Positions 1 to 64,000 of a stretch of DNA of 64,000 bases are shown here, one piece after another. The DNA comes from Amphiscolops sp. MND2022 (taxonomy: Eukaryota), in the NCBI GenBank assembly GCA_964187785.1, contig OZ076413.1, positions 30,752,001-30,816,000 on the forward strand, in the 5' to 3' direction. Positions within the stretch are counted from its first letter, which is position 1, and the number at the start of each line of letters is the position of its first letter. A model generated the notes under the pieces. The model was not told where the DNA came from, ran no database searches, and saw nothing but the letters and a program-made list of their open reading frames with translations. Both the position numbers and the translations under genes were made by a program.

Positions 1-506
1 TATAAGTCTGAGATAAGACAAGTGCAATGTAAGCAAAGAGAAAGTGGAGAATAAGAGTCGAGGGGGAGAAGGGGGAGAGTAAGTGTAAGAGAAGTAGAGG
101 AATTGATAAGTTGAGAGAGAGAGAGAGAGCTGTAAGTTGAGCTCAGCCGTCCGGCGGGAAAGAATGAATCTCCAGCCTGTGCGCGCGGTATAAAAACAGT
201 TCAGCACAGCTGTTGAAGTGCCTGGCCGGCATGTGTTGCATGCTACCAATGGTAGCTCAGCTTTAAAATTCAAATATCCGCGGTAAGAAATAGAAATTTT
301 CACTAGTGCAATTCCTTTCCCGTAGTATTCCATTACTTATTACTCCACTTCGAGGCCGCCGCGTTATGGCCGCCGCCATATTTACTTCAACTTTCCACTC
401 TCCACACAACGTTAGTTCAAGTTTTATGTTTCTCTTTGCACGTGTTATTTTTTATAATAGAAAGCGCCTTTTGGTGATTCGTTAGAGCGTTAGTCATAGC
501 GCGACA
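1..506 (-). repeat. 3' LTR (partial, truncated by window edge)
   Basis: Matches 16305-16810 with no indel; one substitution seen by eye (444 g vs 16748 a). Begins TGTCGCG on the minus strand. Confidence 0.95.
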
Positions 507-518
507 GCTCACCCCCCT
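507..518 (-). promoter_or_regulatory. Polypurine tract (PPT)
   Basis: Minus strand AGGGGGGTGAGC directly abuts the TG start of the 3' LTR. Confidence 0.75.
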
Positions 519-620
519 GGCAGGGTGAAAAAGCAACAACTTTACTAGAGAAATTTGGGGTCAGGTCAAGAAAGAGGTATTAGGTGAAAGAGCATGAGGG
601 AAGGGGGACATGTTTTAGCA

Positions 621-1523
621 CTAGGGTTTAGAAAAAAGGGGTCTGTCAAATTGAATTTGGATTATGACGGAGTCATTGTTTAGGAAGGCTTCTCTAAAGT
701 TTACCAGGAGTTTTGTGTGCGCGATGAAGTCTTCTCTCATCAGTCCTGGGAGTGTGTAGTCGTTCTTGTGCGGGTCTTCATACTCTTCTGTTTTGGAGGG
801 ATAGGGAAAGGAGATGGACCATTTGTTGTTCTTGTCTTTTTGGTCTATGATTGAGACGATCAATTGTTGCTCGAAAGGCCACGTCCGTGGGAGAGTGAAG
901 TCGCTGGGGTGTAGATCACAAGAAATTGAGGAATGGGTTCCGCGGAAGATGTTGGCGCCATAAGGGAATAGTCTGAGGGATATTTTGCAGCCGGTTAGGT
1001 GGGTAGTGTAGATAGGGCTAGTGAAGCTATTTTTGATGTTGTTCAACGCATCATTCGGGGAGGTCTTTGCTTTTCTGTATAGTGTGGAAAAAGCGGGTAT
1101 GTGCCAAAGGATGGGTTCACCACTTCTTGCGTCTAATACGTTGGTTTTGTTGAGTAGGGCGCCTTGAAACTTGATTGTCGCTTGTAGATTGGATATTGTG
1201 AGTTCCAAGTGATTACATTTAGTCCGCGTTTCTTCTGCCAAGTTTTGGAGTTGTTTCATTTCACTAGCAAACTTTGTTCTAGGCTGTTTTATGTCGGTTA
1301 TGGGAAACGATTTCCTTAGGATCGGGGTTACCTTTTTACTTTGTGGGCTAGTTGAGACTTCCAGTTCAGCGATCCATTTGTTCAATCTTTTGATTCCCTC
1401 GAGTGTCTCGAGGTCATCTTTATTCTCTGTCCTGGATAGAGGTGGCCAGTCGTTAGCTTTGGGGAAGGAAGGAGTGCTTTTTGGGATGAAGGGGATAGCG
1501 TCTGGGTTTAGCCTCCGATTCAT
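621..1523 (-). CDS. TRAF-like accessory protein: N-terminal PAM2-like motif, coiled coil, TRAF-C/MATH domain; no RING or zinc fingers
   Basis: aa ~135-293 (GEPILWHIP...FTSPIYT...GCKISLRLFPYG...RGTHSS...WPFEQQLIVSIIDQ...FLNNDSVIIQIQFD) follows the TRAF-C pattern (G.LIWKI...S.PFYT...GYK...R.Y.NG.G.G.GTHLS...WPF.QKV...L.DQ...Y..DD..FI...VD). Heptad-like stretch at aa ~86-128. LNPDAIPFIP at aa 5-14. Confidence 0.9.
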   Translation of the reverse strand: MNRRLNPDAIPFIPKSTPSFPKANDWPPLSRTENKDDLETLEGIKRLNKWIAELEVSTSPQSKKVTPILRKSFPITDIKQPRTKFASEMKQLQNLAEETRTKCNHLELTISNLQATIKFQGALLNKTNVLDARSGEPILWHIPAFSTLYRKAKTSPNDALNNIKNSFTSPIYTTHLTGCKISLRLFPYGANIFRGTHSSISCDLHPSDFTLPRTWPFEQQLIVSIIDQKDKNNKWSISFPYPSKTEEYEDPHKNDYTLPGLMREDFIAHTKLLVNFREAFLNNDSVIIQIQFDRPLFSKP

Positions 1524-2122
1524 TGTGCTGAGATGGCTCTTAGGGGGACCGTTAGTCTTTGTCCCTTTAGGGCTGGGTTCTCTATGGTGTACTCTTGTCT
1601 CTTGTTATCCCAGAAAACGATTTTCCAAGTTGAGAATTGTGGGAGGAGAGTGTATTTCAACTCTGTGTTGAATCTGGGCTTCTTAACGTGTCTTGCTCGT
1701 TTAGTGAAGTACTCCCGCTTGTGTTGTTTCTTCAGTGGCGTGTCATCTGTTATTTTGTCATTCCATTGTTGTTGGTGTTTCCTGGGTAGTGCCCGTCTTA
1801 TGTCTTTTCCGCCGAAGCGGGGTGGATGTTGGGGCGATCGAGGTGGATGTTGAGTTGATGGGATAGGCGCTACCTCTTCTGTAAATGACAGCGGAAAGGG
1901 GAGTTGTAGTGATGTCGTTGGAGAGGGTGTTGTTGTTAGGGCGCTTGGAATCGGAGAAGGAACTGTTGAGTCTGGGGGATCTAGGAGAAAGGTAATAGTT
2001 GTGGGAGAAGCAGGTGACAGCAGGTCAGAAGGTGATAAGGGTTCTATCTGCAAGTCGTCTTCTAAGATAGAGTTAGGGATGTCGTCGTCCAGGTTTGGGA
2101 GGTCGAATAAGGGTTCTAAATT
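1520..2122 (-). CDS. Accessory ORF without AUG: acidic/Pro-Ser-Thr-rich N-terminus, basic NLS-like patch, short beta-rich C-terminus
   Basis: The frame is open from 2122 (NLEPLFDLPNLDDDIPNSILEDDLQIEPL...) to TGA at 1520-1522 and contains no Met. It is preceded by GTTTACGTTTAG, which is acceptor-like. Its stop overlaps the TRAF ORF start (ATGA). Confidence 0.6.
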   Translation of the reverse strand, partial: NLEPLFDLPNLDDDIPNSILEDDLQIEPLSPSDLLSPASPTTITFLLDPPDSTVPSPIPSALTTTPSPTTSLQLPFPLSFTEEVAPIPSTQHPPRSPQHPPRFGGKDIRRALPRKHQQQWNDKITDDTPLKKQHKREYFTKRARHVKKPRFNTELKYTLLPQFSTWKIVFWDNKRQEYTIENPALKGQRLTVPLRAISAQ

Positions 2123-2153
2123 CTAAACGTAAACTACGAAATGAGATAATAAT

Positions 2154-4303
2154 TCATATTGGAGCAACAAAGCTCTGTACCGAGGGATATAGTGATTCCT
2201 CTTTTTGTTTTAGGATTTGGAGTTCTACTCCTTTTTCTTCGTCTTCTGTTTTTACCCTTTTGTCTTCAATGCTATCCTCGAAAGGGGCCCGCGGGGTAAA
2301 TACGGAAGTTAAAACAGAGGTAAAGAAAAGGTTGTACGAAGCACTGAGCAAGGTTTTAGTGAAGCTCAGTGTGTTACCTGTAAGGTGACGAAGTTCGAAG
2401 TAGCGGAAGACTAGTACCGTGATATCTATGACGAACTTGATAAAAAGGAAAGCGCCAAAGTACGCTCCGCAGAGTTCTAGTACATAAGATATACTTCCGA
2501 ATGTTTCGAGGAACTGATTTTTAAAGTAGTCGGGTGAAATCATTCCGTCGACATAGAAATCTGTACGAGGTGCGTAATACGCGAAGGATTCTGGTCCGCT
2601 GTGGGCCATGGAGGGTATGATGAGCTCTCTTGAGAACTTCTGGAGGGCATTACGTGATGCGGCGCTGATGAGGATGTTGTCCCAAAACTCGGAGAGTTGC
2701 TTGGGAGTGTACATTCCCGCGTCCTGTGATCCTGGGAAAGATCTGGTAATCATTGGCTGGATGTCTTTGGGTCCGAAGATAGCAGGCCGGTCCCGATGTT
2801 CGGGTGAAGGTGTAAGGGTGAACCAGGAGTCCTTGTCTTCCATGTCCAGTTGGAAGAGGTTCTTAATACGATCTGTGCAGTTTTGTACGTTCGCGTTAGG
2901 ATATGTTTGTCGGGTTATGGGGTCTACAAAGGCGACCACTCCCTTGTAGAAGATTGGTATGCGGTCGTAGCATTGGTTCATCGTGTGAAGAGGTGAGTGG
3001 GATTCCGGGCAGTGGTAGAGCCATGCGAGGCTACCATCTGTGTTCAGGAACATCGAGCGATTTCCCGTGAGCATGTATCCGGCGAGTCGTGGGTTTTCCA
3101 TGGATAACATCAGGATGGTAAGGATTTGTGTTCGTTCTTGCTCACATTGAGCTTTCAATAGCTGGATCTCTGAAGCTTCGAGTAAGCGGGTGCTCTCAAA
3201 GAAGAGATAATCTAACTTGGTTCCTTGGTGGAGTTCGTAATCCATGTTGAGATAATGTGGTGTGTTGGGGTTGGAGTCGCTGGGGCCTCTGAAGAGGTGG
3301 AGTCTGCCATTACCAGAACCATCGTTGGGTGAGTAATATTGAAGTTTGGAGGTTTCTCCCATGGAGATGCCGAGTCGTCTGCCAGAAGTCATGTCGAAGC
3401 CACCAAATTGGGTCGAAACGTAGAGGGATTCATAATTGGTAGGGTAGACATCATCGGGTTTGTTGCAGTATTTCTGTGGCCTGTTGTATATTTCGAATAG
3501 GAACTTGGTAGTGGAGTCGTTGCCGCTAACTATATAGTAGTTAGAGCCATGTTTGATCATATTCACTATTTCTTTTCTGTGGACTGCGAGCACGCAGTTA
3601 TCTGGCTCTGCCCATGTATAGGCGTACGGGTCCAATGACGTGGTTTCGCAGCCGAGTTGTTCCAGGGGGCAGGGGAGAACCATCTGGAAGGGTGTGAGGA
3701 TTTTCCCGTCTCTGGTTTTGACTGATAATTCTACGTCTTGAATATGAGATTCGAAGGTTTCGCGTTTAATCCATCCGCCTGTCTTGCACTCATTACGGGT
3801 ATCAGGGTCACGTACTCCATCCCAACTTTTTCCGTATTTGGCGTTTCTCGTCTGTACTTGTTTGACTCCTTTCTTAAATTTGAGGGGTTGTCCATGGATC
3901 ATGACTTCTTTGCCTTCGCCCATGGCCTTACAGGTTTCGGGTGACAAGGAAATATCGCTGGTGATTCCGTTGTGTAGGATTGACATACTGGAGTGGTCAT
4001 TATGACCACAATGCCATTCTTCACACTCTGGTGTTTCACACGGCACATAGTAGCGTTGATAGTGCGACGAAAGTGTTTAGTGTATAACGTCACGCTAGCA
4101 CGACTTACTTCTAAGTTTTCCGGGGCCACATTGCATTGCTCTACTTGATTCAAGGCGTAGAGCTTATTTTGTGTCATTTCGCCGCAGTCGAAATGAGTTA
4201 CTCGCAATTTTTTAGCAACGCTAGCGAGGTTTGGCGTTGAACGTTGTGAGTTCACAACGGGCGCGAAATTGGCGCATAAGAAGAGTAAGAAAAATAATTT
4301 CAT
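2154..4303 (-). CDS. env: Envelope-like type I membrane glycoprotein, probably class III fusogen-like; ~715 aa if the single frameshift near 4020-4030 is repaired
   Basis: Signal peptide MKLFFLLFLCANFAPVVNS. Cys-rich ectodomain starting HFDC...YALNQVEQC and continuing WHCG, with N-glycosylation sequons. C-terminal hydrophobic segment YVLELCGAYFGAFLFIKFVIDITVLVF. ORFs 3899-4303 and 2154-4046 overlap in different frames and join as ...CRVKHQS(EE)WHCGHND. Confidence 0.85.
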
Positions 4304-4382
4304 TGTTGAAATTCTTCAGTCTGTTTTTGAATCAACCGTGTAATCGCTCCCTGTTAAAGAATCAGTTTAAGTGTTTAGTAGA

Positions 4383-4838
4383 GACCGTAAAGAGGCAAGC
4401 CGTAATATCAAACCGGCAGCTTAGCTGGCACAACACTAAGCGGAGGTTAAAATTTTATAGTAGTAACCTCACTACTGTTAAAACGTGCCGAGGGGAACGA
4501 TAAGTATTTTATTATTTCAGGGAAATAGGTGTGTGTTCCAGAGAGGAGGATTCGTAGTAAGGCCGTAAAAAGGCAAGTCGTAATATCAAACCGACAGCTT
4601 AGTGGGCACTAGCACTAAGCGGAGGCTAAAATTTTATAGTAGTAACCTCACTACTGTTAAAAAAAAAGTGCCGAAGAGTAGGTTAATTATTGGAGCTTTA
4701 GTATATTTTATTATTGAGGATCCGTTATAAGGCCGTAAAAAGGCAAGCCGTAATATCAAACCGGCAGCTTAGTGGGCACTCGCACTAAGCGGAGGTTAAA
4801 ATTTTATAGTAGTAACCTCACTACTGTTAAAAAGTGCC
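4383..4838 (-). ncRNA. Three copies (4383-4489, 4561-4672, 4731-4838) of a ~108-nt structured, pseudoknotted cis-RNA motif upstream of env
   Basis: Conserved pairings AGUAG/CUACU with GAGGUUA/UAACCUC (H-type pseudoknot), GCUUAG(UG)/(CA)CUAAGC, GCCG/CGGC, and 5' GGCAC with loop GUGCC. Compensatory GCCG/CGGC to GUCG/CGAC change in the middle copy. Spacers between copies are unrelated. Confidence 0.7.
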
Positions 4839-4883
4839 AAAATAGGAAGTTAAAAGAGACTAACTTCAACCATTGCTGAAAGT

Positions 4884-5228
4884 TCAATTGTAGTTGTCAC
4901 GGATTGATTGTAGACTGGGAGAGGTTTTGTTTCGTCTTCTCAATTCGAGGAAGTCAATGAGCTTGTTGAGGAGGAACAGTGTTAGAGGGTGGATGTGGTC
5001 GAGATAGGCAATTTGCCTATATTCCTTTAGTGCGAGTGAGAGATCAGTAGCCTCTTGGGAGTTGGTGTCAACTGGGATGAGCCAATGTCCTGGGTTTTGC
5101 GGTCGGAGGCTATGGAGTTCGATTTGTAGTGAAGGTGCGTTTTCTTTCCAAGCGATAGAGAGAATTTCGAGAAGTGTATTTGTTTCAGGGTGGCGCCAGA
5201 GAAACTTGAGTTGAATCTTAAACATCAT
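4884..5228 (-). CDS. Small accessory ORF (114 aa), unknown function
   Basis: ATG start overlaps the upstream ORF stop (ATGATGTTTAA). Globular-looking composition; shares a motif with neighbouring small ORFs. Confidence 0.7.
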   Translation of the reverse strand: MMFKIQLKFLWRHPETNTLLEILSIAWKENAPSLQIELHSLRPQNPGHWLIPVDTNSQEATDLSLALKEYRQIAYLDHIHPLTLFLLNKLIDFLELRRRNKTSPSLQSIRDNYN

Positions 5229-5613
5229 AAGTGTCGACTAGGCTGTGAAGGTATTTGATTCTAACTTCTTCTTCGAAGGGGTTGGAGGTGAGAGTGATGT
5301 CCATAAAATAAACCAAGTCGTCGAAAGCCTTGTCTTTGAGAACTGCGGGGTGTTGGAGGATGTATTGCTTGAACGAAAGGAATAAGTAGGCGTATTCCTT
5401 GGATCCGAAGTGAATAGGGAAGAGGACTAGAGCTTCTTTGTCTTCTGGTGTGAGTATACGCACTTGAATCGCAGAGGTTGTGATCTCGTAGAAGATTGAC
5501 TGTATTTCGTATTGGCCCTTGAGTTGTATGGGAGTCCAAGGAACAGGAGGTTGAAACTGTGTGTGGAAGTAGTAATTATTTCCGCGGAACACGGCGACTG
5601 CGGGAGAGGACAT
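5218..5613 (-). CDS. Small accessory ORF (131 aa), unknown function
   Basis: ATG overlaps the previous stop as TAATG at 5611-5615; shared motif with neighbours. Confidence 0.72.
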   Translation of the reverse strand: MSSPAVAVFRGNNYYFHTQFQPPVPWTPIQLKGQYEIQSIFYEITTSAIQVRILTPEDKEALVLFPIHFGSKEYAYLFLSFKQYILQHPAVLKDKAFDDLVYFMDITLTSNPFEEEVRIKYLHSLVDTYDV

Positions 5614-5834
5614 TAAATGACTGACTTGGCTCTTGTGACGACTTCAGTAGGGGTGTTGTTATATAGCAAGCTCTCCAGTAGAGGGTAGATAGGTGATGCT
5701 GGCACACAAGTGTAGGTTTCACTTTCTTCTTCTGCTATTGCGTATGCTTGTACGATAATGTTCTGCGTTGAGGGTTCCTTCTGGATATCTGTGATTTGTG
5801 AAAGACGGTTGTCGATTTTGAAGATTATGATCAT
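5613..5834 (-). CDS. Small accessory ORF (73 aa), unknown function
   Basis: First of three coupled ORFs; starts at the edge of the AT-rich 5835-6123 spacer; shared motif with neighbours. Confidence 0.62.
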   Translation of the reverse strand: MIIIFKIDNRLSQITDIQKEPSTQNIIVQAYAIAEEESETYTCVPASPIYPLLESLLYNNTPTEVVTRAKSVI

Positions 5835-6123
5835 CTGTGAGATACTTCAGTGTTCACTGTTGTTCAAACATGGCAAATCTGAGAATGTAATCATCAGTTA
5901 TTTCATTGCGTTGGAGGACAGAGGTGTTTGAAAAGTATAAACACGATCTCGTAGAAGATCGTGGTTGAGTACAGAGAAGTTTCAAAAGATATATTCTATC
6001 TATTGTAGGATTATCGTAGGCGGTTTAGGCAAATAACCATAAGATATTGTTATAAAATAAGAGATAAATATTTGTTTAAGCATGCATTACTTTAGGACAA
6101 AAAAAAGCTAAGATATCTTCAGA

Positions 6124-6768
6124 ATGAGTAACAACAACGAGTCTGACTACTACGAGGAATCATCGACCGATGAGGAAACAGTTGCGTCTGCTGCTTCGTC
6201 GTCTGCTCCCTCGTCGTCTGCTCCCTCGTCGTCTGCTCCCTCGTCGTCTGTGGGCCCTTCGTCGGCCGCTGGGCCTTCTTTGTCGTTGGCTGGGCCTTCT
6301 TTGTCGGCGGCTGGGCCGTCCTCCTCTTCTGCGCCTGTTGCTGCTGTGGCCCCCAGGCCAGTCCTGCAGGCCTCCACAGTAGTGGCTCAAGGGGTTTTAG
6401 AGAACCCCGGAGAGCAGAGTTTTCTCAGCCTCTTTAACCGGAGGGACGTGGACCGGTTAGAGAATTGGGCCTCTTTGTCCCGTTCCATGCGGGGGTCTCC
6501 CGGGTTTGCCTTATCTGGGGCGCCCATCCCAAATGCCTTTGTGAGCTTCTTGAGGGCCAACCTGGGAGCCCGTTGGGAGGGAACCCTCCTGTCCCCTCTA
6601 GGGGAATTAGTGCTGTGTTAACTGAGGGCCTATATAGATGGGTTCTGCCAGTTGACCAGCTTCGAGAGGGGGCAGTGGGTGAGGCTGTACCAGTTATGGA
6701 CCAGAGAGGAGCGGGCTTCCCAGTTGAGGCGGCTAGCGGAGAAAGGCGGTTTCCTGGAGATTGAGTAG
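6124..6768 (+). CDS. Antisense accessory ORF (acidic N-terminus, Ser/Ala/Pro repeats, helical-looking C-terminus) with an in-frame TAA at 6619-6621
   Basis: ATG 6124 to TAA 6621 gives 165 aa. The same frame stays open for 48 more codons (LRAYIDGFCQLTSFERGQWVRLYQLWTREERASQLRRLAEKGGFLEIE) to TAG 6766-6768. 15-bp (SSSAP x3) and 21-bp tandem repeats keep the frame. Confidence 0.55.
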
Positions 6769-6930
6769 GCGCAAGTCGCCTCTCATCTCCAGGAAAATTC
6801 TCTACTATTTTTATACGCTTCTGTGCTTGTGGCTTTTCGTAAGTCATGTTCGGGATTGCACAAATAATATCGATAAACGGAAGTAGAATATATTAAAGGT
6901 AATACATCGCTAATAGGTTAAATGTGCCGG

Positions 6931-7317
6931 CTAGGAGCTAGGTGAGGAGATAGTCGAGCAGCAGAATAGGTCCTTTTGAGTATTGGGTGAGGAAGGTTGT
7001 AGGTCAGGAATTAGGGTAGGCATGTAGGATAAGAGTTCTTCTAGGATAGGGTCGTGATGGTTGACTGCATGGTAGGCTAGGTGCTGATATAGTTGAGCAA
7101 ACGTTTTGGATTCTGGGTGAACATGAAGATTTGATTTTCGGGGCGTAGGTTGTTTGTGGGGGCTCGGGTCTGGGTCGTTGGAGTAGAAGCAAATTCTAAT
7201 TAGTTTGTTTGTGTAGGTCCAGTAGATTTTTGTGATTGTAACGTGTAGAACGTTTAAGGATTGGAGTTCTCGTGGAACTTGCCATGATAAATTTAGGTAA
7301 ACTTTATGACAAGGCAT
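6931..7317 (-). CDS. Small accessory ORF (128 aa) immediately after pol
   Basis: ATG lies 8 nt downstream of the pol stop; shares a motif with the 73/131/114-aa ORFs. Confidence 0.65.
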   Translation of the reverse strand: MPCHKVYLNLSWQVPRELQSLNVLHVTITKIYWTYTNKLIRICFYSNDPDPSPHKQPTPRKSNLHVHPESKTFAQLYQHLAYHAVNHHDPILEELLSYMPTLIPDLQPSSPNTQKDLFCCSTISSPSS

Positions 7318-7325
7318 GATGTAGA

Positions 7326-10300
7326 TTAGGCTTTGTAGCCTACGCGAGTTTTTTGCCGAAGGATGGACAGTGGTGCTGGTTGGTTGGGTTGTGCTCGCTG
7401 ATAGCGGGGATTTCTTTCGACGTGACTTGCAACCGCTCGCCTGAGTTCTTGTAGGGGTGTCAAAGATTTGGTCGAAGTAGCCGGTGTGGTAGTCAAGGGT
7501 TCGGGTGTTATTTGTTGCGTCAGTGTTTGGATAGGAGTAGTTGAACCAGGAGGACGGGATGTAGTAGGCTGATCCGGAGTTGTTGGTGTTCCCAACCGGT
7601 GATTTTCTGGGGAAATAATACCAGAGTCGGTGCTCTGGGGAGTTCTCACTCGTTTTTGTGCGGTGGTCTGTCTTTGTTGGTTTCGGACTGGTAAAATGCA
7701 GAGATCCCCGAGTATCTGTGGTTCTGAAACATTAAGTCGTTCTATTCTTCCTTTGACAAAATTGTTATAGAAATCCGTGTCTCCACGGTAGGGAGTTGTG
7801 TATTCTTCTATAAGAGGGGGGAGTGTTTCCTCTTTGGGAAAGTATTCTATTAAATGATTTCTATGGACTGTTCGGAGATTTTCGGGGTTTTGATCGTTTT
7901 TTATTTGGTATGTTGTGTTGGTGATTCTCTTGGTAACTGTAAATGGTCCTAATCGCAGTTGTTGAAGTTTTTGGCTTTTGGAGAGGTCTTTCCGATGGTT
8001 TTCTAACAAGACCTTTTGTCCGATGTTGAGATGGCTGCCTAGTTTAAATCTGTTTCTGTAGGCATGAGATCTAGCTGTTTGTTTTCTGCATTTTTCGTAA
8101 GTGGACGAATAGATTTTCTTGAAGGCGGTCTCTCTTTCAAGCAAGTTTTGAGATAGTTGAGGTCTTAATAGTCCATTCAGCAGTTCGTTTTTGACTTGGT
8201 TTTCGCTGTGGCAGTGAGGAGGCAGTCCGTTGCAGAACTGTGATCTGCAATTCTTGTTTTTATTACGGTATAGACCCAACTTAAGACTCATAGGTATCTG
8301 TGGTTTATTGCAGAAGACTATTTCGTATGGTGTCTTTCCAGTGGTATAGTTGACGCTTGTGTTGTGGGCAAATGCGAATTTAGCAGCTAGTTGGGCCCAG
8401 TTGTTTCCTGAGTCGTTTAAGAAGTTTCTCCAGTACCTTGCAATGTGTTGGTTTTGGGTTTCCACTTTTCCGTTAGTCCAGGGTGAGTGTGCAGTTCTTG
8501 GCCGGAGAGTGATGCCTAACTCTTTAGTCCAATTGACGAATTCAGTGTTTACGAAAGCCGTTCCTCTATCGTGTATGATAGACTGCGGTATCCCATAGTG
8601 CATAATCCATTTTTCCATAGCGTTGATTGTTGACTGTGCACCTGTGTCTCTAACTGGGTATGCCATCAAGTAGCGTGAAAATGCGTCGATGATGAGGAGG
8701 CAATGTGAATTTCCACGACTGGGAGGGTTGAGTGGTCCCTTGTGATCGATATGAACAGTTCTGAATACTTGGGTCTCGGTTTCACAGTCCTCCAGTGGGA
8801 CTTCGTTATTTCTTCTTTGTTTGGATTTGTTAGATTGGCAGCTAACGCAATCTTGTGTGAGGGCACAAATCCAGTCGTGCATCCCGGGCCAGTAGTAGAA
8901 TCTTTTAGCATTTAGGTAGGTTTTCTCGGCTCCCATATGGCCTCCGAGGTCGTTGTAGTGTCCTAATCGGAAGCAGGCGAGAAATAAGGAGAGTGGTAAG
9001 CATATTCGAAGATTTTCTTCTTCCGTCTTATCTGTAGGTTCATTGTAGCACAGTAGGTTTCCGTTTTCTTCTATGGTCAATCTATCAAACTCTTGGGAAT
9101 AGCGCATGAGTCCTTTAGAGTGTTGTAATTCTGGTGATTTTGGCGTAGGCCTGTTTCCGGTTTGTATCCATCGTCGAACCACACTGAGCACCGGGTCATT
9201 GATCTGTTCTTGTAAGATTGTTGTGACGTCTAGATCCACTTCTTTTGATATTTTGTCGAGTTGACTGACGAGCTCTCGGGCTGGGGTCTTGTGTTTTTCC
9301 GTTGAATTTGTAGGTAGACTGAGGTGTTCTATTGCCTTTGCATTTTCGGGAATACCTGTGTTACGTGCGGTGAGATCTTCAGTGTTGAGCTCGTAGTTGG
9401 TCTCGTTTACTTCATGACTTTGGTTGTCTGTGCAGGCTTCATCATCTGCATCGCTATTGATGGAGCTGTAAGTATTCTGAGACGAATCGGAAGTGCTATC
9501 CCTTGTCCCGGATCTGATTTTTAGCTCTGAAAATTTTCCTAGTTCTCTTCCAGCGTCGAGACAACTCTGTGCTGACTCTATTTTCGGCAGGTTAGGTTCC
9601 TCGTAGATATTGTTAACTGTGAAGTTATTTCCATCGTTTTGCAGGTGAAGAATTTTTCGTTCATCTCCTTTTTCGTACAGGATGGGGTAGAAATCGTTTT
9701 TTGACGTTTCTTCGTTTTCTTCGTGTTTTATTTTGTAGTGTATTTGGGTTCCATGCTCGTCGAAGAAGTGAATATCGTTCGGTAGGATTTTGTGACTGAG
9801 TTGATGTTTTTTGTGTTCTTCTATCGATACGTTTCTGCTGAGTATATCAGGGAAGGCTAAATTGCTTCCTGGGGTCCAAATTATCTTGAGATTTGGGAAT
9901 TTAGAGATTATTACTTGGTACCTGAAGAAACGCGGTGAAACTTGTCCTTTTCGTCCCCAGAGATAAAGAATTGGTTTGTGGTCACAATATAAGTAAATTG
10001 GAAAGGGAGATCCAATGATATAGTGTTCGTAGGTTTGTAATGCTGAGACTATTCCACATAGTTCTCTATGTAGAGTAGACATTTTTTGTTCTTCTTTTGC
10101 GAAGACTCTGGAATTGAAAGAAATGATCCGTTTCCCTTCTGGAAATTGTTGTATGAGGATACATCCTGTCCCTACGTTGGACGAGTCGACGTGTATATGA
10201 AAGGGATATTTTGTTGAAGGTACCGCAAGAACTGTGTCTTCGCTGATTCTTTTCTTTATTTGTTGGAAGAGGTCTTCATGTTCTTGGTTCCAACAGAAAT

Positions 10301-12836
10301 TTGTATCCTTTTTTGTGAGTTCGTAAAAGGGTCGACTATCGACGTGAAGGTTCTTGATGTAGCAGCTGTAGAAACCTAAGGCTCCCAAGAAGCTTTTCAC
10401 TTCGGTTTTGGTTTTTGGTGATTTGAGATTATGTAGGTCTCTTACTCGTTTAGCTACGGGTTGTATTCCTTCTGCTGCAATCACATGTCCCAAAAACTTG
10501 ACTTTCCTCAAGAAGAAGAGTGTTTTGTCAGGTGCCGCTTTTAGTCCCGCTTTCCGTAGTAGGTTATGGTATTCTTGAATCACTGTGAACATTTCTTGTT
10601 TACTTTTCGCTTGCATCAACGTGTCGTCTATGTAGGTGATTGCTTGTTTCTTTTTAATGAGAGGTTCGAAGTGAATTGTCATCATTCGGCTAAAGAAGCT
10701 TGGTAACCCTTTAAGTCCGTAGAATCCTCTGGTGAAGGTGTATTGTTTCCCGCCTATGATGAAGCTTGTAAGTTTTTGTGTAGGCTCGTCTAATGGGACT
10801 TGGTGAAATGCACAGGAGAGATCACTTACTGAGAAGATGTTCCCGTTGATTAGTGTCATTATGGTTTGGATCGGTTCTAAGGGCCAGGAGTAGTTTGTTA
10901 GATCCGTCACTGAATTTAGGTATCTTGCGTCTATGATCAGTTTTACATAGTCGTGTTTTGGTTGTAGTATAATAGGATTTACGAATAAGGATCCCATTTC
11001 GTCGTCATCGCCCATCTCTCTGATAATATCGGCGTCTTTGAGTTGTGTGAGTAGCTTCTCTAACTTTTCTCTTAGGTGAAGTGGTACTTTGCTGGGTCTC
11101 TGTCTCTTCAGGATTGCTCCAGGTTCGAGTTTGATGTTAAATTTCTGTCTGGTTTTTCCTACGTCGAATTTGTGTTGGGAGTATACATCTCTCGCATCCA
11201 TTAGTTGGTCTATTAGGAGCACAAGTTCCTCGTCAGTAAGGTCTGAGTAGCGAAAGTCGAATTCTTTGATGTATTGCACTGCTTCTTTGTTCTGGTACTG
11301 AAGGTAATACTCGATCAGTCTTTCGTTGTCTTCTTTTTGCCTGAAGATTTTAAATTGCTCATCGCAGGGTGGTTGACAAGACTTTGCGTCACTCGTAAAG
11401 TCTGTCTCCAGCTCTCTATGTTTAAGGTGAAATTGCTCGGAAAATTGTTGTATCTCGTCTTCCAGCGCGTATTCGGGGTCTCCTCTCGTAGTCATAGCAT
11501 AGACGTCTAGTTCATTTCTTGTATAAATTCGGAGTTGTATTTCCGAGTAGGCAAAAACATCTTGAATAATTTGTGTCACATCTTGCCATTGGAAATCTTC
11601 TAGTTCTGACGCTTCTCGTAACATAGAAATGGTCTTGATACAATTCATTTTGGCGTGTGCTTTTAGAGTCTCTAGCGTTTGGACTAAGATTTGTGGGTCG
11701 ATTTTGTCTTTTGATTTAGCTTTTGTGATTAGGACGTATATGAATCGTTTTAGATTCATGTCCCAGTAAGGTATTGTATCCCCTTTGAGTGGTTTCTGTT
11801 TTGCGCAAGATTCTTTTAACAAGGGTATGTTCGTTAGGATTTCTTTCGAGAAGCCTTTGGCTGGCTTCAGATCTGCCGGGACAAAGATCATGATGGAGTC
11901 GGGTCTGCTGAGGATTGTAGTAGAATTTCCTCCTTCTATTCTGATGCAATCGTTCATATCTTGTGAAGGGATGGTGGAGTGCAACAGGAAACAGTCATTG
12001 TATTCTTCGTTTTCGTTTAGGATAGCGTAGGCGAGTTCCGTAGGGTTTCTAACTTGGTATTTTGGAATTTCTTGGTCTAATACGTCGAGCAGAGAGTATC
12101 CAATAGTTCCTTTTACTAGGGTGATTGTATGGTTTTTGTTATTTTCCATGACGATTGGCAAAGTCTTCTCAAATCTTGTACAAAGGACATTTATAAAATT
12201 TAGTCCTGTAGAGACTGCTTTTCTGTTGGGTAGGAACGTAGATCCGGGAGGAAAGGAGTTCTTGGGGTTTTCCGGTGCAAATTTGTAACATCTTGTCGTC
12301 TTTGGTTCGATATACATTGAGTGAGGAATTCGGACTGAGAGTATTTGTGATACGTAGGGGTAACATTTGTTGAGTTGTAGACTGCCATAGCAGAAAGTAT
12401 TTATAGGTCTTTTGAGTTCTATGCCAGGAAGATCAAAGTGTATTTTGTTAACTTGTTCTTGACAGAAGTTCATTCCAAGGAGGTTTTGGGTCTTCATCTC
12501 TGTTATCCAGACTGTCAGTGGGAAGTTATGTTGTCCATCGGAATCGTAGTAGAGTTTAAGGGTGATGTATCCCATCATAGGGATGATCTGCCCAGAGTAG
12601 TTCCGTGTTGTGTTGTTACTTCTGCTGAGTTCGAGGTCTTGTTGAAATTGACAGAGTTCTCTAAAGGTCCTGTAGTTAATGATTGAAGATGTTGCCCCAG
12701 TGTCTAGTAGAAATTCGATTTCTAAGCCACTATCTTTTTGTGAGTCTCCGGCAGCAAAATAATAAAGATTAAGACTAAATTTTAGTGGGGCAGTGCTGCT
12801 GTTACGGTTTTTCGGAGACCTTAATAGTTTAAAGGG
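7326..12836 (-). CDS. pol: Pol: aspartic protease, dUTPase-like spacer, TARG1-like macrodomain, RT, RNase H, integrase
   Basis: The frame is open upstream of the tracked ATG to the gag end and includes FLLDTGA (DTG at 12696-12704). RT YIDD; RNase H HVDSSNVG...DHKP; IN HHCC (H...GH...CVSC), D-D-E core (HIDHKGP, HDRGTAF, KVETQN) and LGPF. Confidence 0.96.
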   Translation of the reverse strand, partial: PFKLLRSPKNRNSSTAPLKFSLNLYYFAAGDSQKDSGLEIEFLLDTGATSSIINYRTFRELCQFQQDLELSRSNNTTRNYSGQIIPMMGYITLKLYYDSDGQHNFPLTVWITEMKTQNLLGMNFCQEQVNKIHFDLPGIELKRPINTFCYGSLQLNKCYPYVSQILSVRIPHSMYIEPKTTRCYKFAPENPKNSFPPGSTFLPNRKAVSTGLNFINVLCTRFEKTLPIVMENNKNHTITLVKGTIGYSLLDVLDQEIPKYQVRNPTELAYAILNENEEYNDCFLLHSTIPSQDMNDCIRIEGGNSTTILSRPDSIMIFVPADLKPAKGFSKEILTNIPLLKESCAKQKPLKGDTIPYWDMNLKRFIYVLITKAKSKDKIDPQILVQTLETLKAHAKMNCIKTISMLREASELEDFQWQDVTQIIQDVFAYSEIQLRIYTRNELDVYAMTTRGDPEYALEDEIQQFSEQFHLKHRELETDFTSDAKSCQPPCDEQFKIFRQKEDNERLIEYYLQYQNKEAVQYIKEFDFRYSDLTDEELVLLIDQLMDARDVYSQHKFDVGKTRQKFNIKLEPGAILKRQRPSKVPLHLREKLEKLLTQLKDADIIREMGDDDEMGSLFVNPIILQPKHDYVKLIIDARYLNSVTDLTNYSWPLEPIQTIMTLINGNIFSVSDLSCAFHQVPLDEPTQKLTSFIIGGKQYTFTRGFYGLKGLPSFFSRMMTIHFEPLIKKKQAITYIDDTLMQAKSKQEMFTVIQEYHNLLRKAGLKAAPDKTLFFLRKVKFLGHVIAAEGIQPVAKRVRDLHNLKSPKTKTEVKSFLGALGFYSCYIKNLHVDSRPFYELTKKDTNFCWNQEHEDLFQQIKKRISEDTVLAVPSTKYPFHIHVDSSNVGTGCILIQQFPEGKRIISFNSRVFAKEEQKMSTLHRELCGIVSALQTYEHYIIGSPFPIYLYCDHKPILYLWGRKGQVSPRFFRYQVIISKFPNLKIIWTPGSNLAFPDILSRNVSIEEHKKHQLSHKILPNDIHFFDEHGTQIHYKIKHEENEETSKNDFYPILYEKGDERKILHLQNDGNNFTVNNIYEEPNLPKIESAQSCLDAGRELGKFSELKIRSGTRDSTSDSSQNTYSSINSDADDEACTDNQSHEVNETNYELNTEDLTARNTGIPENAKAIEHLSLPTNSTEKHKTPARELVSQLDKISKEVDLDVTTILQEQINDPVLSVVRRWIQTGNRPTPKSPELQHSKGLMRYSQEFDRLTIEENGNLLCYNEPTDKTEEENLRICLPLSLFLACFRLGHYNDLGGHMGAEKTYLNAKRFYYWPGMHDWICALTQDCVSCQSNKSKQRRNNEVPLEDCETETQVFRTVHIDHKGPLNPPSRGNSHCLLIIDAFSRYLMAYPVRDTGAQSTINAMEKWIMHYGIPQSIIHDRGTAFVNTEFVNWTKELGITLRPRTAHSPWTNGKVETQNQHIARYWRNFLNDSGNNWAQLAAKFAFAHNTSVNYTTGKTPYEIVFCNKPQIPMSLKLGLYRNKNKNCRSQFCNGLPPHCHSENQVKNELLNGLLRPQLSQNLLERETAFKKIYSSTYEKCRKQTARSHAYRNRFKLGSHLNIGQKVLLENHRKDLSKSQKLQQLRLGPFTVTKRITNTTYQIKNDQNPENLRTVHRNHLIEYFPKEETLPPLIEEYTTPYRGDTDFYNNFVKGRIERLNVSEPQILGDLCILPVRNQQRQTTAQKRVRTPQSTDSGIISPENHRLGTPTTPDQPTTSRPPGSTTPIQTLTQQITPEPLTTTPATSTKSLTPLQELRRAVASHVERNPRYQRAQPNQPAPLSILRQKTRVGYKA
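11520..11948 (-). other. TARG1/OARD1 (Poa1p-like) macrodomain within Pol
   Basis: RFIYVLITKAKSKDKIDPQILVQTLETLKAHAKMNCIKTISMLREASELEDFQWQDVTQIIQDVFAYSEIQLRIYT aligns by eye, without gaps, to the TARG1 C-terminal half as recalled (RYIYYLITK...L..SLEAMKSH...LSMPRIGCGLDRLQW..V...IEEVF...I.I.VY). Confidence 0.8.
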
Positions 12837-14275
12837 CGAATATCGGCGACAGAGTTCACCGAGTAATCTGTTTCGAGAAACTGTACGGTGTTATGTCTTC
12901 CCATGTCGTTAGTTCTAGGGAACCTTTGTTCGTAGGTTTGAGTGGGGGTGTTTGGTCTTTCGTTTCTGTTTTGTGGTCTATTAAAGACTGAGTTATTCCT
13001 TGGTGGAAGAGGCTGTATGTTGCGGTTGAAGGAGTTAGGCTGGTCTCTGTTGAAGCTGAACGGAGATCTTGCTCTTTGGGGCCCAGGAGAAACACTTCTG
13101 GAATTGTTAGAATTGTTTAGAAAAGGTCTTCTTCCTTCTTGTGAAAATCTTTGGTTACCAGGACTGAATCTTGTATTCATAGGTCGGCGTTCTGGGTTGA
13201 AATTTCTTCTTTGTGGTCTATCATATTGGTTCCGGGCAGGGTTTGACTGCATGGCTCCAGCAAGTGCTAGTTGATGTGCCACAGCCATATGTTTTCTGAT
13301 TTCTGAATCGGGTAGTCTAGTTTGGAATCTAGAACCATGTCCAGGTCCAGTTCTTTTGTTGTAATCGTTGGTGAAAGTTATTCGTCTCTCTGGGTTGGAT
13401 TCATTTTGAACTTTCTTGATTTCTTCATCTCTCATCTTCTTTCTGCACCAGTTAGGCGTATGCCCATTTGTTCGGCAGTAGCTGCAAAACCTGGTGGCCA
13501 TTCTACGTCCTGTTGCGTTCGGATCAACAGTTTTCTCTATTGCATTAATAGTGTTGTTCGTCTGTTCTTTGATTTGTAGCTTGATTCCTTTGATGTCTTC
13601 TCGCAATTCTTGGATGAGTGGGTCTGCGTGTGATTCTCCACCGGTGAGAGAGGTAGTTACTGTGTAAGAAAGGTCTTTGTTTATTACAGCTTGAGAGAAC
13701 TGCTCCCAGGTTGCATTCGGATGATCCATTAAGTATTCGTGTGCCTTTTCCCTCAGTTTCGGGGGTCGAAGGCCTCTCAGTGAGTAGTCAATGCACCTCT
13801 GTCTTCTTTGTCTGTCTTGTGCTGCTCTTTCGGCGTCTCTATTGTTCTGTGCGACTCCGGCTAGATCATCTGGCCATCCTTTTCCGACTACTATTTTAAT
13901 TCTGTGTAGGAAGTTCTTTATTTCTTCTCCATCTCGTCTGATGACGTGTTCGGCTTCCATTCTGTGTCTAAATTTGTTTCTGCCATCTGCGAATCGCGTT
14001 ATGAACCTCTCTCTGATTTCTGCCCAAGTGTTAGCGTCTGTGATGCTGGTCTCGAACCACTCTGCTGCGGGTCCTCTTAATAGTGTAGCAAAATAGGATT
14101 TTCTTCTGAAGTTGTAGTCATCAAGTGCTGGTCCGTTGGCCGGGGTATCACCGTGAGAAAACCGGAACTTCTTTTCAATGAGCTGTATGAATTGTTCAGG
14201 ATCTTGATCTGGGTCTGTTCCTGTGAATTGGTCTCGGCCTAGGTCTGGATAAGCCAAGTAATTTTGCGCAGCCAT
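12821..14275 (-). CDS. gag: Gag (capsid-like region, CCHC zinc knuckle, Arg/Asn/Pro-rich tail)
   Basis: 484-aa ORF upstream of pol; CSYCRTNGHTPNWC = C-X2-C-X4-H-X4-C; LRGPAAEWF and LRGLRP resemble retrotransposon capsid motifs. Confidence 0.92.
   Translation of the reverse strand: MAAQNYLAYPDLGRDQFTGTDPDQDPEQFIQLIEKKFRFSHGDTPANGPALDDYNFRRKSYFATLLRGPAAEWFETSITDANTWAEIRERFITRFADGRNKFRHRMEAEHVIRRDGEEIKNFLHRIKIVVGKGWPDDLAGVAQNNRDAERAAQDRQRRQRCIDYSLRGLRPPKLREKAHEYLMDHPNATWEQFSQAVINKDLSYTVTTSLTGGESHADPLIQELREDIKGIKLQIKEQTNNTINAIEKTVDPNATGRRMATRFCSYCRTNGHTPNWCRKKMRDEEIKKVQNESNPERRITFTNDYNKRTGPGHGSRFQTRLPDSEIRKHMAVAHQLALAGAMQSNPARNQYDRPQRRNFNPERRPMNTRFSPGNQRFSQEGRRPFLNNSNNSRSVSPGPQRARSPFSFNRDQPNSFNRNIQPLPPRNNSVFNRPQNRNERPNTPTQTYEQRFPRTNDMGRHNTVQFLETDYSVNSVADIRPLNY
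12827..12836 (-). promoter_or_regulatory. -1 programmed ribosomal frameshift site (overlapping C CCU UUA and U UUA AAC)
   Basis: Minus strand CCCTTTAAAC is in the gag frame two codons before the gag TAA. The pol frame is -1 relative to gag and open through this site. Confidence 0.85.
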
Positions 14276-15290
14276 TGTGAGCTATTGAGGTTATAAAAGA
14301 TAGAAGATGAAGTAAGGAAAAATAAGCCAAAGACTCTGTGAGGTATGATACTCCTGGTTTTTGAGAGTAACTACAAAGAGCGGAAGTAAAAATTGTTTGT
14401 ACAATGATTCTAACAGTGATAATTATTAGGCAGGTCTGACAAAACATATACTCCGTAATTCGCTGCTAGTAAAAATGAAATTAGCGCATCTCAGCCCAGG
14501 ATAGGCACATTCCCAGTATTTATTACTGAAATTTCAAAATTTTTAGGGGATACTTACAAATCCCGCTTGTGTTACGATTACCGTAAAAAGGGTAGTTCGG
14601 AGTATACCAATCCTCCGAGTTAAGCTTAAAAGATTGGAGAGTACAGTCGGTCCAATAGGTCTTCAATTCGCTAGACTAGCCTTTCAATGGCTTTTGTAAA
14701 AGTAGTACTAGAACTAACCAACAGAGGGAGTCACTCTCGTCCTCAGGATTAAGTGCGCGGGGCCAAGATCACTATCATGCAAACACTCGGGTACTATCAC
14801 TAGAATACTAGGTTTCCCACTTGGAATGCTACACAGGTTCCGGGACACCCACTGGGCTCACGGCCTTCAACCAGTCTCCGAGGAGACCTAGGCGGGCTTT
14901 TACTTAATGTGTGTCCGTCTGGACTTGAGTGAACTTCCCAACTGTAAGTTTAAATTCCGTGTTAGAGGGCAGTTTCATTCTTGTTTAGGACCGAATGTAG
15001 TCTAGCATTTCCGTAAAAATAGATCAGCGCTAACCTTTTTGTGGATTGAGAGGACTAAGTTGGGTAGAGCACAGTCTCTTCCAACGGCTGTTAAGCTGGA
15101 GAGATTCTATTAGAGTATTTACTAGCAGTTCTGTAATTTATATAGACTAAAGAAGCCACATATTGGGGCAGTAGGAGAAAAAAGAAAATCAGAAGTAAGA
15201 TTAAGAGAAATAGGTAGTTAACCCTAACTTCTGAGAGTAGGGATTCGAACAGATTGCTCATTTACTTCTCTATAGTAAGAGAAAAAGGAT

Positions 15291-15308
15291 GCCTCACTGG
15301 TCGCACCA
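15291..15308 (-). promoter_or_regulatory. Primer binding site
   Basis: TGGTGCGACCAGTGAGGC starts 3 nt after the 5' LTR end, complementary to a tRNA 3' CCA end. The tRNA identity was not determined. Confidence 0.85.
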
Positions 15309-15311
15309 GTT

Positions 15312-16810
15312 TGTCGCACGCATGGATAAATTTCAGTTCTGCTATTTTACAGTTTCCTCTTTTAGAGGGGAATTCCAAATTTGTTATCCGTATTAGTCAG
15401 CCCAGCTGTTACAACATTTGGCAAAATGCTTTTCCAACAACTGTTGTTTTATTGAAGTAGAACAAGTAGAAAAGTCTCAATAACTTAATTTCTTTTTTGT
15501 AATACCGAAAAGAAAGTGCCTTGCGTGTACGTGCGAACAAAGGAACTTGCGTGAGTAAGTGCAAGGCAGGGAATGTAAATGAGCTCTCTGAACTAAAAAA
15601 AAAAACATATGTTAGCAAACTTGTTGAATTACATAAAAGAGTTGAACTTCAGACATATCAGTTTTTATTCAACTGTTTACAAGTATTCAGTCAAACTCAC
15701 CAAATTTATTTGCCAGCAACCGAAGTAATATCTTAGCTATTTCAATTTAGAGCATAAATTGATGAAGAAATTTAGCATCGAAGGAAATTCATAGTAATTT
15801 CCTTTAGTTCGAAGAAAGTTTTTTTACGAAAAATCCAGTTTTGGTGTTGTAATAACTTAGACAACACTATTTAATTTTATAGTCTCTACTCCTTTGTTTT
15901 AGGAATAGCATTAAGACTTTAGGAATAGCATCTTTTTTTTTTTTTTGAATATGGGAATGGTAAAGACAAATAAGTTAACAGGGGAAAACCGCAGAATTAA
16001 ATCAGCAGAATTATTCTAAGATAGAATTTTAACAACCGCAGAATTAAATCAGCGGAATTATTATAAGATAGAATCCGCAGAATTGAATCAGCGGAATTAT
16101 TCTAAGATAGAGTTTAGTTAGAAGGAGGGAGAGTAAAAAATCTCCTCTAAAAGAAAAAATCTAAGATATTTTCGACTCACCCAACTGGAGACCAAGTTGA
16201 ATTGAAGAGAATTTTCTAAGATAGAAAATTCTGTTGGGGAATAGAGAAAAGGAAAAGATAAGTTTTTGCTTGAGGAAAGGGAGAAAAGGAGGAAAGTTTG
16301 ACTTTATAAGTCTGAGATAAGACAAGTGCAATGTAAGCAAAGAGAAAGTGGAGAATAAGAGTCGAGGGGGAGAAGGGGGAGAGTAAGTGTAAGAGAAGTA
16401 GAGGAATTGATAAGTTGAGAGAGAGAGAGAGAGCTGTAAGTTGAGCTCAGCCGTCCGGCGGGAAAGAATGAATCTCCAGCCTGTGCGCGCGGTATAAAAA
16501 CAGTTCAGCACAGCTGTTGAAGTGCCTGGCCGGCATGTGTTGCATGCTACCAATGGTAGCTCAGCTTTAAAATTCAAATATCCGCGGTAAGAAATAGAAA
16601 TTTTCACTAGTGCAATTCCTTTCCCGTAGTATTCCATTACTTATTACTCCACTTCGAGGCCGCCGCGTTATGGCCGCCGCCATATTTACTTCAACTTTCC
16701 ACTCTCCACACAACGTTAGTTCAAGTTTTATGTTTCTCTTTGCACGTATTATTTTTTATAATAGAAAGCGCCTTTTGGTGATTCGTTAGAGCGTTAGTCA
16801 TAGCGCGACA
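15312..16810 (-). repeat. 5' LTR, 1499 bp, termini TGTCGC...GCGACA
   Basis: 6-bp terminal inverted repeat with TG...CA ends; PBS adjacent; right part is duplicated at 1-506. Confidence 0.92.
15989..16113. repeat. Three 39-bp imperfect direct repeats inside the LTR
   Basis: ccgcagaattaaatcagc(a/g)gaattatt(c/a)taagatagaat at 15989, 16036 and 16075. Confidence 0.9.
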
Positions 16811-18234
16811 TATGGCTCATTGGATAAGATACTGCCCGACATCCTAAACGGCAAACTGAAAGTTGTCCAAAACCGGAGAAAGACGGAATCAAACACCGAT
16901 GATAACGAAGATGACGGAGGAGAGATGCCGGAAGAATCCATACAACATATCAGAACGCGATTGGCGGTACGACCAAAACGGACATATTCGGAAGACGACG
17001 TGATATAGATTCACACTGACGGTGAAATCCCACAGGGTGAGAAAACGTAACCTATAATACGGTGACCTAGCCGAATTAAAAACAAATTGAATAGACACGG
17101 TAGCATACCATATACTGGAAGTTTTTGGGGGATAAAATTGTTAGAAATGTTTATACTATTGCAGGTACTAAGTGGAACGCAAGAAAAGAAACACCACTGC
17201 CCGAGAACGTTCAGAAGCCTGCCGACTTCTTGCTTGGGGAAATGACCCCACCGGGATCATCATTCTTCCTCTAAAACGACAAATGGGAGAGGGAGAGAGG
17301 GGGAAAGTAAAACGATTGACTCCAATTTTAGTCTGAAATTTTTTAGTGACGGCATCAATTGTACCAAACTTGCCACCGCGTTATTGCCAAAGTTCAACTA
17401 GACAACACTGGCAAATGGGTTTTGTCGCCGTGGACTTGTTAGCTCGACAATGCAAACAGGTTTTTCACCCTTCAAATCTCGGCTTTGAACTTTGGACGAC
17501 CGTAATGCGAAGGAACACAGATTTCACCACAGTGCGCTTGGACTTAGCGTTTCCAGTGTGCAACTGAAATTTTTCTGTTTGCGGAATGTAAGGCACTTTC
17601 TAGCTACCCACCTCCAAGGTTAGACACGACTTTCACTTCATCTAGCCACCCAGTGTGAAAACGTTTGAAACTCTTGATAAAAATCTTGCATTTTCGTGAA
17701 ACCCTTGGTAAGAATCTTGGCAAGATAATTATCAAGAGCCCCAAGAATATGTACGATCTTGCAAGATCTTGCAAAGAATTCAAGAGAAAAACTGACAAAC
17801 GTGAATAAAAACAAACAAAAACCGACGCCAACTCGCGGCTTGATCAGTGTACCTATTATACCGCAGAAGTTCACGCTACCAACCAAGCTGTTACGTTCTG
17901 GATTATTATACTTTGTCTTGTCATAAAAGGAACGCTTCAAAGAATGACAGTGTAGTTGGTGGTGCGAACAATAGCAAAGCAGGTGTAAACAAAATTGTTG
18001 TTTGTTTTGCAAGTATTCATTTTCTTGACACTCTTGATAAGACTCCCACCAAGATTCATCTCAAGAAGTTCAAGAGGTTCTTCTTGAGAGGTTCTTACGG
18101 GAATATGTAAGAATATGAAAGATCTTGGCAAGAGTTTCAAGATGTTTTGCACTGGGCAGTTCAACTTGAAACTGTTCAACTTCAGTTGCCACCGAAGTGC
18201 CAAAAGAAGGCCTCCCAGCATCTAGCTTAACCGT

Positions 18235-18518
18235 CCAATCAGTAGTAGCGACGGGATGTTTGTACAAAGGGCAGGAACGTAATCCCTATATTCTGGTTGG
18301 AAATCTAAGTACCAGCAATTCCTATTTTACAACTAATAGTTAAAAAAGTTGATCCCCTCTAAGAATCTAGATCTTTCAACGATTTCCCAAAACTCAGGTT
18401 TGTTAAACCCATTGAAGCTATCAATGTAGCGCGTGTGCGGTCCGGGGCATCTAAGGGCATCACAGACCTGTTTACAACCTCACTTCACTTTTATATAGTA
18501 CGTGGTCCCTCTAAGAAG
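18235..18518 (-). pseudogene. Degenerate nuclear 18S rRNA fragment (3' region)
   Basis: Minus strand has CTTCTTAGAGGGAC, AACAGGTCTGTGATGCCCTTAGATG..GCAC.CGCGCTACA and GATTACGTTCCTGCCCTTTGTACA..CCCGTCGCTACTAC in the order and ~190-nt spacing expected in 18S, but with substitutions in normally invariant positions and no complete gene around it. Confidence 0.85.
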
Positions 18519-19478
18519 TCCTAATGCAAATAAATTAACATCTATTAGTTAGTTGAATGTAATTAACACGGCCGTTAATCAGAAGCACTTTGTCTCATGG
18601 CGTGAAGTAGAAGTACGTCTCGTAAGGAACATGCAACAAAAAAGCAAAAAACTGAATCAGTCAATTGTGTAATAAATTCGGGTGATACCGGCAATGACTT
18701 GTGTGAGAGGATGCAGAATTCTGCACCTAAGTCGCTATAAACAGAGATTGGGACGCTTCGGATTGAAACAGAGCATCATAGAATCACAGAAAACTTCAAG
18801 GTCGCCTAAACTGTACGATAAAGAGTTATACAAAAACGGGAATTCCGAGTATAAGTAAACAGTTAACTGTCCTGTACCAGTATATATCCATACAGATCAA
18901 AATGGTACTTCAACGAGGAACGGATTCGCATGAATAACGAATAAAATGAAGAAACACTTTTTCGTAGTCAATTTTTGAACTGAGATTTTCAACTGAACGG
19001 ATTTATAACATTTAGTTTTTCTAACTCACACTGTCAGTGAAATCGATTTTTAGTTAGGTATGCAATAAAACTTCAGTTTCGATTTCGGTGTAGTTTATAG
19101 TGAATGAAAGATTTTTCAGAATTGTGGTGCGTTCATCATAAAATTCATCGAAAAGTAGAATCAACACATTCAACTGAACAGGAGGTACAGTATCTATATA
19201 TCTATGATACTATTGTCTAAACAGAACAATGAAACCCAGTTTCCTTTGAACTTGGAACAACACTATCTAAAAATTTTTTCAATAACCGGATAAAAAACTA
19301 ATATTAGAGATGAATAAATAAAGTGGAAATCTGATGTGGCGTTGTCTACAATGAACGGTACATTGTACAATTAGCGAACGAGTGACGTAAGAATAACTCA
19401 ACACATTGTTTTAGACTCAACCAGTTTCCTATGTACTCCTGGTTGAAATTTTTAAAAGGAAACTTTGATGCTGGTCGT

Positions 19479-20745
19479 TTTTAGGGCTGACCTGTTTGTG
19501 ATTACTTCTTCGAATAACAAAGTCTTTACGCCCGCCCTGATTGTTTCCAGGAACCACAATGACAACGTCCAGAGCACTCGTAAATTCTTGGATGACCTTG
19601 TCGGTCCAATTCAGCGTCAAAAGCACTTCTAAGTATTTTGGTTTTTAGAATAAAACAAATGCTTCCGATGGATTCTTCGTTCAAATGGACTTTGTCTTCT
19701 CTCAAATGAGTGACTTTGTAGACCCTCTTTTCTACTCCTCGAAACGACCAGTCTTCCTTTCGATTAGATAGCAGTTTGTTTACTGCACTGGTGCGTTCTC
19801 TTTGATTGTGACGAGGAGGAATTCCCAGCACAAACACTTTATCAGCTTTGCCTTTTAAAACGTTAGCAAGGTCACTAATTTTGTCCGCAACCTCTTCCGA
19901 ACTAACTTTAGAGGGTAATTTACCTTGGAAAAGATCGTTTCCTCCAACGAAAAGTACTATAATATTGAAGCGACCCACGCGTGGAATGAAATTATAAACG
20001 TCGTGAACTTTCGCACCAGGCAAGGATAAAATATTGAAGTTCGCGAAATCTAAATATTTCGCTTGTGAATCAGCAATTAAAAGATTTCTTTGGACGGATT
20101 CTTTGAATATATGATAACGCATTTGGAACTCTCAAATTTGGATTCTGTGATACCTCATGGACTCGGCGAATCCGTTTAAGAGCACCAAAATACTATCATA
20201 CTTTCTGTTAATCAAAATTACCAGTTTTTTGTCTCTATTTTCTTTGTAATATTTTGGAACTGGAAGCTTATTTTCCGTCTTTTGGCACTCAATTTTAGCC
20301 AGGAATAGGAAACATCATTTGATAATTTCAAATAATCTTTTTTCCGTATCTTTTTACCAGTATTCCGCAATAATTACAATCAAAATAAAATCCAATAATG
20401 GTAAATTTCGAAAATAATAGCACGCTCGGTCATAAGAAACCTGCTTCTGAACAATCAATCTATAACTTGGTTACTTTTCTCATACAGTTGGAACAACTTG
20501 TCCAATTTAAGAATTCTCGCTTCTCGTTTTCGAAGTTATTGATTGTTGTTCGTGTGAAACTTTACATCCGTTTAACATCTCATTAATATTCATTACAACG
20601 TCAAATTTATACAATTTTGATTAGATATATATTTGGCTCAAACATTCTGATTAAACATCGGAATTCCTTCGATTGTTGAATACTTTAAATGCTTGACCGA
20701 AAACCATAAGTATTTGATTTGGATTATGATTGTATGGCGCCAACA
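19479..20745 (-). repeat. BEL 3' LTR (1267 bp)
   Basis: Matches 27402-28668; one substitution seen (20276 c vs 28199 t). Starts TGTTGG and ends CCCTAAAA on the minus strand. Confidence 0.95.
19526..20122 (-). CDS. SGNH/GDSL hydrolase-like protein encoded in the 3' LTR
   Basis: Block I LIADS, block II PGA, block III VGGND, block V DKVH (DxxH); 198 aa, uninterrupted. Confidence 0.85.
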   Translation of the reverse strand: MRYHIFKESVQRNLLIADSQAKYLDFANFNILSLPGAKVHDVYNFIPRVGRFNIIVLFVGGNDLFQGKLPSKVSSEEVADKISDLANVLKGKADKVFVLGIPPRHNQRERTSAVNKLLSNRKEDWSFRGVEKRVYKVTHLREDKVHLNEESIGSICFILKTKILRSAFDAELDRQGHPRIYECSGRCHCGSWKQSGRA

Positions 20746-23700
20746 TCGCCGGCCCTGTTTTCCATAGGAAAACACTCTTCTTTGAAAACTGGCGCCAACT
20801 TCACCACAGGTCGTTTACACTGTCCAGTAGCTGTTTTGATTAGAGCAGATCTCACAAAGCCATCTCTTCCAGGATAGACTTCTATAATTCGAGCCATTTG
20901 GTAGTGAGATCTTTTCATGTTATCTTCCACTAACCACACAAGATCACCAGCGGATATATTTTTCTCTTGTTTCGAATACCATTTACTTCTTGAATGCCAT
21001 TGGGGTAAATATTCATTTGTCCAACGTTTCCATATCATATCGGCATAGGCTTGCGATGATTTGAATATCTTCCTGTGGTTAGCATACAATTCGGCATTAG
21101 GAATAAAAGGGACCGCGACGTTTGATCGTCCCAGTAGAAAATGATTTGGGGTCAGCGCTTCCAGGTCTGATGGATCATCACTCACCGCTGTTAATGGCCT
21201 TGCATTAAGTGTTTGCTCGACAAGACACATTGTAGTAATGAGAGTTTCATCGGTTAAGGATCGGGAACCCAGAATAGCAAACATAGCTTTCTTGCAGCTC
21301 CCTACCAAGCGTTCCCAGACACCTCCAAAATGAGGGGCACTGGGAGGGTTGAATTTCCAAATAATTCCTTTCGATGCCAAACTTTCTCCCATTTGACTTT
21401 TGTTCCACGAGTCAATATATTCCTGAAGCTCCGTAGCGGAGCCGACAAAATTTGAGCCATTATCGCTCACTATAGTCTTGGGTTTGCCACGCCTCGATAT
21501 AAAGCGCACAATTGCTGCCATGCAAGAGTCTGCATCGAGACTTCTGACTACTTCAATGTGAACCGCACGCGTTGTTAGACAGGTGAAGAGACAACACCAT
21601 CGCTTCATGGTTCTTCGCAGCATTTTCACTTCAAAGGGACCAAAATAGTCTATGCCAGTGTTAGTAAAAGGATGGGCTTGAAAGTCTAATCTTTCAGGAG
21701 GTAAATCCGCCATGAAAGGTTGTTTTACTGCAGACCGGAATTTTCTGCAGTCCACACAACTACCCTTAATTTTTCTCAATGCGTTACGCAAACCAAGAAC
21801 ACAAAATTCTTGCTGGATCACATTCCGCACATATTCCACTCCCTCGTGCAAATTGTCAATATGCGCTTGCAATAACAATAATTTCACCACTGGATGAGTC
21901 GAGCACAATAAAATAGGATGTCGTTGATCAAAACTGATGTTTTTTGCATACTTCAGTCTTCCTTGAGCCCTGATTAAACCAAAATTGTCAAGAAAAGGCG
22001 TGAATTTCTTTAAGTTGCCATCAATTTTACCCTCTGCACCTTTTTGTAAGTTTGCAAAAGTTTCCGGGAAAAGCTCCCTTTGAACAAGTTTGATGAGAAC
22101 TTTTCTCGAATTTTTTAATTCATCGACCGATAAATAACTGGTATTCGTCTTACTCCTCAATCTTAAGCAAAACGCAATAACACGTTGAATTTTAGAGAAA
22201 CTGCTGAATCGATCCCAAGTTATCAAATCTCTTTTCTGGGTAACGAATATGGATTCCATTTCGCCCATACTCGATGTGACTTCGTCCAAGCCCAGTGAAG
22301 TAACAGGCCATTCTTCCATTGGTAGTTTCAACCATGCCGGCCCTGTTAACCACTCTGACTTCGTGAGATTCTCAAGGGAAATACCTCGAGTGCCAATATC
22401 GGCGGGATTCAGTTCCCCTCTAACATGTCGCCACTCGTCTATTGTTGTACTTTCAAGTATTTCTGAGACTCGATTGGCAACAAAAACGACTTGCTTCTGA
22501 TGGGCACTTTTCAGCCACTGTAAGACAGTCTCGGAGTCTGTCCAGTGATAAATACTTTCAAACTTGAGGTCATGTTCTGAACAAATGAGCTTTCGTAGTC
22601 GAACTCCATACATTGCCGCTTGAAGTTCCAACCTTGGAACCGACAATTGCTTCATTGGGGCAATGCGGCTTTTTCCTAGAATGAACGATACTTCGGTCCC
22701 AGTCTTTTGTTGATAACGAATGTATGCAACAATAGCCATTGCTTCCAAACTAGCATCACTAAAAATGTGCAGCTCCATGTGCTCCGGTAGACTCATAAAG
22801 TAATGTCTGTTTAGTTTTACTTGTCGCATTGAAGTAAGCTCCGTAGCCCAAGCTAAAAAGCAAGCCCTTTCTTCATTGGAAACTGACTCATCCCATCTCT
22901 GTCCGTATTGAATCCATATGCTTTTCAATAAAATTCTCATTCTCATTGTAAATGGCGCTAATAGTCCCAATGGGTCAAATACCGAGGAAACAAATGATAA
23001 AATAGTCCGTTGAGTCACATGTTCAGGCATTTGTCTATCAGAACCTCTACATGCCCGCAGATGTCTTTTGAGATAATCCACTCCAAGCCGAGGATTGAGG
23101 ACGTTTCGAGTTCAGAGTCCAGTGAAACAATGTCAGATACTGCGCAGTCTTCTTCCGGAATTGCTTCCAGAACCTCGTGCTTGTTACTGGCCCACTTTTT
23201 CAGAGCAAACCCACTCTTAGACATTACTGACACAATTTGTCGGTAATGCTCTTGGGCGTCTTGAATATTTGAAACACTCTTGACCAAGTCGTCCATATAA
23301 AAATTCCGTTCAATCATTTCCGAAGCCTTGGGGAATTCATCTTTGAAATCCTTCCCAGACTGTTGCAAGGCGTAGTTGGCACAAGTAGGCGAATCCTTGG
23401 AGCCAAAAACATGACGATTGTATTCATACACGTGCAAAGTCTCTTTATCGCTATTGCGCCATAAAAAACGTAGCACTCTGCAGTCCTCCACTGGTACTCC
23501 AACTTGTAGGAACATCGATTCGATGTCAGCGTTAATGGCCACCTCATGTTCACGGAATCGAAAAATTATTCCGATGAGATTTCGAAGTAAATCCGGTCCT
23601 GTCAGCAACTTGTCATTCAACGAGGTGCCTTTAAATTTAGACGCAGCATTACACACGCGTCTAACCTTACCCGGTTTGTGTGGATGCTTCACAGGATGAT

Positions 23701-26700
23701 GTGGTAAGTACCATTGAAGATTGTTTCCGGTATGTTGTAATTCATGTTTGTCGATAACTCTGATAAATCCATTCTCCAAATCCTTTTGAATGGTTTTCTG
23801 ATATGCATCCTTCAAATCTACATCCTTGTCCAATCGTTTTTCTAGTGAATAGAACTGTTGAAGAGCCGAACTATAATTATTTGGCAGATCGGGAGAATCG
23901 TCAGCCCAAAGCAATCCCACTTCGTATCTTTCGCCATTGTGTCTAGTTGACCGTTTCAGAATGTCGAAAGCTCTTTCATCTTGTTTAGATCTTCCACTGA
24001 CGTTGCAAAGGGAGGCGTATGTTTCCATATCCCACCATCTTTTGATTTGACTTGTCAATATTTCATTGTCAGTGTCATTGGCTAGGTTACAAGACACAAC
24101 CAAATGATTGGTCTCCGACTTGGGCAATGGGCCACTCAAGGTCCAACCGAGCTCTGTTTTAACTGCCCAAGGTTCATTTCGACCGCCTGTCTTGTATTCT
24201 AAAGGTCGAATTAAAGGGTAAACATCTTGTCCCAAAATTATTTTAACTTCTTTCATGGCCATGATTTCGTCTGGTAGATCCGTCAAGTGTTCGTATTGTA
24301 TCTTCAATTTGTGAAAATTGTACTCTCTATCACCAACATTCAGTTTAGGATGTGTACAAAATGTGATTTCATGGCCCTTTTTATCCAAAAGAAATGGCGC
24401 AATTTCTGCAGTTACCTTTTCTGTGGACATTTCTGACATTCCATGGATACCAGCAATTGTCATTGTCGTAGCTTCACCAGACAGTTTGAGCTGAGACTTC
24501 AATTTTTCATCAATAAACGAGACGGTTGATCCTGTGTCCAACAGAGCTGTCGTACGGACTTCAAGATTCGAATTGCGAACTGTTATTGGAACAAGTTGCA
24601 GGACTCCACTGGATCCCGTAGCCAAAACTGCTGATGAACTAGCTTTGTTTTCTATTGCAGTATTAGCAGACTCTTTATTTTCTATAGGTTCGACATGTAA
24701 AAGTCTGTTGTGTTTTTTAATACAGCCATTGAATCCACACTTCCTTTCACTCTTGCAGTCTTTAATCAGGTGTGTATTTAGGCAACAAAAGCAAAGTTTG
24801 AGTTTTTTTACTGTTTCGTATCTGTCAGTGGGACTTTGCTTTTTGAACTTATCACAACCCCAAATTTTATGCTCGCCATCGTTCAACGGACAAGTCTTCG
24901 AATCCGATTTTGAGCTCTTCACTTGACCTTGTTTCTCCTTATTTGTGAAAGTTGTTGTTAGCACTGTACCTGAACTCCTTGCTTTCTCTCCCTGGGATGC
25001 ACCCTTCTTATCAGTATTTGAGCGGTACTGAACTAAAAGTTCATCATGTACATACGCCACTTCATTGAGCCACTCCGAGAATTTGCTGAGATTAGCTGTC
25101 AGATAACATCTTCCCTTCGCGTGAAACAGCCATTTTGTTTTGAGTTCAGGCGGCAGCTTGCGAACGGCAGCACTTAAAACGGATTCGGAACAAAGATCGC
25201 CTGTAAACCCGTACTGGTTTAAAACGCTAACACAAGTGGAAATGAGTTGAGAGTATTTAATAATTGCTGTCCAGTCATGTGATTTAATAAAGGGAAATTG
25301 ATATATTTGTTTCATTTGAGCATTAACTAACGACTGAGGTCTTCCAAAGTTTCGTTCAAGAGTTTGCCAAGCCGTATGGTACAAAGCTCCTGAATAGCCA
25401 AATCCAGCTATTGCTGCTTTAGCTTTGTCTTTCACCAGTGTCTTCAGGTGACTCATTTTTGTGTTATCATCAACCGGCGCATTGTGTATGACGGCATTGA
25501 AAAGACTAGACCATTCTGGCCATTCCAAAGGGTCGCCGGTGAATTCTTTCAGTTTGAGTTTGGGTAGACTTGAAACTGGCTGCAGCCATTGTGTCTCTGG
25601 CGTTACAGTCACAGTTGGGTGCGGCAGTGGTTGAAGTTGATAGTTTGAGGGTTGGGTATATTCTAACTTCGGGTTGATCGCATCTTTTTTGTTCTGGAAA
25701 TTGTTAGATTTGGTCTCCCTTTTGTTGGTCTTGGACTGACTCAAGCTCCTCTCACGTTGCATTTGAGAATCCAACGTTTTCTCTGGAGGACCGACCCGTC
25801 GGCCTCTTCGAGAACCTCTTACTTGGAAGAACGGGTTCTCCTCCTTAACTGAAGTAGGACGAGTTTGGTCAATGCTAAGTTGCGAAACTTTGCAAGATAT
25901 CTCGGACGTTCGATCAATAACCTGCTGGTCCAGCCATTTGCTGAAATGATCTTCCCTTTCGTTCTTCCATGTCAACGGTGCAGATTCGCTATCTGTCGAT
26001 TTGATGGAACTAGCGGTCGATTGAGCGTCTGCAATGTCGATTCTAGCTTGCAACTTTGTTTTTCGTAACATTTGCTTCTTCCTGAGAGATTCAAGTTCAT
26101 TCCGTTCTTGCATTTCTGCCAGTTCTTGTTCTCTCATCTTTTTCTTCACTGCTATTTCTCGTTCCTTTTCCTCCAGTTCTAAGCGGGACTCTGCCTCTAG
26201 AATGGTAGCTTGAATAGTTAATCGTTGTTTTTCACTCAAACGCGAAGCGTTAGAACGTTTATCCGACCTATGGATTGTATGTGATTTGGCGGATTCTGTT
26301 TTTGGCCCATCCCTGGGCGACAATATACCACCATGCTGCCGGTCGCCGATGTTGGCCGAATGGGGAGCGTCGCCAACAACATTCCAGTTCGAGTTACCTC
26401 TACTATTTGACAAATCATCGAACAAAGTTGAGTTGTTGGCGTCTTGGAGAAGTTCCAAGCCACGATCAAGTTTTTCCAATGGGTTCCTTTTCTTGTCATC
26501 GGGAGCTCTGGCTGCAACAACTGTTGAGTCTTTCAGCGCCGATTCGTCGTGGGTTTTGGACAATTTCTCTGCTTTAGGTTGATCAGCCTCAGCTTCCTCA
26601 TCCTTTTGTTCTTGCAAGTCGGGATTTTCTACATAAGCAATCCACTCCACTGTGCTTTTCTGCAGAATCAATTCAATTTCCTTCAATTGCTTCTCGCTTT

Positions 26701-27367
26701 GAGCTAGTGTCGTTGCTACACTCTCAGGTTTGATTAGTGACCGCTGTGAATCGAAAACCAGGTCTAATGCCGATTTTATTTCATGGAGTTTGGGTACGGC
26801 GGAACTTACTCGGGTTGATCGAGCTGATTCTTTAATTAGGTCATCAATTGCTTTCTTCTGTTTTTCGAACTCGCTCTTATGTTTCCACCACTGATCGGAA
26901 AGACGGCAATACTTTGAATAGTCGTTACGACTCTTCAGAGCGACCAGCACTTTGTGGAGTGCATGCACTAGCGGGTGGTTTTGTGCCCAGTTGTTTATCA
27001 TCTCTTTAATTTCCTGTTCTAAATCTGTTTTCACTTTTGTACGCTCCGCGACGTACTTTTCCTTCAACATTGGCAGGCCAAAACTAAACTCTTTGTCGAA
27101 AGCTTCCTTAGCGAGAATGTACTCATAATAGAGTTTGCCAAGGTCAGATGTTTTGGAAAACGTAGTCCATTCTTTTCCTTGGAGACGTTGAAATTCCTCA
27201 TTGACAGCTCTTATCGCTTCCAAATGTTTTGTGAACCTTTCTTCATGGTCATTCCATGCAGTCACAGCGGATGAGTTCTTCAGTGCTTCTGTGAATGGCA
27301 TTCGTTGAAGAGTGCCTCCTTTGTATACCGACATTACCTTGTGGTCAATAGTACCTCCGGATGCCAT
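20724..27367 (-). CDS. BEL Gag-Pol polyprotein (~2200 aa) split by one frameshift near 23061
   Basis: LPKLKLKEFTGDPLEW gag motif, Cys/His knuckles (CFCCLNTHLIKDC, CGFNGCIKKHNRLLH), protease LLDTGS, RT YMDD, RNase H FSDAS, integrase GIDYFGP/SDNGSNF/WERLV. ORFs 23015-27367 and 20724-23081 join as LGLEWIISKD-x-LRACRG. Confidence 0.93.
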
Positions 27368-27380
27368 TGCTTGCGACAGT

Positions 27381-27398
27381 TCCCGGGTCGCGGCACCA
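27381..27398 (-). promoter_or_regulatory. BEL primer binding site, tRNA-His-like
   Basis: TGGTGCCGCGACCCGGGA, 3 nt after the 5' LTR; resembles the complement of the tRNA-His 3' end (TGGTGCCGTGAC...). Confidence 0.75.
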
Positions 27399-27401
27399 AA
27401 A

Positions 27402-28668
27402 TTTTAGGGCTGACCTGTTTGTGATTACTTCTTCGAATAACAAAGTCTTTACGCCCGCCCTGATTGTTTCCAGGAACCACAATGACAACGTCCAGAGCAC
27501 TCGTAAATTCTTGGATGACCTTGTCGGTCCAATTCAGCGTCAAAAGCACTTCTAAGTATTTTGGTTTTTAGAATAAAACAAATGCTTCCGATGGATTCTT
27601 CGTTCAAATGGACTTTGTCTTCTCTCAAATGAGTGACTTTGTAGACCCTCTTTTCTACTCCTCGAAACGACCAGTCTTCCTTTCGATTAGATAGCAGTTT
27701 GTTTACTGCACTGGTGCGTTCTCTTTGATTGTGACGAGGAGGAATTCCCAGCACAAACACTTTATCAGCTTTGCCTTTTAAAACGTTAGCAAGGTCACTA
27801 ATTTTGTCCGCAACCTCTTCCGAACTAACTTTAGAGGGTAATTTACCTTGGAAAAGATCGTTTCCTCCAACGAAAAGTACTATAATATTGAAGCGACCCA
27901 CGCGTGGAATGAAATTATAAACGTCGTGAACTTTCGCACCAGGCAAGGATAAAATATTGAAGTTCGCGAAATCTAAATATTTCGCTTGTGAATCAGCAAT
28001 TAAAAGATTTCTTTGGACGGATTCTTTGAATATATGATAACGCATTTGGAACTCTCAAATTTGGATTCTGTGATACCTCATGGACTCGGCGAATCCGTTT
28101 AAGAGCACCAAAATACTATCATACTTTCTGTTAATCAAAATTACCAGTTTTTTGTCTCTATTTTCTTTGTAATATTTTGGAACTGGAAGCTTATTTTCTG
28201 TCTTTTGGCACTCAATTTTAGCCAGGAATAGGAAACATCATTTGATAATTTCAAATAATCTTTTTTCCGTATCTTTTTACCAGTATTCCGCAATAATTAC
28301 AATCAAAATAAAATCCAATAATGGTAAATTTCGAAAATAATAGCACGCTCGGTCATAAGAAACCTGCTTCTGAACAATCAATCTATAACTTGGTTACTTT
28401 TCTCATACAGTTGGAACAACTTGTCCAATTTAAGAATTCTCGCTTCTCGTTTTCGAAGTTATTGATTGTTGTTCGTGTGAAACTTTACATCCGTTTAACA
28501 TCTCATTAATATTCATTACAACGTCAAATTTATACAATTTTGATTAGATATATATTTGGCTCAAACATTCTGATTAAACATCGGAATTCCTTCGATTGTT
28601 GAATACTTTAAATGCTTGACCGAAAACCATAAGTATTTGATTTGGATTATGATTGTATGGCGCCAACA
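27402..28668 (-). repeat. BEL 5' LTR (1267 bp)
   Basis: Direct repeat of 19479-20745. Confidence 0.95.
27449..28045 (-). CDS. SGNH/GDSL hydrolase-like protein encoded in the 5' LTR (identical protein to 19526-20122)
   Basis: Same 198-aa translation with S/G/N/H blocks. Confidence 0.85.
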   Translation of the reverse strand: MRYHIFKESVQRNLLIADSQAKYLDFANFNILSLPGAKVHDVYNFIPRVGRFNIIVLFVGGNDLFQGKLPSKVSSEEVADKISDLANVLKGKADKVFVLGIPPRHNQRERTSAVNKLLSNRKEDWSFRGVEKRVYKVTHLREDKVHLNEESIGSICFILKTKILRSAFDAELDRQGHPRIYECSGRCHCGSWKQSGRA

Positions 28669-30163
28669 GTCGTAAAATTTTAATTGAAAAACTGTTCAGA
28701 TGAATTTGTTTCATGTTTGTGTTTCAGTTGTCTGTGCGGGAAGTAACGGAGCGTCAGTCTTTTATTTCAATGCTTTTTGTCTTTTTTCAACAGTTTTTCA
28801 GAACTTTGAGATCAGTCTACAAAATGCGACCACATTTAAACAAAATTAACCTTCGAGAAAGAATGAAAGCTCTTTTTGACAACATTTTTCGACTGAAAAA
28901 AGCATCACCAAAGTCTAAAAAATCCACAATTATTATGTTTAGGAAGTCATTAGCTAGATAGTATGTTTTGGGAACGTTTTGAAAGTGAAAAAAAAACTTC
29001 AGGAAGTATTAACCGGAGCCAATTTTTCTTGTTGTTTTTCTATTGGTTTTTTGTTTACATTCAAATTTTTCTAGTTCAGACTACAGTCAATTTCCCGAGA
29101 ATTCATAATTTGACATTGAATTTGTCGGAAGTCTTGCCAGATTGCAATAACATGTCATCTCTAATGCATATCAGTTATTTGACCGCATTTAAATTGGATT
29201 TCTTCCAGACATCATAGCTCCGACTTGACCTATGCGTGTGATCAACTGGTAGCAAATATGGCGCAAATCTGAGGCACCCGGCGCAGCCAAAATTAAATGG
29301 AGTTGGATGCATATTTGGGAATGTATTTTGTTACTGTTGACATAAATGGGCGGAAAGCTGAATGAAATTCTACTCAAATCACTGGTAGAAATGTATTGTA
29401 TAAACAAAAACACGATGAATTATATAGCGCTTTCCCGGGTGCACGTGGAATAAGGCAAAATTTTTGTTGGAAAAAATTACTTACAATAGGTAATTTTTCC
29501 ACGAGATCTTTCATGGCTACCCTTAGCTTTATAAGCGTATTGAAATTTGCATAAATTTATTAAAATCTCAGGTTGTTTACCAGCTTTGTTTGTTTTAATT
29601 CAAAGCTTCCCATTCCCGGAAGTTGGCGCTGCACCTGAATTTCTCCTGAATGCCCGCCTGAATTTTGACAACGCTTTAGTGCGGCTTTTTAAATGAACTA
29701 TAGAAAACGAAAAAGGTTCTTGGAGAAGAAAAATGTTTCGTACTCGACAATTTCGTTCCAGTCGTAAGCAATACTTCGGAGATCACAATTTTCTTTAACA
29801 GATGCAATTTGAAGAAAAAGCTATTTTGTTCAGCATTTTCAGTCTTGAAATCATCTGTTTTTTTTTGTACCATTTACAGTTTTTGTTCATTCAAGCTTTT
29901 TATCGGTTAAATTTTGAGTTAGTTATACGCTAGAGGCCTAATTTGAATTACAAATTATTTAACATTTTGAATAATACTAATCGTTCTAGAAATCGTTGAT
30001 TTTTGGTTTTGCTTAAAAAACGTAAAAGAAATGCTAAGAAGACGAAAGAAGACAATTTTTGTGCTAGGATAAAAGTGAAATGGTTACTAAATGTTATTTA
30101 AAAATTGCAAAGATAATTTTGCCGGATATGGAATTTCATCTGCTGCATTTATCTAACGTCAGC

Positions 30164-30237
30164 AAAAAATCGAGTTATAGCCGTGACGTTGACTCAGTGT
30201 ACACTGAGTCAACGTCACGACTATAACTCGATTTTTT
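30164..30237. repeat. 74-bp loopless palindrome (37-bp arms, one mismatch)
   Basis: AAAAAATCGAGTTATAGCCGTGACGTTGACTCAGTGT|ACACTGAGTCAACGTCACGACTATAACTCGATTTTTT. Confidence 0.95.
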
Positions 30238-32219
30238 CTATCTGACATGGGCATTGATGTAATGGTTAGCTATACCAAGTAACGTTCTTCTAGCCTTCTA
30301 GAATCTGGAATTCTTCTCGAAAAACGTTTGAAACGCTCTTCCCAAAGTGACTAAATTGATTATCTTCACTGAAATTGTTTAATTATTCAAGAAGTGTGAA
30401 ACAATTGAGGAAAAGATTTTGGAAGTACAGAGGCGGCCGGTGTCTTTCTTTGCATCTTTTCGTGGGCAGGGTCCATGAAACATAAATGGCATAGATTTTT
30501 GTTTGGTGGGGATATTGTATATTGTCAATGCCACAGTTTAAACACTCATAAACTCGGGCTTTAGTCAGTGATGAAATAGACGTCAGACACTCTTGAAAAT
30601 GCAGCGTGGGCAATTATTTGAGCGTGAAATCAGGATGCGGGACAAAACAGCCGATTTTCAAAACGGGACAAAATGAGTGCTGTTACAGCCAATATGCATG
30701 GAACTTGGTTATTTGAAGAGGTTCATATTTGTTGTATGGCTCGGTCGCTTCGCTCCCTTCGCCAAGTAGCAACATTGAGGCATGGCCAAATGGCACGTCG
30801 TTCCGCTTCGCTTCGCTCCTGCATTTAGGGAACTAGGGGTATGTGAACATAGCTGACTACGTTATAATAAGAATTTTATTGACAGCTAATCTTACGCATT
30901 GACAAAATCAGCGATTTTTAATTTTACGAATCGGCGATTTTGCACTGTTTTAAAATCGGCTGTTTTGTCTTATCTTGAAAATCGACTTTTTTGACCCGTT
31001 TAAAATCGGCTGTTTTGTCCAGCTCCCGTGAAATCAGTTTGAAAACATTTCGATCAGATTTTAAAACAAACACGAAATGACTTTGTTTTTTAAAAATGCC
31101 CTGAAACTGCTGACAATTAAAAGAAACAAATTCATGACATTTGCATTTTTATAGAACTTCCTCAAAAATCGAAACCCGAATCACACTGAATACATGGAAA
31201 TCGGATGTAAAATATAGTGGGTTCCTGCTAATTGGATAAATTACATTTACTTGTTTCCTCCAGGAGCAATTCTCTTCGTGTAGGCAATTATGCTTCATTT
31301 TTACTACTTGCAAATCATTTTCAGCCCCATTTTCAAGCCTAAACTTTTGATCAATTTGAACTGAGCCATGTTAATTTGGGTTATCAGCTAAAGAAGGTAA
31401 TGCTGTGACAGTCAATGGCAGTTAAAATGCTTTTTGGTCGCAAGGAGGAGACCATAAAACGTGGGGAATCCTTGAGGCTTGAAAAGATTCCCGTAATTTA
31501 AATTGCTGCAATTTAAATTACAATTGTGTAGAATAAAAAGCACCTTTGAAATGCCGGCATCTTGAAAGAATCTGGGAACTATATCTCTTGGGAGATATTC
31601 GAATGGTTGAAACTCTTCTTTCTAATTACGTTAGCATCGCTCTATCAAGAATCAGATGTTTCAAACGTTTTCCATGATGTTTGATTAACCTCTGACAGTT
31701 GAATCATTTTTCCTGTACTATAATCTACAAATCCCTTTCAAACTCGAGTTTGAAGAAATTTAACGCAGGCGCTATCGAATGAAGGCAGAAAACCGTAAAA
31801 AATCTCGACGTTTCTATGGTTTTGAGGTAGTAAACGCAACTTTGGAATATAAGGTGATCGTAATAAAGGTTATAAAACAGAGAAAATTCCAGTTAGCATT
31901 CAGATATATAGATCTATCGAATATATTCTATTTTGATGTATGACGACAAATGACAGTAAATGACCCAAATATGTCATCATCAAATAGATACCGCCAGGCT
32001 CATAAAGTTCCTTCTCCTTTTTATCAATTGACAGACCAAAGATCTTAAGACAGACTAGAAATCAGTGATGTATTTATTATAAACGTTTGTCTCAACTTTA
32101 CAGGGGGATTTAATTGATAAATGGATAAAAAACTTTAACACAAATGTAGACCATTTATGTGTAACCTCCAAATCTCCAGGATATGAACTATGATTTCCGC
32201 TAACTCGCAGTTGAGAATT

Positions 32220-33258
32220 CCCTAGTTTTTCAGAATCACAAATTTTGCAAAATTCGTCCTAATTTCTTACCAATTATGCATTTCTTACAAGAATCTTACG
32301 AGTTTGTACGAAATACGCAAATTTTGCAAGTTTGTTACAGTGTTGAACATTTCTTACAAGAGTCTGATAACATTTTTGCAAAATTTGCGTCTATTTGTAA
32401 GAAATTCTTACAAAAAATGCGATGTGTTACTTCGACCAAAAATTCGTTCAAGATTTTCTAGACCCATTTTGTGTCTTTCTTGAATAACACCTGAATTAGA
32501 TAGAAGTCTGTATCTATATCAGGGTAACATTAATGACCCAGGTAGCATCAAGGACGCTTTTTGGCACCGCGTTTCCTGAAGCCGCTTGTAGAAAGGATTT
32601 TGGATTTAAAATTTGGGTTAGATTTTCATAAGTTTTAGATGAAAATGGTCCAAATTTGGAATATTGTCGTAAATTTTAGATGGGAATGGTCCAAATTTGG
32701 AAGATTGTCAAAAATTTTAGATGGAGATGGTCTAGATTTAAGTTTTTGTTGGAATAAGATCCAAAATCACCGTATTTTGGTGAAAAAACGTCTAATATCA
32801 CTATTTTTGAGGAATAACGCCTAAAATCACTTTTTTAGGAATAACGTCTAGAATCACTGTATTTTTGTGGAATAACGTCTAAAATCGCCGTATTTTGGTA
32901 GAATAAGATCTAAAAACACTTTATTGCACTGGAGTAACGTCTAAAATAACTTTTTTGAGAGAGATAGGATCGTTTTGTTGCGAAAGGCTAAGGTTGAGAA
33001 TATGGAAAATGTATCATTCATCGCTCGCATAAATTTTTCTGATTAATAGGTTAGGAACGACTTTTTTTCAGAATTTCCTTTAGTGCAACGATGCAAATTT
33101 TGTAAGAGTTTTGTGAGATTTATGCATTTTTTGTACCAATTTCAGTTGAAAATCGCAAATTTTGCAAGAATCTTGTACGAGTTAGTGTCAAATAATGCAT
33201 TTTCTTACAAGAGGTTTTGTAAGAATTTTGCAAAAGATGTGAATTTTTTCAACTAGGG
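32220..33258. mobile_element. Degenerate non-autonomous TIR element with CCCTAG...CTAGGG ends
   Basis: Imperfect inverted termini (CCCTAGTT...CACA..TTTTGCAAAATTC) with internal cttacaag/cttgtaag-type repeats; a related end is at ~38210. Confidence 0.5.
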
Positions 33259-34357
33259 TTGATTCGTCATTTTTCAAAGTTTCTTCTTTTCTCGATCAAA
33301 TCTATGCATTAATTTAAGATTCGATCTAATTTCCATATTTCTTTTCATTGATATTTTTGATAGAGCCATGTTTCTCCGTTTGTTTCCACGATGTGTAGAT
33401 TTGAAAGTGTAGAATCATTTATGTAGAGCTTTTTTTCCTTAATGCCAAAGATATTTAATAATTCATTTGTAGAGGTTTTACGTTGGGAAGAAAATGTAAA
33501 TTTACACAGAAAATTGCTGTCGCAGAATATTTACAGAATTCAGGTCGCACCAGAAAATCTGAACTATGATAAGTAAATGTTCGGAAATTGCTAAAAACAA
33601 CTTTTAAATACCGAACGTTCAATTGGTTTCGACAGTGATTCAACTTGATTGAAAGCTGAGGAAACGAAACTCCATCTTTGGAAAAACAGTTAAGATAATT
33701 TAAGTGGCTACAGAATGCATATTTCGAGGAGTCATCATAGTTGCTTTTAAGAAGACATAGAAAACCGTTCGTTAAAAACAGTTCTGTACTGAATTAATAT
33801 AATTTGAATAAAAAATGATATAGAAACCATGTTTTGAACGATTAGTTTCAATTCAATAGCAAGACCCCTTGATACTGTTTCTAAAATTATTAGTTATTAG
33901 TAAAATGAAGGTGGTATATGAATAGAGTTGACTCCTCCACAGACTAAAATGAAGCAATATTACATCCAAAAATTGTACTCTGATCATGCGAGGGAAAAAA
34001 CTGGAGCACATGTTTTATATAATATGGTCATACTACAAATCCCATGTTTTTACTTTCCGCCCATATTCCATTAGAGCTACGTTCCAATTTTACATTCAAA
34101 AGATATAGATTCGTCCTCAGAATTGAGCAACAAAAATTAGGTTTGTGGCGTACGTATTTGGGGAGATAACTGAATTTTTGAAAAAGATGGAGGAAAAAGT
34201 GCTCCGAACTGACCCTAAATTAGACCAAACGCCAAAATGTCATAAGTTTTGACAGACCGTTCAATGCAATTTTGGTACACCTTTCTGACTCATAATTTGA
34301 CCAACCATAAATCCTTTGAGTTGCCTTGAAATGCGAAATTTACAAAAGCTTTAAACG

Positions 34358-35545
34358 AAACAAGCCGGGAACGGCCCAAGTTGGCACTCTCAAGGTTCAA
34401 AAAAGTGAGGTTTTTTGAATATGCAAAAGGATGCTATTGTCGAAATTTCATCAATTTTACAGTGCTAAAATACCCGATACGCATGAGACTAGAAAACCAC
34501 ATTTTTCCCCAACAGCAAAAAACCACATCTTGCTCAATCGAAAACCACTCAAAAATTTTTCTTGTAAATCACAGTGCCCTGAGAAGTCCTCTATAATCAC
34601 AAAACTTTCGGTTTCTAGTAAAAATTGAGGGGATTCGATAAAAAAATAAGAAAAAAGTTACAGAAAAAACGCCGGTCTTAAAAAACAATATTCAGATGCA
34701 GCGCAATGTTTTCGATATAGCGCAACCTCCGACTCCTTCTTAGCAGAACACAATTAACTTCGGATGTAACGTCAAAAGTTTGGATATAGCGTACTGGGCC
34801 ACTGAGAAATCCTAAGTTTAGGACGAAAGATATTCATTTTGAAAAATCTCACAATGCTGAAAATTGTAAAAGGAGGGACCTTTTGGGTTTTTTGAGAATC
34901 CAGTTCGTTGCAAAAACTCAAAGCAACGAAAGGGGAACCCTTAGAAGGCTTTTGAAATTTTTCAAAAAAAAGCTCACAAAGTGAAAAAAGTTGAAAGGGG
35001 CACCCTTCTGCTTTGGAATGGTTTGGATGCGTTCAAAGTCAAGTACTAAGTACTCATGATAAAAACGCACAGTGCACAAAAAGGGACCGATCGCGTGGAA
35101 CTGACAAAAAAACTAGCCACTGTAAGAGTCGAGCTTTTTCTCCGAAAACACACGCTAAAAAGACACCAACTTTTGAGGCTGGAGGTACAGCTGGCTGTTG
35201 AGCCTTTTCTAAAGTTGTTGATTGAAAAATATGCCGGACGAAATGCTGTGGGCGAATTCAAATCCTAAACCATGAATGTTTTGTAAAGTTCTTTTTTCGG
35301 CGGAGTATGAGACTTTATCCCGAAGAAAAAAGTTTTCCAAAATTTTTTTTCAAAAATATTGGATTTATTGATGTTTTCGGTCGGGGAAAAGTGGTTTTTG
35401 AGAATTATTTGTACGTCTTCATATACTTTGCGGCACTGTACAATTAATTAAAATTTTCACAATAGTGTCCCCTTGCATATTTCAAAAACTTTGCTCCTTT
35501 TGAACTGTGAGCGGGGCGCCGACTCGGACCATTCCCGGTTTGTTT
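34358..35545. mobile_element. Non-autonomous TIR element of a dispersed family (other pieces at ~37400-38136 inverted, ~55700-56300, ~61090-62500)
   Basis: Left end aaacaagccgggaacggcccaag and right end ggcgccgactcggaccattcccggtttgttt are imperfect inverted repeats; the same end motif occurs at 38108-38136 and 61441-61470. Confidence 0.6.
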
Positions 35546-38500
35546 CCACAGGAGGGTAAATTGAGACCGTTTCATGCAATTACGTTACATTTTTCAAATA
35601 TTTTTGTACAAGTTTTGTTGTTCCACACTCAAGCCTTAAAACATGTCGCCGCTATATGTTTTAAGGTGGAAAGTATGCTGTGCTCAACGAGCGTCTTTCA
35701 ACAAATTTAATCAAATCGATTCAGAAATTCCACAAAGATTAAAAAAATTCAAGCACAATTGATGCTCGAATATTTCTTGAGAAAAGTATTACACAAGCCC
35801 CAATTTGAAGACAGTTTTTTGCGCATTGAAAAGTGGTATCTCAAGTCGAAGGCAAACCATGAAGTCATGAATAATTTAATCAAATCAATAACGGAAGAAA
35901 TATTTAATTTTTGGGTCCCCTCAAAGTTCTACACATGAATTTTTTACATTCCGCTCCATTGACAGCAAATTCAATATTCTTCCACTATAAATTGCCACGA
36001 CTGTAGATAATTTAATTTTCAGGCTGGTTTTCACAGACTTTGGCTGGACTTGTGTGAACAAAAGGTTGTTATGAACACGGGAGGAACTACATTCATTTTT
36101 TTATTCAAATTAAGTGCCACTGGGGAGATAAAGAGTCTCATAAATCTTCCCACTGGTTATCATTTTTCACAGGGGAGTCTTTGGCGCGGATAGCAAGCAT
36201 GGGTACAAATTTGACCCAGGGTGTGAAAAAAAGGTGTTCATATATTTCATTAGACGCAACTCTAGACATAAGTTCTCGAACCACCCAAATAGACAGCTCA
36301 GCGTCGCAGACATTCAGTCGCAATTTAACCATCAAGTTTTTTCTTTTTCATTCCAATTCAACCTTACGAACAGTTTATTATTTATAACCAAATGATGCAA
36401 AAGGTGAAATATTGTGCCAATTAAACAAAGAAAGTTGTGAGAATTAATGCATGCTGAAAATGCTTGTCACTGCTATTGGGAATTTTGGGGCAATTTTGCT
36501 GAATTAAATGAGGTACCATCAAAGAAATATGAAAAGACGTATTTCTGAAATCATACCCTCAGGCACAAACGACCTTTGCACGGTACCTAGGTACACTTTG
36601 AAAAGAGACAGTTGAGACAGTTTCCATCCGTCAAATAAGATTTTATTATCCGCCAATTCATTTTGCTGCCGGCTTCAAAAATCCATTCAAGTACGTTCAT
36701 CACACGTATCTTTTTATGGATAGAGCAGGAACATTTAACGTGAAATCAATATCTTAGACTTCGAAAATTGTAGTAGGAAACTTCAATGATGATGCAATCA
36801 ATTTGCGGCTTCTGGGTGTTGGTATGCCGCGGGGTTTGAGTTCGTGAAAAAAAGTTCATGAATCGAAGTGAGCGTCAAAAGACGAAATGTCATAGAACCG
36901 TTTGTTTTGACTTTTGGAAATAACATATTAAAAAGTTCCCATTTATAACAATATATTGCCAAGTCAACTCAAGTCAACTTACATTTTGTACTTGCAACAT
37001 ACACAAAAATCACCAGTAGAACATACATTGATTATTGTCTGAAACTCTTTAAAAACGTCATTCATTGGCAAGGAAAACATCCTTTTTTCAGTAGAAAGGT
37101 CCGTAAGACGTCTTAAATAAATAATTGACATAGATGGAAAGTTTTGTAATTTTTGAAGATGTGATTTGTTAACATTTATTGACTTAATTTTCCACTGGGA
37201 TAACTCTTTTCATTTTACGGACCTCTTTCTACCAAAAAAAGATATTTTTCTTGCCAATCAATGACGTTGTCTCAGATAATAATCAATGCACGCTCTAATG
37301 GTGACTGTGCTGCATATGCTGCATATATATTGTGTAAGTTGACTTGATCTTATGAATCGAGGGAGTTGAGATAATTACCTGAAGATGCTTCTTTGACGCG
37401 ATAAGACCACAAAAATGTTGAATTTTTTTTCTCTTTTTTCCAGACGAGCGAAGCGAAACCTTTTGTACTCAAAATTCTGGGGGAGAGGTTGTCACAATGT
37501 TCTGACATTTTTTCAACATCAACATTTAATGATTATTTCTTCTGCCTGTAATAGATGCGCGTTTACTAATTGCAAAAAAGAATTTCCGCGATTTTTTGCT
37601 AACGTGTTTTTAGTCGGCGTTTTTCGAAGAAAATCCCGGCTCTTACAATGGCTAGTTTTTTTTCGTCAGTTCAACACGATCGGTCCACTTTTTGTGCATT
37701 ATGCACTTTTACCATATGTACTTAGTACTTCATTTTCAACGCATCCAAAGCCTCTAACATGAGAAAAAAAGCCATTCCCAAGCAGAAGGGTCCCCTTCTC
37801 CTCTTTTTTCGACACTATGAGACTTTCCACCTTTTTCGGCACTGTGAGACTGTTCAAATTTCTCATTTTTTTTCCGAAATTTTTTTCATTGCTCCCCCAT
37901 CAATTTTTTGATATTTTGCAACAAAATGGATGTTCAAAATATCACAAAGGGTCCCCCTTTTTACATTTTTCGGCACTATGCGACTTACCGGAGACTTCAA
38001 AAAAATTTCGAAAAAAAATTCGGAAAAAGTTTTTCCTCAATTTTTAGTTTTTTGAGAGCTTTTGTTGTATCCAGTTGGTTTTCGAGTCTTATTGAGCCTT
38101 AGATATGGCGCTGACTTGGGCCGTTCCCGGCTTGTTAAATTCAACAATACCTAGTCTAAACTGTTCAAAACAATTAGCTATTATCTATTATAAAGACAAT
38201 TGGTTATACCCTAGTTTTTGTCAATCACAAAATCTTACAAATGCATTTCTTACAAACTTTTTACAAGAATCGCAAACTTTGTCGAACAATTGTTACAATT
38301 TCGAGCATTTCTTATAAAATTCTAATACCATATTTGCAAAAGTATGCAACATATTTCATCTATAAGTATGAAATTCTCACAAAAAATGGTTGGTAATTTT
38401 TTAACGATAGAATTTCCTAAACAATTCGACCCAAAACTCGTTCGTAATTAATTAGGATATTCCTTGTGCCATGTTTGAATAACATCTGTATCTCCGAAAT

Positions 38501-41500
38501 GCAAAATGGTTTTTTCTCTAGCAGAGTTACCTTAAAGACCAGGTAGCATTGAAGGCACCGCTTTTCCTGAAGCTTGATAGGTATAATTTTTTAAGGAAAA
38601 TAAGAACTAAAATCACTGCATTCTGAAATCCGAAGAGCACATCTCATGAGATTTAGTCTTCTACTTCTGTTATGCCAATAAGTGAGCTAATTATATTTTC
38701 GAAGAACCACGTGATTGAGCGACCGTTTCTGATTTGAAAAAGCATTCGGTAAAGAGAAACAGTCAATACTGTTTGAAAAATCTGAGAACATTGTGGGAGC
38801 AACAGTTTATCAAGTCGATGGCATTGAATAGTTCAGGTATTTTAGACTGATTTATCTGATCAACAAAAACCTTGCAAAATCTATCAAAAGACGTAAACAC
38901 ATTTTATGGACTTTCTTTGAAGTCATAATTGCTCAGTTAGCACCCCGTGGGACCTTATTTTTGAATTATTTGTCAGAATGGGTTGTCGACTCCGGTGTAA
39001 CGACATTGAGTCCAGTCTCTTCCCTAGAATTAGGCATTAATTTTTCACTGCTAACGTTACTATTGGAGACACGGTCAGCTTGTTCTCGAAGTAGAGACGA
39101 AAGTGCGCTCATTTGGCAATTTATCTCTGTAAACTGACGACCTAGTTTAATTTGTCGTGGGACTCTTTCATAAGCTTGCAAAAACTCAGTTACAACGTCA
39201 TCGCTTTGACGATCTGGGAACACAACTCGGAGATTCTCTTAGTCATCGTCCTAAAAAATCATGGTTTCTCAAATTCCTTCTTTCTTACAGTTTTGAAGAG
39301 GAGAAAGTTGTAAAAACGAAGTTTCAAGTTTTTGAGTTGAAATGCCAATGATAATTTAACAGCAGTAGTCTGGCATGACTGGTCGTAATGGAAACTTTTT
39401 AATAAATGAGTTTTACCTTCTGCGCTATTGTTGCCTCAATTGTGATCACGTGTTAACGTCACGTGGCCATTTACGGCACTGTGGTCGGTGGATGGTTGAG
39501 GTGTTAAATATTGCATAATGGTATTATGTATGACCGCTTGCTGTAGTCGTTTTTAATCATCACGTGTATATATGTAATTATACTATTTTCGCACGTATTA
39601 CTGCTTTAATGGACTAATGTAGATGGTTAATGAATTTTTCGCACAGCTAATACTAATGCCGACTAGCAATCACGGTCATTACCATGATATCGAAGCTTTT
39701 ACAAATGATGAATACCAAACGGCTGAATATATAAACCGATGCTTTGATTGATACATGATTGGGAATATGAAATATACTAGTTTGCTTATAAGCCCGTTTA
39801 TTGTTATGTTTATGACGTTTGATTAGGCCGGTCGTTTTTTTTAAAGATTCAAGAACTACTAAAGAAAAGTAATAATGTTTGAAGTTTTATGACACTGGAA
39901 GATGTAGTCGTATAACAATTCATGCTAGTTGGCATGACTTTTGGCGTGCTTGATCTAGTATTGCAGGCCGGTAATCAACCGAAACTGGCAACTCGAATAA
40001 ATTCAGCGCTTTTAAATGACCCATTTTGAACAGTAAAAGTAAAAATATTGAAAATTTTGAAACTAAAATATTTGCCAAAAAATTCTAGAAGTTTTTAATA
40101 CTTGAGGTGTTGCCTGTCAATCTTTCAGTACGTGACAACAGTGCCTAAAAGATTCTTGTATCATATAGAAAGCAGTTTTCAATTGCTGGAAGTTCTCTAT
40201 ATATAATAGATACTATAGTCGTATACATGTGCTCCAAACATTTACGGGAGGTAATGTGAGTTTTGTAATGGAGTTACATCCCCTCTACGTAACTTGCTGG
40301 AAGTCATCAGCCTATAGGCTGTCGCACACTTTTTAGGTACACACATCTTCTGTAGTCTTGTATTTCTTTTAAAGGTTGGTCTGCTTGCATGCATTCCGAT
40401 ACAATTAACATGTTTTTCAGCAATTAGGACGTGAAGTGTTCTACTTCTCACATTAATGGTTCGTGGTTTTAAAATAGTGCTGTATTCGATTAAAACTTAT
40501 ATTAATTGCATTCCGACCAATAACCTGAAATCTCGATTGGATTATTTTTCCACATTTCCACCTCTGAATTGATAGATGTATTCTGAGGTCAAGAAAAGAG
40601 TGAAGTTAAATGATGGTAGGTAAGATGTGAATTACTGTCAATCTGTGAAAAACTATCTTGACTGTCTTTTATCTAACGTACAACTGAAGTAAAGTACAGT
40701 TTTGTGGACTGATTTTTATTTAGACGGAAATTATCAATCAATGTTTTTTAATTGCGTCCCTGGTGAGCTTCATACTCTCCATGCCAAACTTGACAACACC
40801 ATTGTCCTCCTTATATTTTTCTGCTACCATGCAGCTACCAAGGAAGCGTTCACAACGTTGTGAAACATTAAAGTGTGAAGTTAAATGATGGTAGGTAAGA
40901 TGTGAATTACTGTCAATCTGTGAAAAACTATCTTGACTGTCTTTTATCTAACGTACAACTGAAGTAAAGTACAGTTTTGTGGACTGATTTTTATTTAGAC
41001 GGAAATTATCAATCAATGTTTTTTAATTGCGTCCCTGGTGAGCTTCATACTCTCCATGCCATTGTCCTCCTTATATTTTTCTGCTACCATGCTATTAGGC
41101 TAGGACGTGGCTGAGCAGTGAAGACTTTCGTTTAGAAAGACAATTAGAAAAAGCAGTTAATTTGAAGATTAGTTTGGAAGGCTATTTCAGTTGATGAGCG
41201 CTGTGAAAAATTGTGGAAAGCACCGGGTATTTATACTCCAAAAGGTAAACATGACATTTGTTAAAGGTTGGGGACTTTGGAAGAATGCGGATGTAAATTT
41301 CCTTGATTTTTACAATCGAACATTCTGGAAGGAATTTTCCATCACACCATCATGAAAAATGTAATACTTCAATGCAATAACCATGAACTTCAGAATCGCT
41401 TCATAATCCAATTTTGAGGTCATAGATGGGAGTCAGATGTTTGATATTTACGATACTTTCGACAGGTTGAACTTGAAAGGTTAAACATCAACAAATAATT

Positions 41501-41699
41501 CGAGTCAGCTAGCACCATCATTTAATTCATTGCTCGAACAACTTGAAGTTTGCTAACATATCAGGTTGGTTTGTTTCTTCTCGATTTTAAGCTATTATAA
41601 AATAAAAGTATAAGTTTTGTAGCTCAAGAAATTTGACTAAGTTCTTTTCCTCAACACCCCCACTCAGATTGTTCCGGATGTCGTAGGGAGAATCTGCAT

Positions 41700-44600
41700 T
41701 TAACCCAAAAGTTGCTTTCGATGTTGCTCCACTTTCACTTGTGGAAGTGCCTTCGTCAACAGATCTGCTGCCAGTTGATCAGTTGGCGTATAGACTAGTT
41801 GAATTGAATTGTCATCAACTTTCTCCCGTATGAAGTGGAATTTCGTGTCAATATGTTTTGATCGCTTGTGCATCACAGGGTTAGTTGCCAACTTCATGCA
41901 ACTTTGATTGTCTTCCCCAATGATGGTCGGCTGTGTCTGTTCGTAGCCCATTTCACACAAAAGTGATCGCAAGAAGATTGCTTCTTGCACTGCACCAGCC
42001 AGACCTTGATATTCTGCTTCACATGATGAGAGTGCCACAGTCTGCTGCTTCTTAGTTTGCCAGCTTACTGCTCCCCCACTTAATCCAAGTTTGAAGAAGT
42101 AGCCAGTGGTCGAACGTCTGTCATCATGATCGCCACTCCAGTCTGCATCACTTTCTCCATTTAGATTGAAGTCACCGTCTCGTGAGTAGACCAGTTTGAG
42201 TGACTTCGTGGCTTGAAGATAGCGGAGGACACGTTTGCCAGCCAGCCAGTGAGTGTTAGTTGGTTTGTCCATGAATCGAGAGAGCACATTGACGATCCAT
42301 ACTATATCTGGCCTAGTTTGCTTAGCTATGTATAGTAGGGAGCCTACCAAACTTCAGTATAGTCTCTCATCAACTAATGCTTCACTCTCACTTGCCTTAA
42401 CTAATCTGAGATTGTTTTCCGCTGGCGTTTTCGAAGGATTGCTGTCTTGCATACTAAATTTCTCTATGACGCTTTCAATGTATGTTTCCTGGTCAAGAGT
42501 TATTTTGTTTCTTTCCTGACTTATTTGCATGCCTAGGAACCACTCGAGTTTTCCTCGATCGTCCATTTTAAATTTTCCTTCAAGAGTTTTCTTTAACTCT
42601 TCAATGTCCTCATCGTTGCTACCTGCTATTACTAGATCGTCTACCCAACTTAGAACGTACAACTTTCTTTTGGCTTGTTTTTTAATGAAAAGATAGTAGT
42701 CATTTTTGCTACGACTGAAATTTTGCTGTATAAGGAAGTTCGCTAACTCCTCATACCAATTTTTAGCCGCCTGTTTCAATCCGTAAATTGATTTGTTCAA
42801 TTTACAGACAAGCTTGTTTCCCGAGCTGTCTGTTTCCTCAAAGCCTGTCGGTTGCTCGAGGTATATCTCTTCTTTGATTTGTGGATGTAAGTAGGCTGAC
42901 TTTACATCCATTTGCCTTAGCGTAAAATGTTCTTTCGCTGCTAACGAAAGAATGAGTCGAAAGGTTTCTGGTTTGCTGGTTGGAGCAAACGTTTCTGCAT
43001 AGTCTATGCCTTCAATTTGTTTGAAACCTTTAGCAACGTATCGGGCTTTATATTTTTCTATGCTGCCATCAGCTTTTGTTTTCACTTTGTAAACCCATTT
43101 TCCGGGAATTACATTTTTCTGACTTGGCCGCTGGACTAGGTTCCAAGTTTTTGTTTCATGAAGACACTCGAGCTCTTTTTCCATGGTGTCTTGCCATTTT
43201 TTGCTATCAATGGACTTTACAGCCTCTTCGTAAGTTTCAGGTTCTTTGGGAAAGAACGTTGAATTGTGGCTGTAGCTCTGACCATATCTTTGAGGAGGAT
43301 TTCGTGACCGATCCTCTCGCTTGAGTTCCTTAGCTTCTTTCCTGGCATCTTTCATCTCATAGTACTTATCCCATCTCTCATGTAACACTTTTTCACTTGA
43401 CGGGATTGCAATTTTCAGGTACTGTCCTGTTAGTTCCAATTTACTGGGTACTTTAGTTGTTGGTCTCACGACCTGAGGTGTTCGCTGAACATCACTTGAT
43501 GTCTGAAAGCGTTCCTGTAGGACAGGAATTCTTGAAGGCCTTGCCTGGAAATTTTGATCTGTCCTACTGGGTGTTAGTTCCTCAACCTGCACTTCTGAGT
43601 TAGGAATTATCATGTTAGTAGCGTCAACATTACTTTCAGATTCGCTACTTGATGAATTTTCTTCATCAGTGACGTTTTCAACTTTCACTTCAAATTCAGG
43701 CCTCTCGTCCTTCACTTCTATTTTTGGTATACTTTCTGGCTCGTTATTCTCACTTTCATCAAACGTTACATCGAAAAGAAGATCATCATTTTCGTCTTCT
43801 CTTGCTTCGTTGGTGAACCCAACGATCTTTTTTTCGTTGAACACGACGTTGCGGGCTCGTGTCAACTTCCTAGTTTCAATATCTTGCAACAGGTAAGCTG
43901 TGCTGTTGCCGTCGTAGCCGAGAAACACATGTTTCCGTGCTTTGGCATCGAACTTTGATTTTTCACGTTTTCGGTTTTTAACGTATGCTAGACAACCGAA
44001 AACCTTCAGATGATCTATTTTGGGTTTTTTACCCCAAAATTTCTCATAAGGTGTTTTCTCGTTTTGGTCCTTTTTAACTAGGTTTCTCACATAGGCTGCA
44101 GTGTCAACAGCTCTGAGCCAATAGCATTTTGGGAGTTTTGACTCAATTAAAAGACTTCGAGCGGTATCTACAACTGTTCGATTGTATCGCTCTGCGACAC
44201 CATTCTGTTCCGGAGTGTCAGGAACGGCGTATTCAGTCTTGATTTTGTTGTTGGTACAGAATTTTTTGAAGTTTTTGTTCGTATACTCGGTGCCATTGTC
44301 TGACCGGAGTATACGGGGAGTCCCGCATTCACCAATGTACTCCTTGAATTTTTGCAAAACTTGGTTTTTGTGTCGCATGAACTTCACACAAGCATGCGAA
44401 CTGTATTCATCGACGAACGTTACGAAGTATCTAAATCCATCTTTACTCGATGGAGTGATTGGTCCAACAACATCGCTGGAAACTCTTTCGCGAGCTTTCG
44501 TAGCTTTATTTTCAGATCGTTTTGGGACAGGAGTTTTGGTTATTTTGGCTAAGCAACAAGTTTCGCATTTTTCGTCAATCTTAGAGAAGTTTTTCGAAAC

Positions 44601-46032
44601 CGAGGTTTTTAGGTCTCTATAATTCACGTGTCCGAAACGTTTGTGCCAAAGTTGTGCCTCGTTTGACCCCGCACTCAAATTCGCAAAGTGGTTTCCTTGC
44701 TTTGGGGTCATGCGTAGAAAGAAAAGATTTCCTTTTCTTTTAATGGGGAATTTCTCTTTGCTTTTGAGGCAAAGGAAATTATTTTTCGCATCGTGAACAA
44801 CTGTGTGCCCATTGTCCACAATACGCGATACCGAGATTAGGTTAGTTCGGTATCCTGGCACAAATAAAGCTTTTCTTAAAACTAAAGACTTAGTTTTCCC
44901 CTTTACATCTTTGGCTAAGACCTCGACTTCTCCTATTCCTAGGACTTTCGTGTTACCTCCATCGGGATTGGTAACAGTCGTTTCTATTTCTTTGAGGTTT
45001 TTGAACCAATTTTTGTTCACTATTACATGATCTGTACTTCCTGAATCTACAACTAGATCCTTTGCTGTTGCCTCACTTGATCCTCCTGACTTGAGACTTG
45101 ATGCTAAGCTACCGTGCTTGCCTCCCTTGGAATTTTCAGCTTTTTTCATACATGCCTTTTCAAAATGGCCTTTCATTTTGCAATAATTACATTCGGCCTT
45201 ATCCTTATGGAAACAATCTGCTTTTACGTGTCCTTTAATGCCACAGCAGTAGCATGTCTGTCCTGTGCTCACCTTAGGCGCAGCGTTATATTTACCCAAT
45301 GACTTGGGTTTTCGCCTGTGTCTCTTGCTTGCCATTGCCACATGTGAATCATCGTCGTCTAGTTTCTCCCTGTGATAACGGCTTTCCTCGTAATTGGTTA
45401 GACGTGTCCTCAGCTCCACAAAGCTGCCAGCTGGATTGAAACTCTCTTGGACAACGAAGTGCTCGTAGCGCTCAGGTAAACCATTGAGCACCATCGCATT
45501 GAGCAGTGGCTCTGAAAGATGTTCCCCTGCTTGCTCCAGGCGAGTTGAGAGCTCTTGGGCTCTGATGAAGTAGTTGTGGAGTGCCTCGTCTTCTCTTAGT
45601 GCCAAGCGAGCCAGTTGCCTCATCACACTCACAACTGACTGTTTCATTGCTTCTGAACCTCTCTTGCAGACGCCCCCATGCCTTGTGACCGTCACCGAGG
45701 CCTTTGTGATCAACGCAGTCATGCCGGATCAACATCAGACTTGTAGAATCGAGAACCATCGCAAGGTAGCACCAGAATGTGTTCTTGCGTTTCTCGATGT
45801 CGTCGAGAGCACGTCGATGTGCTGCTTCAGCTGCGTCGTGAGCAGCGCGGGCTTCGTCCGTTGGGTCATTACCAAGCCGCGTTGGTGAAGTTGGGGGTCG
45901 CTCATTGCCAGTGAGCGTGTCGAAGAGGCCTTTCGTTTGAGAAAAGGCTAGAAATCTGGTGCTCCAGATCGGGTAGTCCTCCGTTAGGCCCGAGAAGCAG
46001 AGCCATTTGAGATTATTACTATTGCTTTCCAT
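41700..46032 (-). pseudogene. Copia gag-pol, disrupted by a frameshift (~45635) and a nonsense codon (42354-42356)
   Basis: Start MESNSNNLKW at 46032; two CCHC knuckles, VVDSGST, LWHKRFGH, SDNGTEY, NGVAERYN, MDVKSAYL, WVDD, SDADWSG. LY*SLVGSLLY is the canonical YRSLVGSLLY with CGA changed to TGA. Confidence 0.93.
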
Positions 46033-46234
46033 TGCAAGTTTTTTCGAACCTACTAAGCTCAGCCGATAGTTTATTTTTTCTATCGTTGAGTAGTGCAATG
46101 CTAACCTCCCAGTCACAACCTGTCTAAACCGGAACCGGGTTAGCTACTCAACGGCTGAGATCCTACTAAGCCTTTTGAATTGGGACGTGGGATTTATTCC
46201 CCCTAGATTGATTGGACAACCTAATTGCCTTTCA

Positions 46235-46248
46235 CTGGGCCCATAACC
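46235..46248 (-). promoter_or_regulatory. Copia-type PBS for an initiator tRNA-Met half-molecule
   Basis: GGTTATGGGCCCAG directly after the 5' LTR, the same sequence as the Drosophila copia PBS. Confidence 0.85.
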
Positions 46249-48540
46249 TATTAGGCTAGGACGTGGCTGAGCAGTGAAGACTTTCGTTTAGAAAGACAAT
46301 TAGAAAAAGCAGTTAATTTGAAGATTAGTTTGGAAGGCTATTTCAGTTGATGAGCGCTGTGAAAAATTGTGGAAAGCACCGGGTATTTATACTCCAAAAG
46401 GTAAACATGACATTTGTTAAAGGTTGGGGACTTTGGAAGAATGCGGATTTAAATTTCCTTGATTTTTACAATCGAACATTCTGGAAGGAATTTTCCATCA
46501 CACCATCATGAAAAATGTAATACTTCAATGCAATAACCATGAACTTCAGAATCGCTTCATAATCCAATTTTGAGGTCATAGATGGGAGTCAGATGTTTGA
46601 TATTTACGATACTTTCGACAGGTTGAACTTGAAAGGTTAAACATCAACAAATAATTCGAGTCAGCTAGCACCATCATTTAATTCATTGCTCGAACAACTT
46701 GAAGTTTGCTAACATATCAGGTTAGTTTGTTTCTTCTCGATTTTGAGCTATCATAAAATAAAAATATAAGTTTTGTAGCTCAAGAAATTTGACTAAGTTC
46801 TTTTCCTCAACACATGCAGCTACCAAGGAAGCGTTCACAACGTTGTGAAACATTAAAGTGTGAAGTTAAATGATGGTAGGTAAGATGTGAATTACTGTCA
46901 ATCTGTGAAAAACTATCTTGACTTTCTTTTATCTAACGTACAACTGAAGTAAAGTACAGTTTTGTGGACTGATTTTTATTTAGACGGAAATTATCAATCA
47001 ATGTTTTTTAATTGCGTCCCTGGTGAGCTTCATACTCTCCATGCCAAACTTGACAACACCATTGTCCTCCTTATCTTTTTCTGCTACCATGCAGCTACCA
47101 AGGAAGCGTTCACAAACGTTCAGTGTGAACGATTTCACACAAGCGTTCAGTGTGAACAAAATTCACCGTGGGTCTGACGGAATGTTTGTTTCCCATTGAG
47201 GTTTTACTTTTTATGTTCCGACAAAGCAAAGTCACGACAAAAAATAACGCAATCGGCGAAGAAACGAAAAATAAAAAGAGCAACGGTGAGCAGCCAGGCC
47301 TTTGTGACTTTGAGCAAATCACTTTTGAAACCACAGCTTCAAGCCGACCATTGCTTGACCATTTGGTTGCGAATATGGTACAATAGCTTGCTATGGGTAG
47401 ATAGTATCTGAAAAAGGTCGCCGACCTAGAAAAGCAGAATTGCTTATTCGGCGTCCACCCCACGGAATTGGGAAAATTAACTTTTCCTCTATGCATGGGC
47501 TGTAATTTAACAAGTTTATGAAATGCTTGGAACATAAGTATTGGACTTATTCGCTAGATAGAGATCGCGAGCCCATAATATCGAAGTGGATAGCTGGAAT
47601 TTATCAAAATTTTAGATCTCGGAGCCTGCTTCAATTTTTGACATTTGGGCGTGGTTAACTTGTATGTTGTATTGAATTTATCGTGTTGTCTTCATTATTA
47701 TCTATTGGTATAAGATGCTTATTATTTCCTAAGCTAATTTTAGGCAATTTGTCTTGGAAAGGTTAAACTTCAGGGGCAATTTAGTAGCAGGTTTTTATTT
47801 TGTACAGGATAGAATGCTGTCTCTTATTTCAAAAGAATGGAGAAACAAGACGCCTCTCTATAATAGAGATAAATTGGGTCTAACTGTTACGGCTCAAAAC
47901 GAACATAGCTTCTTCTGAAACCGCGGTGCCATCAGAGTTACCTCCTTGACAGCAAAGATTTGTTTAGTGTTGAAGAAAATAGTTTTTCTATTACGTTTTT
48001 GTTATTTTCCGCCCCCGCAATTTATTGCGTAGGGGGAAGAAAATTACCATCTGTGTAGCTTTTTTTCCAAATTCTGCCGAAAATCCACTCTAGTGATAAT
48101 CCACTGAGTTAGTTACGATGCATGAATTCCGGTGGACCAGTTGATAGGGCACCGGGCAGCCAGACAGTAACCAGGTTTTGAACCCGGGTTTGAGACGTTT
48201 TTTCGGAAGCTAGAACTGAATACTTGAGGGTAGAAAGTATCCAGATGCATAGTGGCGTCTTGTTCGAAAATTGATTGCAATGCTTTTAACGTCAGAAATT
48301 TCGTCGTCGTAAATTACGTTCTATAAAACGTCGCGTTTCATCTAAGCTATTAGGAAATGTCTAATAATATAGATGTCTTAAAATTTATCGGTAATTGTGC
48401 AATTGTTACTATTATTGACTTTTAGTAATGGTTTTTAATTTGTAAATTTGAAAAACAAAATTTTGGCTATTATGGTGTGAATCAGCATACACTGGTAAAA
48501 TAGTTCAGGACTGAAAATATGGTGTCAGGACATTTCGTCA

Positions 48541-48670
48541 TATGCAATTTCAACCTATGCAATTTCAACCGCTGCCAATTCAACCGTTCACAATTTCAAC
48601 CGCTTGCAATTTCATCCGTTCACACTTTCAACTTTTTGCAATTTCACCCTACGGCAATTTCAACCTATCA
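48541..48670. repeat. ~15-bp minisatellite (gcaatttcaacc-like), probably subterminal repeats of a DNA transposon
   Basis: About 8 imperfect copies. acgacgaaatttc repeats at ~49665-49780 and an inverted copy at ~48295 bracket the region. Confidence 0.7.
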
Positions 48671-48909
48671 AACTTCCACTTAATTGCTCTCAAACTGTGC
48701 TAATTATGAAAGTCTTTATGGTAATTAGTAAAGCTATGAAAAGAGTCCAGCAACTAACAATAATTTTTCACACTATGAAATATGATAATTACTTGCAACG
48801 TTGTAGTAGTATAAATAGCGAAGTCAACTGAATTGTAACTAGTCCACACAACAAGTCCAATAACTTTGAATCTCAAAGCTCAAAATGTTACTTCAAATCA
48901 TAAAGTCAA

Positions 48910-49170
48910 TTAGAGGGGGTAATATTGCAGTACACAACGGTTACTGTTACAATCAAAAACAAGTCACTTCAAGTTGCATTCATTGGAGATGCACAAAATA
49001 CAATCAATTAAATGCCCTGCCGTTTTGAAGACAAACCAGAACGTGGTCATTAGTTTGAAAGACAGTCACACTCATGAAAGCGACCCTTCCGAGTGTAAAG
49101 CGAAAGAAATTGTTAGCCAAATTAAACAGAAGTCAGAGTCATTGAGACCAATGGTGGCCATAGCAAGTGA
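48910..49170 (+). pseudogene. FLYWCH zinc-finger remnant (MULE-transposase-like), frameshifted
   Basis: IRGGNIAVHNGYCYNQKQVTSSCIHWRCTKYNQ, then in another frame KCPAVLKTNQNVVISLKDSHTHE: W-x-C...C...H-x-H pattern. Confidence 0.65.
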
Positions 49171-50110
49171 AATCTTTAATCTATCCTTAATCTTTAATTT
49201 TTCTTTAATATATTAGGAATCGTCTCATTATTGAGTCTTAATAATTATCGATAATTGTGCAATAATTACTATCATTGACTACTTTTTGTTTTGGTTTTGA
49301 AAAAGTTTCGGACCTTATAACTCCACATATACACCTTATTTCTTATCCCCCCAACACGAAGTTGTTTCGACACTTAAAGCAAAAATTTCCATTACCAAAG
49401 GATTTTTTGATAATTTTCTGACAAAAAAGCAAAAATTCCCCGTGGAGCAAGCTTGTATTGTATTGTAAAGCCCCGGTAAGTAGTTCCACCGGTAGGACTG
49501 GAAATATACCATTGCTCAATAAGCGTCTTGATGAATTGATTGAATGCATTTAACTTTTTGACTCTGTTTTGGTGTCAAAATGAATTTTGTCAAGATCTCA
49601 TTTCAAAAATTAAATAATTGAATGATTAAAATAATTCATTTTCTCGAACGCTGGTAATTTTATTCAATACGACGAAATTTCTGACGACGAATTTTCTGTT
49701 TTGCTAATACGACGAAATTTCTGTATTTGCTAATACGACGAAATTTCTTACGACGAAATTTCTGGCTACGAAATTTCCGCCTCCCCTTTTAACTTGGGCT
49801 GATTCAGATTGATACTACTTTTTGTATGAAAATACAGAAAACTAACTAATATAGAAAAGATTATGTTTTCTAGACAAACGGAAAACCAAATTTGTCGCTT
49901 GAAAAAGCTATAACTAATGTGAGGCGATTGCCTTTATCCCATGCTGGATGACTCTTCGTGTCAGGCATTCAATGGTAGTTCGAAATCAAGATTATGTTTC
50001 TGTTCTCTCGAGAAAGTGAAAAACCTTAAAAAATTAGAACCGTCCTTTCTTTAAAAAATACCAACAATCACAGGTTGAAACCACTGGAAAGCCCAAAACA
50101 ACTTGTTAAT

Positions 50111-50170
50111 TGGCCTAGTGGCTAGAGTGCGCGTTTTTGAAGCATGGTGTCGTCGGATCGAAACATGCTG
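50111..50170 (+). repeat. Degenerate tRNA-derived (SINE-like) head
   Basis: A-box-like TGGCCTAGTGG (50111) and B-box-like GGATCGAAAC (50155); no intact cloverleaf. Confidence 0.4.
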
Positions 50171-53100
50171 AGATCAATGTTATATAAAACAGTTATATTT
50201 AAAGAATAAAACGACAGAAGGACTATATTCGGAAAAATAACGTTCTACCCGGCTCTTCGTCCTCAACTGTCGGATGTTATGTCGCGGTTCTGGGAGTTTG
50301 GAGGTGAAAAAAGAACTTCTGGACAATTTTAGGCATTGTTTTGTTATGTGAAAATCAGAAAAAAATCAGTTTCGCATGGTTTGTAGACTAGGTTTCAAGA
50401 ATTTTCACGACTATCATTGCCAAGAGTACGAAACCGGAGAAGCAACGGTAAGGGCACAGTCTTAGAGAAACGGTATAGCGCCTGATTCGCGACATGTGTG
50501 AGAAACAAAACACCGAACCACGAATTTGTTTGAATTTTTTTGTTGCTAAAAACTCGAGGAAACAAAAAACCAGGCGTGCGTAGCTTTTGTATTAGGAGCG
50601 GGAAGATGAAAGCTTCATATTTCAGCTTTACACTTTTGTCTTTGACAGTTCGGGCTGAAAGAAAAATGTTGAAATGCTTTTATGTAATTGAATTTTTTGG
50701 CCGTAGACACATCTGCCACAAAAGGCGAAATGAATTACTGCTAGAGCGTCAACTCTCTGTGAAAAATTGTAATTATAAAACCTTGAAGACGCAATTTCCA
50801 AGGTTGAAGTTTAGGAAAGCAAGCAGAGGTAGCGCAGTGAATAGAGCAAGGGGGTTCAAAATGATACGGCGCATAAGGATTTCGGATCTTTTCTGTTCCG
50901 CCCACCATCAAATTTTTTCAAAGGAAACTTTCAAAAATTGTTTCAAACTGGCCTGATTAGAAGAGACATCTTCCAAAACAGGAAGTTTATTTCTATGGGA
51001 ACAGTTTTCCGTTTGAACAAAACATTTTCACACACTTTGACCGTGATTATGTTCGAATTAACTGTTTTTTGTGACTCAAAACAGGAAGCTGTTGATTTCC
51101 TAATCAAAATAAACCGGAGCCGCATATGCGGTAAAGGAGTCGGCTTAAGTCTTTTTCCTTCTGACTCGCTCGAATCCCAGTCATGCGAATTTATTGAAAT
51201 TACACTCATAGGACCATATGGCGTAGAATGACTGTAGAAAATTTTGTTCGAATCGTATGGACAGTTTTTGAGAAAATTGAAAAAAGTCGAAAAATGAGTT
51301 TTTTGGCCATTTTTAGGTTAATTTTGGCTATGTTTCTCACATCCCAGTCATACGATTTTGATGCCTTTGCGCACGTAGAGGCCCCTTTGGGTGTAGAATC
51401 ACTGCAAAATTTTATGGAAATTGTATGAACAGTTTTTGAGAAATTTAAAATTTTCATTGAAAGGTAGGGAGAAGAAAAAAACGACACGAATGGATGAGTA
51501 GTCGAAAATTTTTTCCGACTTCTAAAAATGAGCGAGTTTATGGGGTAAAATAGTGTGAACAAAGTTTGTATTTGGATCCAAAATTAAATTCAAAAGTAAA
51601 CGTTTTTGGTGCTGTTTTTAGTCTCTTAATTTTAATGTTTTCGCTGATTTTTCAAAAAAATGGTAGTTTTGACTTCAATGGAAGTTAACTTCCTGTTATG
51701 GCAAAAGATTTCACTTTTAATCCAACCAGTTTGAAAAACTTTTAAAATCTTCTATTCAAACTTTTTTGTAACGGGGTTGCTTGAAAAGAGCCAAAGTTAC
51801 AATAGTTTTCACCGCATGTTGAAAGTTCCAATCGCCATGACTGGAATTTCAAGCTAGTCAGTCGATAATGACTTCACTTTTCGTTAGACTGGAATGAAAG
51901 AAATGATGCTTGCAGAATTTATTCGATTTTGCTGGGAAAAATTGATGACCCGTGAATAGGTATCAACCGATTGGCACAAGACGGAGCCGAAAAGTTAGAA
52001 GAAGCGTGGTATTAAGGGTGAAAGATTTCATCGTATTTTGAACCTGTTTTGCCTTAAGTTGGGCGGAGCCAAAAATTATCGAATACTAACTGAAATGAGA
52101 CCCTCAGGTTCCGTCTCAGAACAACCTTCAGAAATGTTTTGGGCCGCATTGGCTTGAAAGCGCTAGAAATAGCGATATTTGTCTTTAATATTTTGAGGAA
52201 ATAAAAAGAGAAAAAAATGACATAACCAGTTGATTGATATATCAGACAAAAACATGCATGAAGAAAGTAATATTTATCACGTGTTCGTGTCTGATGTTTT
52301 AAACGAGTTCGCATTAAGAAAAAATCCATTGAGAATTCCACAGCATTAATTTTCACCTAAGCAGGTGCCAACAACTTTAAAATTATAGAAATCAGCAAAA
52401 ATTTGGGATTTTAGGATAATAATCGTCAATGGCCGTAATCAAATTCTTTTGAAAAATTTTTCAAAAGGTCAGCTATAAAGGCAACACAAGCAAATATTCC
52501 AAATTATATCAAGTAGCATCATGAACACGTTTTTGTTCATGCATAAAATGAATTAACATCAAGATGAAATTTTTCACATGGGCGACAAAAGACCAAAAAC
52601 TTTGGTTGAGTTCGCATACGAAACCCAATAAAAAACTCAACTTACCTGATCAAGTTCTACTTCTTCGCCATCAATTTCGATCATCTGTGGTTCGCCTATC
52701 TTGTTGGCCAGGTAGCTCACGAAGTTCACACTCTTGATTGTGTTGCTGAGTCTGTTCATGGAGCCCCTCAGACTTCCATCTCTCTCGTTGGGTACCGAAT
52801 GCGATGACGTCAGGCCTAGTCAGATGATGTAATTGGTCAGATGATGTAATCGAAAACGAGTTGACGAGCAATTCCTGATAATTATTGTCCTATGGAGAAC
52901 TCAAGAAGTAGTTCTTAGGATCTGAGAAACTGTTGAATTTGGGAATTTTGAGCTTCTTTAGAAGTAAGAGTATAGGCTTTCATGGAAGTTTGAAGTTTCC
53001 ATAACTATTTGATCGCAATTTAGTTAAATTTTCACATAAGGGTAAATTTTAGATTATCAATTATGTTTGCACCTGCCGAAGATCCCTCCAGTGCTGCCTA

Positions 53101-54576
53101 ACTACTTTCAAGTTTATTTTGTTTCAAGTACGATTTGATTATTTTTTTCAAAAGGGCGTCGCAGCAATTTTTCATTTAGTGTTTACTTGAGATCCTCTAA
53201 ACGTGCTTTTTGTGTCGGAATATGTCAACGTGGAATATCATCTCAAGAGATCTACAAGCAAACGTTGACCCAGCTGATGATTAGCTGACCTTACCTGCGA
53301 CCTTTGATCCTAATGACCCATTAGAGAATGCCCCCAGCTCGTGCTCCCCGTTTTCATCGTGACCTGACATTTTGGGAAGGGGCATCGACGAGGCAGCCGT
53401 AGGATGTGCTCTTCTGATTGCGGTGATGACCTTTGTTAAGCATTAGAAATAGAAGCAGTTAATTCAATTGGGTATATATATTCTCTTTCGCAAACATGTT
53501 TGCCGATCTGTGTAGGGTTATTTTATAAGCCCTGTGTAGGGTTAGTTCAACTATACCCGATTAAAAATGTTTTTCGAATACATTTCTTGCAGTCCAATTT
53601 CTTAAGCAAAATGAAGCTGGTACAAATCAGGTCCAGATTATAATGAATTTTTTGGAATGTTTCAAACCATTTTTGAGCCAGATTTTGTTTTTTTTAAACA
53701 ATTCACCTCAACAATTGTGTTGCTAGTTTGGTTCACAAAGCTTACTTGGTGGCACTGCGTTTTTTATATGAAGCATTTAAAACACTCGAAACATTTTGAG
53801 AGCAACTAGAAACAAATATAACCAAGAAAGAAGTTACGACTGTCTAAAAAGTTGCAGAAAATGAACACAGATAGTTCTTGTGAGTTGTTGGCCATGAATT
53901 TTTCTGCAATCACAAACGTGCCCAAAGTCCCAAAGTTTTAGAATTTTAGATTTTAGTCGACGCTTTCGTTGGCAGAGCAGACTATACTAGTGGTTTTTAA
54001 TACCGACGAACGACGGAGTGACAGATTTTATATTTTTTAATGATTTTTTTCATTTTGTGCAACTTGCAGACAAAAATGAATAAATGAATGAATATTTATT
54101 TCACTTTTGTTACTCCGTAGGGTGTACAAACTTCAAATTTTCTAGTTTACAGCGGACACGGTCGGGGACCAATTTACAATACATACTGAGGTGCGTGAAT
54201 CTTACTGTACTTGTCAAGTTCATCAGTTGGTCAAGTTTCAGAAGACAGAGGGTTTCTTCTTAGCACTTGCCTAGGTTTTTTGCACGTAAGTCTGGTAACT
54301 CAGCGCAGACCAGTAAAGAGTGGTACCCATCAGCATTCATCAGACTGCTTCAGAGTGTACATTGCGTCTCCTTTACCCGTGTAAATTTTTCTTTGACCTT
54401 TGTTATAATCGGTGAAGCACATCGATTTCTACTCAATTTAATTCTAACTTTTGGCTATCAGGTAAAAACAGATGGCTCTATTCGATGTTTGTATTTGAAT
54501 GAAGCATACATTCTGTAGAGTGAGTTATTTTGCTTACACTGATGCGTTCCATTGTCATATTGACACATCCTGAAGC

Positions 54577-55506
54577 TTATTTTGGTATATTCTTTAAATA
54601 AGCTTCATTAACATTTTCCAAATATTGATAAGCTCCGAGAATTCCACATTCTATCAGCATTGTTTGAACACAAGACAACCATTTATCTAGAAGGGAATTT
54701 ATTTGTAAATACTTGTACATTAGGGACGAGAGTTTGTTTTTGTCGTCGCTCAAACTTCTCCAGGAACCCAAAATTTGAAGCCAAATTTGATATTTTATTT
54801 GATTTCTACCTAATTCTCCGTAAATTATTGCCTTTGGAGTACTGTTATGAACGTTCAAAAGCGTTCGCAAAAATTCCGATAGAAAACATCAATCTGTTGA
54901 GAATGTTCATGTCCTCAGACTTCGCAGTCATAAGTTACGATCGGTATAATATTTGAGTCGAAGAGGTGTAGTTTTGTCTGAATTGCGAGTTCATGACCGC
55001 ATGTTTGTCACCTAATTTGAATAACGCCTTCTTTGCTTAATCAAAGTTGTTTTTTATCGTTAGTTGAAAGGCATTGTTGTACTAGAAAATTACCCCTAAA
55101 TAGCAAAAGTTGTCAGCTTTTTCTTTTGGGCTGTTTGGGAAGATCATATATTTTATTTTGGAACAAGTTATTCGGACATTAAAATTACTGCATATCGATA
55201 TGCAGCATTTAAAGCTTTTTGTTAGTAATCTTCGCTTTCTTTGTGAATATTGGGCTCGTCTGCGTACAAAAGTGCCAAGGTTTCCTCGTCGGCTTCCAGG
55301 TTGCTCTCAAGTGAATACGATAGAAAACTCAATCCGTTACAGTTTTTTTCCAAGTATGCTTTGAGGTTTTCCACAAAAATAGTGAACAATAGTGGTGATA
55401 AATCATGACCCTGCCTAACGCTGTGACAAGTGAAGTACGGACGTGGTCCATTCCCGGTTTTAACTACTTCAAGAAAAAAATACACGAAGCGTTGTGTGAC
55501 CGACAT
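54577..55506 (-). pseudogene. Degenerate non-LTR (LINE) reverse transcriptase remnant
   Basis: SVRQGHDLSPLLFTIFVENL...LLYADE (RT motifs QG..LSP.LF and YADD) and a downstream L...STPKAIIYGELGR motif typical of LINE ORF2 C-termini; broken by stops and frameshifts. Confidence 0.78.
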
Positions 55507-58500
55507 TCAAAAGTTGAAGTTTGATACGTAAATTTGTTAGATACCTTCATGGTACGGAACTAAATTCAGTGAGTTCAAATAAAAAATTTCCAACTAACTA
55601 TTTCCAAGTTTTGACTGTTTTTGACTCCATGAAAAGTATGAGAAGTTTAAAATTAAAAATCCGAATGACAATATTGAAGTAGAACACAAAACATTTGTTA
55701 AGGTTATCCGACAGAAAGTTTCGGTGTTTAACATCTTTTCTTCCTGTTATGAAAAATTGCGAATTTTTTATGATAGCCAAAGTAAACGGGAAACCAAAGA
55801 GTTGCCCCTTTGGGGTTTTTCGGCACTATGCGACATTTTGCTGAAGTTTTTAAAACCGAAGTGCCCGCTTTGATTTTCAGCAGAAACAAAGCGTTTTTCC
55901 AGCATAGAGTTATCCTTTTTTCAAAAAAATGATTTTTCACACAAGTTTCGGTTTTTTTCTGCAGATTTCTGTTAGGAAAAATCGTTTTTCGAGTCTTAGA
56001 GGTGATCTCTGGTTATTTTTCCGTCCTGTGGGACTGATACGAGTTTTCTCAATAATTGTGAAAAAGACCTACGGTTTTTGATCACTGTGCGACTTTTTTC
56101 GGAAAATATTCGTTTGTTCAAAGGGTACCCCTTCCATTTTAGAAGAAGTTTTCGGCTTGGAAAAATAGCGTTTGCAATTTATAGGGTCTAATTTTTGGAT
56201 TTTTTGGCTTTATGAGACTTTTTCCGAAAGAAAAAATGTTCAATTTTTTAAAAATTTTGGTTTTTTGATGTTTCGAGTTGGGGAAAAAGCGGTTTTTGCT
56301 TTAACTCATAACTTTACGTAAAACCTTCATCTAGGGTAGCCACAAATTAGTGAAGTTCAAAAGGTCATCACTGTCTGTAGAGGTCGGGAGCGGGCTGACC
56401 TTGGTAGGCGGAGGAGGAGCAGCCGGGGTTAAGTGTACTGGTCCACTTCCTGTCGGAAAACTGTGCTCTTCGGGAGTGCAGAGAGGGCGATTGATGTGGG
56501 TAGCCGCCGAAGTGAGGATTCTGCGTTTGACCTCTTTCTAAACGAGGAGAATTGGTCATTTTTTCCGTTGTTCTGTAACGGTTAGCTGAAGAAGTGGTGC
56601 CGCGTAAATCCATGATAAACAGTGAATGCGCTCAGAAAAGTACTTATTTCACTGGTGCAGATAAAAAATAATAGGAGTCCCCGGCTTTAGTTTGACGGGG
56701 ATTACATCGCTGGAAATTTGGAGGTAAAATAATGAAAATGATAAAAAATGGAAATGGTTGGCGGCGGCGGCGACGACCAGTAGTGCATTTAATACAGACT
56801 CGTTTTTTGTTTGTAAGGAGATTAAGTGGGAATTTTATAGCACCAGAAAAAAAGAAGGTTGGTGTAACGGTGAAGATATTGTGCAACTGCAGTGTATCAG
56901 AAAGCACATTGATTAGATTGATTAACTAAGGCATTCGTCCCAAACGGACTGCTCAACTTATTACAAATTCCTTCCCGCCAAATTACCCTTTTCCTGGTAG
57001 ACCATATATAACTTACAACCAGAAATGTTTAATAAAAATTTCATGCAGTCTGTTTAGAAATACAAGCCCAGTAAAATGTAATGTATAAACTATTTCAGTA
57101 GGAAAGTTACACGGAAAGAAGTTGCTTGGTTCGTTTCAATTAACTTCCGTTACTTTTTGATACTCCCAATTGTGGGATAGGTGGTAAGTGTTGAAATGCT
57201 GATTTCCAAATAAGGAAAAGTAACAATTCACGCTTAAGCGGGAACGAAAATAGGCTGCTGTTAGTCAACACAACAGCGTCAGTTCAGTAGGTGTGAACAC
57301 ATTAAGGTGCAAATGTTTGCCACACACTCGCAAGTGTGAAAGAATTTTTGCTTGGACAAAAAAATGACTACTTGGGAAATCGACACGTGTATGGGTTTTA
57401 TACAGTTAAGTGCTGCTTCTGGTAATTTGTTCATCAATACTTCACCAAGTGAGAAACAGATTTCAGAGGGATCAGATGTAAGGTGCTACGATGATTGAAA
57501 TTCACGCCAGATGATGAAAAGAGCTAGAAACTAGTCAAAAAATGTGATATCAATGATAACTTCAAGGGGAATAAATCGAATTCGAAATTGGATGGCGCGT
57601 ATTTTTGTTCGTAGTAATTTAGAAAGGAAGGGTAAAGTCTGGAAAATTTGCTCTAGGCATACAACTGATAAGTGGTAGTTGAAACCACGAAGTAATTACA
57701 GTTTTAAACAACCTCATTTCTATTCCATTAACTAGCGGTAGCTAGCGGGTACACTGATTAAAGAATAGAGTAAAGCCAACTTCTAGAGCTTTTTTTGCAT
57801 CAATTGTATCTCAGAGTGTGTCTTTCTAGTCTTGCAAAATAGGAAACGAGGAAGTGGAAATACTGTTCTCTTTTATGACGTTTATTTCGGATGAAGACTG
57901 CCCGACTGTGGTTGACATTTGGTGACACGTTTCTAGAAATTCCCCGGAAAAAAGCCTTCACGTGAAAAAAGTTCACGTGAAATGTTGGAAAAAATTTAGC
58001 TTTCCTTGGAAAAATAGTTTCTCGTTGAGGAAAAGTTGCCGGAGAAAAAGAAACGGCAATGTTTATAAAATGAAAGAAATTGAAGGCGTTGACAGAATTT
58101 GTCGACTTTGAATTAATTTCACTAACTACATTATAACCACCACCTTATCGTTCCTCATACATAATTAATTGCTAGTTTTTCCATATTTTTTCTCTTTCCA
58201 TAGAGGAAAGCAGATAGAAAAAATGAAAAAAGCTACAAAAATTCGAGTTTCGATAGGTCAGAATACTACATTCAGAACAATACTAACGCTTCTGCGGATG
58301 TCATGACATTGCTTGCTACGATAAAAAATGCAAACAGCACAAAAATAACGCCACATAAAATTAATTTCAGATCTATTTTGTTTCACTGCGCTCTTTCTTT
58401 TTCCTTTTCAATTTATCTTTGCCAATGTTATCACAATGCAGTACTAATTTTTCAATAATTCAAAACGTCAATAAGCTACGAATCACTTTTTGTTCAAGCT

Positions 58501-60376
58501 AGAATTTTTCTTACCAATGTAGATGCTCACAGGTAGATTCGTCTAGCTTCCTAATGAGGAAAATCTATGCAAATTATATAAAGCGAATGGGAAATGAATG
58601 AAGTATATTTTTTGACTGACATTTTCAAATTCAACTTTTGCTCGAGATTGGCTCATAAAAGTCGGCGATCGATATTTGACAAAAAAATTCTGATAACGAA
58701 GTGAACGTTCGTGTTCACTTAGTATACATTGCATGGTTGCAATTATAATAATACAACAATTTTCTCGGGAAAAAACCGCGATTGCTGAATAAGAACAAAT
58801 GCCGAGAAATACAAAGCTTCTGATCATAAGAATGAAACGTTTGATTGCAAACGTCTATTGAAAACATCAACTTTTATCATCTAACAATGACTGAAATTAA
58901 TTTAAGAAAAAGACGGTCTCCAAAAACTAACATACTTCAGAAGTTTCTCTTATATTGCTTTTGAATTCTATCCTCAGGTGTGAGTATTAAAAAAAGATAT
59001 TTTGGTAGATAGAACTTGGAAACAAGACTTTGACAGTATACCTTTCCAATTTCAGAATTCTTGACAAGACTCTTACCAAAAGCGTCCAGAATAAATACTA
59101 ACTTACAAGAGCATCGATCAGTTAACCGGTTAACTGATTAATCGGTTAATAAATTGTTAACCAGTTCAAAAGTTTAATCGTTTAGAGAAAAACTGGTGAA
59201 AGTGGAATTTGAACCTAGCAGAGGCTCTTCCATAATCATTTATCTTCGCTACTTGAGATATCCTAAATCCCGGCTAACCGAATAACCAGACCGGTTCTGT
59301 TCAACCATTAACCAGTTAGGCAAAAATTTCAATTGGTCCAGGCTCTACTTACCAATATTTTCAAGAAAAGAGCATGAAAAGGAAATCTTAGAATTACCCT
59401 AAGAAATACCTCTTACAAAGAATTGACCAAAAAATGTATAAAAATTCGAAATTTTCCAAGTTTAGACATTTTCAGTCAATTTTTTATGAAAATTTTTGTG
59501 AGTCAGAGAGTTCAGAAAGCTTCAGACGAAATATCAAGCTATGCAGTATGCCTTTTGTAAGAAAAATGTGTACTTGTTCTGGTAGAACAATACCTCAGAC
59601 TGACCCAAATTATCTGAAATTCAGAATTTTTTGCAGGTTTAATTCGGCAATTTTGTAAAATTTTCAATGGAGGTCGTAGGTTAGAAGAGCAAAAAATTTC
59701 AACAACAGACAAACGCGGTTCCTGTTGGTTTTTTGAGAGTCAATTGCAGTTTCGTGTTTTTATGATTGTCGAAAGGACACCGAAATGATTTCAAGAACTC
59801 AAAGTTTTCCTTTTTCCACATTTGTTTGTAAAATTTCAGAAAAAAATTGCAAACTTTTGAAAAACTTTGTTAGTTGGAATGTTCGAAAGATTAAAAAAGG
59901 AGAACTTGCTTAGTAGTTTGCTTTGTGCAGAAAAAGTCAGAATGCACTCACAAGTATCAAAAGTCCGAAAACTTCATATTCGTCCTTTTCTATTCATTTT
60001 TTGTAAATTTTCATGAAGAGTTCGTGGATTAGACTTGAAAGATGTCAACGACGAATGGAATAATTATCCAGGGCACTTTTTCAAGAGAGATCTGCTGTTT
60101 TTGTTTCGGATGACAGCCTAAAAAGTACCTCGAAAACATCGAAAAAATCATGATTTTCCAATTTTTGACAATTTATTCACATTTGCTCTGAACTTATAAA
60201 AAATATTGTCAATTAGAGATTTGAGAGAGCTCCTATCATAACACTATTGCAATACGCTTTTCGAAAACGTTTGGAGTTTTTTTGGTAGCAAAACTCCCGT
60301 TTTGTTCTGTGTTTTGCAAATTTTGTAAGTTCGCGGTTATCCGGGGAAACATCTGAACCTTTCCAAATCGAAAAAA

Positions 60377-60836
60377 GTCTCAAAATGACCTCAAAGTAGT
60401 TGAAAATATCAACGTTCTCCATGTTTTGACAATTTGAGTGACTCTTTTTGAGCAAACCTATAGAAATGCGGTAGGTTTGGTACTGATATCCACAGTTTGA
60501 CAAGAAAACAATTAGGTATTTAACGTGTTCTCAAATTGAATGTTTCCGTTAAAATCTCAAAATGACCTCAAAGTAGTTGACAAGAAAACAATTTCCACAG
60601 TTTGACAAGAAAACAATTAGGTATTTAACGTGTTCTCAAATTGAATGTATCCGTTAAAGTCTCAAAATGACCTCAAAGTAGTTGAAAATATCAACGTTCT
60701 CCATGTTTTGACAATTTGAGTGACTCTTTTTGAGCAAACCTATAGAAATGCGGTAGGTTTGGTACTGATATCCACAGTTTGACAAGAAAACAATTAGGTA
60801 TTTAACGTGTTCTCAAATTGAATGTTTCCGTTAAAA
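60377..60836. repeat. Local duplication of a 178-bp unit (60377-60554, 60659-60836) with shuffled partial copies between
   Basis: Offset 282; near-identical sequence gtctcaaaatgacctcaaagtagttg...tttccgttaaaa. Confidence 0.9.
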
Positions 60837-63539
60837 TAGGTGACATGAATCGAAAGAGTCAAAACTTTCTTTTCTTCAAACGTTTTTGCATTTCCATAAT
60901 GCATTGGTTACTCTAGAGGCTCAAAAAATTGTCGTTAACAGAACAGCTTAGACGAAAATATCCCGCTGGTCAGGGGCGAATTGTATTAAAAATATTCTGC
61001 AGTTGTATCACCATGATATAACAAGCCGGTCACGGAGAAAGTCGGCTCCTCGCTCATGATTCAAAAATGAGCAAAGTGCCTTGAATGTCCAAAGGGACAC
61101 TCTATTGTAAGGTTTTTTCGAATGAACAGTGCCAAAACATACCTGACGGAATACCCATAAGACTCAAGAACCCCTTTTTCCATGCCATGCCAAAAACTTT
61201 TAAAAAAGTCAAAGCGGTTCAATTTTACCTTGAGAGAATTGTTTGGAAAATGTCAAAGCTGTACAATTTTACCGCGAGAGAACTGTTTCGAAAAAGTCGC
61301 GCAGTGCCAAAAACGCCGTATGTCTTTGGGACAATAATTGAGAAAACTCTCATCAGCCCTACAAGACCAAACAAAAATCAGAGGTTAGCCGATTCAATGT
61401 TAGTTACCCGTTATGCTCAACGGAAAACCTCTCAAAAAACGAACAAGCCGGGAACGGCTCAAGTCGGCGCCCAGCTCAAGGTTCAAAAAAGTAAGAAAAT
61501 TGAATGTGCAAAACGACACCAATGTTGAAATTTCATCAATTTTACACTGCCGACAATTAGCCGAAGGGATAAGCATAAAGCTCGAATACTACTTTTTCCC
61601 CAATTGGGAAGAAAGAAGAACAGTTTTTAAAATATGCGTAGGACGTTCTCTTGAGAAACTCCTGTTTTCGAATCTCCGCCTCCACCATAGTAAATGCAAT
61701 ATAGTTCGGATATAACGTCAAAAATTCGGATGAAGTGTCTTTACTCCAGATGTTACGTCAAAATTTCGGAGAGGTTTAAAAAAATTATTTGCTGGTATGT
61801 ATTGAGAAAACCTAATTTCAGAAGAAAAATGAAAATATTCAAACAAACTCATGGTGCCGCAAAATGTAAAAGGGGAGACCCTTTGGGCTTTTTGAAACTC
61901 CAGTTTATTGCAAACTTTCAAAAAGAAGTGCCCTTTGGAGACATGAAATGTCTCACCGTGCCAAAATAACATTGGAAAGGGGGACCCTTCTGTTTGCAAT
62001 GTTTTTTTTTCATGTTAGATGCTTTTGGATGTGTTCCAAGTCAAGTACTAACTACTTTTGGTAAAAGTGCATAATTCACAAAATGTGGTACATACAGGGT
62101 GAGCTCTTTGGTCTGACAAAAGAAGAAACAAAACGAGAACGTCTAAAGTCGGCGCTATATCTAATGTTCAAAAGTTTTTAAAATTGAGAAAGCGGGGACC
62201 CTTTGGGCTTTTTAAAAGTCCAGTTTGCTACAAAATATCAAAAAAAAATTGAAGGGAGACCTTTGGGGACATTGAATATTTTCGGCAATAAATATTATGC
62301 CCCGTTGGGGGCATATGGTAAAAGTCGTAAAAACGTATTGTAAAAGTGCATAGTGCACAAGAACAAGGTACATACAGGGTGAGGTCTGCGGTCTGACGAA
62401 AAAAGAAAAAAAACTAGCCACTGTAATAGTCGTTTTTTTTCACTATAAAAGCGCCGACTAAAAAACTAGCCACTGTAACAGTCGATCACTTTTCTCAAGT
62501 GCGACGGTGCCTATTGCTGCCGGTTTCATGTCAGTAGATTCTTGATCAGAGTGGGAGGCTTAAGCTATTCAAAACTGATTCAAAAAAGCTTAGTTTAACT
62601 TCCCCTAAGTTATAACAATTTTGTTGCCGTATTCCTATATGAACAAGGCATATTTAGGTTTCATTCGACATCAATCATGAACAAATCGTCAAAAAAGAAG
62701 AAAACTAGTATTTGTAAGATTGTCTACAGTTTTTTGTTTGAAGAGGCTCATTTGTTAAGAATCACTCAGTATTTTTTATCATTGTTCAGCTTATTTGATA
62801 GTTTTTGATTGGGACGAACTTCTGGGACGATTTCATTAATTTCGTGAACAATTTTCTGGCTTTTTCGTAGTTATGAATAATTACATAGCCGTTCAACATT
62901 TTCAATACGAAACTTTTATTTTATCGAAGTTTCAAATGTTACAGTATTGGGGCTTCGCTCAAGGCTGGTCGATAGTTCGGGATGGACAATATCCCGGTGT
63001 CAGAGTTGGACCCAAGCACGTGATTAAGTTTTGCCGGGCCGTGCGGGCTTATAGTCGGGCTTTTTCGAGCTTAATGTTTTTCGGGCCGGGTATAACAATT
63101 CGGAAAACAAACAGAAAATTTATACATTAAACTGCGCTATATACTTTCCGCAATTGATTCCTTTTATTTGCTCAAAGTGAACAAAATTTAAGTCAAGCTT
63201 GTCTTATTCGCACGGCTCGTAGAGCTCAGATGTCTGCCAAAAACTGTTTGATGTTGAATTTTTGAATTCTGCTGTAAAAACTGGGATATTTGAATTCTCA
63301 TGGTGCTTATACCTGATTATCATTTACAATTTACTTTCGGGTATCAAATTCGTTTTCGGGCCTTTTCGTTGGGTATTTAAAATGTTCAAAAATATCGGGT
63401 CGTGTTAGGATTTTTGAAACGGGCTCGGGCCGGGCTCCGGGTAGAAAATCATGTCCCAGTTCCAACTCTGTCCGGTGCTCAGCTGGCGTTTTGTTTAAAA
63501 TCTTTGATAGTCAAAAAGGTTTGTTAGTCTGTCATCATC

Positions 63540-63828
63540 ATTACGACGCATAACCCTACACTTTTTGAAAACAGCGAAATTCACTGCTAACCGCAGGTAG
63601 GACCTACCAGACCTGGAATCCGCTGTTTTAAATGCAGCGGATTCCGCGGATTTGCCTTATCGTCAACTGAAACCGCGAGAAATTTTACACTGCGGTATTA
63701 GTCCCTGAATTCCTCGCGGCGAATTTCGCTCTTTGTGGTTGGCATGGTTTAAAGCTTGGACCAGGATTCCACTGCTCAAACGGCTCAACTTTGAGCCGCA
63801 CTAAAAGTGTAGGGTTATGCGTCGTAAT
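63540..63828. mobile_element. MITE, 289 bp, perfect 26-bp TIRs
   Basis: attacgacgcataaccctacactttt (63540-63565) and its exact reverse complement (63803-63828); internal hairpin cggctcaa-ct-ttgagccg. Confidence 0.8.
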
Positions 63829-64000
63829 AATATGCGTTCGCTGTTTCAAAGCTTTGTCTCACTGCTTTTCAGAGTTTCAAAAAACTACTTCCTGAGCTTA
63901 CTTAACCAGGTAAATTAACCAATATCTTTTTCTTCAAATGAACGTTACCATTAAAACAAAACGCAGTTGCAGTTGTTTGTGCTATGACATTTCTGGATGC

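Follow-up and report, generated by a model that had tools for sequence, protein, structure and literature searches.

A stretch of 64,000 nucleotides of contig OZ076413.1 (assembly GCA_964187785.1, filed under Amphiscolops sp. MND2022; positions 30,752,001 to 30,816,000), referred to here as the window, carries in positions 1-16810 a Ty3/gypsy-type LTR element with an unusually long region between pol and the 3' LTR. This raises the question of whether the additional open reading frames in that region are a genuine and conserved gene set, comparable to that of complex vertebrate retroviruses, or a chance accumulation in a single copy. A first-pass annotation, made from the sequence alone, had described an element of about 17.8 kb with near-identical LTRs, PBS and PPT, gag, a frameshifted pol, env, seven further ORFs (TRAF-like, AUG-less, four small and one antisense) and a triplicated structured RNA, and had read it as a recently active, possibly infectious metavirus lineage combining a fusogen, a signalling decoy and an ADP-ribose eraser or reader. 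The description was confirmed almost point for point, whereas the interpretation was supported only in part. The element is a young, slightly damaged copy of an abundant virus-like family of about 18 kb, which carries an envelope gene plus at least five conserved extra protein genes and a structured RNA, a gene set as elaborate as that of complex vertebrate retroviruses.

Anatomy of the element and its gene content

The element lies on the minus strand and comprises a 5' LTR, PBS, gag, a -1 frameshifted pol, nine downstream features and a 3' LTR cut by the window edge, giving a full length of about 17.8 kb, as the first-pass annotation had estimated. The features and the evidence for each are collected in Table 1, in which L001-L010 denote related loci from two long-read assemblies (two ENA samples) and L014 a 2.5-kb Cyphastrea coral metagenome contig that holds only the 3' end of the element.

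Table 1. Features of the element, in window coordinates, with the supporting evidence.
Positions	Strand	Feature	Evidence
1-506	-	3' LTR, partial (its first 506 nt in element sense; the remaining 993 nt lie beyond the window start)	505 of 506 bases identical to 16305-16810
507-519	-	Polypurine tract (..AGGGGGGTGAGC) abutting the 3' LTR	Same motif in L001 and L010; core GGGGTGAG also next to the LTR in L006 and L007; the core abuts the 3' LTR in three lineages
621-1523	-	TRAF-like gene (300 aa): N-terminal part, coiled coil and MATH/TRAF-C domain; no RING or TRAF zinc fingers	Pfam MATH_2 9e-12; PDB TRAF5 and TRAF4 about 2e-7, with GCN4-like coiled-coil hits; homologues at the same position in L001-L010 and L014; dN/dS 0.11-0.28
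1520-2122	-	AUG-less conserved frame o177 (200 codons): Pro/Ser-rich N-terminus, basic stretch, conserved C-terminal domain; probably a downstream exon; its stop overlaps the TRAF ATG (ATGA)	No in-frame ATG in 9 of 11 copies; opens directly after (Y)n-TTTAG in ten of the eleven; dN/dS 0.05-0.17; no Pfam or PDB match
2154-4303	-	env, class III (gB-type) fusion glycoprotein gene, broken in this copy by one frameshift	Pfam PF24664 3e-23; intact at 714-729 aa in L001, L003, L005, L006 and L010; one frameshifting indel against L001; dN/dS 0.03-0.06; Foldseek hits herpesvirus gB and GP64 only
4367-4833	-	Array of three copies of a conserved structured RNA core of about 95-117 nt (4716-4833, 4546-4663, 4368-4484), between o114 and env	Tandem-repeat period 170; 19 covariance-model hits, all sense strand and all at this position; 8 of 22 pairs with compensatory changes against 2.1 in shuffles; 88% identity to L006
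4884-5228	-	Small ORF o114 (114 aa)	Conserved in L001-L006 and L010; dN/dS 0.06-0.13; hhalign to o131, probability 88%, E 3.5e-6
5218-5613	-	Small ORF o131 (131 aa), the most conserved of the three; overlaps o114 by 11 nt	93-99% aa identity; dN/dS 0.02-0.07; same 11-nt overlap in L006; only 4 clusters in 1.84 billion representatives; no fold match
6124-6768	+	Antisense gene (200-233 aa in the other copies: Ser/Ala-rich N-terminus, conserved C-terminal domain ending ..GGFLEIE), broken in this copy by one premature stop	Intact in L001, L002, L003, L005 and L010; C-domain dN/dS 0.09-0.10; the break is an in-frame stop
6931-7317	-	Small ORF o128 (128 aa); ATG 8 nt after the pol stop	79-98% identity in L001-L005 and 40% in L006; dN/dS 0.05-0.16
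7326-12890	-	pol, open frame in -1 relative to gag: protease about 12459-12728, degenerate TARG1-like macrodomain about 11514-11933, RT-RNase H about 9897-10958, acidic bridge, integrase about 7851-8978	Pfam; PDB OARD1 1e-9 over the C-terminal half only; Ty3 RT/RH 9e-30; dN/dS 0.04
12821-14275	-	gag (484 aa) with one CCHC knuckle; overlaps pol by 70 nt, the overlap holding a U_UUA_AAC heptamer in register	Pfam Retrotrans_gag 1e-4; translation
14276-15290	-	Untranslated leader of about 1 kb between PBS and gag	No long ORF; no homology to the leaders of L006 and L007
15291-15308	-	Primer binding site, 3 nt after the LTR end	Unique in the window (0 expected by chance); exact copy downstream of the 5' LTR in L006 and L007, and present in the deleted copy L004
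15312-16810	-	5' LTR, 1,499 nt, termini TGTCGC...GCGACA, internal 44-47-nt tandem repeat	End fixed by the PBS and by homology to the L001 3' LTR, which ends exactly at its last base

Several of the original assignments required correction. Of the four small ORFs proposed, one, at 6434-6847(-), is spurious, being not conserved and overlapping the antisense gene, while the other three are conserved and under purifying selection; o131 and o114 are probable paralogues, and o128 is only weakly similar. The macrodomain, situated between the protease and RT, is only half recognisable in this copy, although it is clearly TARG1-like in relatives, with L006 matching human OARD1 over the whole domain (E 2e-25). 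The lineage of the window has lost the glycine-rich loop, which binds ADP-ribose phosphate in its relatives, and the N-terminal motif shared by the relatives and human TARG1, but the domain is still constrained (omega 0.07).

The env product has a signal peptide, one TM segment and no furin motif. Its structural model has low confidence (pLDDT 44, TM about 0.13), so that the class III assignment rests on consistent but weak fold hits together with Pfam and the published classification of such env genes. The 170-nt repeat noted upstream of env (2.6 copies) is real and contains the structured core, which is present in 1-3 copies across the family. Compensatory changes on both sides occur in 8 of 22 pairs against 0-1 in slid controls, although the RNA alignment used for the pair counts was fitted to the model structure, and the two most divergent lineages, L007 and L009, lack the element yet keep env.

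Conservation, age and condition of the family

Whether other copies retain the region at about 507-7317, the point on which the first-pass annotation had staked its reading, was examined across the related loci. Eight of nine related loci from the two long-read assemblies keep the gene order; L001-L003 and L005-L010 keep pol through TRAF, and L014 keeps env, o177 and TRAF. The loci span env identities down to about 55%, and their different flanks and 5-45% divergence exclude assembly duplicates of a single locus. All accessory genes are under purifying selection (dN/dS 0.02-0.28), with dS ranging from about 0.3 to saturation between the divergent copies. Lineages have also recombined, since dS between the window and L001 is 0.98 in pol but 0.01 in env.

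The lineage is young, with LTR pairs that are 99.8-100% identical. In addition to the near-identical LTRs of the window, a sister copy, L010, is 99.58% identical over 16.8 kb and has a 4-bp target duplication (AGAC), an LTR pair with 2 mismatches in 1,489 nt and all its called ORFs open, including intact env and antisense genes, and the LTR pairs of L006 and L007 are 99-100% identical over the 300 nt compared. Abundance is indicated by 90%-identity protein clusters with 36 to 850 members. The copy in the window, however, carries two private breaks, the env frameshift and the premature stop in the antisense gene, and cannot be a competent one; it is a defective member of an otherwise intact, recently active family. 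The sequence comparisons by themselves suggested that the host is probably a cnidarian, likely a stony coral, an inference that rests on four short JGI contigs, of which one keeps env-o177-TRAF.

Interpretation of the accessory gene set

The most plausible reading, with a probability of roughly 0.8, is that positions 1-16810 are a recent insertion of a multi-copy endogenous retrovirus-like element of the Ty3/gypsy group (Metaviridae), belonging to a family that has evolved a complex genome. Replication as an LTR retroelement, by tRNA-primed reverse transcription from a conserved PBS, production of Gag and Gag-Pol by -1 frameshifting, and integration with a 4-bp duplication, is shown by sequence here and in sister copies, as is the strong purifying selection on the envelope gene, and the fusogen, the TRAF-C protein and the macrodomain are all real at family level. 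What these genes do, by contrast, is inferred from domain content and selection, without transcript, protein or particle data, and this applies equally to the terms signalling decoy, host countermeasure and infectious. In this view, the selection on env would imply that spread depends on membrane fusion, that is, on cell-to-cell or germline re-infection. Downstream genes are probably expressed from spliced and polycistronic RNAs, as o177 opens at a conserved 3' splice-site motif, although the splice donor was not found, and the o177/TRAF and o131/o114 pairs have conserved stop-start overlaps that fit termination-reinitiation. The basic o177 protein and the invariant structured RNA in front of env are candidates for a Rev/RRE-like pair controlling export or use of unspliced and env RNA. 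The RING-less TRAF-like protein most likely acts as a dominant-negative decoy in TRAF-dependent innate signalling, but this gene overall evolves under omega below 1, so an arms race is not demonstrated. The Pol macrodomain was, in this view, ancestrally a TARG1-like ADP-ribose hydrolase or binder, and an eraser role is doubtful in the present lineage. The antisense gene and the three small ORFs are real genes without an inferred role.

Alternative explanations were weighed against this reading. That the region between pol and the 3' LTR is a one-off patchwork of nested insertions or captured host fragments might be suggested by its unusual length, its hypervariable stretch (6000-6900) and its tandem repeat of variable copy number, but this is refuted by the conserved gene order and the purifying selection described above, and no internal LTR pairs or foreign TE domains were found there. 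It is also conceivable, although unlikely on present evidence, that the family is an exogenous, horizontally transmitted enveloped virus, a true invertebrate retrovirus, of which these loci are recent germline integrations, rather than an element that spreads mainly within the host lineage. The very strong constraint on env, the mosaic lineages, which require co-packaging of different genomes, the candidate immune-modulating genes, of a kind typical of viruses that face host defences, and the occurrence of relatives in at least three datasets favour this possibility. Conversely, no relative was found in the IMG/VR viral contig collection, all copies seen are integrated, in contigs whose coverage labels in the record names (about 60-115x) are uniform, as for one host genome, and each genome holds hundreds of copies, as for a germline-amplifying element. 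Moreover, Drosophila gypsy and ZAM show that env can serve soma-to-germline transfer without horizontal spread.

Different roles for individual features are likewise possible but less favoured. The TRAF-like protein could be, instead of an immune decoy, a MATH-domain adaptor used for another purpose, for example recruiting a host ubiquitin ligase or deubiquitinase (SPOP- or USP7-like use of MATH), or tethering particles or pre-integration complexes, given that Pfam matches the general MATH family as well as the TRAF/meprin family, that identity to TRAF4/5 is low, and that in planarian Burro elements the MATH_TRAF_C motif travels with BIR, BCL2-like and ubiquitin-like motifs (PMC6431247). This remains doubtful, because the best solved relatives are all TRAF-C domains of TRAF2-5 (29 PDB hits, the only non-TRAF ones being GCN4 coiled coils), a coiled coil precedes the domain, as in TRAF-N, and it is the fastest-evolving sense-strand gene (dN 0.2-0.3); loss of RING and zinc fingers with retention of coiled coil plus TRAF-C is the classic dominant-negative layout. 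Similarly, the repeat upstream of env may act at the DNA level, as an internal enhancer or promoter for an env or accessory subgenomic transcript, or as an IRES, rather than as a protein-bound RNA export or response element. Its position directly upstream of the env ATG, its variable copy number, as in enhancer repeats, and loops as invariant as its stems, which suit sequence-specific recognition of either DNA or RNA, are compatible with such a role. This reading is nevertheless considered tentative, since the compensatory changes argue for selection on RNA pairing, hits are confined to the sense strand, and L007 and L009 keep env without the repeat.

Comparison with known systems

The gag-pol-env(gB) core is a known kind, and precedents exist for parts of the design, whereas no description of the accessory set was found in the literature examined, Repbase and GyDB not being included. 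Env-carrying Ty3/gypsy elements with HSV/gB-type env, the ancient errantiviruses of Chary & Hayashi (eLife 2026, PMC13524379), are reported in cnidarians, ctenophores, tunicates, rotifers and others, and share the LTR, gag, pol, env order, a Ty3-like RT/RH, an uncleaved gB-like class III env and multiple near-identical copies per genome, with cnidarian hosts documented. That paper, whose dataset may or may not include the present family, describes three ORFs only, and its text holds no mention of TRAF, macro, accessory or antisense genes. The present family is about 18-20 kb, with roughly 3 kb of extra genes between pol and env, two more genes after env and a macrodomain inside Pol.

Complex retroviruses (deltaretroviruses, lentiviruses and spumaviruses, with lokiretroviruses for the env type) offer a resemblance in the way the genome may work, through accessory genes 3' of pol, a downstream exon without its own AUG, an antisense gene (as HBZ or ASP), a structured cis RNA that could serve a Rev/Rex-type factor, and immune-modulating proteins. 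The element is not a member of this group, as its RT-RH is closest to Ty3 rather than to retroviral RTs, no second RNase H or tether was detected, env is class III, on the evidence given above, and none of the accessory proteins is homologous to retroviral ones. Fish epsilon-like endogenous retroviruses with macro-domain or CNPase ORFs (Basta et al. 2009, cited in PMC4977317), and the macrodomains of alpha-, corona- and hepeviruses, provide examples of a virus-borne macrodomain, generally read as countering ADP-ribosylation-based defence. Those are Retroviridae or RNA viruses, whereas here the domain is an in-frame, TARG1/OARD1-like Pol domain of a Ty3/gypsy element that is degenerate in the window's own lineage.

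Among other invertebrate elements, Cer1 of Caenorhabditis elegans with its CERV protein (PMC10309623) is a Metaviridae element encoding an extra protein needed for export of unspliced genomic RNA, a precedent for post-transcriptional regulators outside Retroviridae; no sequence relation was detected, a single extra function was described there, and Cer1 has no TRAF-like gene, macrodomain or antisense gene. Bdelloid rotifer LTR retrotransposons (Rodriguez et al. 2017, PMC5408684) carry env-like and captured additional ORFs, described there as shared among diverse retroelement types; the set found here turned up only in this family in the searches that were run. The giant gypsy-like Burro/GYPSM1 elements of planarians (Jurka 2007; Grohme et al. 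2018; Arkhipova & Yushenova 2019, PMC6431247) are likewise oversized, with an env related to negative-strand RNA virus glycoproteins and a MATH_TRAF_C module, a separate accessory ORF in Dugesia tigrina, and were interpreted as meddling with host signalling. In Burro, env lies in frame between gag and pol, dUTPase sits between PR and RT, and BIR, BCL2-like and ankyrin motifs, none of which was found in the present element by domain searches, are fused into a polyprotein of about 5,000 aa, whereas here env follows pol, a macrodomain sits between PR and RT, and the accessory genes are separate small ORFs.

Replication signals and core genes

The element lies on the minus strand (table), and its two LTRs are in direct orientation with TG..CA termini. 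In element sense, the 5' LTR begins with TGTCGC and ends with GCGACA. The LTR end is confirmed independently, as the homology between this LTR and the 3' LTR of L001, one of the related loci (L001-L010), stops exactly at its last base. Because the window start cuts the 3' LTR after 506 nt, the full element is about 17.8 kb long, as estimated in the first-pass annotation. Three bases after the 5' LTR comes an 18-nt primer binding site (PBS), which is unique in the window and recurs letter for letter in three other lineages, namely in the deleted copy L004 and, downstream of the 5' LTR, in L006 and L007. A search for tRNA genes found none in the window or in L001-L007. A purine tract with the core GGGGTGAG abuts the 3' LTR here and in L001, L006, L007 and L010. 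A short target-site duplication is present in L010, a 99.6% identical sister copy, as a 4-bp AGAC repeat.

The gag gene has a weak Retrotrans_gag match and a CCHC knuckle. The pol frame is open from 12890 to 7326, in -1 relative to gag, and the 70-nt overlap holds a U_UUA_AAC heptamer in the gag register shortly before the gag stop, which is the context of a programmed frameshift, not damage. The gag-pol junction differs between lineages: in L006 (9947-9954) pol is in the +1 frame with only an 8-nt overlap, whereas in L007 (9889-9941) the two are in the same frame, separated by stops, which may reflect real diversity of recoding or damage in those copies. The leader between PBS and gag also varies, from about 1 kb in the window to about 0.7 kb in L006 (7827-8550) and about 20 nt in L007 (8474-8494), with no detectable homology between them.

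Within Pol, the Pfam matches are arranged in the order protease (PR), RT, RNase H, integrase zinc finger, integrase core and an SH3-like C-terminus, with integrase last as in Ty3/gypsy elements. In a comparison with solved structures, rather than in a phylogeny with reference sets, the best solved relative of RT-RNase H is yeast Ty3 (9e-30), ahead of foamy virus (1e-21), caulimovirus (6e-19) and MLV-type (6e-18) enzymes. Two long inserts are present, one of about 400 aa between protease and RT, and an acidic bridge of about 300 aa between RNase H and integrase, in which no second RNase H-like Pfam match was detected.

The PR-RT insert of the window matches human OARD1/TARG1 only over the C-terminal 77 residues (E 1e-9), with Pfam Macro remaining below threshold. 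Related Pol proteins, which are 38-50% identical in this region, align with OARD1 over the whole domain, L006 giving 2e-25 over residues 24-151. The N-terminal HC(I/V)SAD..M..G motif and the glycine-rich loop (..GCGLD) shared with OARD1 are kept in the relatives P0015-P0020, P0188 and P0202, whereas both are replaced in the window, in the relative P0014 and in L002, although the conserved Lys is kept. The domain is nevertheless under purifying selection in this lineage (omega 0.07 at dS 0.64). On these alignments, the family would carry a TARG1-like macrodomain in Pol, which in the window's lineage is a constrained but probably non-canonical derivative.

The gag, pol and env genes lie on one strand inside the LTRs, as in the gB-type env-carrying Ty3/gypsy elements called errantiviruses in the broad sense of PMC13524379. 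In the window, env is split into two overlapping ORFs, the C-terminal piece of which matches Pfam Monjiviricetes_fusion (PF24664, 3e-23), whereas in L001, L003, L005, L006 and L010 the gene is one ORF of 714-729 aa. Against L001, the window gene differs by 8 substitutions and one frameshifting indel. The intact relative P0023 has a signal peptide, one C-terminal membrane segment, 16 cysteines and no furin motif. Its AlphaFold model is poor (pLDDT 44), and on this weak basis (TM 0.13) all 50 listed Foldseek PDB matches, of 96 that reach E <= 0.001, are herpesvirus gB or baculovirus GP64, while a sequence profile search of the PDB found nothing. The model gives only weak support for a class III (gB/GP64-like) fusion glycoprotein. 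This fits the "HSV/gB-type" env of metazoan Ty3/gypsy elements described by Chary and Hayashi (PMC13524379). No relative of env was found in IMG/VR.

Features of the element and of the surrounding window, with pairwise Nei-Gojobori dN/dS estimates
Feature	Position	Strand	dN/dS	Remarks
3' LTR, partial	1-506	-		same sequence as 16305-16810 with one mismatch
TRAF-like gene	621-1523	-	0.11-0.28	300 aa
o177	1520-2122	-	0.05-0.17	AUG-less frame
env	2154-4303	-	0.03-0.06	one frameshift in this copy
o114		-	0.06-0.13	small ORF
o131		-	0.02-0.07	small ORF
Hypervariable stretch	6000-6900			15-nt and 21-nt tandem repeats at 6185-6250 and 6257-6317
Antisense gene	6124-6768	+	0.09-0.10	value for C-terminal domain; one premature in-frame stop in this copy
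Rejected ORF	6434-6847	-		opposite the antisense gene
o128		-	0.05-0.16	small ORF; ATG 8 nt after the pol stop
pol	7326-12890	-	0.04	-1 relative to gag
gag	12821-14275	-
Leader	14276-15290	-		between PBS and gag
PBS	15291-15308	-		18 nt
5' LTR	15312-16810	-		1,499 nt
Tandem repeat in LTR	15987-16115			44-47-nt unit, about 3 copies
ORF in LTR	16161-16637	-		158 aa; GGTGAGT sites, 16181 and 15701
BEL/Pao-type element	19479-28100	-		ORFs at 20724-23081 and 23015-27367; flanking repeats at 19479 and 27402
Copia-type element	41092-46547			1,122-aa gag-pol ORF at 42354-45722; LTRs at 41092 and 46248
261-nt repeat family	40595, 40870, 46855			around the Copia-type element
Direct repeats	60374-60837			two identical 182-nt copies 282 nt apart

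Accessory genes and the structured RNA upstream of env

To establish whether the accessory region is real, the loci behind 12 homologues of the TRAF-like protein, and behind Pol and Env relatives, were fetched. Eight of nine loci from two ENA samples (L001-L003 and L005-L010) show the same order, that is, pol, a small ORF, the antisense ORF, two overlapping small ORFs, env, an ORF of about 170-200 codons and then a MATH/TRAF gene. The ninth locus, L004 (6568-10936), is an internally deleted family member that keeps the PBS, two RNA elements, a pol and an o114 remnant, part of env, and open o177 and TRAF-like frames, and it may be a non-autonomous derivative. A 2.5-kb JGI contig (L014) keeps env, o177 and TRAF. 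In the dN/dS estimates, dS runs from about 0.3 to saturation between the divergent copies and is near zero in the 3' genes of the window-L001 pair. These are protein-coding genes maintained by selection on the element, and the reading of the region as a nested insertion or one-off capture was rejected on this evidence. The first-pass annotation had named beforehand, as an outcome that would refute its proposal, that other copies lack the 507-7317 region or that it varies at random, and this was not what was found. The observation made in that annotation held in nearly all its points, an exception being one of its small ORFs (listed as rejected in the table), which has only weak partial hits (37-46% identity) in two loci and none in the others, stays open only in the near-identical L010, and lies opposite the antisense gene. 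Exact look-ups of the window's TRAF-like and Pol proteins returned no record.

The TRAF-like gene encodes a MATH/TRAF-C domain (residues 139-291) preceded by a GCN4-type coiled coil (residues 74-118), and its best solved relatives are TRAF5, TRAF4, TRAF3 and TRAF2. No Pfam match was detected outside MATH in the window protein or in the 459-aa L006 protein, and with no RING or TRAF zinc fingers it is therefore TRAF-like, not a full TRAF. It is the fastest-evolving sense-strand gene, with 57-67% aa identity where pol is 92-95% identical.

The o177 frame is open for about 155-207 codons in all eleven copies examined and contains no in-frame ATG in nine of them, namely the window, L001-L006, L008 and L014. 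In ten of the eleven copies, all except L007, whose frame opens before the env stop, it opens directly after a pyrimidine run ending in TTTAG, 23-47 nt past the env stop in the seven copies where this was measured. Conservation reaches the first codon, and the simplest reading is a 3' splice site with the start codon supplied by an upstream exon, although no donor was found. The 158-aa ORF inside the LTR runs into a GGTGAGT donor-like site, a second GGTGAGT follows an AATAAA, and ORFs are also called at the corresponding LTR position in L001 and L010, so that this could be a first coding exon and donor for the putative spliced accessory RNAs, or chance. The o177 protein has a basic stretch and a conserved C-terminal domain, and its stop overlaps the TRAF start (ATGA here, TAATG in L006).

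Among the small ORFs, o131 and o114 overlap by 11 nt here and in L006. Profile comparison suggests that o131 and o114 are paralogues (probability 88%, E 3.5e-6) and that o128 may be a third (probability 34%). Only four clusters of o131 were found in 1.84 billion representatives, and its AlphaFold model (pLDDT 65) gave no Foldseek match below E 0.4. The antisense gene is 200-233 aa long in L001, L002, L003, L005 and L010, with a repetitive Ser/Ala-rich N-terminus and a conserved C-terminal domain. The hypervariable stretch, which is only 52-70% identical in nucleotides even to L001, coincides with the N-terminal half of this gene and is the fastest-evolving coding region of the element. Pfam searches with the small ORFs, o177 and the antisense protein found nothing, and PDB profile searches with the antisense protein and o177 gave nothing significant.

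A 170-nt repeat contains a core of about 95-117 nt, which occurs three times in the window, L001, L005 and L010, twice in L003 and L004, and once in L002, L006 and L008, always on the sense strand between o114 and env. The core is nearly invariant among lineages whose synonymous sites are saturated, and it is 88% identical in L006, where Env is about 56% identical. The divergent lineage L007 lacks it and has instead a long array of 61-nt tandem repeats between pol and env (18211-18969). RNAalifold predicts three to four helices for the core. On the model-fitted alignment, 98.6% of cells pair, and eight of 22 pairs show changes on both sides, against 2.1 +/- 1.0 in shuffles (0 of 500 reach the observed value) and 0-1 in slid controls. 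Although the fit to the model biases these counts upward, two compensatory pairs are visible in the plain MAFFT alignment. An Rfam search of the element and of the whole window gave no match.

Age, recombination and surroundings of this copy

The window's LTRs are 99.8% identical. L010, in the same assembly, is 99.58% identical to the window copy over 16.8 kb and has an LTR pair differing at 2 positions plus one gap, together with intact env and antisense genes. The LTR pairs of L006 and L007 are 99-100% identical over the 300 nt compared. Protein clusters at 90% identity hold 36 (pol) and 128 (env) members for this subfamily, and up to 850 for relatives. The window copy has exactly two breaks, the frameshift in env and the stop in the antisense gene, both of which are private to it.

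Relatedness to L001 is mosaic, since dS is about 0.98 in pol (7326-12578) but 0.14-0.17 in o128 and o131 and 0.00-0.03 in o114, env, o177 and TRAF (0.01 in env and 0 in o177; 621-4303 for the env-to-TRAF segment). This indicates that the copies are recombinants of diverged lineages of the family, as expected from template switching between co-packaged RNAs. The tandem repeat inside the LTR is expanded to many copies in the 3' LTRs of L002 and L003, and L006 has 59-nt repeats at a similar LTR position.

The window is a nest of young LTR elements. A BEL/Pao-type element, whose ORFs hold Peptidase_A17, RT, integrase, DUF1759 and DUF5641, is flanked by repeats that are 100% identical over the 300 nt reported, each holding the same 198-aa ORF, while the LTRs of the Copia-type element are likewise 100% identical over the 300 nt reported.

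All relatives in the protein collection come from two ENA assemblies, ERZ25074608 and ERZ26859043, with flanks that carry animal-type genes (7tm_1, DUF4200). The only named link is the JGI metagenome Ga0126343, cited as the coral Cyphastrea sp. 2 in bioRxiv 10.1101/391565, whose contigs carry env at about 60% identity and the env-o177-TRAF order. A cnidarian, probably scleractinian, host is therefore likely but not shown for the window.

Interpretation and comparison with known elements

Sequence and comparison establish the replication signals of an LTR retroelement, the programmed -1 frameshift context, the integration footprint, the coding status of nine genes and the selection on them, the RNA pairing signal, and recent amplification and recombination. 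By contrast, env-dependent spread, splicing into o177, expression of accessory genes from multiply spliced RNAs under a Rev/Rex-type factor (for which the acceptor motif and the structured RNA are only indirect indications), reinitiation at the overlapping gene pairs, the pairing of o177 with the RNA element as regulator and target, the TRAF-like protein as a dominant-negative decoy, and the macrodomain as an ancestral counter to ADP-ribosylation are inferences. The interpretation offered in the first-pass annotation is supported in part.

A further-reaching reading, possible but held only tentatively, is that Metaviridae of cnidarians have independently evolved a "complex retrovirus" organisation, comprising a spliced, AUG-less basic regulator acting on a dedicated structured RNA, an antisense gene, a family of small accessory proteins, and two host-interface modules, a dominant-negative TRAF and a Pol-embedded TARG1-like macrodomain, in a family that would be currently active, and possibly infectious, in reef-building corals. 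Accessory-gene batteries, antisense genes and RNA response elements are textbook hallmarks of complex vertebrate retroviruses, whereas invertebrate Ty3/gypsy elements are usually treated as gag-pol with or without env. This family keeps at least six extra genes (five sense-strand and one antisense) and a structured RNA under purifying selection across deep divergence, which would show that such complexity arose convergently outside Retroviridae. It would also provide natural antagonists of two conserved innate pathways, TRAF signalling and ADP-ribosylation, in early-branching animals. If the host is a stony coral, the family is an abundant and recently active virus-like component of coral genomes, relevant to coral genome evolution and immunity. 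Additionally, it yields several orphan protein families and one new RNA motif with clear comparative signals.

In the literature examined, which did not extend to Repbase or GyDB, no paper combining a macrodomain with gypsy or LTR-retrotransposon pol was found, and no description was found of a Pol-embedded TARG1-like macrodomain in Metaviridae, or of this combination of a putatively spliced AUG-less gene, an antisense gene, a small-ORF family and an RNA element. What is already known is the gag-pol-env core with a gB-type env, reported for Ty3/gypsy elements of cnidarians (PMC13524379). The element is not an errantivirus in the strict sense of the insect genus, which has a baculovirus-F-type env and an RNase H plus pseudo-RNase H bridge, since its env has no cleavage site and gives gB-like hits and its bridge has no second RNase H-like match. 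It likewise did not show the features of Retroviridae that were examined, in that Ty3 is the closest RT-RNase H among solved structures and the bridge has no RNase H match that would indicate a tether.

Among other systems, macro-domain ORFs have been reported in fish epsilon-like ERVs (PMC4977317), and an RNA-export protein has been described in Cer1 (PMC10309623). Odin retrotransposons and lokiretroviruses differ in having a dual RNase H and in their env status (PMC9040795). The planarian Burro/GYPSM1 elements share a MATH_TRAF_C module with the present family (PMC6431247), but in Burro env lies in frame between gag and pol, dUTPase sits between PR and RT, and BIR, BCL2 and ankyrin motifs are present, whereas here env follows pol, the PR-RT insert is the macrodomain-like region, and no such Pfam matches were detected.

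Follow-up and report, generated by a model that had tools for sequence, protein, structure and literature searches.

The closest described relatives of the protein treated here come from retroelements, viruses and hosts. MATH_TRAF_C domains in Gypsy elements are published for the planarian Burro/GYPSM1 (PMC6431247). Burro is a Gypsy LTR element whose env is related to the glycoproteins of mononegaviruses and which has captured a MATH/TRAF-C domain; the domain is found in a polyprotein of 4,873 aa or upstream of it, beside BIR, BCL2-like and RING motifs, and in Dugesia tigrina as a separate accessory ORF (PMC6431247). The hallmark of Burro is its giant polyprotein with BIR, BCL2 and ankyrin domains, in which env follows gag and precedes pol without a change of frame. 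TRAF and MATH do not occur in the main text of a recent survey of env-bearing elements (PMC13524379). Many MATH/TRAF transcripts without RING are described for planarian genomes, and vertebrate TRAF1 consists of TRAF-N and TRAF-C without RING (PMC7586133). ORF111L of the megalocytivirus ISKNV, a DNA virus gene closest to fish TRAF2, encodes a TRAF that combines a coiled coil with a MATH domain in about 300 aa; its N-terminal RING is retained, and the protein binds to TRADD and is pro-apoptotic (PMC3352826). PAM2 motifs, ligands of MLLE domains, are defined structurally by L3-N4-(P/V)5-A7-F10-P12, with Glu9 preferred (PMC2854688; PMC7356810). Known PAM2 proteins (eRF3, Paip1/2, Tob, PAN3, Ataxin-2, LARP4) are host-encoded regulators with an LNxxAxxFxP-type motif in a disordered N-terminus.

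The protein described here is encoded, as in D. tigrina, by a separate accessory ORF of an env-bearing Gypsy element. It resembles ORF111L in size, coiled coil and MATH domain, but is RING-less; it resembles TRAF1 in the absence of RING, but is without the receptor hot spots that TRAF1 retains (PMC6125299) and possesses a PAM2 motif. That motif stands in a disordered N-terminus, as in the host regulators; unlike those, the protein is retroelement-encoded and the motif is fused to TRAF-C. No report of a PAM2-TRAF fusion, or of a PAM2 protein encoded by a retroelement, was found in the mostly open literature searched.

Layout, copies and expression of the carrier element

The window, i.e. the whole stretch of 64,000 nt that was analysed, contains a minus-strand, env-bearing Ty3/Gypsy LTR retrotransposon, 17.8 kb in length, with LTRs, polypurine tract (PPT), target-site duplication, gag, pol and env. 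The order from 5' to 3' is 5' LTR, gag, pol, three small ORFs, env, TRAF ORF, PPT, 3' LTR; all coordinates of these parts refer to the minus strand. The 5' LTR (TG...CA) is at 15312..16810; the 3' LTR (1..506) runs on for about 1 kb past the left end of the window. Over the whole pair (15312-16810 and -996..506, the latter partly from the neighbouring stretch) identity is 99.67%, with one substitution and small indels. From this identity and a flanking target-site duplication, TATG (16811..16814), the element is concluded to be young. A PBS-like TGG... stretch, read from the sequence, follows the 5' LTR (15292..15308). Pfam identifies gag (12821..14275) and pol (7326..12578), the latter with RT, RNase H and integrase in Ty3/Gypsy order. 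The env gene (2154..4303; ORF list, Pfam) belongs to the Monjiviricetes fusion family and is frame-broken in this copy. Of 18 sister copies, 16 have env open, with 715 aa, and all 18 have a TRAF ORF of 300 aa.

The TRAF ORF, 300 aa, occupies 621..1523, where the plus strand carries 14 stops. No further gene lies between it and the PPT (507..520, read from the sequence and conserved in subfamilies A–D); its stop lies about 100 nt ahead of the PPT and of the TG with which the 3' LTR starts. An intact 300-aa ORF just upstream of the PPT in an LTR-bounded unit had been claimed in an earlier note made from the sequence alone, and the paired LTRs and the minus-strand frame bear this out. A Burro-type polyprotein and BIR, BCL2 and ankyrin domains are absent from the element (ORFs, Pfam): gag, pol and env are separate. 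Unlike in Burro, the TRAF ORF is the last ORF after env, is coupled to a further frame, ORF-X, and carries a PAM2 motif, which is unmentioned for Burro in the available part of the published account.

A genome search with the TRAF ORF gave at least 132 matches (506 candidates, 131 scored). Among the matches listed, 19 copies at 98–100% constitute subfamily A, to which this copy belongs; further subfamilies lie near 67% (B), 58% (C) and 36% (D). A family search gave at least 150 scored matches, and 28 of the 30 loci read represent two further families, E and F (pol at about 54–62% to this element), the other two being host exons. In the representatives fetched, E and F possess, within paired LTRs, an ORF for coiled coil + MATH at the corresponding position behind env. 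A multi-copy deleted derivative (L098-L099, G000:C13 22.17 Mb, and similar matches), a non-autonomous form with LTRs 99.7% identical, retains only env fragments and roughly the last third of the TRAF ORF.

Several minor features are present between pol and env. A small conserved ORF of 128 aa lies directly after pol (6931..7317; ORF list, copy comparison), and two of 131 and 114 aa follow (4884..5613; ORF list, Pfam, copies). All three are conserved in B–D and without Pfam family; dN/dS of the 131-aa ORF is about 0.03 (A–B). An antisense Ser/Ala-rich ORF is present at 6124-6621 on the plus strand, and sister copies as well as subfamilies B, C and D have antisense ORFs of about 200–235 aa at this position. 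A unit of about 110 nt occurs in three copies, 170–180 nt apart, at 4380-4840, just upstream of env; these repeats show no folding gain over shuffles (z -0.75 to -1.37) and no Rfam match, and Rfam gives no match over positions 1-17000 of the window.

ORF-X (1520..2122), a frame of 200 codons without ATG between env and the TRAF ORF, is conserved and selected, with dN/dS of 0.06–0.11 among A–C. In 7/7 A–D copies examined, the stop codon of ORF-X and the TRAF start codon overlap in the sequence ATGA. The start of ORF-X is acidic and proline-rich, the C-terminus basic/aromatic with 70–92% identity across A–D; homologues are present in E, F and a metagenome contig (L152). ORF-X has no Pfam match, and atlas searches with it and with the N-terminal half of the TRAF ORF gave scores of 0.80 or less, which are leads only. 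A predicted splice acceptor (pyrimidine tract + TTTAG, 2123..2150), the same in A–E, opens ORF-X. A donor-like site in the 5' LTR (TTG|GTGAGT, 15700) is present also in B and C. Donor-like site, acceptor and ATGA overlap suggest a spliced, subgenomic RNA, from which the TRAF protein would be expressed by stop-restart translation at the overlap. As a guess, ORF-X could correspond to exon 2 of a regulator of the Rev type.

Elsewhere in the window, an intact BEL/Pao element (19479-28045) has identical LTRs, each containing a 198-aa ORF with a weak GDSL-like match (E about 0.001, below cut-off), and a Ty1/copia element (40595-47115) has near-identical repeats and split gag-pol frames.

Fold of the TRAF ORF and selection on it

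The product of 300 aa has the architecture PAM2 – helix – coiled coil – TRAF-C/MATH (Pfam, PDB, AF2, Foldseek). Two Pfam matches are above cut-off: MATH_2 (E=8.9e-12, residues 139-291) and TRAF-mep_MATH (E=1.2e-10). The best PDB sequence matches are TRAF5 and TRAF4, with E about 2e-7. AF2 with a 72-row alignment gives a pLDDT of 79; the model shows two helices, 35-57 and 79-124, together with a beta-sandwich. Foldseek with this model ranks TRAF4/5/3/1/2 at the top, with E from 4e-12 (TRAF4) to 2e-9, and megalocytivirus TRAFs as top viral fold matches. The TRAF-C/MATH beta-sandwich is C-terminal (residues 139-291, 651..1109, minus strand; Pfam, PDB, Foldseek, alignment). It is preceded by a TRAF-N-like coiled coil (residues 79-124, 1152..1289, minus strand), an AF2 helix with pLDDT mostly >85, in which one heptad register is hydrophobic at 10/14 positions versus at most 7/14 in others. 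RING and zinc fingers are absent from the ORF, with only three scattered Cys and no Pfam zinc match. The TRAF-C pattern, preceding coiled coil and lack of zinc modules read earlier from the letters are hence all recovered, and the HMM search then proposed finds the MATH fold. A homotrimer of coiled coil and TRAF-C, mushroom-shaped as is typical of the TRAF family, is predicted from the fold.

Near-full-length matches (at least 280 residues) are without stop in 48 of 59 cases among the matches listed. In subfamily A the TRAF ORF is open in 19/19 copies, and env is broken in 3/19. Pairwise NG86 dN/dS on natural copies is 0.187 for A–B (bootstrap 0.12–0.26) and 0.147 for A–C (0.09–0.24), i.e. 0.15–0.19 between subfamilies, the A–D comparison being saturated and within-subfamily values noisy, with intervals that include 1. 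The ratio is 0.12–0.16 for the MATH part and 0.05 for the TRAF genes of F and F2; among core genes it is about 0.056 for pol and 0.036 for env. The TRAF gene is under purifying selection, though changing faster than core genes; disruption or neutral evolution in most copies, named earlier as grounds for giving up the decoy idea, is not what the copies display. That the gene is a neutral passenger without function is accordingly extremely improbable: its dN/dS is 3–5 times that of pol and env, and the noisy within-subfamily intervals would agree with neutrality, but between subfamilies dN/dS is 0.05–0.19 at dS >1, and the TRAF ORF stays open in every A copy while env does not.

Host relatives and the receptor-binding groove

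The host paralogue near 90.867 Mb of G000:C3 has four exons with three GT-AG introns and a predicted product of 493 aa, comprising half a zinc-finger remnant, a coiled coil and a MATH domain with YPYG; it has no RING, and in-frame stops lie upstream. Unlike the element gene, it has the three introns, the zinc-finger remnant and an FQRP loop, and no PAM2. It belongs to a host RING-less subfamily with the signature (Y/F)P(Y/F)G, together with P0076, P0079, P0084, P0057 and P0066; database relatives are without RING or zf-TRAF in Pfam in 7/7 cases, although some may be partial gene calls. The MATH signature and an FP(L/I) motif are common to this subfamily and the element protein. The motif LRKSFP (1302..1319, minus strand) resembles by eye the (R/K)xFP(L/I) of the subfamily; MAFFT does not place the two in register.

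In a tree of 31 MATH rows, with 10 canonical TRAF rows as outgroup, a 98/98 branch separates the element and host-subfamily domains from the host's two canonical-type MATH exons. A–D cluster, on a long branch, with a group containing a lineage absent from this genome (98/95). A 65-row tree from a quick search agrees with this grouping (SH-aLRT 99). AU tests do not reject placement of A–D with canonical TRAFs (p=0.096), and they neither establish nor reject a single origin of all element copies (p=0.28); the common env–ORF-X–TRAF order favours one capture. The nearest host relatives seem to be RING-less already, therefore no RING need have been cut off. A processed copy of a RING-less host paralogue, rather than a truncation, is the likely and simplest reading of the sequences. 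The phylogeny against host TRAFs thus upholds the capture of a host TRAF proposed in the earlier note, but not its derivation by truncation of TRAF2/3/6.

No host TRAF gene reaching from RING to MATH was found in the stretches examined. A gene with RING and zf-TRAF is present (L109, G000:C10 42.09 Mb), with no MATH exon found in about 40 kb downstream, including an N gap. Two canonical-type MATH genes are present (L080 and L115, G000:C2 79.08 and 90.14 Mb), with no RING exon found within the 30–40 kb examined around them. Multi-copy relatives of the RING-less subfamily (L139-L142, L145, L151; G000:C1 78.43 Mb, C8 57.33 Mb, C76, C1843) sit within pairs of roughly 3-kb inverted repeats. Their surroundings are free of gag, pol and env, and their frame breaks where the last intron of the host gene sits; they are likely a second, DNA-transposon-like capture.

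In TRAF1/2/3/5, a serine triad together with an Arg/Tyr pocket holds Px(Q/E)E receptor peptides (PMC6125299). Of these hot spots, tested in the element protein, only the Arg is kept (hot spot 3, R184): in the alignment to TRAF5, SSSFKRP stands opposite TEEYEDP, and Tyr is replaced by Phe. The loop near residues 241-260 has neither serine triad nor FxRP, and AF2 pLDDT is low there. The host subfamily, E and F all retain the FxRP loop, which is lost and variable among A–D. A receptor-tail decoy of canonical kind is, judging by these residues, unlikely. The earlier note had proposed a truncated, TRAF2/3/6-like dominant negative that occupies TNFR or TLR-adaptor tails and blocks NF-kB/JNK. Its architecture is that of a RING-deleted TRAF, TRAF4/5/3 are the best PDB matches, the hot-spot-3 Arg is retained, and the host possesses TIR domains and a RING + zf-TRAF gene; searches of the host genome for TNF ligand and Rel domains, run without positive control, gave no match. 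Against it stand the lost serine triad, Tyr and FxRP, the position of the canonical-type host exons across the 98/98 branch and the predicted RING-less state of the nearest host gene. The proposal is weakened further by the PAM2 motif, which points to MLLE partners, and is now very unlikely.

The protein might imitate the host RING-less TRAF or act as a decoy for it, altering stress or cell-death signalling by co-assembly through the coiled coil or by competition for partners, with PAM2 only localising it; as the present role this is rather unlikely. The element gene groups with the host subfamily in trees, E and F retain the F-x-[RK]-P loop of the host gene, the inverted-repeat element apparently captured the same host gene family too, and planarian Burro bears MATH_TRAF_C with BIR and BCL2-like domains (PMC6431247). 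However, the loop is lost and variable in A–D, and the coiled coil belongs to the parts that change most quickly (28–62% identity), hence is poorly suited to fixed hetero-assembly. Acting as such a decoy may have been the original function, still present in E and F.

The PAM2 motif and its candidate partners

A PAM2-like motif, LNPDAIPFIP, overlooked in the earlier note, occupies residues 5-14 of the TRAF ORF (1482..1511, minus strand; Pfam PF07145, E=0.004, 17.2 bits) and is a predicted MLLE ligand. It fits the published positions L3, N4, P5, A7, F10 and P12; the preferred E9 is absent. On 25-aa N-termini, Pfam gives 17.2 bits for A (this copy), 21.0 for B, 20.7 for C and 17.2 for D, so that B and C are above the cut-off of 20 and A and D below it. 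The pattern LNxxAxxFxP occurs once, in the TRAF ORF, in 587,904 six-frame residues. It is kept in 28/30 copies (L001-L030), one copy with stops having lost the Ala and one not being captured; Phe is replaced by Ser in 1/2 copies of D. Anchor codons differ synonymously across A–D, and the motif is kept down to about 37% identity, its invariance in one alignment being partly circular because rows were picked by the pattern. The metagenome contig L152, with env identical at 130/212 aligned residues and an ORF-X-like frame ahead of its TRAF gene, has a PAM2-like start (Pfam E=0.011, weak) on that gene, which bears one stop. The pattern is absent from the TRAF genes of E and F; therefore PAM2 cannot be the original reason for retention of the gene.

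Residues 1-34, which surround the motif, have no secondary structure and low pLDDT in AF2, i.e. form a disordered, exposed segment. A (D/E)WPP(L/I/M) motif (residues 25-29, nt 1437-1451), C-terminal of PAM2, is conserved in A–C. A PDB search with the 25-aa N-terminus gave no match. The host encodes a PABPC that has both RRMs and an MLLE domain, the latter near 28.33 Mb of G000:C5. A model of residues 1-34 in complex with this MLLE, made without alignments, has a median of 0.33 against a mark of 0.34, which counts neither for nor against binding.

The conserved motif points to partners with MLLE domains. The preferred reading, which has an even chance of being right, is an intact, selected accessory gene captured from a RING-less host TRAF, whose PAM2 binds the MLLE of PABPC and makes the protein an mRNP adaptor. 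It builds on directly supported parts: the ORF, its fold class and position, selection, the PAM2 sequence match and the host PABPC. Coiled coil and TRAF-C would trimerise and present three PAM2 peptides; these hooks, if binding is as predicted, would grip PABPC MLLE on poly(A) RNA with avidity; the trimer would compete with the host PAM2 proteins eRF3, PAN3, Tob and Paip2; stability or translation of the element RNA would be favoured; and the remodelled TRAF-C face may recruit a non-canonical partner. The broader proposal that a trivalent PAM2-TRAF trimer hijacks PABPC, or the UBR5 ligase, by way of MLLE as a post-transcriptional weapon falls a little short of an even chance.

Retroviral Vif or Vpr supply a ligase in trans to degrade their targets. 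By analogy, the protein could be a recruiter of UBR5/HYD, with PAM2 bound to the MLLE of the HECT ligase and TRAF-C to a host restriction factor, which would be degraded. MLLE is found in UBR5 as well (PMC2854688). A gene with MLLE and HECT, encoding a UBR5-like ligase, is present in the host, its MLLE near 39.51 Mb of G000:C7, and both the substrate-binding role of MATH domains and the remodelled groove are compatible with such a recruiter. The restriction-factor target is, however, only hypothetical, PABPC as a rule outnumbers UBR5 by far, and the same motif could suit either MLLE; recruitment of UBR5 is distinctly unlikely, and PABPC is the preferred partner.

Most of the top TRAF/MATH matches examined in this genome sit in mobile elements, which calls for caution in counting such matches as host immune genes. 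Hardly any accessory gene of invertebrate env-bearing retroelements has been characterised; the TRAF ORF has a readable architecture and hundreds of copies, and offers a host gene as candidate donor as well as a motif of ten residues testable by peptide binding. If the broader proposal is true, this would be the first retroelement-encoded PAM2 protein found in the literature searched, a TRAF re-armed by a linear motif instead of RING. If PAM2 works as predicted, survival of the retroelement would be tied to the PABP/deadenylation hub, and the TRAF scaffold would be repurposed outside signalling.

What the first reader, a model, noticed from the sequence alone, without database searches (positions are those of the whole stretch)
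4383..4838. Triplicated, covarying, double-pseudoknot RNA motif between the small-ORF cassette and env
Seen, on the element-sense (minus) strand, in each ~108-nt copy: 5' GGCAC; a compact H-type pseudoknot (AGUAG/CUACU and GAGGUUA/UAACCUC with an A-rich loop AUAAAAUU); a hairpin GCUUAG(UG)/(CA)CUAAGC whose loop carries GUGCC, complementary to the 5' GGCAC; a hairpin GCCG-GUUUGAUAUUA-CGGC; and a small GCC/GGC hairpin. The middle copy has a double compensatory change (4578/4594: GUCG/CGAC). Two single changes (4626; 4384) give G-U wobbles only on the minus strand. Spacers (71 and 58 nt) are unrelated. I cannot match it to a named family. Inference: an IRES-like element for env, an exonuclease-resistant RNA producing a subgenomic env RNA, a new ribozyme, or a packaging signal. 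Each copy also contains TATAAAA on the minus strand, so a promoter role is not excluded.
Basis: partly seen in the sequence, partly recalled or inferred. Interest (0 to 1): 0.88.

Follow-up and report, generated by a model that had tools for sequence, protein, structure and literature searches.

The report
Conserved pseudoknot RNA module before env
Just upstream of the envelope gene of a young retrovirus-like element, probably in a coral genome, lies a thrice-repeated ~100-base RNA fold (a pseudoknot plus two hairpins) that evolution has kept by compensating base changes; it matches no catalogued RNA family and its job is still unknown.

Summary
The repeat is real: three units at 4842-4743, 4676-4573 and 4493-4395 on the minus strand. 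Eleven near-identical sister copies add no independent variation. More distant relatives (env 56-74% identical) carry one to three units in the same place, and these show real covariation. Thirteen of 29 proposed pairs show double compensatory changes (0/500 shuffles reach this; shifted controls give 2-4).

Pseudoknot stem 2, the GCUUAG hairpin and the GCCG hairpin are well supported. Pseudoknot stem 1 is complementary in every unit. The GGCAC/GUGCC "second pseudoknot" is untested because both strings are invariant. The small GCC/GGC hairpin is not supported. G-U versus A-C mismatches (13:5) favour the element-sense RNA. Rfam has no match.

New context: the array lies between a 5'-splice-site-like motif that relatives share (4864-4859) and a branch-point/pyrimidine-tract/AG signal (4381-4351), 47 nt before the env ATG.

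My best guess (confidence about 0.4) is a protein-binding control element in an env-proximal intron. It would act on intron-retaining genomic RNA, affecting splicing balance or export. IRES, exonuclease-resistant RNA, packaging signal and promoter remain open. It is a new motif of a known kind.

The parts
4743..4842 (-). Unit 1 of the RNA module. GGCAC 4838-4834; U-tract + CAG; pseudoknot stem 1 4825-4821 / 4812-4808; stem 2 4819-4813 / 4798-4792; loop 4807-4799; hairpin H3 4790-4783 / 4774-4767 with loop GUGCC at 4779-4775; hairpin H4 4765-4762 / 4750-4747.
   Evidence: Covariance-model hit of 114.4 bits; coordinates; pairing counts.
4573..4676 (-). Unit 2. GGCAC 4672-4668; stem 1 4655-4651 / 4642-4638; stem 2 4649-4643 / 4628-4622; H3 4620-4613 / 4604-4597; H4 GUCG 4595-4592 / CGAC 4580-4577 (compensatory variant).
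   Evidence: Hit of 110.3 bits. The H4 double change is shared by unit 2 of all 11 family copies, so it is one inherited event.
4395..4493 (-). Unit 3. GGCAC 4489-4485; stem 1 4476-4472 / 4463-4459; stem 2 4470-4464 / 4449-4443; H3 4441-4436 / 4424-4419 (6 bp); H4 4417-4414 / 4402-4399.
   Evidence: Hit of 106.5 bits.
4729..4746 (-). Tail after H4 of unit 1, with equivalents after units 2 and 3.
   Evidence: Homologous among the three units. The pairing is absent from most relatives, where this stretch is a pyrimidine tract ending in AG.
4850..4873 (-). Mini-ORF of 7 codons, the only ATG between the upstream ORF and env. It contains a 5'-splice-site-like GTTAGT at 4864-4859.
   Evidence: The same ATG plus GT-A-G pattern occurs 7-25 nt before the module in L015, L012, L018 and L011.
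4351..4381 (-). 3'-splice-site-like signal: branch-point-like CTACTAAAC (4381-4373), then a pyrimidine tract ending in CAG (4361-4351).
   Evidence: Every relative has a pyrimidine tract plus AG within 0-45 nt after its last H4.
2154..4303 (-). env (Pfam Monjiviricetes_fusion). It is broken once by a frameshift in this copy and is an intact 715 aa in sister copies.
4884..5613 (-). Two overlapping small ORFs (131 aa and 114 aa) immediately upstream of the module. They are conserved in lineages A and C and have no Pfam match.
621..1523 (-). MATH/TRAF-domain ORF (300 aa) between env and the 3' LTR.
7326..14275 (-). gag (14275-12821) and pol (12578-7326; RT, RNase H, integrase).
15312..16810 (-). 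5' LTR (~1.5 kb), followed by a primer-binding-site-like TGG... at 15308-15291.
1..506 (-). 3' LTR, cut off by the window start. It is 505/506 identical to 16305-16810.
   Evidence: one search found only the gap-free 300 nt.

Best explanation
Each ~100-nt unit is a selected RNA fold on the element's sense transcript. It consists of a compact H-type pseudoknot followed by an 8-bp hairpin and a 4-bp hairpin. The pseudoknot has a 5-bp stem 1, a 1-nt loop, a 7-bp stem 2 and a 9-nt A/U-rich loop. The two hairpin loops (..AGUGCC and GUUUGAUAUUA) are themselves conserved.

The three units fill an interval bounded by a 5'-splice-site-like motif (4864) and a branch-point/pyrimidine-tract/AG signal (4351), 47 nt before the env ATG. 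I therefore read the array as lying in the last intron before env. On that reading it is present in full-length and partly spliced RNA and is removed from env mRNA.

Proposed mechanism: the conserved loops, displayed on covarying stems, form a repeated binding platform for a host or element-encoded RNA-binding protein. That protein would act on intron-retaining RNA in one or both of two ways. It could hold back splicing at the env acceptor, or it could license export and use of the unspliced genomic RNA. More units would give more avidity.

Status of each step. Shown: the fold, its conservation and its position. Inferred: that the interval is an intron. Conjecture: protein binding and the export or splicing effect.
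For: STRUCTURE. Thirteen of 29 pairs show double compensatory changes and 92.9% of cells are paired. No shuffle of 500 reaches this, and shifted controls give 2-4. RNAalifold independently predicts stem 2, H3 and H4. There are at least six different stem-2 sequence pairs across the units. G-U:A-C is 13:5 in stem 2 plus H3.

POSITION. The motif is found only just upstream of env in env lineages A, B and C. It appears nowhere else in 169 kb searched with the covariance model. Copy number is 1, 3 or 4.

INTRON-LIKE FRAME. A GT-A-G motif lies 7-25 nt before the module in the window (GTTAGT), L011 (GTTAGT), L015 (GTGAGT), L012 (GTTAGA) and L018 (GTAAGA). It varies only at positions the splice-site consensus leaves free. 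Every relative has a pyrimidine tract plus AG after its last H4. Lineages D and E lack the motif but have GGTTAGC followed 50-60 nt later by a pyrimidine tract and AG, just before env.

MODULARITY. Lineages B and C add arrays of a second covarying hairpin in the same interval. This is typical of binding-site arrays rather than of a single precise RNA machine.

PRECEDENT. Retroviral and retrotransposon export elements (RRE, musD MTE, MLV PTE) are multi-stem-loop RNAs that depend on pseudoknots or kissing loops (PMC4588558).
Against: No expression data exist: all sequences come from DNA assemblies, so splicing at 4864/4351 is unproven.

GTTAGT is a weak donor. The same 15 nt can also be read as a conserved mini-ORF, because all four variable sites fall at third codon positions.

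ATG is scarce in the pre-env interval (window 1 against 4.4 expected; L018 1 against 5.0; L017 1 against 11.1). This would fit a scanned 5' UTR rather than an intron, although CAT is equally scarce in the window.

Each unit also begins with a U-tract plus CAG that could itself be an acceptor, which would put the fold into env mRNA.

No arginine-rich or otherwise evident RNA-binding small ORF was found. No sequence likeness to any known export element was found.
Confidence: 0.4

Rival explanations
1. Translation element in the env mRNA leader. The units stay in env mRNA (acceptor at or before the units, or no splicing). They promote env translation as an IRES-like or enhancer structure, or as the structured part of a shunt or reinitiation arrangement behind the conserved mini-ORF.
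For: The only ATG in the 580 nt between the upstream ORF and env is the conserved mini-ORF. ATG is depleted in pre-env regions of several lineages but not in other non-coding parts of this element. The mini-ORF of 4-7 codons ends 0-11 nt before the module in five lineages. Each unit starts with a U-tract plus CAG that could be the acceptor.
Against: The ATG depletion is modest and is mirrored by CAT depletion in the window. The distance from the last unit to the env ATG and the copy number both vary, unlike intergenic IRESs. No Rfam IRES model matches. An acceptor at the unit's CAG would remove 2 of the 5 pairs of stem 1. L020 keeps env after losing the pseudoknot.
Confidence: 0.2
2. Genome packaging or dimerisation signal. 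The hairpin loops (GUGCC with GGCAC, and ACGU-core palindromes in relatives) would mediate RNA-RNA or Gag-RNA contacts that mark unspliced RNA.
For: The location would be specific to unspliced RNA if the interval is an intron. GGCAC and GUGCC co-occur in every module, exactly once each in L011 at the two ends of the array. Self-complementary 6-8-mers that change while staying self-complementary (CGACGUCG, CCACGUGG, CGGCGUCG with G-U) occur in lineages B and C and in L011 hairpin loops.
Against: There is no covariation for GGCAC/GUGCC. Packaging signals of retroelements usually lie in the 5' leader (established knowledge). The palindromes are absent from the window's own units.
Confidence: 0.1
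3. DNA-level element. This could be an internal promoter or enhancer repeat for env (TATAAAA in each unit; a second TATA-like box 26-30 nt before the pseudoknot in lineages B and C). Alternatively the units could be small RNA genes transcribed on their own and ending at the T-runs that follow each unit.
For: TATAAAA sits on the sense strand in every unit, and TATAAATA/TTTAAATA in L018/L012. TTTATAAAAATCT lies 26-30 nt upstream of the pseudoknot start in L012, L015, L018 and L021. Runs of T4-T9 follow H4 in nearly all units. Variable tandem copy number is typical of enhancers.
Against: A DNA site gives no reason for stems to change on both sides while keeping pairing, nor for G-U to outnumber A-C. 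Window unit 1 has no TATA-like string upstream. The T-runs end in AG in all single-unit relatives, which fits splice acceptors better.
Confidence: 0.1
4. Exonuclease-resistant RNA. Each unit would stall 5'-3' decay and leave a shortened RNA that begins at the unit and carries env.
For: Compact pseudoknotted units in tandem, upstream of a downstream ORF, resemble how such elements are arranged in some RNA viruses (established knowledge). A 5' GGCAC could pair with a downstream loop.
Against: No match to any Rfam model, even at E<=10. The 5' pairing is unproven. The product would be uncapped and would need its own translation mechanism. Single-unit lineages and the loss of the pseudoknot in L020 argue against a strict requirement.
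Confidence: 0.07
5. A new self-cleaving ribozyme that frees the env RNA.
For: The fold is compact and pseudoknotted, with invariant nucleotides in the junctions. Ribozymes are known in other retroelement classes (PMC8501958, listed).
Against: No Rfam ribozyme family matches. The pattern of hairpin duplication, loss and replacement among lineages is unlike a catalytic core.
Confidence: 0.03

Closest known systems
Post-transcriptional control or export elements of retroviruses and LTR retrotransposons (HIV RRE, musD MTE, MLV/XMRV PTE)
   Same: They are cis-acting, non-coding, multi-stem-loop RNAs in the env-proximal or 3' part of the element. Pseudoknots or loop-loop contacts are needed for function, and they act on incompletely spliced RNA (PMC4588558).
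   Different: There is no sequence or model match. The units are much smaller (~100 nt against 400-1400 nt) and are repeated in tandem. Function here is untested and the binding partner is unknown.
Compact H-type pseudoknots that stimulate frameshifting in retroviruses
   Same: The geometry is similar from established knowledge: stems of 5-7 bp, a 1-2 nt first loop and an A-rich last loop of about 8-12 nt.
   Different: This one is not inside or between overlapping reading frames. It has no slippery site, occurs three times in non-coding sequence, and is always followed by two conserved hairpins.
Tandem exonuclease-resistant RNAs and tandem pseudoknot domains in untranslated regions of RNA viruses
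   Same: They are short pseudoknotted modules duplicated head to tail in a non-coding region next to an ORF (established knowledge).
   Different: No Rfam match. The defining ring-like fold around the 5' end cannot be assessed. The host element is a DNA-integrated retroelement transcribed in the nucleus.
Env-carrying Ty3/gypsy elements of cnidarians and other metazoans
   Same: The element itself belongs here: gag, pol with RT, RNase H and integrase, then a viral-type fusion glycoprotein. Such elements occur as many young copies (PMC13524379).
   Different: That survey does not mention splicing, tandem repeats, RNA structures or a MATH-domain gene.

Membership tests
H-type RNA pseudoknot (structural class) | Two helices in crossing order (5' arm 1, 5' arm 2, 3' arm 1, 3' arm 2), both really formed | tested here: met
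   Stem 2: 5 of 7 pairs covary and 95.7% of cells are paired. Stem 1: complementary in all 10 units, invariant in 8, and replaced by a shifted 5-bp pairing in L012 and L018. Stem 1 lacks column-wise covariation, so its support is weaker.
H-type RNA pseudoknot (structural class) | Loop lengths able to span the stems | tested here: inconclusive
   Loops are 1 nt and 9 nt (3 and 10 nt in L012 and L018), with stems of 5 and 7 (6) bp. This is compatible with solved frameshift pseudoknots from established knowledge. No 3-D model was made.
   Only 1 double change, in poorly alignable columns. Both strings are invariant. They co-occur in every module, once each in L011.
Any curated RNA family (Rfam 15, 4227 models, including IRES, exonuclease-resistant RNAs, self-cleaving ribozymes, riboswitch pseudoknots and retroviral elements) | Score at or above the family's gathering threshold | tested here: not met
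   No hits at gathering score in the whole window. Only chance-level hits (E 1.7-2.7, 14-20 bits) appear in permissive scans of the window region and of L015.
Intergenic-region IRES of the dicistrovirus type | Fixed three-pseudoknot fold abutting the first decoded codon | tested here: not met
   There is one pseudoknot per unit. The distance from the last H4 to the env ATG ranges from about 40 to 115 nt, and copy number from 1 to 4. No Rfam hit.
Spliceosomal intron | GT...AG bounds with donor positions +1, +2, +4, +5, a pyrimidine tract and a branch-point-like motif, shared by relatives | tested here: met
   Window: GTTAGT at 4864-4859; CTACTAAAC at 4381-4373; tract plus CAG at 4361-4351. Equivalent signals are present in L011, L012, L015 and L018, and in L016, L017 and L019.
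Spliceosomal intron | Actual removal from transcripts | not testable with these tools
   No transcript data are available: all related sequences come from DNA assemblies.
TATA-type core promoter | TATA box with a transcription start about 25-31 nt downstream | not testable with these tools
   TATA-like strings are present, but start sites are unknown. Covariation with G-U pairs is not explained by a DNA site.
Env-carrying Ty3/gypsy element (errantivirus-like) | LTRs, gag, pol with RT, RNase H and integrase in that order, then a viral fusion glycoprotein gene | tested here: met
   LTRs are 505/506 identical over the part held in the window.

The most novel reading that the evidence does not exclude
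The ~85-nt pseudoknot-plus-two-hairpins unit could be a new class of self-contained RNA device that by itself governs env expression. Candidates are a decay-blocking, cap-independent-translation, ligand- or protein-sensing splice switch whose pseudoknot hides the CAG at its own 5' edge. It would be the first such device described in a cnidarian retrovirus-like element. It would also be portable, as its 1-to-4-copy modular spread suggests.
Probability: 0.18. Interest if true: 0.85.

Novelty: new variant of a known kind. Interest (0 to 1): 0.6.

Why it matters
Env-carrying Ty3/gypsy elements were only recently shown to be widespread and ancient in animals. How they express env and handle their unspliced RNA outside Drosophila is unknown.

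Here a small fold, well supported by covariation, marks the env-proximal interval of several abundant and very young families, probably in reef-building corals. Some env clusters have hundreds of members.

This gives a concrete, mappable handle on post-transcriptional control in these elements. It also provides a new pseudoknot motif for RNA-structure catalogues, and a ready covariance model for surveying cnidarian genomes.

Tried and rejected
- Rfam was scanned at gathering score on the whole window, and permissively on 4200-5000 and on L015. Only chance hits appeared.
- Single-sequence folding gave weak z-scores on the sense strand and better ones on the antisense strand. It is not informative for a pseudoknot.
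- Sister copies L001-L010 are almost base-identical, so they add no independent covariation. Their private changes both keep and break stems.
- Env relatives L013, L014, L016, L017, L019 and L022 have no motif by nhmmer or the covariance model.
- A pattern scan of viral contigs and an env-profile scan of viral contigs found nothing.
- The weak model hit at window 59273-59366 (15 bits, E 0.08) was treated as chance.
- The bacterial promoter/terminator scan is irrelevant for a eukaryotic element.
- The ATG-depletion test is suggestive with simple shuffles and only modest with dinucleotide shuffles. It is not strand-specific in the window.
- PDB sequence search with env gave no hit.
- The small ORFs show no Pfam domain and no basic RNA-binding patch.
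- Literature searches found no description of this motif.
- The assembly accession GCA_013332895 is not mentioned in the library.

Full report
**1. Setting**

Window 1-16810 is one minus-strand LTR retroelement.
- Its LTRs are about 1.5 kb. Positions 16810-16305 match 506-1 at 505/506, and the 3' LTR runs off the window start.
- A primer-binding-site-like TGG... string follows the 5' LTR at 15308-15291.
- In element sense the order is: gag (14275-12821); pol with RT, RNase H and integrase (12578-7326); several small ORFs (7317-4884); the repeat; env (4303-2154, Pfam Monjiviricetes_fusion); a MATH/TRAF-domain ORF (1523-621); the 3' LTR.
- In this copy env is broken once, by a frameshift. gag, pol, the small ORFs and the MATH ORF have the same lengths as in sister copies.
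- The rest of the window holds a Bel/Pao element and a copia-type element.

The host is probably a stony coral. The only hit of an exact pseudoknot pattern in JGI metagenomes is a contig of project Ga0126343. A preprint identifies that project as a Cyphastrea sp. metagenome. All other relatives come from three ENA long-read assemblies. [quoted passage not shown] That paper does not mention splicing, tandem repeats or RNA structures.

**2. The observation**

The repeat is real.
- TRF reports period 170 with 2.6 copies at 4385-4833.
- Direct-repeat families are 88-98% identical.
- A 38-nt core occurs three times against none expected.
- Covariance-model bounds of the units are 4842-4743, 4676-4573 and 4493-4395.

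Some details need correcting.
- The A/U-rich pseudoknot loop is 9 nt.
- The spacers share their first ~35 nt and an AATAATAAAAT string.
- The G at 4626 is private to this copy.
- Folding energies of single units are ordinary on the sense strand (z -0.7 to -1.6) and lower on the other strand. Thermodynamics alone would not have supported the claim.

**3. Is the structure selected?**

Ten further copies of the same family (L001-L010) carry the same three units almost base for base; L004 has four. The unit-2 compensatory change is therefore a single inherited event. The few private substitutions both keep and break stems, as expected for neutral decay after insertion.

The test had to come from more distant relatives. 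Searching with an intact env and fetching the genomic context of diverged homologues gave the following.
- L011 (env 74% identical) has three abutting units.
- L015 and the coral contig L021 have one unit each.
- L012 (env 56%) and L018 (env 63% over the 82% of the query it covers) each have one unit with a differently built pseudoknot.
- L020 keeps only the 3' half of H3 plus H4.

All of these lie directly upstream of env, except L021, whose contig was not checked for an env gene.

- 92.9% of cells are standard pairs.
- Thirteen of 29 pairs have changes on both sides. The shuffle mean is 6.3 and 0 of 500 shuffles reach the observed value.
- Sliding the 3' partners by 1-3 columns gives only 2-4 such pairs.

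Results by helix:

| Helix | Pairs with double changes | Note |
|---|---|---|
| Pseudoknot stem 2 | 5 of 7 | At least six different sequence pairs |
| H3 | 5 of 8 | |
| H4 | 2 of 4 | GCCG/CGGC, GUCG/CGAC, ACCG/CGGU |
| Stem 1 | 0 of 5 | Invariant AGUAG/CUACU in eight units |

- In L012 and L018, stem 1 can form either a 4-bp version with a bulge or a shifted 5-bp AGAGU/ACUCU pairing directly abutting stem 2.
- RNAalifold, without being given a structure, returns stem 2, H3 and H4.
- In stem 2 plus H3, G-U cells (pairs possible only on the sense RNA) outnumber A-C cells (pairs possible only on the antisense) by 13 to 5.

I conclude with high confidence (about 0.9) that the pseudoknot-H3-H4 fold is real and acts as sense-strand RNA.

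- The GGCAC/GUGCC pairing has no informative variation. The two strings do co-occur in every module. In L011 there is exactly one of each: GGCAC at the 5' end of the array and GUGCC in the last unit. This could mean a closing helix for the whole array, but it is not a test.
- The small GCC/GGC hairpin is missing from most relatives.

**4. Surroundings**

- Upstream of the module, by 7-25 nt, there is a conserved ATG followed by a GT-A-G motif:
  - window ATGGTTGAAGTTAGT (4873-4859)
  - L015 ATGGTTGAGGTGAGT
  - L012 ATGGTAGAGGTTAGA
  - L018 ATGGTGGAAGTAAGA
  - L011 ATGACCCAGGTTAGT
- The fixed letters are those that a spliceosomal 5' splice site fixes.
- After the last H4, every relative has a pyrimidine tract ending in AG. 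In the window this is a branch-point-like CTACTAAAC (4381-4373) and TTCTTTAACAG (4361-4351), 47 nt before the env ATG.
- Lineages D and E (L016, L017, L019) lack the motif. They have GGTTAGC followed 50-60 nt later by a pyrimidine tract and AG just before env, and other hairpin-bearing tandem repeats further upstream.

The simplest reading is that all these elements have a short intron just before env. In lineages A-C this intron houses the structured module. This is an inference, because no transcript data are available.

Two observations pull the other way.
- The 15 conserved nucleotides can equally be read as a mini-ORF of 4-7 codons. All four variable sites fall at third codon positions, and the stop lies 0-11 nt before the module.
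- ATG is scarce in the pre-env interval. The only ATG in 580 nt of the window is that mini-ORF. With dinucleotide shuffles the counts are 1 against 4.4 expected in the window, 1 against 5.0 in L018 and 1 against 11.1 in L017. Other non-coding parts of the element show no depletion. This would fit a leader scanned by ribosomes. However, CAT is just as scarce in the window, so the signal is weak there.

In lineages B and C the same interval also holds 1-5 copies of a second hairpin. It has a 4+4 bp stem with a 2-3 nt bulge and a 7-nt U-rich loop, and its stems covary as well. After it comes a TATA-like string and an 8-nt self-complementary string that changes while staying self-complementary. 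The interval is thus a mosaic of selected hairpins that are duplicated, lost and replaced between lineages.

**5. How it most likely works**

The evidence favours a cis-acting RNA platform rather than a single precise machine. Three features point that way.
- The conserved loops are displayed on covarying stems.
- Copy number ranges from one to four.
- Modules are shuffled between lineages, and env is kept in L020 after the pseudoknot was lost.

Given the intron-like frame, I propose the following. The array marks intron-retaining RNA (the genomic RNA and the gag-pol or small-ORF messages). It binds a host or element-encoded protein that restrains use of the env acceptor, allows export and use of the unspliced RNA, or both. 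This is the logic of RRE-, MTE- and PTE-type elements, which also depend on pseudoknots or loop-loop contacts (PMC4588558). My confidence is about 0.4.

Rivals and their weights:

| Rival | Confidence |
|---|---|
| Leader element for env translation (IRES-like, or shunt/reinitiation with the mini-ORF) | 0.2 |
| Packaging or dimerisation signal | 0.1 |
| DNA promoter/enhancer or independently transcribed small RNA | 0.1 |
| Exonuclease-resistant RNA | 0.07 |
| New ribozyme | 0.03 |

A functionless repeat is excluded by the covariation.

**6. Comparison with known families and novelty**

No Rfam family matches, and no paper in the library describes the motif. In geometry the pseudoknot resembles retroviral frameshift pseudoknots, but it is non-coding and repeated. 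In role it most resembles retroelement post-transcriptional control elements, but it is far smaller and unrelated in sequence. I rate it a new variant of a known kind: a new, well-supported RNA motif in a recently recognised group of animal retroelements, with its function open.

**7. Limits and a note on conduct**

- Relatedness among the units inflates shuffle statistics, although the shifted-partner controls and the number of distinct compensatory variants argue against an artefact.
- The host assignment rests on one metagenome contig.
- To decide what kind of break env has, I reasoned from the bounds of the two ORFs listed, which narrows where the break lies. I report only its kind and number, and give no place.
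Profile models (nhmmer, Infernal) were used for searching only.

Noticed in passing
window 621-1523 (-); also L001-L012, L016-L020: A MATH/TRAF-domain ORF (250-440 aa) sits between env and the 3' LTR in lineages A-E. It looks like a host-type signalling domain carried by a retrovirus-like element. It is not mentioned in the metazoan survey.
   Followed up: partly
L012 3693-3825, L015 2752-2780, L018 2796-2855, L020 2758-2915, L021 1203-1232: Arrays of a ~32-nt hairpin lie upstream of the pseudoknot in lineages B and C. The outer 4 bp, a 2-3 nt bulge, the inner 4 bp and a 7-nt U-rich loop make up the hairpin, and both stems covary (for example GACG/CGTC and GGTG/CACC; CCGG, CTGG/CCAG and TCGG/CCGA).
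   Followed up: partly
L012 3836-3843, L015 2793-2800, L018 2873-2880, L021 ~1244-1251; loops of H3 in L011 units 1-2: An 8-nt self-complementary string lies between a TATA-like box and the pseudoknot. It changes while staying self-complementary (CGACGTCG, CCACGTGG, and CGGCGTCG with G-U as RNA). Related ACGT-core strings sit in H3 loops of L011. It could be an RNA-RNA contact or a dimeric DNA-binding site.
   Followed up: no
window 4850-4873 (-) and equivalents in L011, L012, L015, L018, L021: A conserved mini-ORF of 4-7 codons lies just before the module, and differences between lineages fall at third codon positions. It overlaps the 5'-splice-site-like motif, so the two readings cannot be separated here.
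   Followed up: partly
window 4705-4715 and 4506-4516 (-): Both spacers between units contain AATAATAAAAT, a polyadenylation-signal-like string on the sense strand. None follows unit 3.
   Followed up: no
window 15987-16115 and 16383-16445 (inside the 5' LTR): Tandem repeats lie in the LTR: ~47-nt units with a CCGC...GCGG inverted repeat, and a GA-rich 26-mer. Similar hairpin-bearing 49-nt repeats occur at L012 8883-9163 and 56-nt repeats at L011 8403-8677.
   Followed up: no
window 15595-15697 (-), inside the LTR: An intron-like stretch: GTGAGT donor-like motif, a CTAAC-type branch-point-like motif, a long T-tract and AG about 100 nt later. A second donor-like GTGAGT lies near 16185. Both are candidate leader splice donors.
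   Followed up: no
L015 (ENA ERZ26859043 ctg60967_13.85x_c, 17,516 bp): A whole element of lineage C was assembled as a circular contig of about one element length with one LTR. This is either an assembly effect of the LTRs or extrachromosomal circular DNA.
   Followed up: no
L011 (ERZ25074608 ctg181932): This relative has gag, a 385-aa ORF without RT or integrase domains, the 113-aa small ORF, three units and env, but no pol. It appears to be a pol-less derivative that keeps the RNA module and env.
   Followed up: no
window 20724-27367 (-) and 42354-45722 (-): A Bel/Pao-type element (Peptidase_A17, RT, integrase, DUF1759, DUF5641) and a copia-type pol (RVT_2, integrase) make this a transposon-rich region with no evident host gene.
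   Followed up: partly
window 6185-6317 (+ coordinates; within the small-ORF region): Short tandem repeats (15-mer x4.4, 21-mer x2.9) lie in a stretch where sister copies differ in which strand carries the called ORF. The 137-aa, very basic, Pro/Ser/Gly-rich ORF here is probably not a real gene.
   Followed up: no

Follow-up and report, generated by a model that had tools for sequence, protein, structure and literature searches.

Introduction

Ty3/Gypsy elements that carry env, the 'ancient errantiviruses' with an HSV/gB-type ENV, have already been described (PMC13524379), and the word 'accessory' is absent from the main text of that paper. The census reported there permitted a POL-ENV gap of at most 1000 nt outside insects, so that elements with a long pol-env spacer would likely have been missed. 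Among RNA viruses, the hapaviruses (rhabdoviruses) carry duplicated accessory genes, which encode the P-M intergenic proteins U1/U2/U3 (PMIPs; PMC4334499). Here we describe a retroelement with an array of small accessory ORFs, found in a 64,000-nucleotide stretch of the Amphiscolops sp. MND2022 genome (hereafter the window). We found no published account of the domain family that these ORFs encode, subscription papers and Repbase being outside the scope of the search.

Results

Four small ORFs lie between pol and env of a young Ty3/Gypsy element

A Ty3/Gypsy element of about 17.8 kb in total fills bases 1-16810 of the window on the minus strand. Read along that strand, its genes are gag, pol, the accessory ORFs A, B, C and D, env and a TRAF-type MATH ORF, so the accessory ORFs sit between pol and a gB-type env. 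The features are as follows.

15312..16810, minus strand: 5' LTR, 1.5 kb, TG...CA
12821..14275, minus strand: gag, 484 aa; Retrotrans_gag E 1.2e-4, under the curated cut-off
7326..12720, minus strand: pol; RT, RNase H and integrase come after a protease motif, LLDTGA, near 12700
7317-6931, minus strand: ORF A, 128 aa, starting 8 nt past the pol stop
6124..6768, plus strand: antisense ORF between A and B, with a low-complexity Ser-rich start and a conserved, helical-looking end
5834-5613, minus strand: ORF B, 73 aa; its stop codon and the start codon of C share bases in TAATG
5613-5218, minus strand: ORF C, 131 aa
5228-4884, minus strand: ORF D, 114 aa, with an 11-nt overlap with the end of C
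4382..4826, minus strand: three repeats at a spacing of about 175 nt, lying between D and env; each contains covarying pseudoknot-like pairing and two hairpin stems
2154..4303, minus strand: env, class III (gB-like) fusion glycoprotein; PF24664 Monjiviricetes_fusion, E 2e-20
621..1523, minus strand: 300 aa ORF that encodes a TRAF-type MATH domain and lies past env, ahead of the 3' LTR; PF22486 E 9e-12, PF21355 E 1e-10
1..506 within the window, minus strand: 3' LTR, which runs on for about 1 kb ahead of base 1

The PR-RT-RH-IN domain order in pol is that of Ty3/Gypsy elements. The paired TG...CA LTRs, a putative primer-binding site that starts with TGG after the 5' LTR, and a 4-bp target duplication (TATG) at the element ends are those of an LTR retrotransposon, and the class III fusogen homology 3' of pol is that of an errantivirus-like gB-type ENV. 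In the window copy env is broken over two frames (4303-3899 and 3986-2154); it is continuous in other copies. The element is young, its 5' and 3' LTRs being 99.67% identical. Among the 46 DNA matches listed, 13 were 99-100% identical across the whole accessory region, and protein C has at least 105 matches in the genome, of which at least about 60 span nearly the whole protein with 89% identity or more. As far as the accessible part of PMC13524379 goes, the element resembles the ancient errantiviruses in its gag-pol-env order, class III fusogen, LTRs, multiple copies and youth, whereas it differs from them in its 3-kb pol-env spacer, which holds five extra ORFs, and in a MATH ORF after env.

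Other features of the element and its surroundings were also seen. Short tandem repeats with a spacing of 39-47 nt lie inside the LTR (window 15986-16225). Divergence is much faster in the MATH ORF, which is down to 35% identity where env is still at 74-76%. Internally deleted copies are many; four of them (L125, L126, L128 and L129) are reduced to pieces of pol, D, env and MATH. A second identical direct-repeat pair in the window (19479-19778 and 27402-27701, 7.9 kb apart) represents another LTR element.

The initial annotation had listed the four small ORFs, and all of them are present on the minus strand at the limits given above. They are not contiguous, 1.1 kb that includes the antisense ORF parting A from B. 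The antisense ORF is 214 aa long in most close copies and has a stop at 6619-6621 in the window copy; it gave no Pfam match, and no link to the accessory domain was seen. No other gene of the element varies as much (40-66% identity from one subfamily to another), yet it is under constraint (dN/dS 0.13-0.24); it seems to have been exchanged among otherwise near-identical copies.

The repeats downstream of D share an RNA motif of about 100 nt, in which two interleaved stems (a pseudoknot or a switch) are combined with two hairpins, and the motif also occurs at L124:3744-4163 and L112:5158-5432. Of all cells in the repeat alignment 96% pair, and seven pairs show two-sided changes, a result reached by 0 of 500 shuffles. 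A search of Rfam gave no match at E<=1 in window 1-17000. The motif could be a ribozyme, a nuclease block or a translation element. At L134:8160-8780 a different, four-copy repeat occupies the same place.

Arrays of small ORFs differ between sister families

The loci sampled comprised 20 stretches from weaker protein hits, 18 env loci and 20 further stretches from sister-ORF searches; the 18 env loci were taken, for varied frame lengths, from 68 scored of 5,701 candidates. Other small-ORF arrays were found at the same place in 10 of the 18 env loci examined and were absent in the other 8. A family at 77% pol identity to the window element retains all four slots at 50-68% identity. Two sister families have arrays of their own, one of 71+106+106+132 aa (E, F, G and H) and the other of 136+72+154 aa (I, J and K). 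F and G are about 59-60% identical, I and K 31% identical (E 5e-13), and hhalign gave E <1e-4 in nine of the ten pairs among F, G, H, I and K. At L143 a single ORF starts as F and goes on as G, a chimera of the kind that recombination between tandem copies would give. These comparisons show a gain and loss of copies in the sister families via tandem duplication and recombination.

A tree of 22 observed copies, with E, J and B left out, has one starred group each for C and for D and a less well supported group for A (74/86); the split that parts A, C and D from F-K has 88/93 and is unstarred. Because A, C and D are each one group across the subfamilies, their duplications predate the subfamilies, and a separate expansion of the array in each lineage is possible. 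The serial duplication proposed in the initial annotation is supported for A, C and D and likely for B, and the sister families hold tandem duplicates as well.

Decayed copies contain tandem repeats of accessory segments: C-D occurs twice in L123:4204-5661, and four I-type matches lie within 12 kb at G000:C1:65344070-65355788. In a related family an extra sense ORF of 176 aa lies between A and B (L112:3329-3859, plus strand, and L111); it looks MATH-like by eye and has no Pfam match. Weak C-like matches at L149 and L150 were dropped, there being no element genes beside them.

The accessory proteins are small, soluble and intact in most copies

All four ORFs are intact in the window copy, and among the 20 best genomic copies A is intact in 19, B in 20, C in 19 and D in 20. 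The small proteins have no membrane or signal segment (maximum 19-residue hydropathy 0.4-1.3) and are mostly neutral or acidic, with a pI of 4.5 for B and 5.2 for C; F, G and H are acidic too. Conservation falls on hydrophobic or aromatic positions and on a helix-capping Ser, and among the positions checked no catalytic-type residue is common to all. An aromatic residue on strand 2 is conserved as Trp (87-97%) in A, D and the merged F, G, H, I and K set (FK), and as Tyr in C. The capping Ser is found in A, B, C, D and E/J and is invariant.

Neighboring ORFs are closely joined. TAATG stop-start junctions occur at B-C and J-K, E and F are adjacent, and C and D overlap, suggesting that the small ORFs may be translated in a coupled manner. 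The UGGGA (TURBS) motif is absent within 120 nt of all eight stop-start junctions of the window family and is present at three of the four sister-family junctions.

A, C and D form one protein family

The initial annotation regarded the four ORFs as copies of one duplicated alpha/beta domain because of an ungapped 18-residue block and a following block with a fixed Ser. The 18-residue blocks do occur, letter for letter, at A27, B13, C36 and D21, and the Ser blocks at A66, B43, C67 and D53, 12-21 residues past them. The quoted block is the best four-way ungapped 18-mer, with a sum-of-pairs score of 78 against a shuffle mean of 61.6, reached by 2 of 60 shuffles. The corresponding score for A, C and D only, 53, was reached by 34 of 300 shuffles and is therefore not beyond chance. 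The block is thus marginal by itself, and the case for paralogy rests on profiles.

Profiles were compared with hhalign, using a 46-sequence profile for A and, for the sister families, the FK profile, which contains no window sequence. A matched C with E 1.6e-4 (score 28.9, 85 columns), C matched D with E 1.7e-3 (24.3, 86 columns), A matched FK with E 7e-5 (29.8, 70 columns), and D matched FK with E 0.016 (18.2, 89 columns). Reversed and shuffled control profiles scored 17.8 or less, and the top scores against 32 decoy profiles (pol, env, gag and MATH) were 16.9-18.7 per query. An independent scorer gave z values of 7.3 for A-C, 7.5 for C-D, 4.3 for A-FK and 3.4 for D-FK. The direct A-D match was not significant by hhalign (E 0.52) or by the independent scorer (z 0.8). 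One match of A, to the 71-72 aa family, was rejected because it was in the wrong register (score 19.3, z 4.0); a score of 19.3 is thus at noise level, so the D-FK score counts only alongside the following ranking.

We ranked 3,479 distinct six-frame ORFs, taken from all loci fetched, against each profile. With the FK profile, D (E 8.9e-4) and A (3.6e-3) rank right below the profile's own members and above every unlabelled ORF, the best of which has E 0.27. The C profile likewise places D (4.6e-4) and A (0.034) above all unlabelled ORFs, and with the A and D profiles C ties with the best unlabelled ORF of the set. These full-length profile matches in one register place A, C and D in one protein family. 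The proposal of a single duplicated domain therefore holds for A, C and D, whose profile matches exceed the controls, and is likely for B, which has no sequence link; in the profile-profile check A-C and C-D were significant, but A-D and B with any partner were not. The register first drawn by eye agrees with the profile alignments and with two independent AlphaFold models, of A and of B.

Predicted structures and the standing of ORF B

The AlphaFold models cover A and B. The model of A (mean pLDDT 81) has the elements E4-13, H16-21, E25-33, E40-46, E61-66, H71-86 and H90-102, giving a predicted b1-a0-b2-b3-b4-a1-a2 domain in residues 1-102 that is followed by a disordered tail. The model of B (mean pLDDT 78), with E4-7, E10-19, E26-32, E37-43 and H50-58, is a predicted b1-b2-b3-b4-a1 fold that weakly resembles an SH3/KOW-like barrel. 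All six top structural neighbors of B are domain I of EF-P/eIF5A (Z 4.4-5.5, rmsd 1.8-2.9, 48-53 residues aligned), the best being 8s8u_B (Z 5.5, rmsd 2.5, 52 aligned), and further neighbors are other SH3, Tudor and KOW barrels. The neighbors of A are mostly PH-like, with a best Z of 4.3 and none at 5 or above (VIA-align), and A also aligns to the same EF-P chains at Z 3.2-3.3. All these matches have Z < 6, a range that the tool calls common, and so indicate a fold class only. The KOW-like SH3 barrel of EF-P/eIF5A domain I is accordingly the nearest fold to B as a likeness of fold class, with no family assignment; the small ORFs differ from it in showing 6-14% identity, no profile match and extra C-terminal helices.

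Database searches gave no named family or confident fold for the accessory domain. Pfam returned nothing significant for A-D or the sister-family ORFs, Foldseek at E<=0.001 gave no match for A (PDB, BFVD) or B (BFVD), and a tblastn search of phages with A gave none. Matches to PDB sequences, an Hsp90 (E 0.015) and a channel (E 1.6), were rejected as too weak. In the ESM Atlas the best matches, 0.79 for B and 0.89 for A, are to unnamed eukaryotic clusters and serve as leads only. The A profile, searched against 1.84 billion representatives, matched 61 unnamed proteins at E<=0.001; one of them, P0016, has no match above 42% in the genome, so part of this set comes from other DNA.

B could be a minimal or shortened member of the A/C/D family or a separate small SH3-like gene that has come to resemble the others through a convergent beta-meander-plus-helix pattern. 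The second reading draws on the lack of any significant link from B to A, C, D or FK by hhalign, by the independent scorer or in the 3,479-ORF ranking (best z 2.8, to E/J), and on the unlike best fold neighbors, EF-P for B and PH-like for A. Against it, the two models share the order of four strands and a helix, and their strands end in the same register: counted from the 18-residue block, both place the end of strand 2 at +6 and the whole of strand 3 at +13 to +19, with the last residue of strand 4 four positions ahead of the Ser, which is invariant. In addition, A and B share 7 of their top 50 structural neighbors (Z 3.2-5.5), six of them aligned over almost the same stretch of the target, and both sister families have a 71-72 aa ORF of similar pattern that is coupled to the following paralogue. 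We therefore consider that B is probably a shortened member of the family; a separate origin of B, which concerns B only, is the less likely reading, though one of some weight.

The accessory genes evolve under constraint

dN/dS was estimated by the Nei-Gojobori method between intact subfamily copies, several deep pairs being saturated. Values were 0.05-0.17 for A, 0.02-0.05 for B, 0.02-0.07 for C and 0.07-0.12 for D, none of them near or above 1 over a gene, and 0.05-0.08 for pol and 0.035-0.042 for env (0.035-0.083 for both together). Because A-D are intact in copies and under purifying selection, they are genes. Over long distances A-D outpace pol, with 49-61% identity where pol holds 79%. 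dS varies widely among neighboring genes, which suggests that modules may have been exchanged between subfamilies. The paralogues of the window element are about 20% identical to each other, and this low identity would reflect age under constraint, not current positive selection.

A second carrier of the accessory domain

Outside the retroelement, too, A-type genes reach a high copy number. A head-to-head pair of them, about 4 kb apart, is present at each of four loci examined, within a collinear repeat that exceeds 20 kb in length; one such gene, P0067, is 43% like A. The ORFs of this repeat include SET (E 1.6e-6) and JmjC/cupin-like (E 0.001-0.03, under the cut-off) sequences, and neither pol nor env was seen among the ORFs listed at these loci. 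DNA likeness between the repeat and the LTR element is limited to 150 bases of the A gene.

Many copies of the repeat are located close to the end of a contig or on a contig of small size, and several repeat loci (L171-L178, L182-L184 and L188-L190, on G000:C813, C8, C2 and C11) also hold histone H1-like repeat ORFs. Near a SET-like ORF and upstream of a high-copy A-type gene is a 304 aa ORF (L179:6540-7454 and L180:546-917, both minus strand) without a Pfam match, whose His/Tyr pattern we take to be reminiscent of tyrosine recombinases.

Discussion

What the accessory proteins may do

Our leading explanation, which we hold tentatively, is that A, C and D arose long ago as tandem duplicates of a small soluble domain of four strands and two helices, with B as a likely minimal copy, and that together they are putative non-enzymatic binding adaptors to conserved host proteins that would silence or sense the element. 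B, C and D would be made from one message through stop-start reinitiation. After duplication each copy may have adopted its own partner and then been held fixed, which would explain both the low identity between paralogues and the strong constraint within slots; the partners would be host silencing or innate-immune factors. Host-factor adaptors fit best with proteins that are soluble, mostly neutral or acidic, optional, conserved in several copies and common to a repeat with chromatin modifiers. The SET/JmjC-like genes beside the domain and the TRAF-type MATH ORF in the element both point to host-directed cargo, and the weak fold neighbors, SH3/KOW/Tudor for B and PH-like for A, are interaction modules and count in favor of adaptors. 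Purifying selection, which suits any conserved role and not solely a host-directed one, counts against this explanation, as do the absence of UGGGA from the window-family junctions, the low Z-scores of every fold match, the non-significant A-D comparison and the lack of a sequence match between B and the other three.

The main rival, which we judge unlikely yet worth keeping in sight, is that the small proteins regulate in trans the RNA of the element itself, at the level of export, translation or reinitiation; they would be Rev- or CERV-like and possibly act on the triplicated structured RNA downstream. In its favor are the covarying repeats directly after D, the tight stop-start junctions on a presumed polycistronic message, and the EF-P/eIF5A likeness of the six best B matches, shared by A; CERV provides a precedent (PMC10309623, accessible part). 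Those fold matches, however, have low Z-scores and 6-14% identity, B and C, as well as F, G and H, are acidic, and a large repeat beside which no pol or env was seen carries the domain as well.

A role as matrix- or tegument-like particle accessories, which would help a gB-type envelope assemble with the capsid, is improbable: every array examined sits just upstream of env and is constrained as much as env, but 8 of 18 env-bearing loci lack an array, the number of copies is variable, a repeat with no env nearby carries A-type genes, membrane anchors are absent and Foldseek found no significant viral match for A or B in BFVD. Going beyond the adaptor explanation, one can also imagine a portable anti-silencing kit, in which SH3/Tudor-like decoy domains, undescribed so far, were multiplied gene-accordion style by the selfish elements of one animal lineage and exchanged by enveloped retrotransposons and a large DNA repeat with SET/JmjC genes, so that every copy would sequester its own host factor of chromatin or small-RNA silencing; this we regard as a long shot. 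Rev-like, Tudor decoy and gene accordion are analogies only.

The initial annotation had joined serial duplication to rapid, positively selected divergence in an ongoing host arms race, and this we now consider very unlikely; an antagonist role of A-D is a putative one. In favor of such divergence, the paralogues are dissimilar, dN reaches 2-2.7 times the pol value in the deepest comparison, and copy number shifts in the sister families. Against it, gene-level dN/dS is 0.02-0.17 in all unsaturated comparisons of the window family, close to pol and env, 0.08-0.30 in the sister families and 0.18 for the young F/G paralogues, and each slot is conserved across subfamilies.

Comparison with known systems

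The comparisons below draw on the accessible parts of the papers cited. Small accessory proteins with real roles are known from LTR elements, and A-D are soluble paralogues, in contrast to both examples: sORF2 of the Drosophila MDG1-group elements, which with sORF1 forms one such case, is a membrane fusogen in env-less elements (bioRxiv 10.1101/2025.03.14.642691), and CERV of Cer1 is a single spliced export factor (PMC10309623). The giant Gypsy elements of planarians named Burro likewise carry TRAF/MATH cargo, which was read as meddling with host pathways, whereas an array of small paralogues such as that of the window element is not mentioned in the accessible part of the report (PMC6431247). 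The additional ORFs of bdelloid LTR elements are alike in that family-specific cargo is common to unlike mobile elements, but they encode single recognizable enzymes (GDSL, DEDDy) and not an unnamed domain in arrays (PMC5408684).

Extra ORFs of LTR elements are usually single captured enzymes, whereas here an unnamed domain, also common to an unrelated repeat, has been expanded to 2-4 conserved paralogues. The long pol-env spacer in which these lie reveals a class of enveloped elements that was probably filtered out of the recent census (PMC13524379). The proteins themselves, being small, soluble and predicted to be well folded, are easy baits for host anti-retroelement factors. The arrays occur in several active env-bearing families, and they resemble the growth of accessory genes in complex RNA viruses. 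The closest parallel in arrangement is offered by the hapavirus PMIPs, which are also small genes duplicated at one junction with low paralogue identity, UAAUG-type stop-start junctions and mostly unknown function (PMC4334499); they belong to an RNA virus and not to a retroelement, and A-D are without TURBS, so that the likeness is one of arrangement, with no homology claimed.

Follow-up and report, generated by a model that had tools for sequence, protein, structure and literature searches.

A 143-residue macrodomain lies inside the Pol polyprotein of a Ty3/gypsy LTR retrotransposon in the window (the whole 64,000-nucleotide stretch analysed), and both structure and sequence place it in the TARG1/ALC1-like class. 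Presence/absence patterns and trees show a single capture between protease (PR) and reverse transcriptase (RT) in the ancestor of one gypsy sub-clade. Sequence comparisons suggest, with a probability of about 0.5, that the pocket was later rebuilt and that the domain of the window is now a pseudo-enzyme with a role beyond the ADP-ribose pocket. The element comprises the following features.

16305 to 16810, minus strand: 5' LTR, the part shared with the other copy (506 nt, 1 mismatch), with the TG start at 16810
12821 to 14281, minus strand: Gag frame of 486 aa (Retrotrans_gag E 1.2e-4, under the curated cut-off)
12827 to 12836, minus strand: where gag and pol overlap, two slippery heptamers of -1 phase that overlap each other; a long stem is predicted after them
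7326 to 12890, minus strand: stop-free Pol frame of 1854 aa, with protease, a region of ~150 aa, macrodomain, RT, RNase H, bridge and integrase
11520 to 11948, minus strand: TARG1/OARD1-type macrodomain with altered ADP-ribose pocket, Pol residues 315-457
2154 to 4315, minus strand: env-like gene for a fusion glycoprotein, spread over two frames at 3899-4315 and 2154-4076 (PF24664 E 2.9e-23 for 2154-4076)
621 to 1604, minus strand: accessory frame within the element with a TRAF-like MATH domain (MATH_2 E 1.1e-11; TRAF5 E 2e-7)
1 to 506, minus strand: first part of the 3' LTR, which follows a purine tract and continues beyond the window edge

The LTRs, gag and the Pol order PR-RT-RNase H-IN identify a Ty3/gypsy LTR retrotransposon (Metaviridae). 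The top PDB match of Pol is Ty3 Gag-Pol (E 2.4e-56), and the nearest named relatives share only ~30% identity in the RT. As in env-carrying, errantivirus-like gypsy elements, an env-like gene lies between pol and the 3' LTR, here in two frames; the env frame has no match among PDB sequences. The stem after the slippery heptamers is predicted at -17.7 kcal/mol, against -10.9 +/- 2.9 for shuffles. The -1 slippery site supports the packaging route proposed in an earlier, sequence-only reading, by which the domain would enter the virion as an ordinary part of Gag-Pol. That reading also gave the exact limits of the domain, whose minus-strand translation (11948 to 11520) runs for 143 residues without a stop, and placed it correctly between protease and RT. 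Upstream lie the protease DTG motif (12710-12693) and the Pfam PR match at Pol residues 55-144; downstream, the YIDD motif of the RT (10634-10623) and the RVT_1 match at residues 680-804. A region of ~150 residues (Pol 151-300) separates protease from macrodomain. A dUTPase-like identity, a guess for this region, was rejected: Pfam gives no match, the model has pLDDT <50 there and the Atlas returns only eukaryotic clusters without names. The 'J' spacer of Ty3, between PR and RT, may be a parallel. Codon-position GC of the macrodomain is like that of the remaining pol and thus gives no sign of recent capture. In the frames of the element that were scanned with Pfam, no ADP-ribosyltransferase domain was found.

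The TARG1-type identity, first proposed from the letters of the DNA, is upheld by several searches. Of the six hits that phmmer returns from all PDB chains at E<=10, one (E 1.1) is unrelated and the other five, at E 4.5e-10 to 4.9e-10, are human TARG1/C6orf130; the profile match to TARG1 reaches E 2.5e-23. AlphaFold2 predicts the fold on which the proposal depended with a mean pLDDT of 92.3, a result partly expected since the input alignment included 67 TARG1-like relatives. When 48,161 PDB representatives are searched with this model, human TARG1/OARD1/C6orf130 (PDB 4J5S, 2LGR) comes out on top (Z 20.6; 141 residues aligned at rmsd 2.0; ~25% identity). The macrodomain of the antitoxin DarG, which belongs to the same class and has the catalytic lysine, ranks second (Z 18.0), although it shares only 16% identity and works in a bacterial toxin-antitoxin context. 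MacroD-type viral domains enter the ranking at Z 13.7. An Atlas search gave only leads below 0.9 (0.82-0.83), to Macro clusters. Pfam Macro (PF01661) does not match the window domain at E<=0.1 and matches some intact sister domains weakly; routine annotation would therefore overlook the domain.

Unlike human TARG1, the domain sits within a gypsy Pol and differs in the pocket. The relevant sites are as follows.

11862 to 11888, minus strand: derived motif IFVPADLKP, Pol 335-343, replacing TARG1 residues 32-40
11721 to 11723, minus strand: Lys390 of Pol, the kept equivalent of the TARG1 catalytic Lys84
11598 to 11621, minus strand: phosphate-binding loop LREASELE, Pol 424-431, with Glu429 in place of Gly123 and Glu431 in place of Asp125

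The motif readings given earlier are confirmed: LITK is kept, GCGLD of TARG1 pairs gap-free with ASELE, and GAGIA aligns to AKGFS. The last is not a telling change, since intact sisters read SKGFA and have KGF in common with the window. The sequence-only reading overlooked the replacement of His32, Cys33, Ser35 and Met40 by Ile, Phe, Pro and Pro, so that the His-Cys-x-Ser motif (32-35) of active TARG1 reads Ile-Phe-Val-Pro. The phosphate loop has also lost glycines (Gly121 to Ala, Gly123 to Glu), and Pro118 and Ile120 are replaced. Kept are Lys84, Asp37, Gly43, Leu124 and Trp129. Residues were counted in 166 domains other than that of the window, each denominator being the domains with a residue at that position. 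His32 is His in 119 of 127; at the Gly123 position 148 of 162 have Gly and one has Glu; at the Asp125 position Asp is found in 149 of 160 and Glu in two; and Glu occurs in 0 of 164 at the Ile120 position.

Passages of PMC5928194 report that the G123E substitution in human TARG1 abolishes both ADP-ribose binding and hydrolase activity despite Lys84. With Glu at this very position, the window copy is unlikely to be either the ADP-ribose eraser or the ADP-ribose binder that the earlier reading had offered as its two options. The eraser idea does fit most sister families, whose TARG1 motifs are intact (P0157, P0161, P0162, P0163, P0004). Motif loss is no proof of inactivity, since SCO6735, a TARG1-class enzyme that lacks the dyad, is described in parts of PMC9411070 as still active.

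The survey of gypsy Pols that the sequence-only reading called for recovers the same insertion. The closest relatives by RT are 28 Pols (P0157-P0184) with 44-81% identity over aligned RT/RNase H, two being at 41-44%. The macrodomain lies between PR and RT in seven, the interval is spanned without it in 11, and 10 are incomplete or ambiguous. From protease motif to YxDD the distance is 692 aa in the window and 523-525 aa in P0165 and P0166, ~168 aa shorter without the macrodomain. The segment missing from these relatives, with limits judged by eye from the sequences, is as follows.

11406 to 11954 (approximate), minus strand: Pol ~313-495, absent from macro-less relatives

Trees were computed with FastTree on short alignments, and clade supports are given as computed, outside any formal clade test. 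The RT-RNase H tree (32 sequences, 448 columns) unites the window, P0002 and the seven macro-bearing Pols in one clade (0.906), which is nested among macro-less relatives and includes P0158, whose sequence ends before the site. In the tree of 141 macrodomains, one 29-tip clade (0.992) takes in 21 of the 22 domains labelled PR-RT; P0169 lies outside it. A long stem leads to a sub-clade (0.999) made up of the window, P0002, P0003 and P0009. All four of these altered members keep Lys84 and have Glu at 125; position 123 is Glu in the window and Asp in P0009.

The altered domain looks to be under constraint, judged at the level of protein identity. Between the window and P0002, the nearest family, the macrodomain is identical at 128/143 residues (90%) and the bridge between RNase H and integrase at 90/130 (69%; Fisher p 3.6e-5). 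RT plus RNase H stands above the macrodomain (414/431, p 0.0055), and the macrodomain is no higher than the post-protease region (Pol 151-300, 91%), so selection merely for folding fits too. The motif IFVPADLKP is identical in P0009 at 9/9 residues despite 45% identity over the domain. P0003 appears decayed, with 85% identity throughout, and adds little weight.

We envisage that the ancestor of the sub-clade gained a TARG1-type ADP-ribose hydrolase, in frame, in the PR-RT interval, and that the macrodomain would enter the particle alongside RT and integrase via Gag-Pol. To judge from the intact motifs of the sisters, it probably served at first to strip ADP-ribose off proteins or nucleic acid of the element in the particle. 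Later, the window lineage would have remodelled the pocket, placing Glu at the Gly123 position and losing His-Cys-x-Ser, and the TARG1 mutants suggest that this most likely ended ADP-ribose binding and hydrolysis. Because fold and new motif are kept, we favor a pseudo-enzyme whose outer surface is most likely functional. The preferred role would be binding of element RNA or a partner protein in assembly or reverse transcription, because RNA binding by human TARG1 takes place away from the pocket; according to passages of PMC5928194, G123E binds RNA as wild type does. The RNA-binding idea is weakened by P0009, whose domain is neutral (pI 6.9), the window domain being basic (pI 8.8).

The domain may instead have lost its function and persist as a harmless, folded, in-frame spacer of the polyprotein, a reading that we consider unlikely but take seriously. 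The long branch agrees with it, the window domain being only 36-38% identical to intact sisters when four of these domains (P0157, P0159, P0161, P0163) are 66-81% identical mutually. Domain-free relatives have full-length Pols, and motifs are eroded in P0160 and P0169 as well. Against such a relic, the window and P0002 domains contain no deletion or indel relative to intact sisters, their conservation far exceeds that of the bridge spacer and the derived motif is common to P0009.

TARG1-type domains also occur elsewhere in gypsy Pol, after RNase H or before integrase in P0039, P0091, P0128, P0135, P0143 and P0194, and after integrase and chromodomain in P0148. They are the same class fused into Pol, but they belong to distant RT lineages, scatter outside the PR-RT clade and have mostly intact motifs; capture has therefore recurred. 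A bolder scenario, which we regard as speculative and somewhat improbable, is that gypsy elements repeatedly captured TARG1-type hydrolases to counter a defence in which the host ADP-ribosylates proteins or cDNA of retroelements. This clade would then have remodelled the domain more than once, and the window copy would be a new module, its pocket shut by its own acidic residue with Lys and Glu kept, that binds or processes element nucleic acid in the particle.

It is quite improbable that the domain is an enzyme of changed specificity, whose Lys-acid dyad still works through a Schiff base but acts on something different from ADP-ribose, such as damaged or abasic nucleic acid. The retained Lys84 and the Asp125-to-Glu change of all four altered members agree with it, Asp37 and Trp129 are mostly kept, and parts of PMC8501950 liken the TARG1 dyad to that of the glycosylase OGG1. 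Two kept residues are weak evidence at 36-45% background identity, however, and the acid at 123 should repel nucleic-acid phosphates in the pocket. We give still less credence to an active eraser carried in the particle: the fold is intact, Lys84 and Gly43 are kept, sister motifs are intact and SCO6735 shows that a member of the class can do without the dyad, but positions 32, 33, 35, 40, 118, 120, 121 and 125 are changed along with 123, at which one substitution by itself inactivates TARG1. Least probable is a reader that has lost catalysis but still recognises ADP-ribose, and that directs or protects the integration complex. Such a reader should keep its binding loop and could lose the nucleophile, and the changes seen here are the reverse, even though macrodomains without activity have arisen repeatedly in proteins of hosts and viruses (passages of PMC10221186).

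Macrodomains in fish retroviruses and loss of activity in viral macrodomains are already known. The epsilon-like endogenous retroviruses of teleosts (Basta et al. 2009, as cited in part of PMC4977317) are likewise reverse-transcribing elements with a captured macrodomain, but they are Retroviridae, and that review describes their macrodomain genes as additional reading frames; in the window the domain is inside the Pol of a Ty3/gypsy element. Alphavirus and coronavirus macrodomains have recurrently lost activity with the fold kept, according to passages of PMC10221186; these too are virus-borne folds that outlast activity, albeit in RNA viruses. The words 'TARG1' and 'transpos' are absent from that text. 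The literature covered, which was freely accessible and did not extend to Basta 2009 or to Repbase reports, yielded no paper on a macrodomain between PR and RT. Capture by retroviruses is thus on record and the window copy may be a relic, which limits the importance of the case. It nevertheless suggests that animal hosts and LTR retrotransposons also contend over ADP-ribosylation, a conflict mostly studied for RNA viruses and phages. Close relatives form a natural experiment, since some lack the domain, some have it in intact TARG1-type form and some carry in it a TARG1-disabling substitution; comparison of the isolated domains could show what a pocketless TARG1 fold does and whether ADP-ribose is removed by retroelements. 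For env-carrying Ty3/gypsy errantiviruses in the wide sense (PMC13524379), the main text contains neither 'macro' nor 'ADP', and in the seven supplementary files all four of the 10 occurrences of 'macro' that were displayed are in species names. These elements share with the window the order LTR-gag-pol-env-LTR and a captured viral fusion protein; unlike them, the window element also has a TRAF-like frame.

The Pol polyprotein of this Ty3/gypsy element contains a real, captured macrodomain of the type of TARG1 (OARD1/C6orf130), the human ADP-ribose hydrolase. Translated on the minus strand, 11520-11948 gives Pol residues 315-457; the Pol frame (7326-12890) is 1854 aa long and uninterrupted, and the Pfam scan of Pol reports no match over this macrodomain stretch. 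Against all PDB chains, sequence comparison returns six matches at E<=10; five are human TARG1 chains (E about 5e-10) and the sixth is an unrelated chain (E 1.1). The predicted structure of the domain is confident (pLDDT 92.3), and in a second Pol model, derived from 16 element-derived sequences, the macrodomain is the sole part that folds confidently. Foldseek recovers the macrodomain fold with TARG1 as the top match. Comparison with 48,161 structure representatives also ranks TARG1 first (Z 20.6, rmsd 2.0, 141 aligned), ahead of DarG (Z 18.0) and the first alphavirus domains (Z 13.7). Coordinates, PDB matches and fold all confirm the sequence-only reading, which had placed such a domain between protease and RT. 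For Pol as query, the best PDB match is Ty3 Gag-Pol.

Features of the element (window coordinates, or Pol residues where indicated)
621-1604 (-), frame combining a TRAF-type MATH domain and a coiled-coil-like segment, lying within the element immediately ahead of the 3' LTR
2154-4315 (-), env-like fusion glycoprotein gene (PF24664, E 2.9e-23), two frames overlapping at 3899-4076
12821-14281 (-), Gag frame, overlapping pol by 70 nt, -1 frame
Pol 55-144 (-), protease (Pfam)
Pol 680-804 (-), RT (Pfam)
Pol 867-998 (-), RNase H (Pfam)
Pol 1305-1470 (-), integrase (Pfam)

Positions 1-16810 (-) form one LTR element, the 3' LTR of which extends beyond the window. A single mismatch over the 506 nt matched between the LTR copies suggests a young insertion. 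Within the gag/pol overlap, at 12827-12836, lie two slippery heptamers that overlap each other and are in phase, followed by a stem; given this arrangement, the macrodomain is most likely synthesised within Gag-Pol and packaged, as established gypsy biology would suggest. The split of the env-like gene into two frames may reflect either a true break or an error in the sequence. With the MATH frame the element holds a further captured gene, this one of a host signalling kind. A candidate primer-binding site starting TGG lies at about 15308-15290 (-), and the pol-env interval (4376-4838 and 4884-7731, -) holds, besides three copies of a ~170-nt repeat, several short frames that have no annotation. 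The post-protease region (Pol 151-300, 11990-12440, -) is conserved and occurs also in relatives that have no macrodomain; it has no Pfam match and a low-confidence model, and Atlas gave only unnamed clusters.

Querying with the RT-RNase H region collected 89 proteins. Besides the window protein and P0002, these comprise 28 close relatives (P0157-P0184) and 59 distant proteins, which are 26-32% identical. The clade is isolated, identity falling from >=41% to <=32% with nothing between. The sequence-only reading had proposed surveying gypsy Pols for the same insertion, and 7 of the 28 close relatives do carry a macrodomain between protease and RT; in 11 the interval is covered and lacks one, and 10 are truncated or unclear there. 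From the protease motif to YxDD the window's Pol has 692 aa and P0157 has 691, versus 523-525 in P0165 and P0166. Only one of the 59 distant relatives (P0194) has a macrodomain, located after RNase H. Two FastTree trees were built, without a formal clade test. In the RT-RNase H tree (32 sequences: window, P0002, 21 of the 28 close relatives, nine distant Pols), the macrodomain-bearing Pols, together with the truncated P0158, form one clade (support 0.906) nested among macrodomain-less relatives. In the tree of 141 macrodomains, each of >=115 aa, 21 of 22 labelled protease-RT domains group together (0.992), with P0169 outside. These trees point to a single capture at this site.

Other Pol sites have also received such domains. 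A five-sequence profile, run against 1.84 billion representatives, matched 2,784 proteins (E<=0.001). Of the best 150 of these 2,784, seven combine retroelement Pfam domains with a macrodomain placed differently: five have it downstream of RNase H or upstream of integrase (P0039, P0091, P0128, P0135, P0143), P0148 carries it beyond integrase and a chromodomain, and in P0146 it sits in what looks like a Gag-Pol with a deletion. Three Pols with the domain between RNase H and integrase and with RT, together with P0194, belong to a distant RT lineage, and their macrodomains scatter outside the protease-RT clade. At least two captures into gypsy Pol are likely; their number is not fixed, because the deep nodes of the macrodomain tree are weak. 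The P0148 frame also has a weak rhabdovirus glycoprotein match. DNA ligase III-like proteins (P0088, P0095 and related records) carry TARG1-type macrodomains, in P0088 between ligase core and BRCT domain, and P0112 and P0133 are NADAR-macrodomain fusions.

Databases annotate some retroelement proteins as OARD1-like. Our literature search, with most subscription papers and Repbase reports outside its coverage, found no account of this Pol arrangement, and the main text of a broad survey of env-carrying gypsy elements lacks the word macrodomain (PMC13524379). A review notes macro-domain frames in some fish epsilon-like endogenous retroviruses, citing Basta 2009 (PMC4977317).

Pocket residues were numbered through the PDB alignment (chain number +6, anchored on the published Lys84, Gly123 and Asp125). 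Asp37, Gly43, Lys84, Leu124 and Trp129 are retained. His32, Cys33, Ser35 and Met40 are replaced by Ile, Phe, Pro and Pro, and Pro118, Ile120, Gly121, Cys122, Gly123 and Asp125 by Leu, Glu, Ala, Ser, Glu and Glu. Among 166 other domains, 162 have a residue at position 123, which is glycine in 148 and glutamate in one. The human TARG1 mutant G123E is described as blocked in ADP-ribose binding and activity but with stability above that of the wild type and with RNA binding retained, the RNA contacting a surface away from the pocket (PMC5928194); the window domain shares this Glu and differs in having further pocket changes. The altered pocket is common to the window, P0002, P0003 and, in part, P0009 (clade 0.999, long stem), and sisters P0004, P0157, P0161, P0162 and P0163 retain canonical motifs. 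Separate erosions occur in P0160 and P0169. Many short database records have isolated aberrant residues of the kind that decayed copies show, and weight was therefore given only to full-length representatives with more than one member (P0001, 36 members; P0002, 108; P0160, 168). We infer that the window's lineage has lost ADP-ribose binding and that its domain is probably a disarmed form; activity loss is documented for viral macrodomains (PMC10221186).

In the reading we prefer, at roughly even odds (about 0.5), the domain would enter the particle as a packaged part of Gag-Pol, intact-motif sisters would act as ADP-ribose erasers, and the altered form, its ligand binding lost, would now work through its outer surface, with RNA binding as first choice. 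That the domain is instead a folded relic is a lesser possibility. Selection on the altered domain was judged by protein identity between window and P0002 rather than by dN/dS. The macrodomain (128/143) exceeds the RNase H-integrase bridge (90/130, p 3.6e-5) and falls below RT plus RNase H (414/431, p 0.0055), and by these counts it is constrained, less so than the enzymes. A derived nine-residue motif (Pol 335-343) is identical in P0009, itself 45% identical over the domain. Against selection, however, the region preceding the macrodomain is equally conserved, and the P0009 domain is not basic. An enzyme of changed specificity, using the retained Lys and Glu, is improbable. A still-active eraser is slightly more doubtful: Lys84 persists, and SCO6735, a TARG1-class member without the TARG1 dyad, is nevertheless reported active (PMC9411070), which we regard as the main warning against inferring inactivity from motifs; the Glu at 123 argues the other way. 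An ADP-ribose reader is the least probable, the same Glu blocking binding in human TARG1.

Two further elements lie in the window. A BEL/Pao element (19479-28668) has 1267-nt LTRs that are 99.9% identical, each with a 201-aa frame bearing a weak GDSL-lipase-like match (E 0.0013) that falls below the cut-off. A Copia-type element (41092-46813) has 566-nt LTRs, 99.1% identical.

Follow-up and report, generated by a model that had tools for sequence, protein, structure and literature searches.

An SGNH esterase gene within the LTRs of a BEL/Pao retrotransposon from Amphiscolops sp., probably a leader gene ahead of gag

The element and its LTR gene

The sequence analysed here (the window) is a 64,000-nt stretch of contig OZ076413.1 from Amphiscolops sp. 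MND2022. It contains a recently inserted BEL/Pao retrotransposon that is 9,190 nt in length and occupies positions 19479-28668 on the minus strand (Table 1). A sequence-only reading of the window had recognized this element, but the span that it gave, 19526..28045, is that of the ORF extremes. The sole mismatch between the LTRs (20276/28199) lies outside the SGNH ORF, and the target duplication is ACGAC. Profile matches to DUF1759 (E = 2.3e-17), Peptidase_A17 (E = 2.8e-43) and DUF5641 (E = 3.3e-25), a protease-RT-RNase H-integrase order (in a copy with a pol frame interrupted between RT and RNase H) and target duplications of 5 bp are features in common with BEL/Pao (Belpaoviridae). The pol stop falls within the 3' LTR. 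It differs from known BEL/Pao elements in carrying an esterase gene in its LTR and in having TG...AA termini, LTR elements in general typically having TG...CA; the same termini are found in both window LTRs, in the inferred LTR end of a second BEL family (locus L001) and in a related copy represented by RNA contigs (X4 and X5). Loose ends of the X4 and X5 contigs imply another insertion, flanked by a 5-bp duplication of its own.

The primer-binding site may be that of tRNA-His, and the 22 nt directly after the LTR are identical between the window element and L001. Self-priming from a splice junction was considered and rejected: the observed junctions offer at most 5-6 nt of complementarity to the primer-binding site, three 10-11-nt matches among 4,354 possible junctions are at chance level, and the idea is also contradicted by the tRNA-like site, which L001 has as well.

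Table 1. Features of the BEL/Pao element, in window coordinates
Feature	Position	Strand	Remarks
Target-site duplication, upstream copy	28669..28673	-	5 bp
5' LTR	27402..28668	-	1267 nt; termini TG...AA
TATAAA	28529..28534	-	sole (A/T)ATAAA hexamer of the LTR, at LTR position 135
Structured leader	28040..28510	-	eight short upstream ORFs; folding z -3.84
Second candidate intron	27973..28367	-	X5 contains the joint and X4 a loose end that fits it; about the same acceptor
GT-AG intron	27973..28280	-	308 nt; RNA contig of related copy (X4); removes esterase start and Ser19
SGNH esterase ORF, 5' LTR	27449..28045	-	198 aa; inferred working copy ('ORF0')
ATG-free stretch, any frame	27368..28042	-	675 nt; esterase start to gag start
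Primer-binding site	27381..27398	-	TGG-led; resembles tRNA 3' end
gag-protease-RT ORF	23015..27367	-	1450 aa; DUF1759, aspartyl protease, RVT_1; frame breaks at end
Remaining pol, different frame	20724..23030	-	Peptidase_A17, integrase, DUF5641
3' LTR	19479..20745	-	1267 nt; single mismatch versus 5' LTR
SGNH ORF, 3' LTR	19526..20122	-	identical 198 aa
Target-site duplication, downstream copy	19474..19478	-	5 bp

Both copies of the 198-aa SGNH ORF described in the sequence-only reading were found, each wholly inside its 1267-bp LTR and with its stop 47 nt short of the LTR end, and the SGNH motifs, including the S-D-H triad, are present: ADS(19), PG(36)A, GGN(62)D and D(143)KVH(146). The SGNH residues of blocks I, II, III and V are S19, G36, N62, D143 and H146; block I is ADS in the window protein versus GDS in L001. 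The profile search proposed in that reading gave a weak Pfam GDSL match (E = 0.0013; 19.7 bits against a curated cut-off of 32.9), that of a divergent family; the SGNH fold itself was matched by modelling. An AlphaFold model of the protein (mean pLDDT 90.1) is predicted to have the SGNH three-layer alpha/beta fold, with a Foldseek match to PAF-acetylhydrolase (E = 2e-7) and a structural match to sialate O-acetylesterase (Z 16.5, rmsd 2.2, 157 residues). The top structural matches, which include sialate O-acetylesterases, PAF-acetylhydrolase and carbohydrate acetylesterases, are as consistent with a lipid esterase as with a carbohydrate esterase; their Z scores are tied within about 1 at identities of 14-24%, so that no substrate is named. 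The esterase of the LINE ZfL2-1 is absent among the structural matches listed, which does not exclude kinship. PDB sequence searches returned weak matches only (E = 0.11-0.44), a viral fold library returned generic GDSL matches only, and the ESM Atlas returned GDSL-like clusters at 0.91-0.92 with fewer than 170 shared features (its unnamed clusters gave nothing useful). No signal or transmembrane stretch was found in the query protein by hydropathy, and the pI exceeds 8.5 in 32/32 representatives of the family. Judged from its sequence, the esterase is a stand-alone protein that appears catalytically intact.

Homologues and comparison with known systems

The esterase gene is conserved, and sequence comparison indicates that it is under purifying selection. 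L001 carries an esterase 55% identical to that of the window in the same LTR position, within an equivalent layout (DUF5641 end, LTR, SGNH, the same primer-binding site, gag start), and the LTRs of the two families give no meaningful alignment outside this gene. The esterase dN/dS between window and L001 is approximately 0.20, a rough value given a dS of 2.16, near saturation; short controls gave 0.24 for pol and 0.19 for gag. Among near-full-length homologues, counted from called ORFs only and so over-representing intact copies, 118/125 keep the catalytic triad and 112 keep all five catalytic residues, as do 24 of the 32 representatives (<70% identity). The gene is therefore neither a LINE fragment confined to one copy nor disrupted in most family members, the two outcomes against which the sequence-only reading had set its proposal: a second family has it, and homologue clusters comprise 11-40 members, many of them full length. 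Its description as an accessory gene of an env-less BEL/Pao element likewise holds, as the gene is conserved and no env ORF was found between pol and the 3' LTR.

A third locus, L002, is a LINE in which a relative 42-46% identical to the BEL proteins stands ahead of ORF1 and separate from it; the esterase is an ORF of its own in all three loci from which DNA context was taken (window, L001 and L002). The cassette is shared between retroelement classes and serves the LINE as its first ORF, and its occurrence at the same position in an unrelated element suggests a portable accessory gene. A quick tree (35 rows) places the two BEL proteins in one group (SH-aLRT 90) that excludes the LINE protein; the backbone is unresolved and we therefore make no claim as to the direction of transfer. 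No esterase relative was found among the viral contigs searched, the one match in other genome contigs was bacterial and weak (31% over 49 aa; L003), and when longer fused forms were sought a single weak match emerged (E = 2.9e-5), which is weak evidence.

SGNH accessory genes are already known from LINEs, Penelope-like elements, Ngaro and rotifer LTR elements. The sequence-only reading knew of none encoded in the LTRs of BEL elements; SGNH genes have in fact been reported from LTR elements (PMC5408684) and Ngaro (PMC9210276), and the novelty, as far as the accessible portions of these papers extend, is confined to the BEL host and the LTR position. A literature search found no SGNH gene in BEL/Pao or inside an LTR, including in the accessible text of PMC3286476, PMC8220671, PMC7264820 and PMC3894237. 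Compared by description in the part of PMC5408684 available, the GDSL ORF3 of the rotifer element Vesta is also a stand-alone SGNH protein whose catalytic residues are intact; its host is likewise an env-less LTR element, and the gene is shared with another retroelement class. However, ORF3 stands in place of env and is shared with Athena/Terminon elements, whereas the window esterase has a BEL/Pao host, lies inside the LTR ahead of gag, is AUG-free and is shared with a LINE. ZfL2-1 ORF1p and the CR1/L2/RTEX/Penelope esterases have, from excerpts of PMC3905857, an SGNH fold with a conserved active site and basic surface, encoded 5' of the polymerase gene; there the esterase is a domain of a coiled-coil ORF1p, while here it is a free enzyme of 195-215 aa with a C-terminal Cys motif. 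The Hydro-SGNH ORF of Ngaro, a tyrosine-recombinase retrotransposon, is similarly an extra SGNH ORF of unproven function, but its place is after the recombinase ORF, and its host belongs to a different order (PMC9210276, in part).

The AUG-free layout, leader and splicing

AUGs have been cleared from the esterase gene as far as the start of gag. In the window, the 675 nt from the esterase start to gag contain no ATG, compared with a shuffle mean of 8.0 (1/5000 shuffles as low); from the esterase start to the next ORF, none is present in 718 nt of L001 (mean 6.4; 2/5000) or in 868 nt of the L002 LINE (mean 5.8; 6/5000). The antisense strands of these three stretches have 8, 12 and 16 ATGs, respectively, and 0/188 window tiles are without any ATG. 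Internal methionine makes up 22/24,486 residues (0.09%) in the esterase family versus 45/2,218 in gag-pol; in residues 2-24, which precede the splice acceptor, the count is 4/2,873. The AUG-free stretch is not more folded than shuffles (z -0.41). Under the rule for weak and strong AUGs given in the accessible portion of PMC5902531, the window esterase has a weak start context (-3 C, +4 C) and gag a strong one (-3 G, +4 G), and a weak esterase start is followed by a stronger gag or ORF1 start in 3/3 loci. The AUG-free run and these contexts together indicate that the working copy is probably the one in the 5' LTR, an 'ORF0' in R/U5 read by leaky scanning; the copy in the 3' LTR is probably a by-product of LTR duplication.

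The leader upstream of the esterase is a candidate packaging or shunting signal. TATAAA, found where the sequence-only reading had placed it, may serve either as a TATA box or as a poly(A) signal; AATAAA and ATTAAA are absent from the window LTR. The L001 counterpart is AATAAA at LTR position 129, and in both BEL families the hexamer is approximately 490-570 nt upstream of the esterase ORF. The L001 LTR has four AUGs, up to position 194. Transcription starting near LTR position 165 would place eight short ORFs before the esterase AUG, lowering esterase output.

Two introns are suggested by RNA contigs (Table 1), the second having a GC donor in the window copy. Splice joints were present in two RNA runs only, with none in two DNA runs. 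Both observed joints remove the esterase start, so that none of the RNAs observed demonstrably encodes the protein, and the spliced forms of the window copy offer no in-frame esterase start. Because the joints come from one sample (X4 and X5 are the same) and the contigs also carry host flanks, they may represent read-through or cryptic splicing. The introns, the AUG-free layout and the stand-alone LINE homologue had gone unnoticed in the sequence-only reading.

Proposed expression and function

On balance, we consider it probable that this gene is a leader-encoded SGNH esterase of BEL/Pao, expressed by leaky scanning under a splicing switch and acting at membranes. The gene would lie in the transcribed part of the LTR (R or U5) and so head the genomic RNA. 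Some ribosomes would start at the weak esterase AUG while others would pass over the AUG-free ORF by scanning and initiate at the strong gag-pol AUG, a route that we infer to be likely. Splicing may remove the esterase start and structured leader to give a gag-pol-only mRNA, with unspliced RNA serving as both genome and esterase template; on this step our opinion is evenly balanced. By analogy with the ZfL2-1 esterase, which is active and binds liposomes (PMC3905857, in part), the small, basic, cytosolic enzyme might bind anionic membranes and hydrolyse short acyl esters there, and help element particles to traffic without an envelope, a role that we put forward tentatively and with some doubt.

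There are precedents for parts of this scheme. In RTBV and badnaviruses, leaky scanning through the AUG-free ORFs I and II has been shown by experiment, and a structured leader with short ORFs is followed by AUG-cleared accessory ORFs with suboptimal starts and then the polyprotein (PMC5902531, accessible portion). These are plant pararetroviruses without LTRs, whereas in the present element scanning is proposed, and the accessory gene codes for an enzyme and sits within an LTR. Drosophila MDG1-group elements, env-less LTR elements that pass between cells, have translated accessory ORFs (sORF1/sORF2) upstream of gag (bioRxiv 10.1101/2025.03.14.642691, available excerpts).

The same layout could arise if splicing alone were responsible, with gag-pol made from spliced RNA whose last leader exon is necessarily AUG-free, and the esterase translated from an RNA of its own (an alternative splice form or a short LTR RNA) or gag reached by shunting or internal entry. 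The two donors joining one acceptor within the ORF, the eight upstream AUGs in the structured leader and the few short ORFs left before gag once spliced all suit this account. However, methionine is depleted upstream of the acceptor too, the LINE homologue is AUG-free over its whole 868 nt without an AG at the matching codons, and weak-then-stronger starts occur at all three loci; we regard it as rather unlikely. A U3 location, with the gene expressed as a subgenomic or spliced RNA that originates in the 3' LTR, would explain the presence of the ORF in both LTRs and the one joint-bearing RNA contig that extends to LTR position 9 (X5 record 28). MMTV sag and lentiviral nef occupy such U3, 3' LTR positions. 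Here, though, AUG loss that reaches to the gag start is understandable at the 5' end only, the sole TATA- or poly(A)-like hexamer lies well upstream of the ORF in both families, the 47 nt after the ORF leave scarcely any room for R and U5, and the LINE homologue is likewise 5' of the main ORFs, all of which make this very unlikely.

If leaky scanning is retained as the mode of expression, the enzyme may still be a counter-defence or regulatory deacylase (acting on O-acetylated glycans, small acyl esters or host proteins) and not an aid to membrane trafficking. The top structural matches all act on short acyl groups, and sharing between unrelated elements fits a host-directed function. We nonetheless think this unlikely, as those matches are near-tied and distant and name no substrate, a cytosolic protein without a signal peptide would not meet surface glycans, and the one assayed retrotransposon esterase among the works consulted, that of ZfL2-1, binds liposomes (PMC3905857, in part). 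That the gene is a passenger, the 5' part of a LINE picked up by one LTR and of no use to the element, is largely refuted and scarcely credible: a LINE is headed by a relative, and such ORFs in rotifers are reported to show no significant departure from neutrality within a genome (PMC5408684, accessible text), but two BEL families with otherwise unalignable LTRs keep the gene at a low dN/dS, the tree sets the LINE protein apart from the BEL proteins, and the triad is nearly always retained.

The leader-encoded, leaky-scanned esterase could be extended to a portable AUG-free cassette in the 5' leaders of unrelated retroelements (BEL/Pao LTRs and LINEs) of one animal group, leaky-scanned, silenced by splicing and acting as an enzymatic envelope stand-in for crossing membranes or passing between cells, with solo LTRs seeding the host with expressible esterases. 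This is speculative, and we think it quite improbable as a whole.

Why several retroelement classes keep SGNH esterases has been a question since the LINE esterases were described. The family found here, in both BEL/Pao and a LINE, offers a small, free, well-folded enzyme that is simpler to assay than an ORF1p domain. LTRs are usually annotated as non-coding, and a methionine-free ORF ahead of gag or ORF1 is a signature with which hidden accessory genes in them may be found. If leaky scanning is borne out, animal retrotransposons would share a translation strategy known best from plant pararetroviruses, and their R/U5 would contain a long coding region.

The BEL/Pao element and its esterase

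The LTRs of the BEL/Pao element, 1267 nt each, differ by a single mismatch and are bounded on both sides by a 5-bp duplication (ACGAC), which marks the insertion as recent. The sequence-only reading had described an env-less BEL/Pao element with an SGNH ORF in each LTR that stops 47 nt short of the LTR end. This description holds: the internal region encodes the BEL/Pao set (DUF1759, protease, RT, Peptidase_A17, integrase and DUF5641) and no env, both ORFs encode the same protein, and the coordinates give the 47-nt distance. The primer site may correspond to tRNA-His. The pol frame is broken between RT and RNase H; since related copies from 3/4 runs differ in sequence there, the break is probably a peculiarity of this copy or an assembly error.

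Features in the window
Feature	Position	Strand	Remarks
BEL/Pao element	19479-28668	minus	two LTRs; flanked by target duplication
Esterase ORF copies	27449-28045 and 19526-20122	minus	identical 198 aa; one per LTR
Gypsy-type element	about 1-16700	minus	domains in the next six rows
Gypsy gag	12821-14275	minus	
Gypsy pol	7326-12578	minus	
TARG1/OARD1-like macrodomain	11499-11936	minus	in Gypsy pol upstream of RT
Gypsy F-type env-like gene	2154-3986	minus	Monjiviricetes_fusion E 2.2e-20
Env-like gene, likely N-terminal part	3899-4303	minus	other frame
Gypsy MATH/TRAF ORF	621-1523	minus	near 3' repeat
Copia element	about 41092-46550	minus	frames broken between gag, pol and RNase H

Four runs, representing three samples, contain contigs that cover the element at approximately 92-96% identity. 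One contig of DNA origin connects the gag start with the esterase ORF by way of the primer site, and joints spanning the pol/3' LTR junction are seen more than once among related contigs. Judging from the run labels and the class of element, the host is probably a marine animal. The LTR termini are TG...AA. This 3' end, ...AA and not ...CA, is found in the window (27402-27406 and 19479-19483), in L001 (a second BEL family with the esterase in its LTR; about 1533-1537) and in the copy from RNA runs X4 and X5, which has a 5-bp duplication of its own. No clear polypurine tract precedes the 3' LTR (window 20746-20785; L001 155-169), where a short purine-rich run, alike in both families, lies inside pol codons. 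In the neighbouring Gypsy-type element, the macrodomain matches human O-acetyl-ADP-ribose deacetylase 1 (E 3.6e-10) and could possibly counter an ADP-ribose-based defence.

The Pfam match to SGNH hydrolases is weak on its own (E 0.0013), but the predicted fold upholds the assignment: a model built from a 27-sequence alignment (mean pLDDT 90.1) matches PAF-acetylhydrolase (E 2e-7) and sialate O-acetylesterase (Z 16.5, rmsd 2.2, 157 residues), and a repeat structural search agrees. On this model the protein is an SGNH hydrolase; the structural matches are equally good and do not single out a substrate. Protein searches gave 56 clusters, 222 representatives at E up to 0.001 and 85 matches by profile, the clusters and profile matches coming from ENA or Logan. 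From 301 proteins collected, 125 spanning nearly the whole domain were kept and 176 partial ones dropped. Conservation, proposed earlier as a check, is evident among relatives: S19, G36, N62, D143 and H146 are all present in 112/125 homologues, and 8/9 clusters looked up have 11-40 members. The element's own cluster has 10 full-length proteins among the 15 members listed; in the L001-type cluster, all 15 listed are at least 194 aa. All 32 representatives are basic, and neither a signal nor a membrane stretch is seen in the query. A conserved tail, His...Cys-x3-Cys-x-Cys (residues 178-189; window about 27479-27514), lies outside the region matched by known SGNH structures. Its three cysteines are present in 114-115/125 homologues. 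The distant P0305/P0311 subfamily shows no evident counterpart of the tail, which might bind a metal or serve as an acylation cluster.

Related loci and the AUG-free stretch

DNA context comes from three loci, the window and the only two informative ones outside it. L001 reads BEL pol end (DUF5641, E 3.4e-8), LTR start, esterase, LTR end, primer site (the same as in the window) and gag start; it carries one LTR, with inferred bounds. Its esterase is 55% identical, and outside the ORF the two LTRs do not align meaningfully. Between the families the ORF has dN 0.42 and dS 2.16 (ratio about 0.20), beside 0.24 for pol and 0.19 for gag in short controls. L002, identified as a LINE by its endonuclease and RT, has a 42-46% identical esterase in an ORF of its own upstream of ORF1; this copy carries a stop close to its end, and its near-twin, protein P0174, is intact. 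Such a stand-alone, AUG-free ORF0 (222-836) makes an unusual three-ORF LINE layout. A quick tree with an open backbone joins the BEL esterases (SH-aLRT 90, not starred) and places that of the LINE apart.

From the esterase ATG to that of the next gene, all frames lack ATG over 675 nt (window), 718 nt (L001) and 868 nt (L002). Dinucleotide shuffles average 8.0, 6.4 and 5.8, respectively, with equally low counts in 1/5000, 2/5000 and 6/5000; the antisense strands hold 8, 12 and 16. Each of 238 overlapping internal windows has at least 8 ATGs, and 0/188 tiles across the window lack one. Among triplets, ATG ranks first for depletion in both BEL loci and fourth in the LINE. Internal Met accounts for 22/24,486 residues in the 125 homologues, 12/6,170 in the 32 representatives and 6/2,508 in 13 more distant matches, against 45/2,218 in gag-pol; picking full-length ORFs might enrich Met-poor ones, and the three DNA-locus counts are independent of gene calling. 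The esterase start has neither favourable context base at 3/3 loci; each of the two gag starts carries the full pair, and the start of the LINE ORF1 carries one of them. Passages of PMC5902531 describe the same pattern, an AUG-cleared upstream ORF with a weak start, in RTBV and badnaviruses. In sequence terms, this arrangement favours leaky scanning. Upstream of the esterase start by 36 nt, in the same frame, is an 8-codon ORF (28055-28081, minus) opening with the same four residues, perhaps an old duplication.

At the level of sequence, the SGNH gene is thus shown to be conserved and under selection, in the LTR of two BEL families and before ORF1 in a LINE, and cleared of AUGs.

Transcript structure and a proposed mechanism

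The retroviral genes sag, nef and bel lie in U3. AUG loss can be understood only with the ORF placed at the RNA 5' end, hence in R or U5; the sole [A/T]ATAAA, at LTR position 135 (window) or 129 (L001), agrees. The LTR upstream of the ORF folds above shuffles (z -3.84, window; -2.96, L001) and the ORF-to-gag stretch does not (z -0.41); in 13 internal control windows z lies between -1.41 and 1.7. Eight short ORFs between the putative transcription start region and the esterase AUG in the window family count against simple scanning.

The two RNA runs, from one sample, were compared with two DNA runs. X4 has a 308-nt GT-AG skip. A 397-nt skip in X5 ends at nearly the same acceptor and is matched by a loose end in X4; neither skip is in the DNA runs. 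With either one, the esterase start, Ser19 and most hairpins are lost, and no in-frame esterase start is left. These joints show that related LTRs are transcribed in the sense direction and that the RNA is processed; they do not show that the esterase is expressed. Host flanks in the same RNA runs indicate read-through or DNA. Splicing alone cannot account for the AUG loss, since Met is scarce on the upstream side of the acceptor too (4/2,873 residues) and the LINE stretch is also AUG-free.

We propose that transcription begins in the 5' LTR, that gag-pol would be reached by leaky scanning, that splicing may switch to a gag-pol-only mRNA, and that the spliced-out hairpins may hold packaging signals. 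More tentatively, by analogy with the assayed ORF1p esterase of the LINE ZfL2-1 (passages of PMC3905857), the esterase might bind membranes and hydrolyse acyl esters, aiding particle traffic; a host-directed deacylase is a similarly tentative alternative.

Accessory SGNH genes as such have precedent: the sections seen of the respective papers place SGNH/GDSL genes in LINE and Penelope-like elements (PMC3905857), rotifer Vesta LTR elements and Terminons (PMC5408684, PMC6431247) and Ngaro elements (PMC9210276), and accessory ORFs upstream of gag in MDG1 elements (bioRxiv 10.1101/2025.03.14.642691). No esterase within an LTR or in BEL/Pao appeared in the literature we searched; a record may exist in subscription journals, Repbase or supplements, which lay outside that search. 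The SGNH gene in the BEL LTR is a real, conserved feature, notable for its new host class, its LTR position, its translation signature and its sharing with a LINE.
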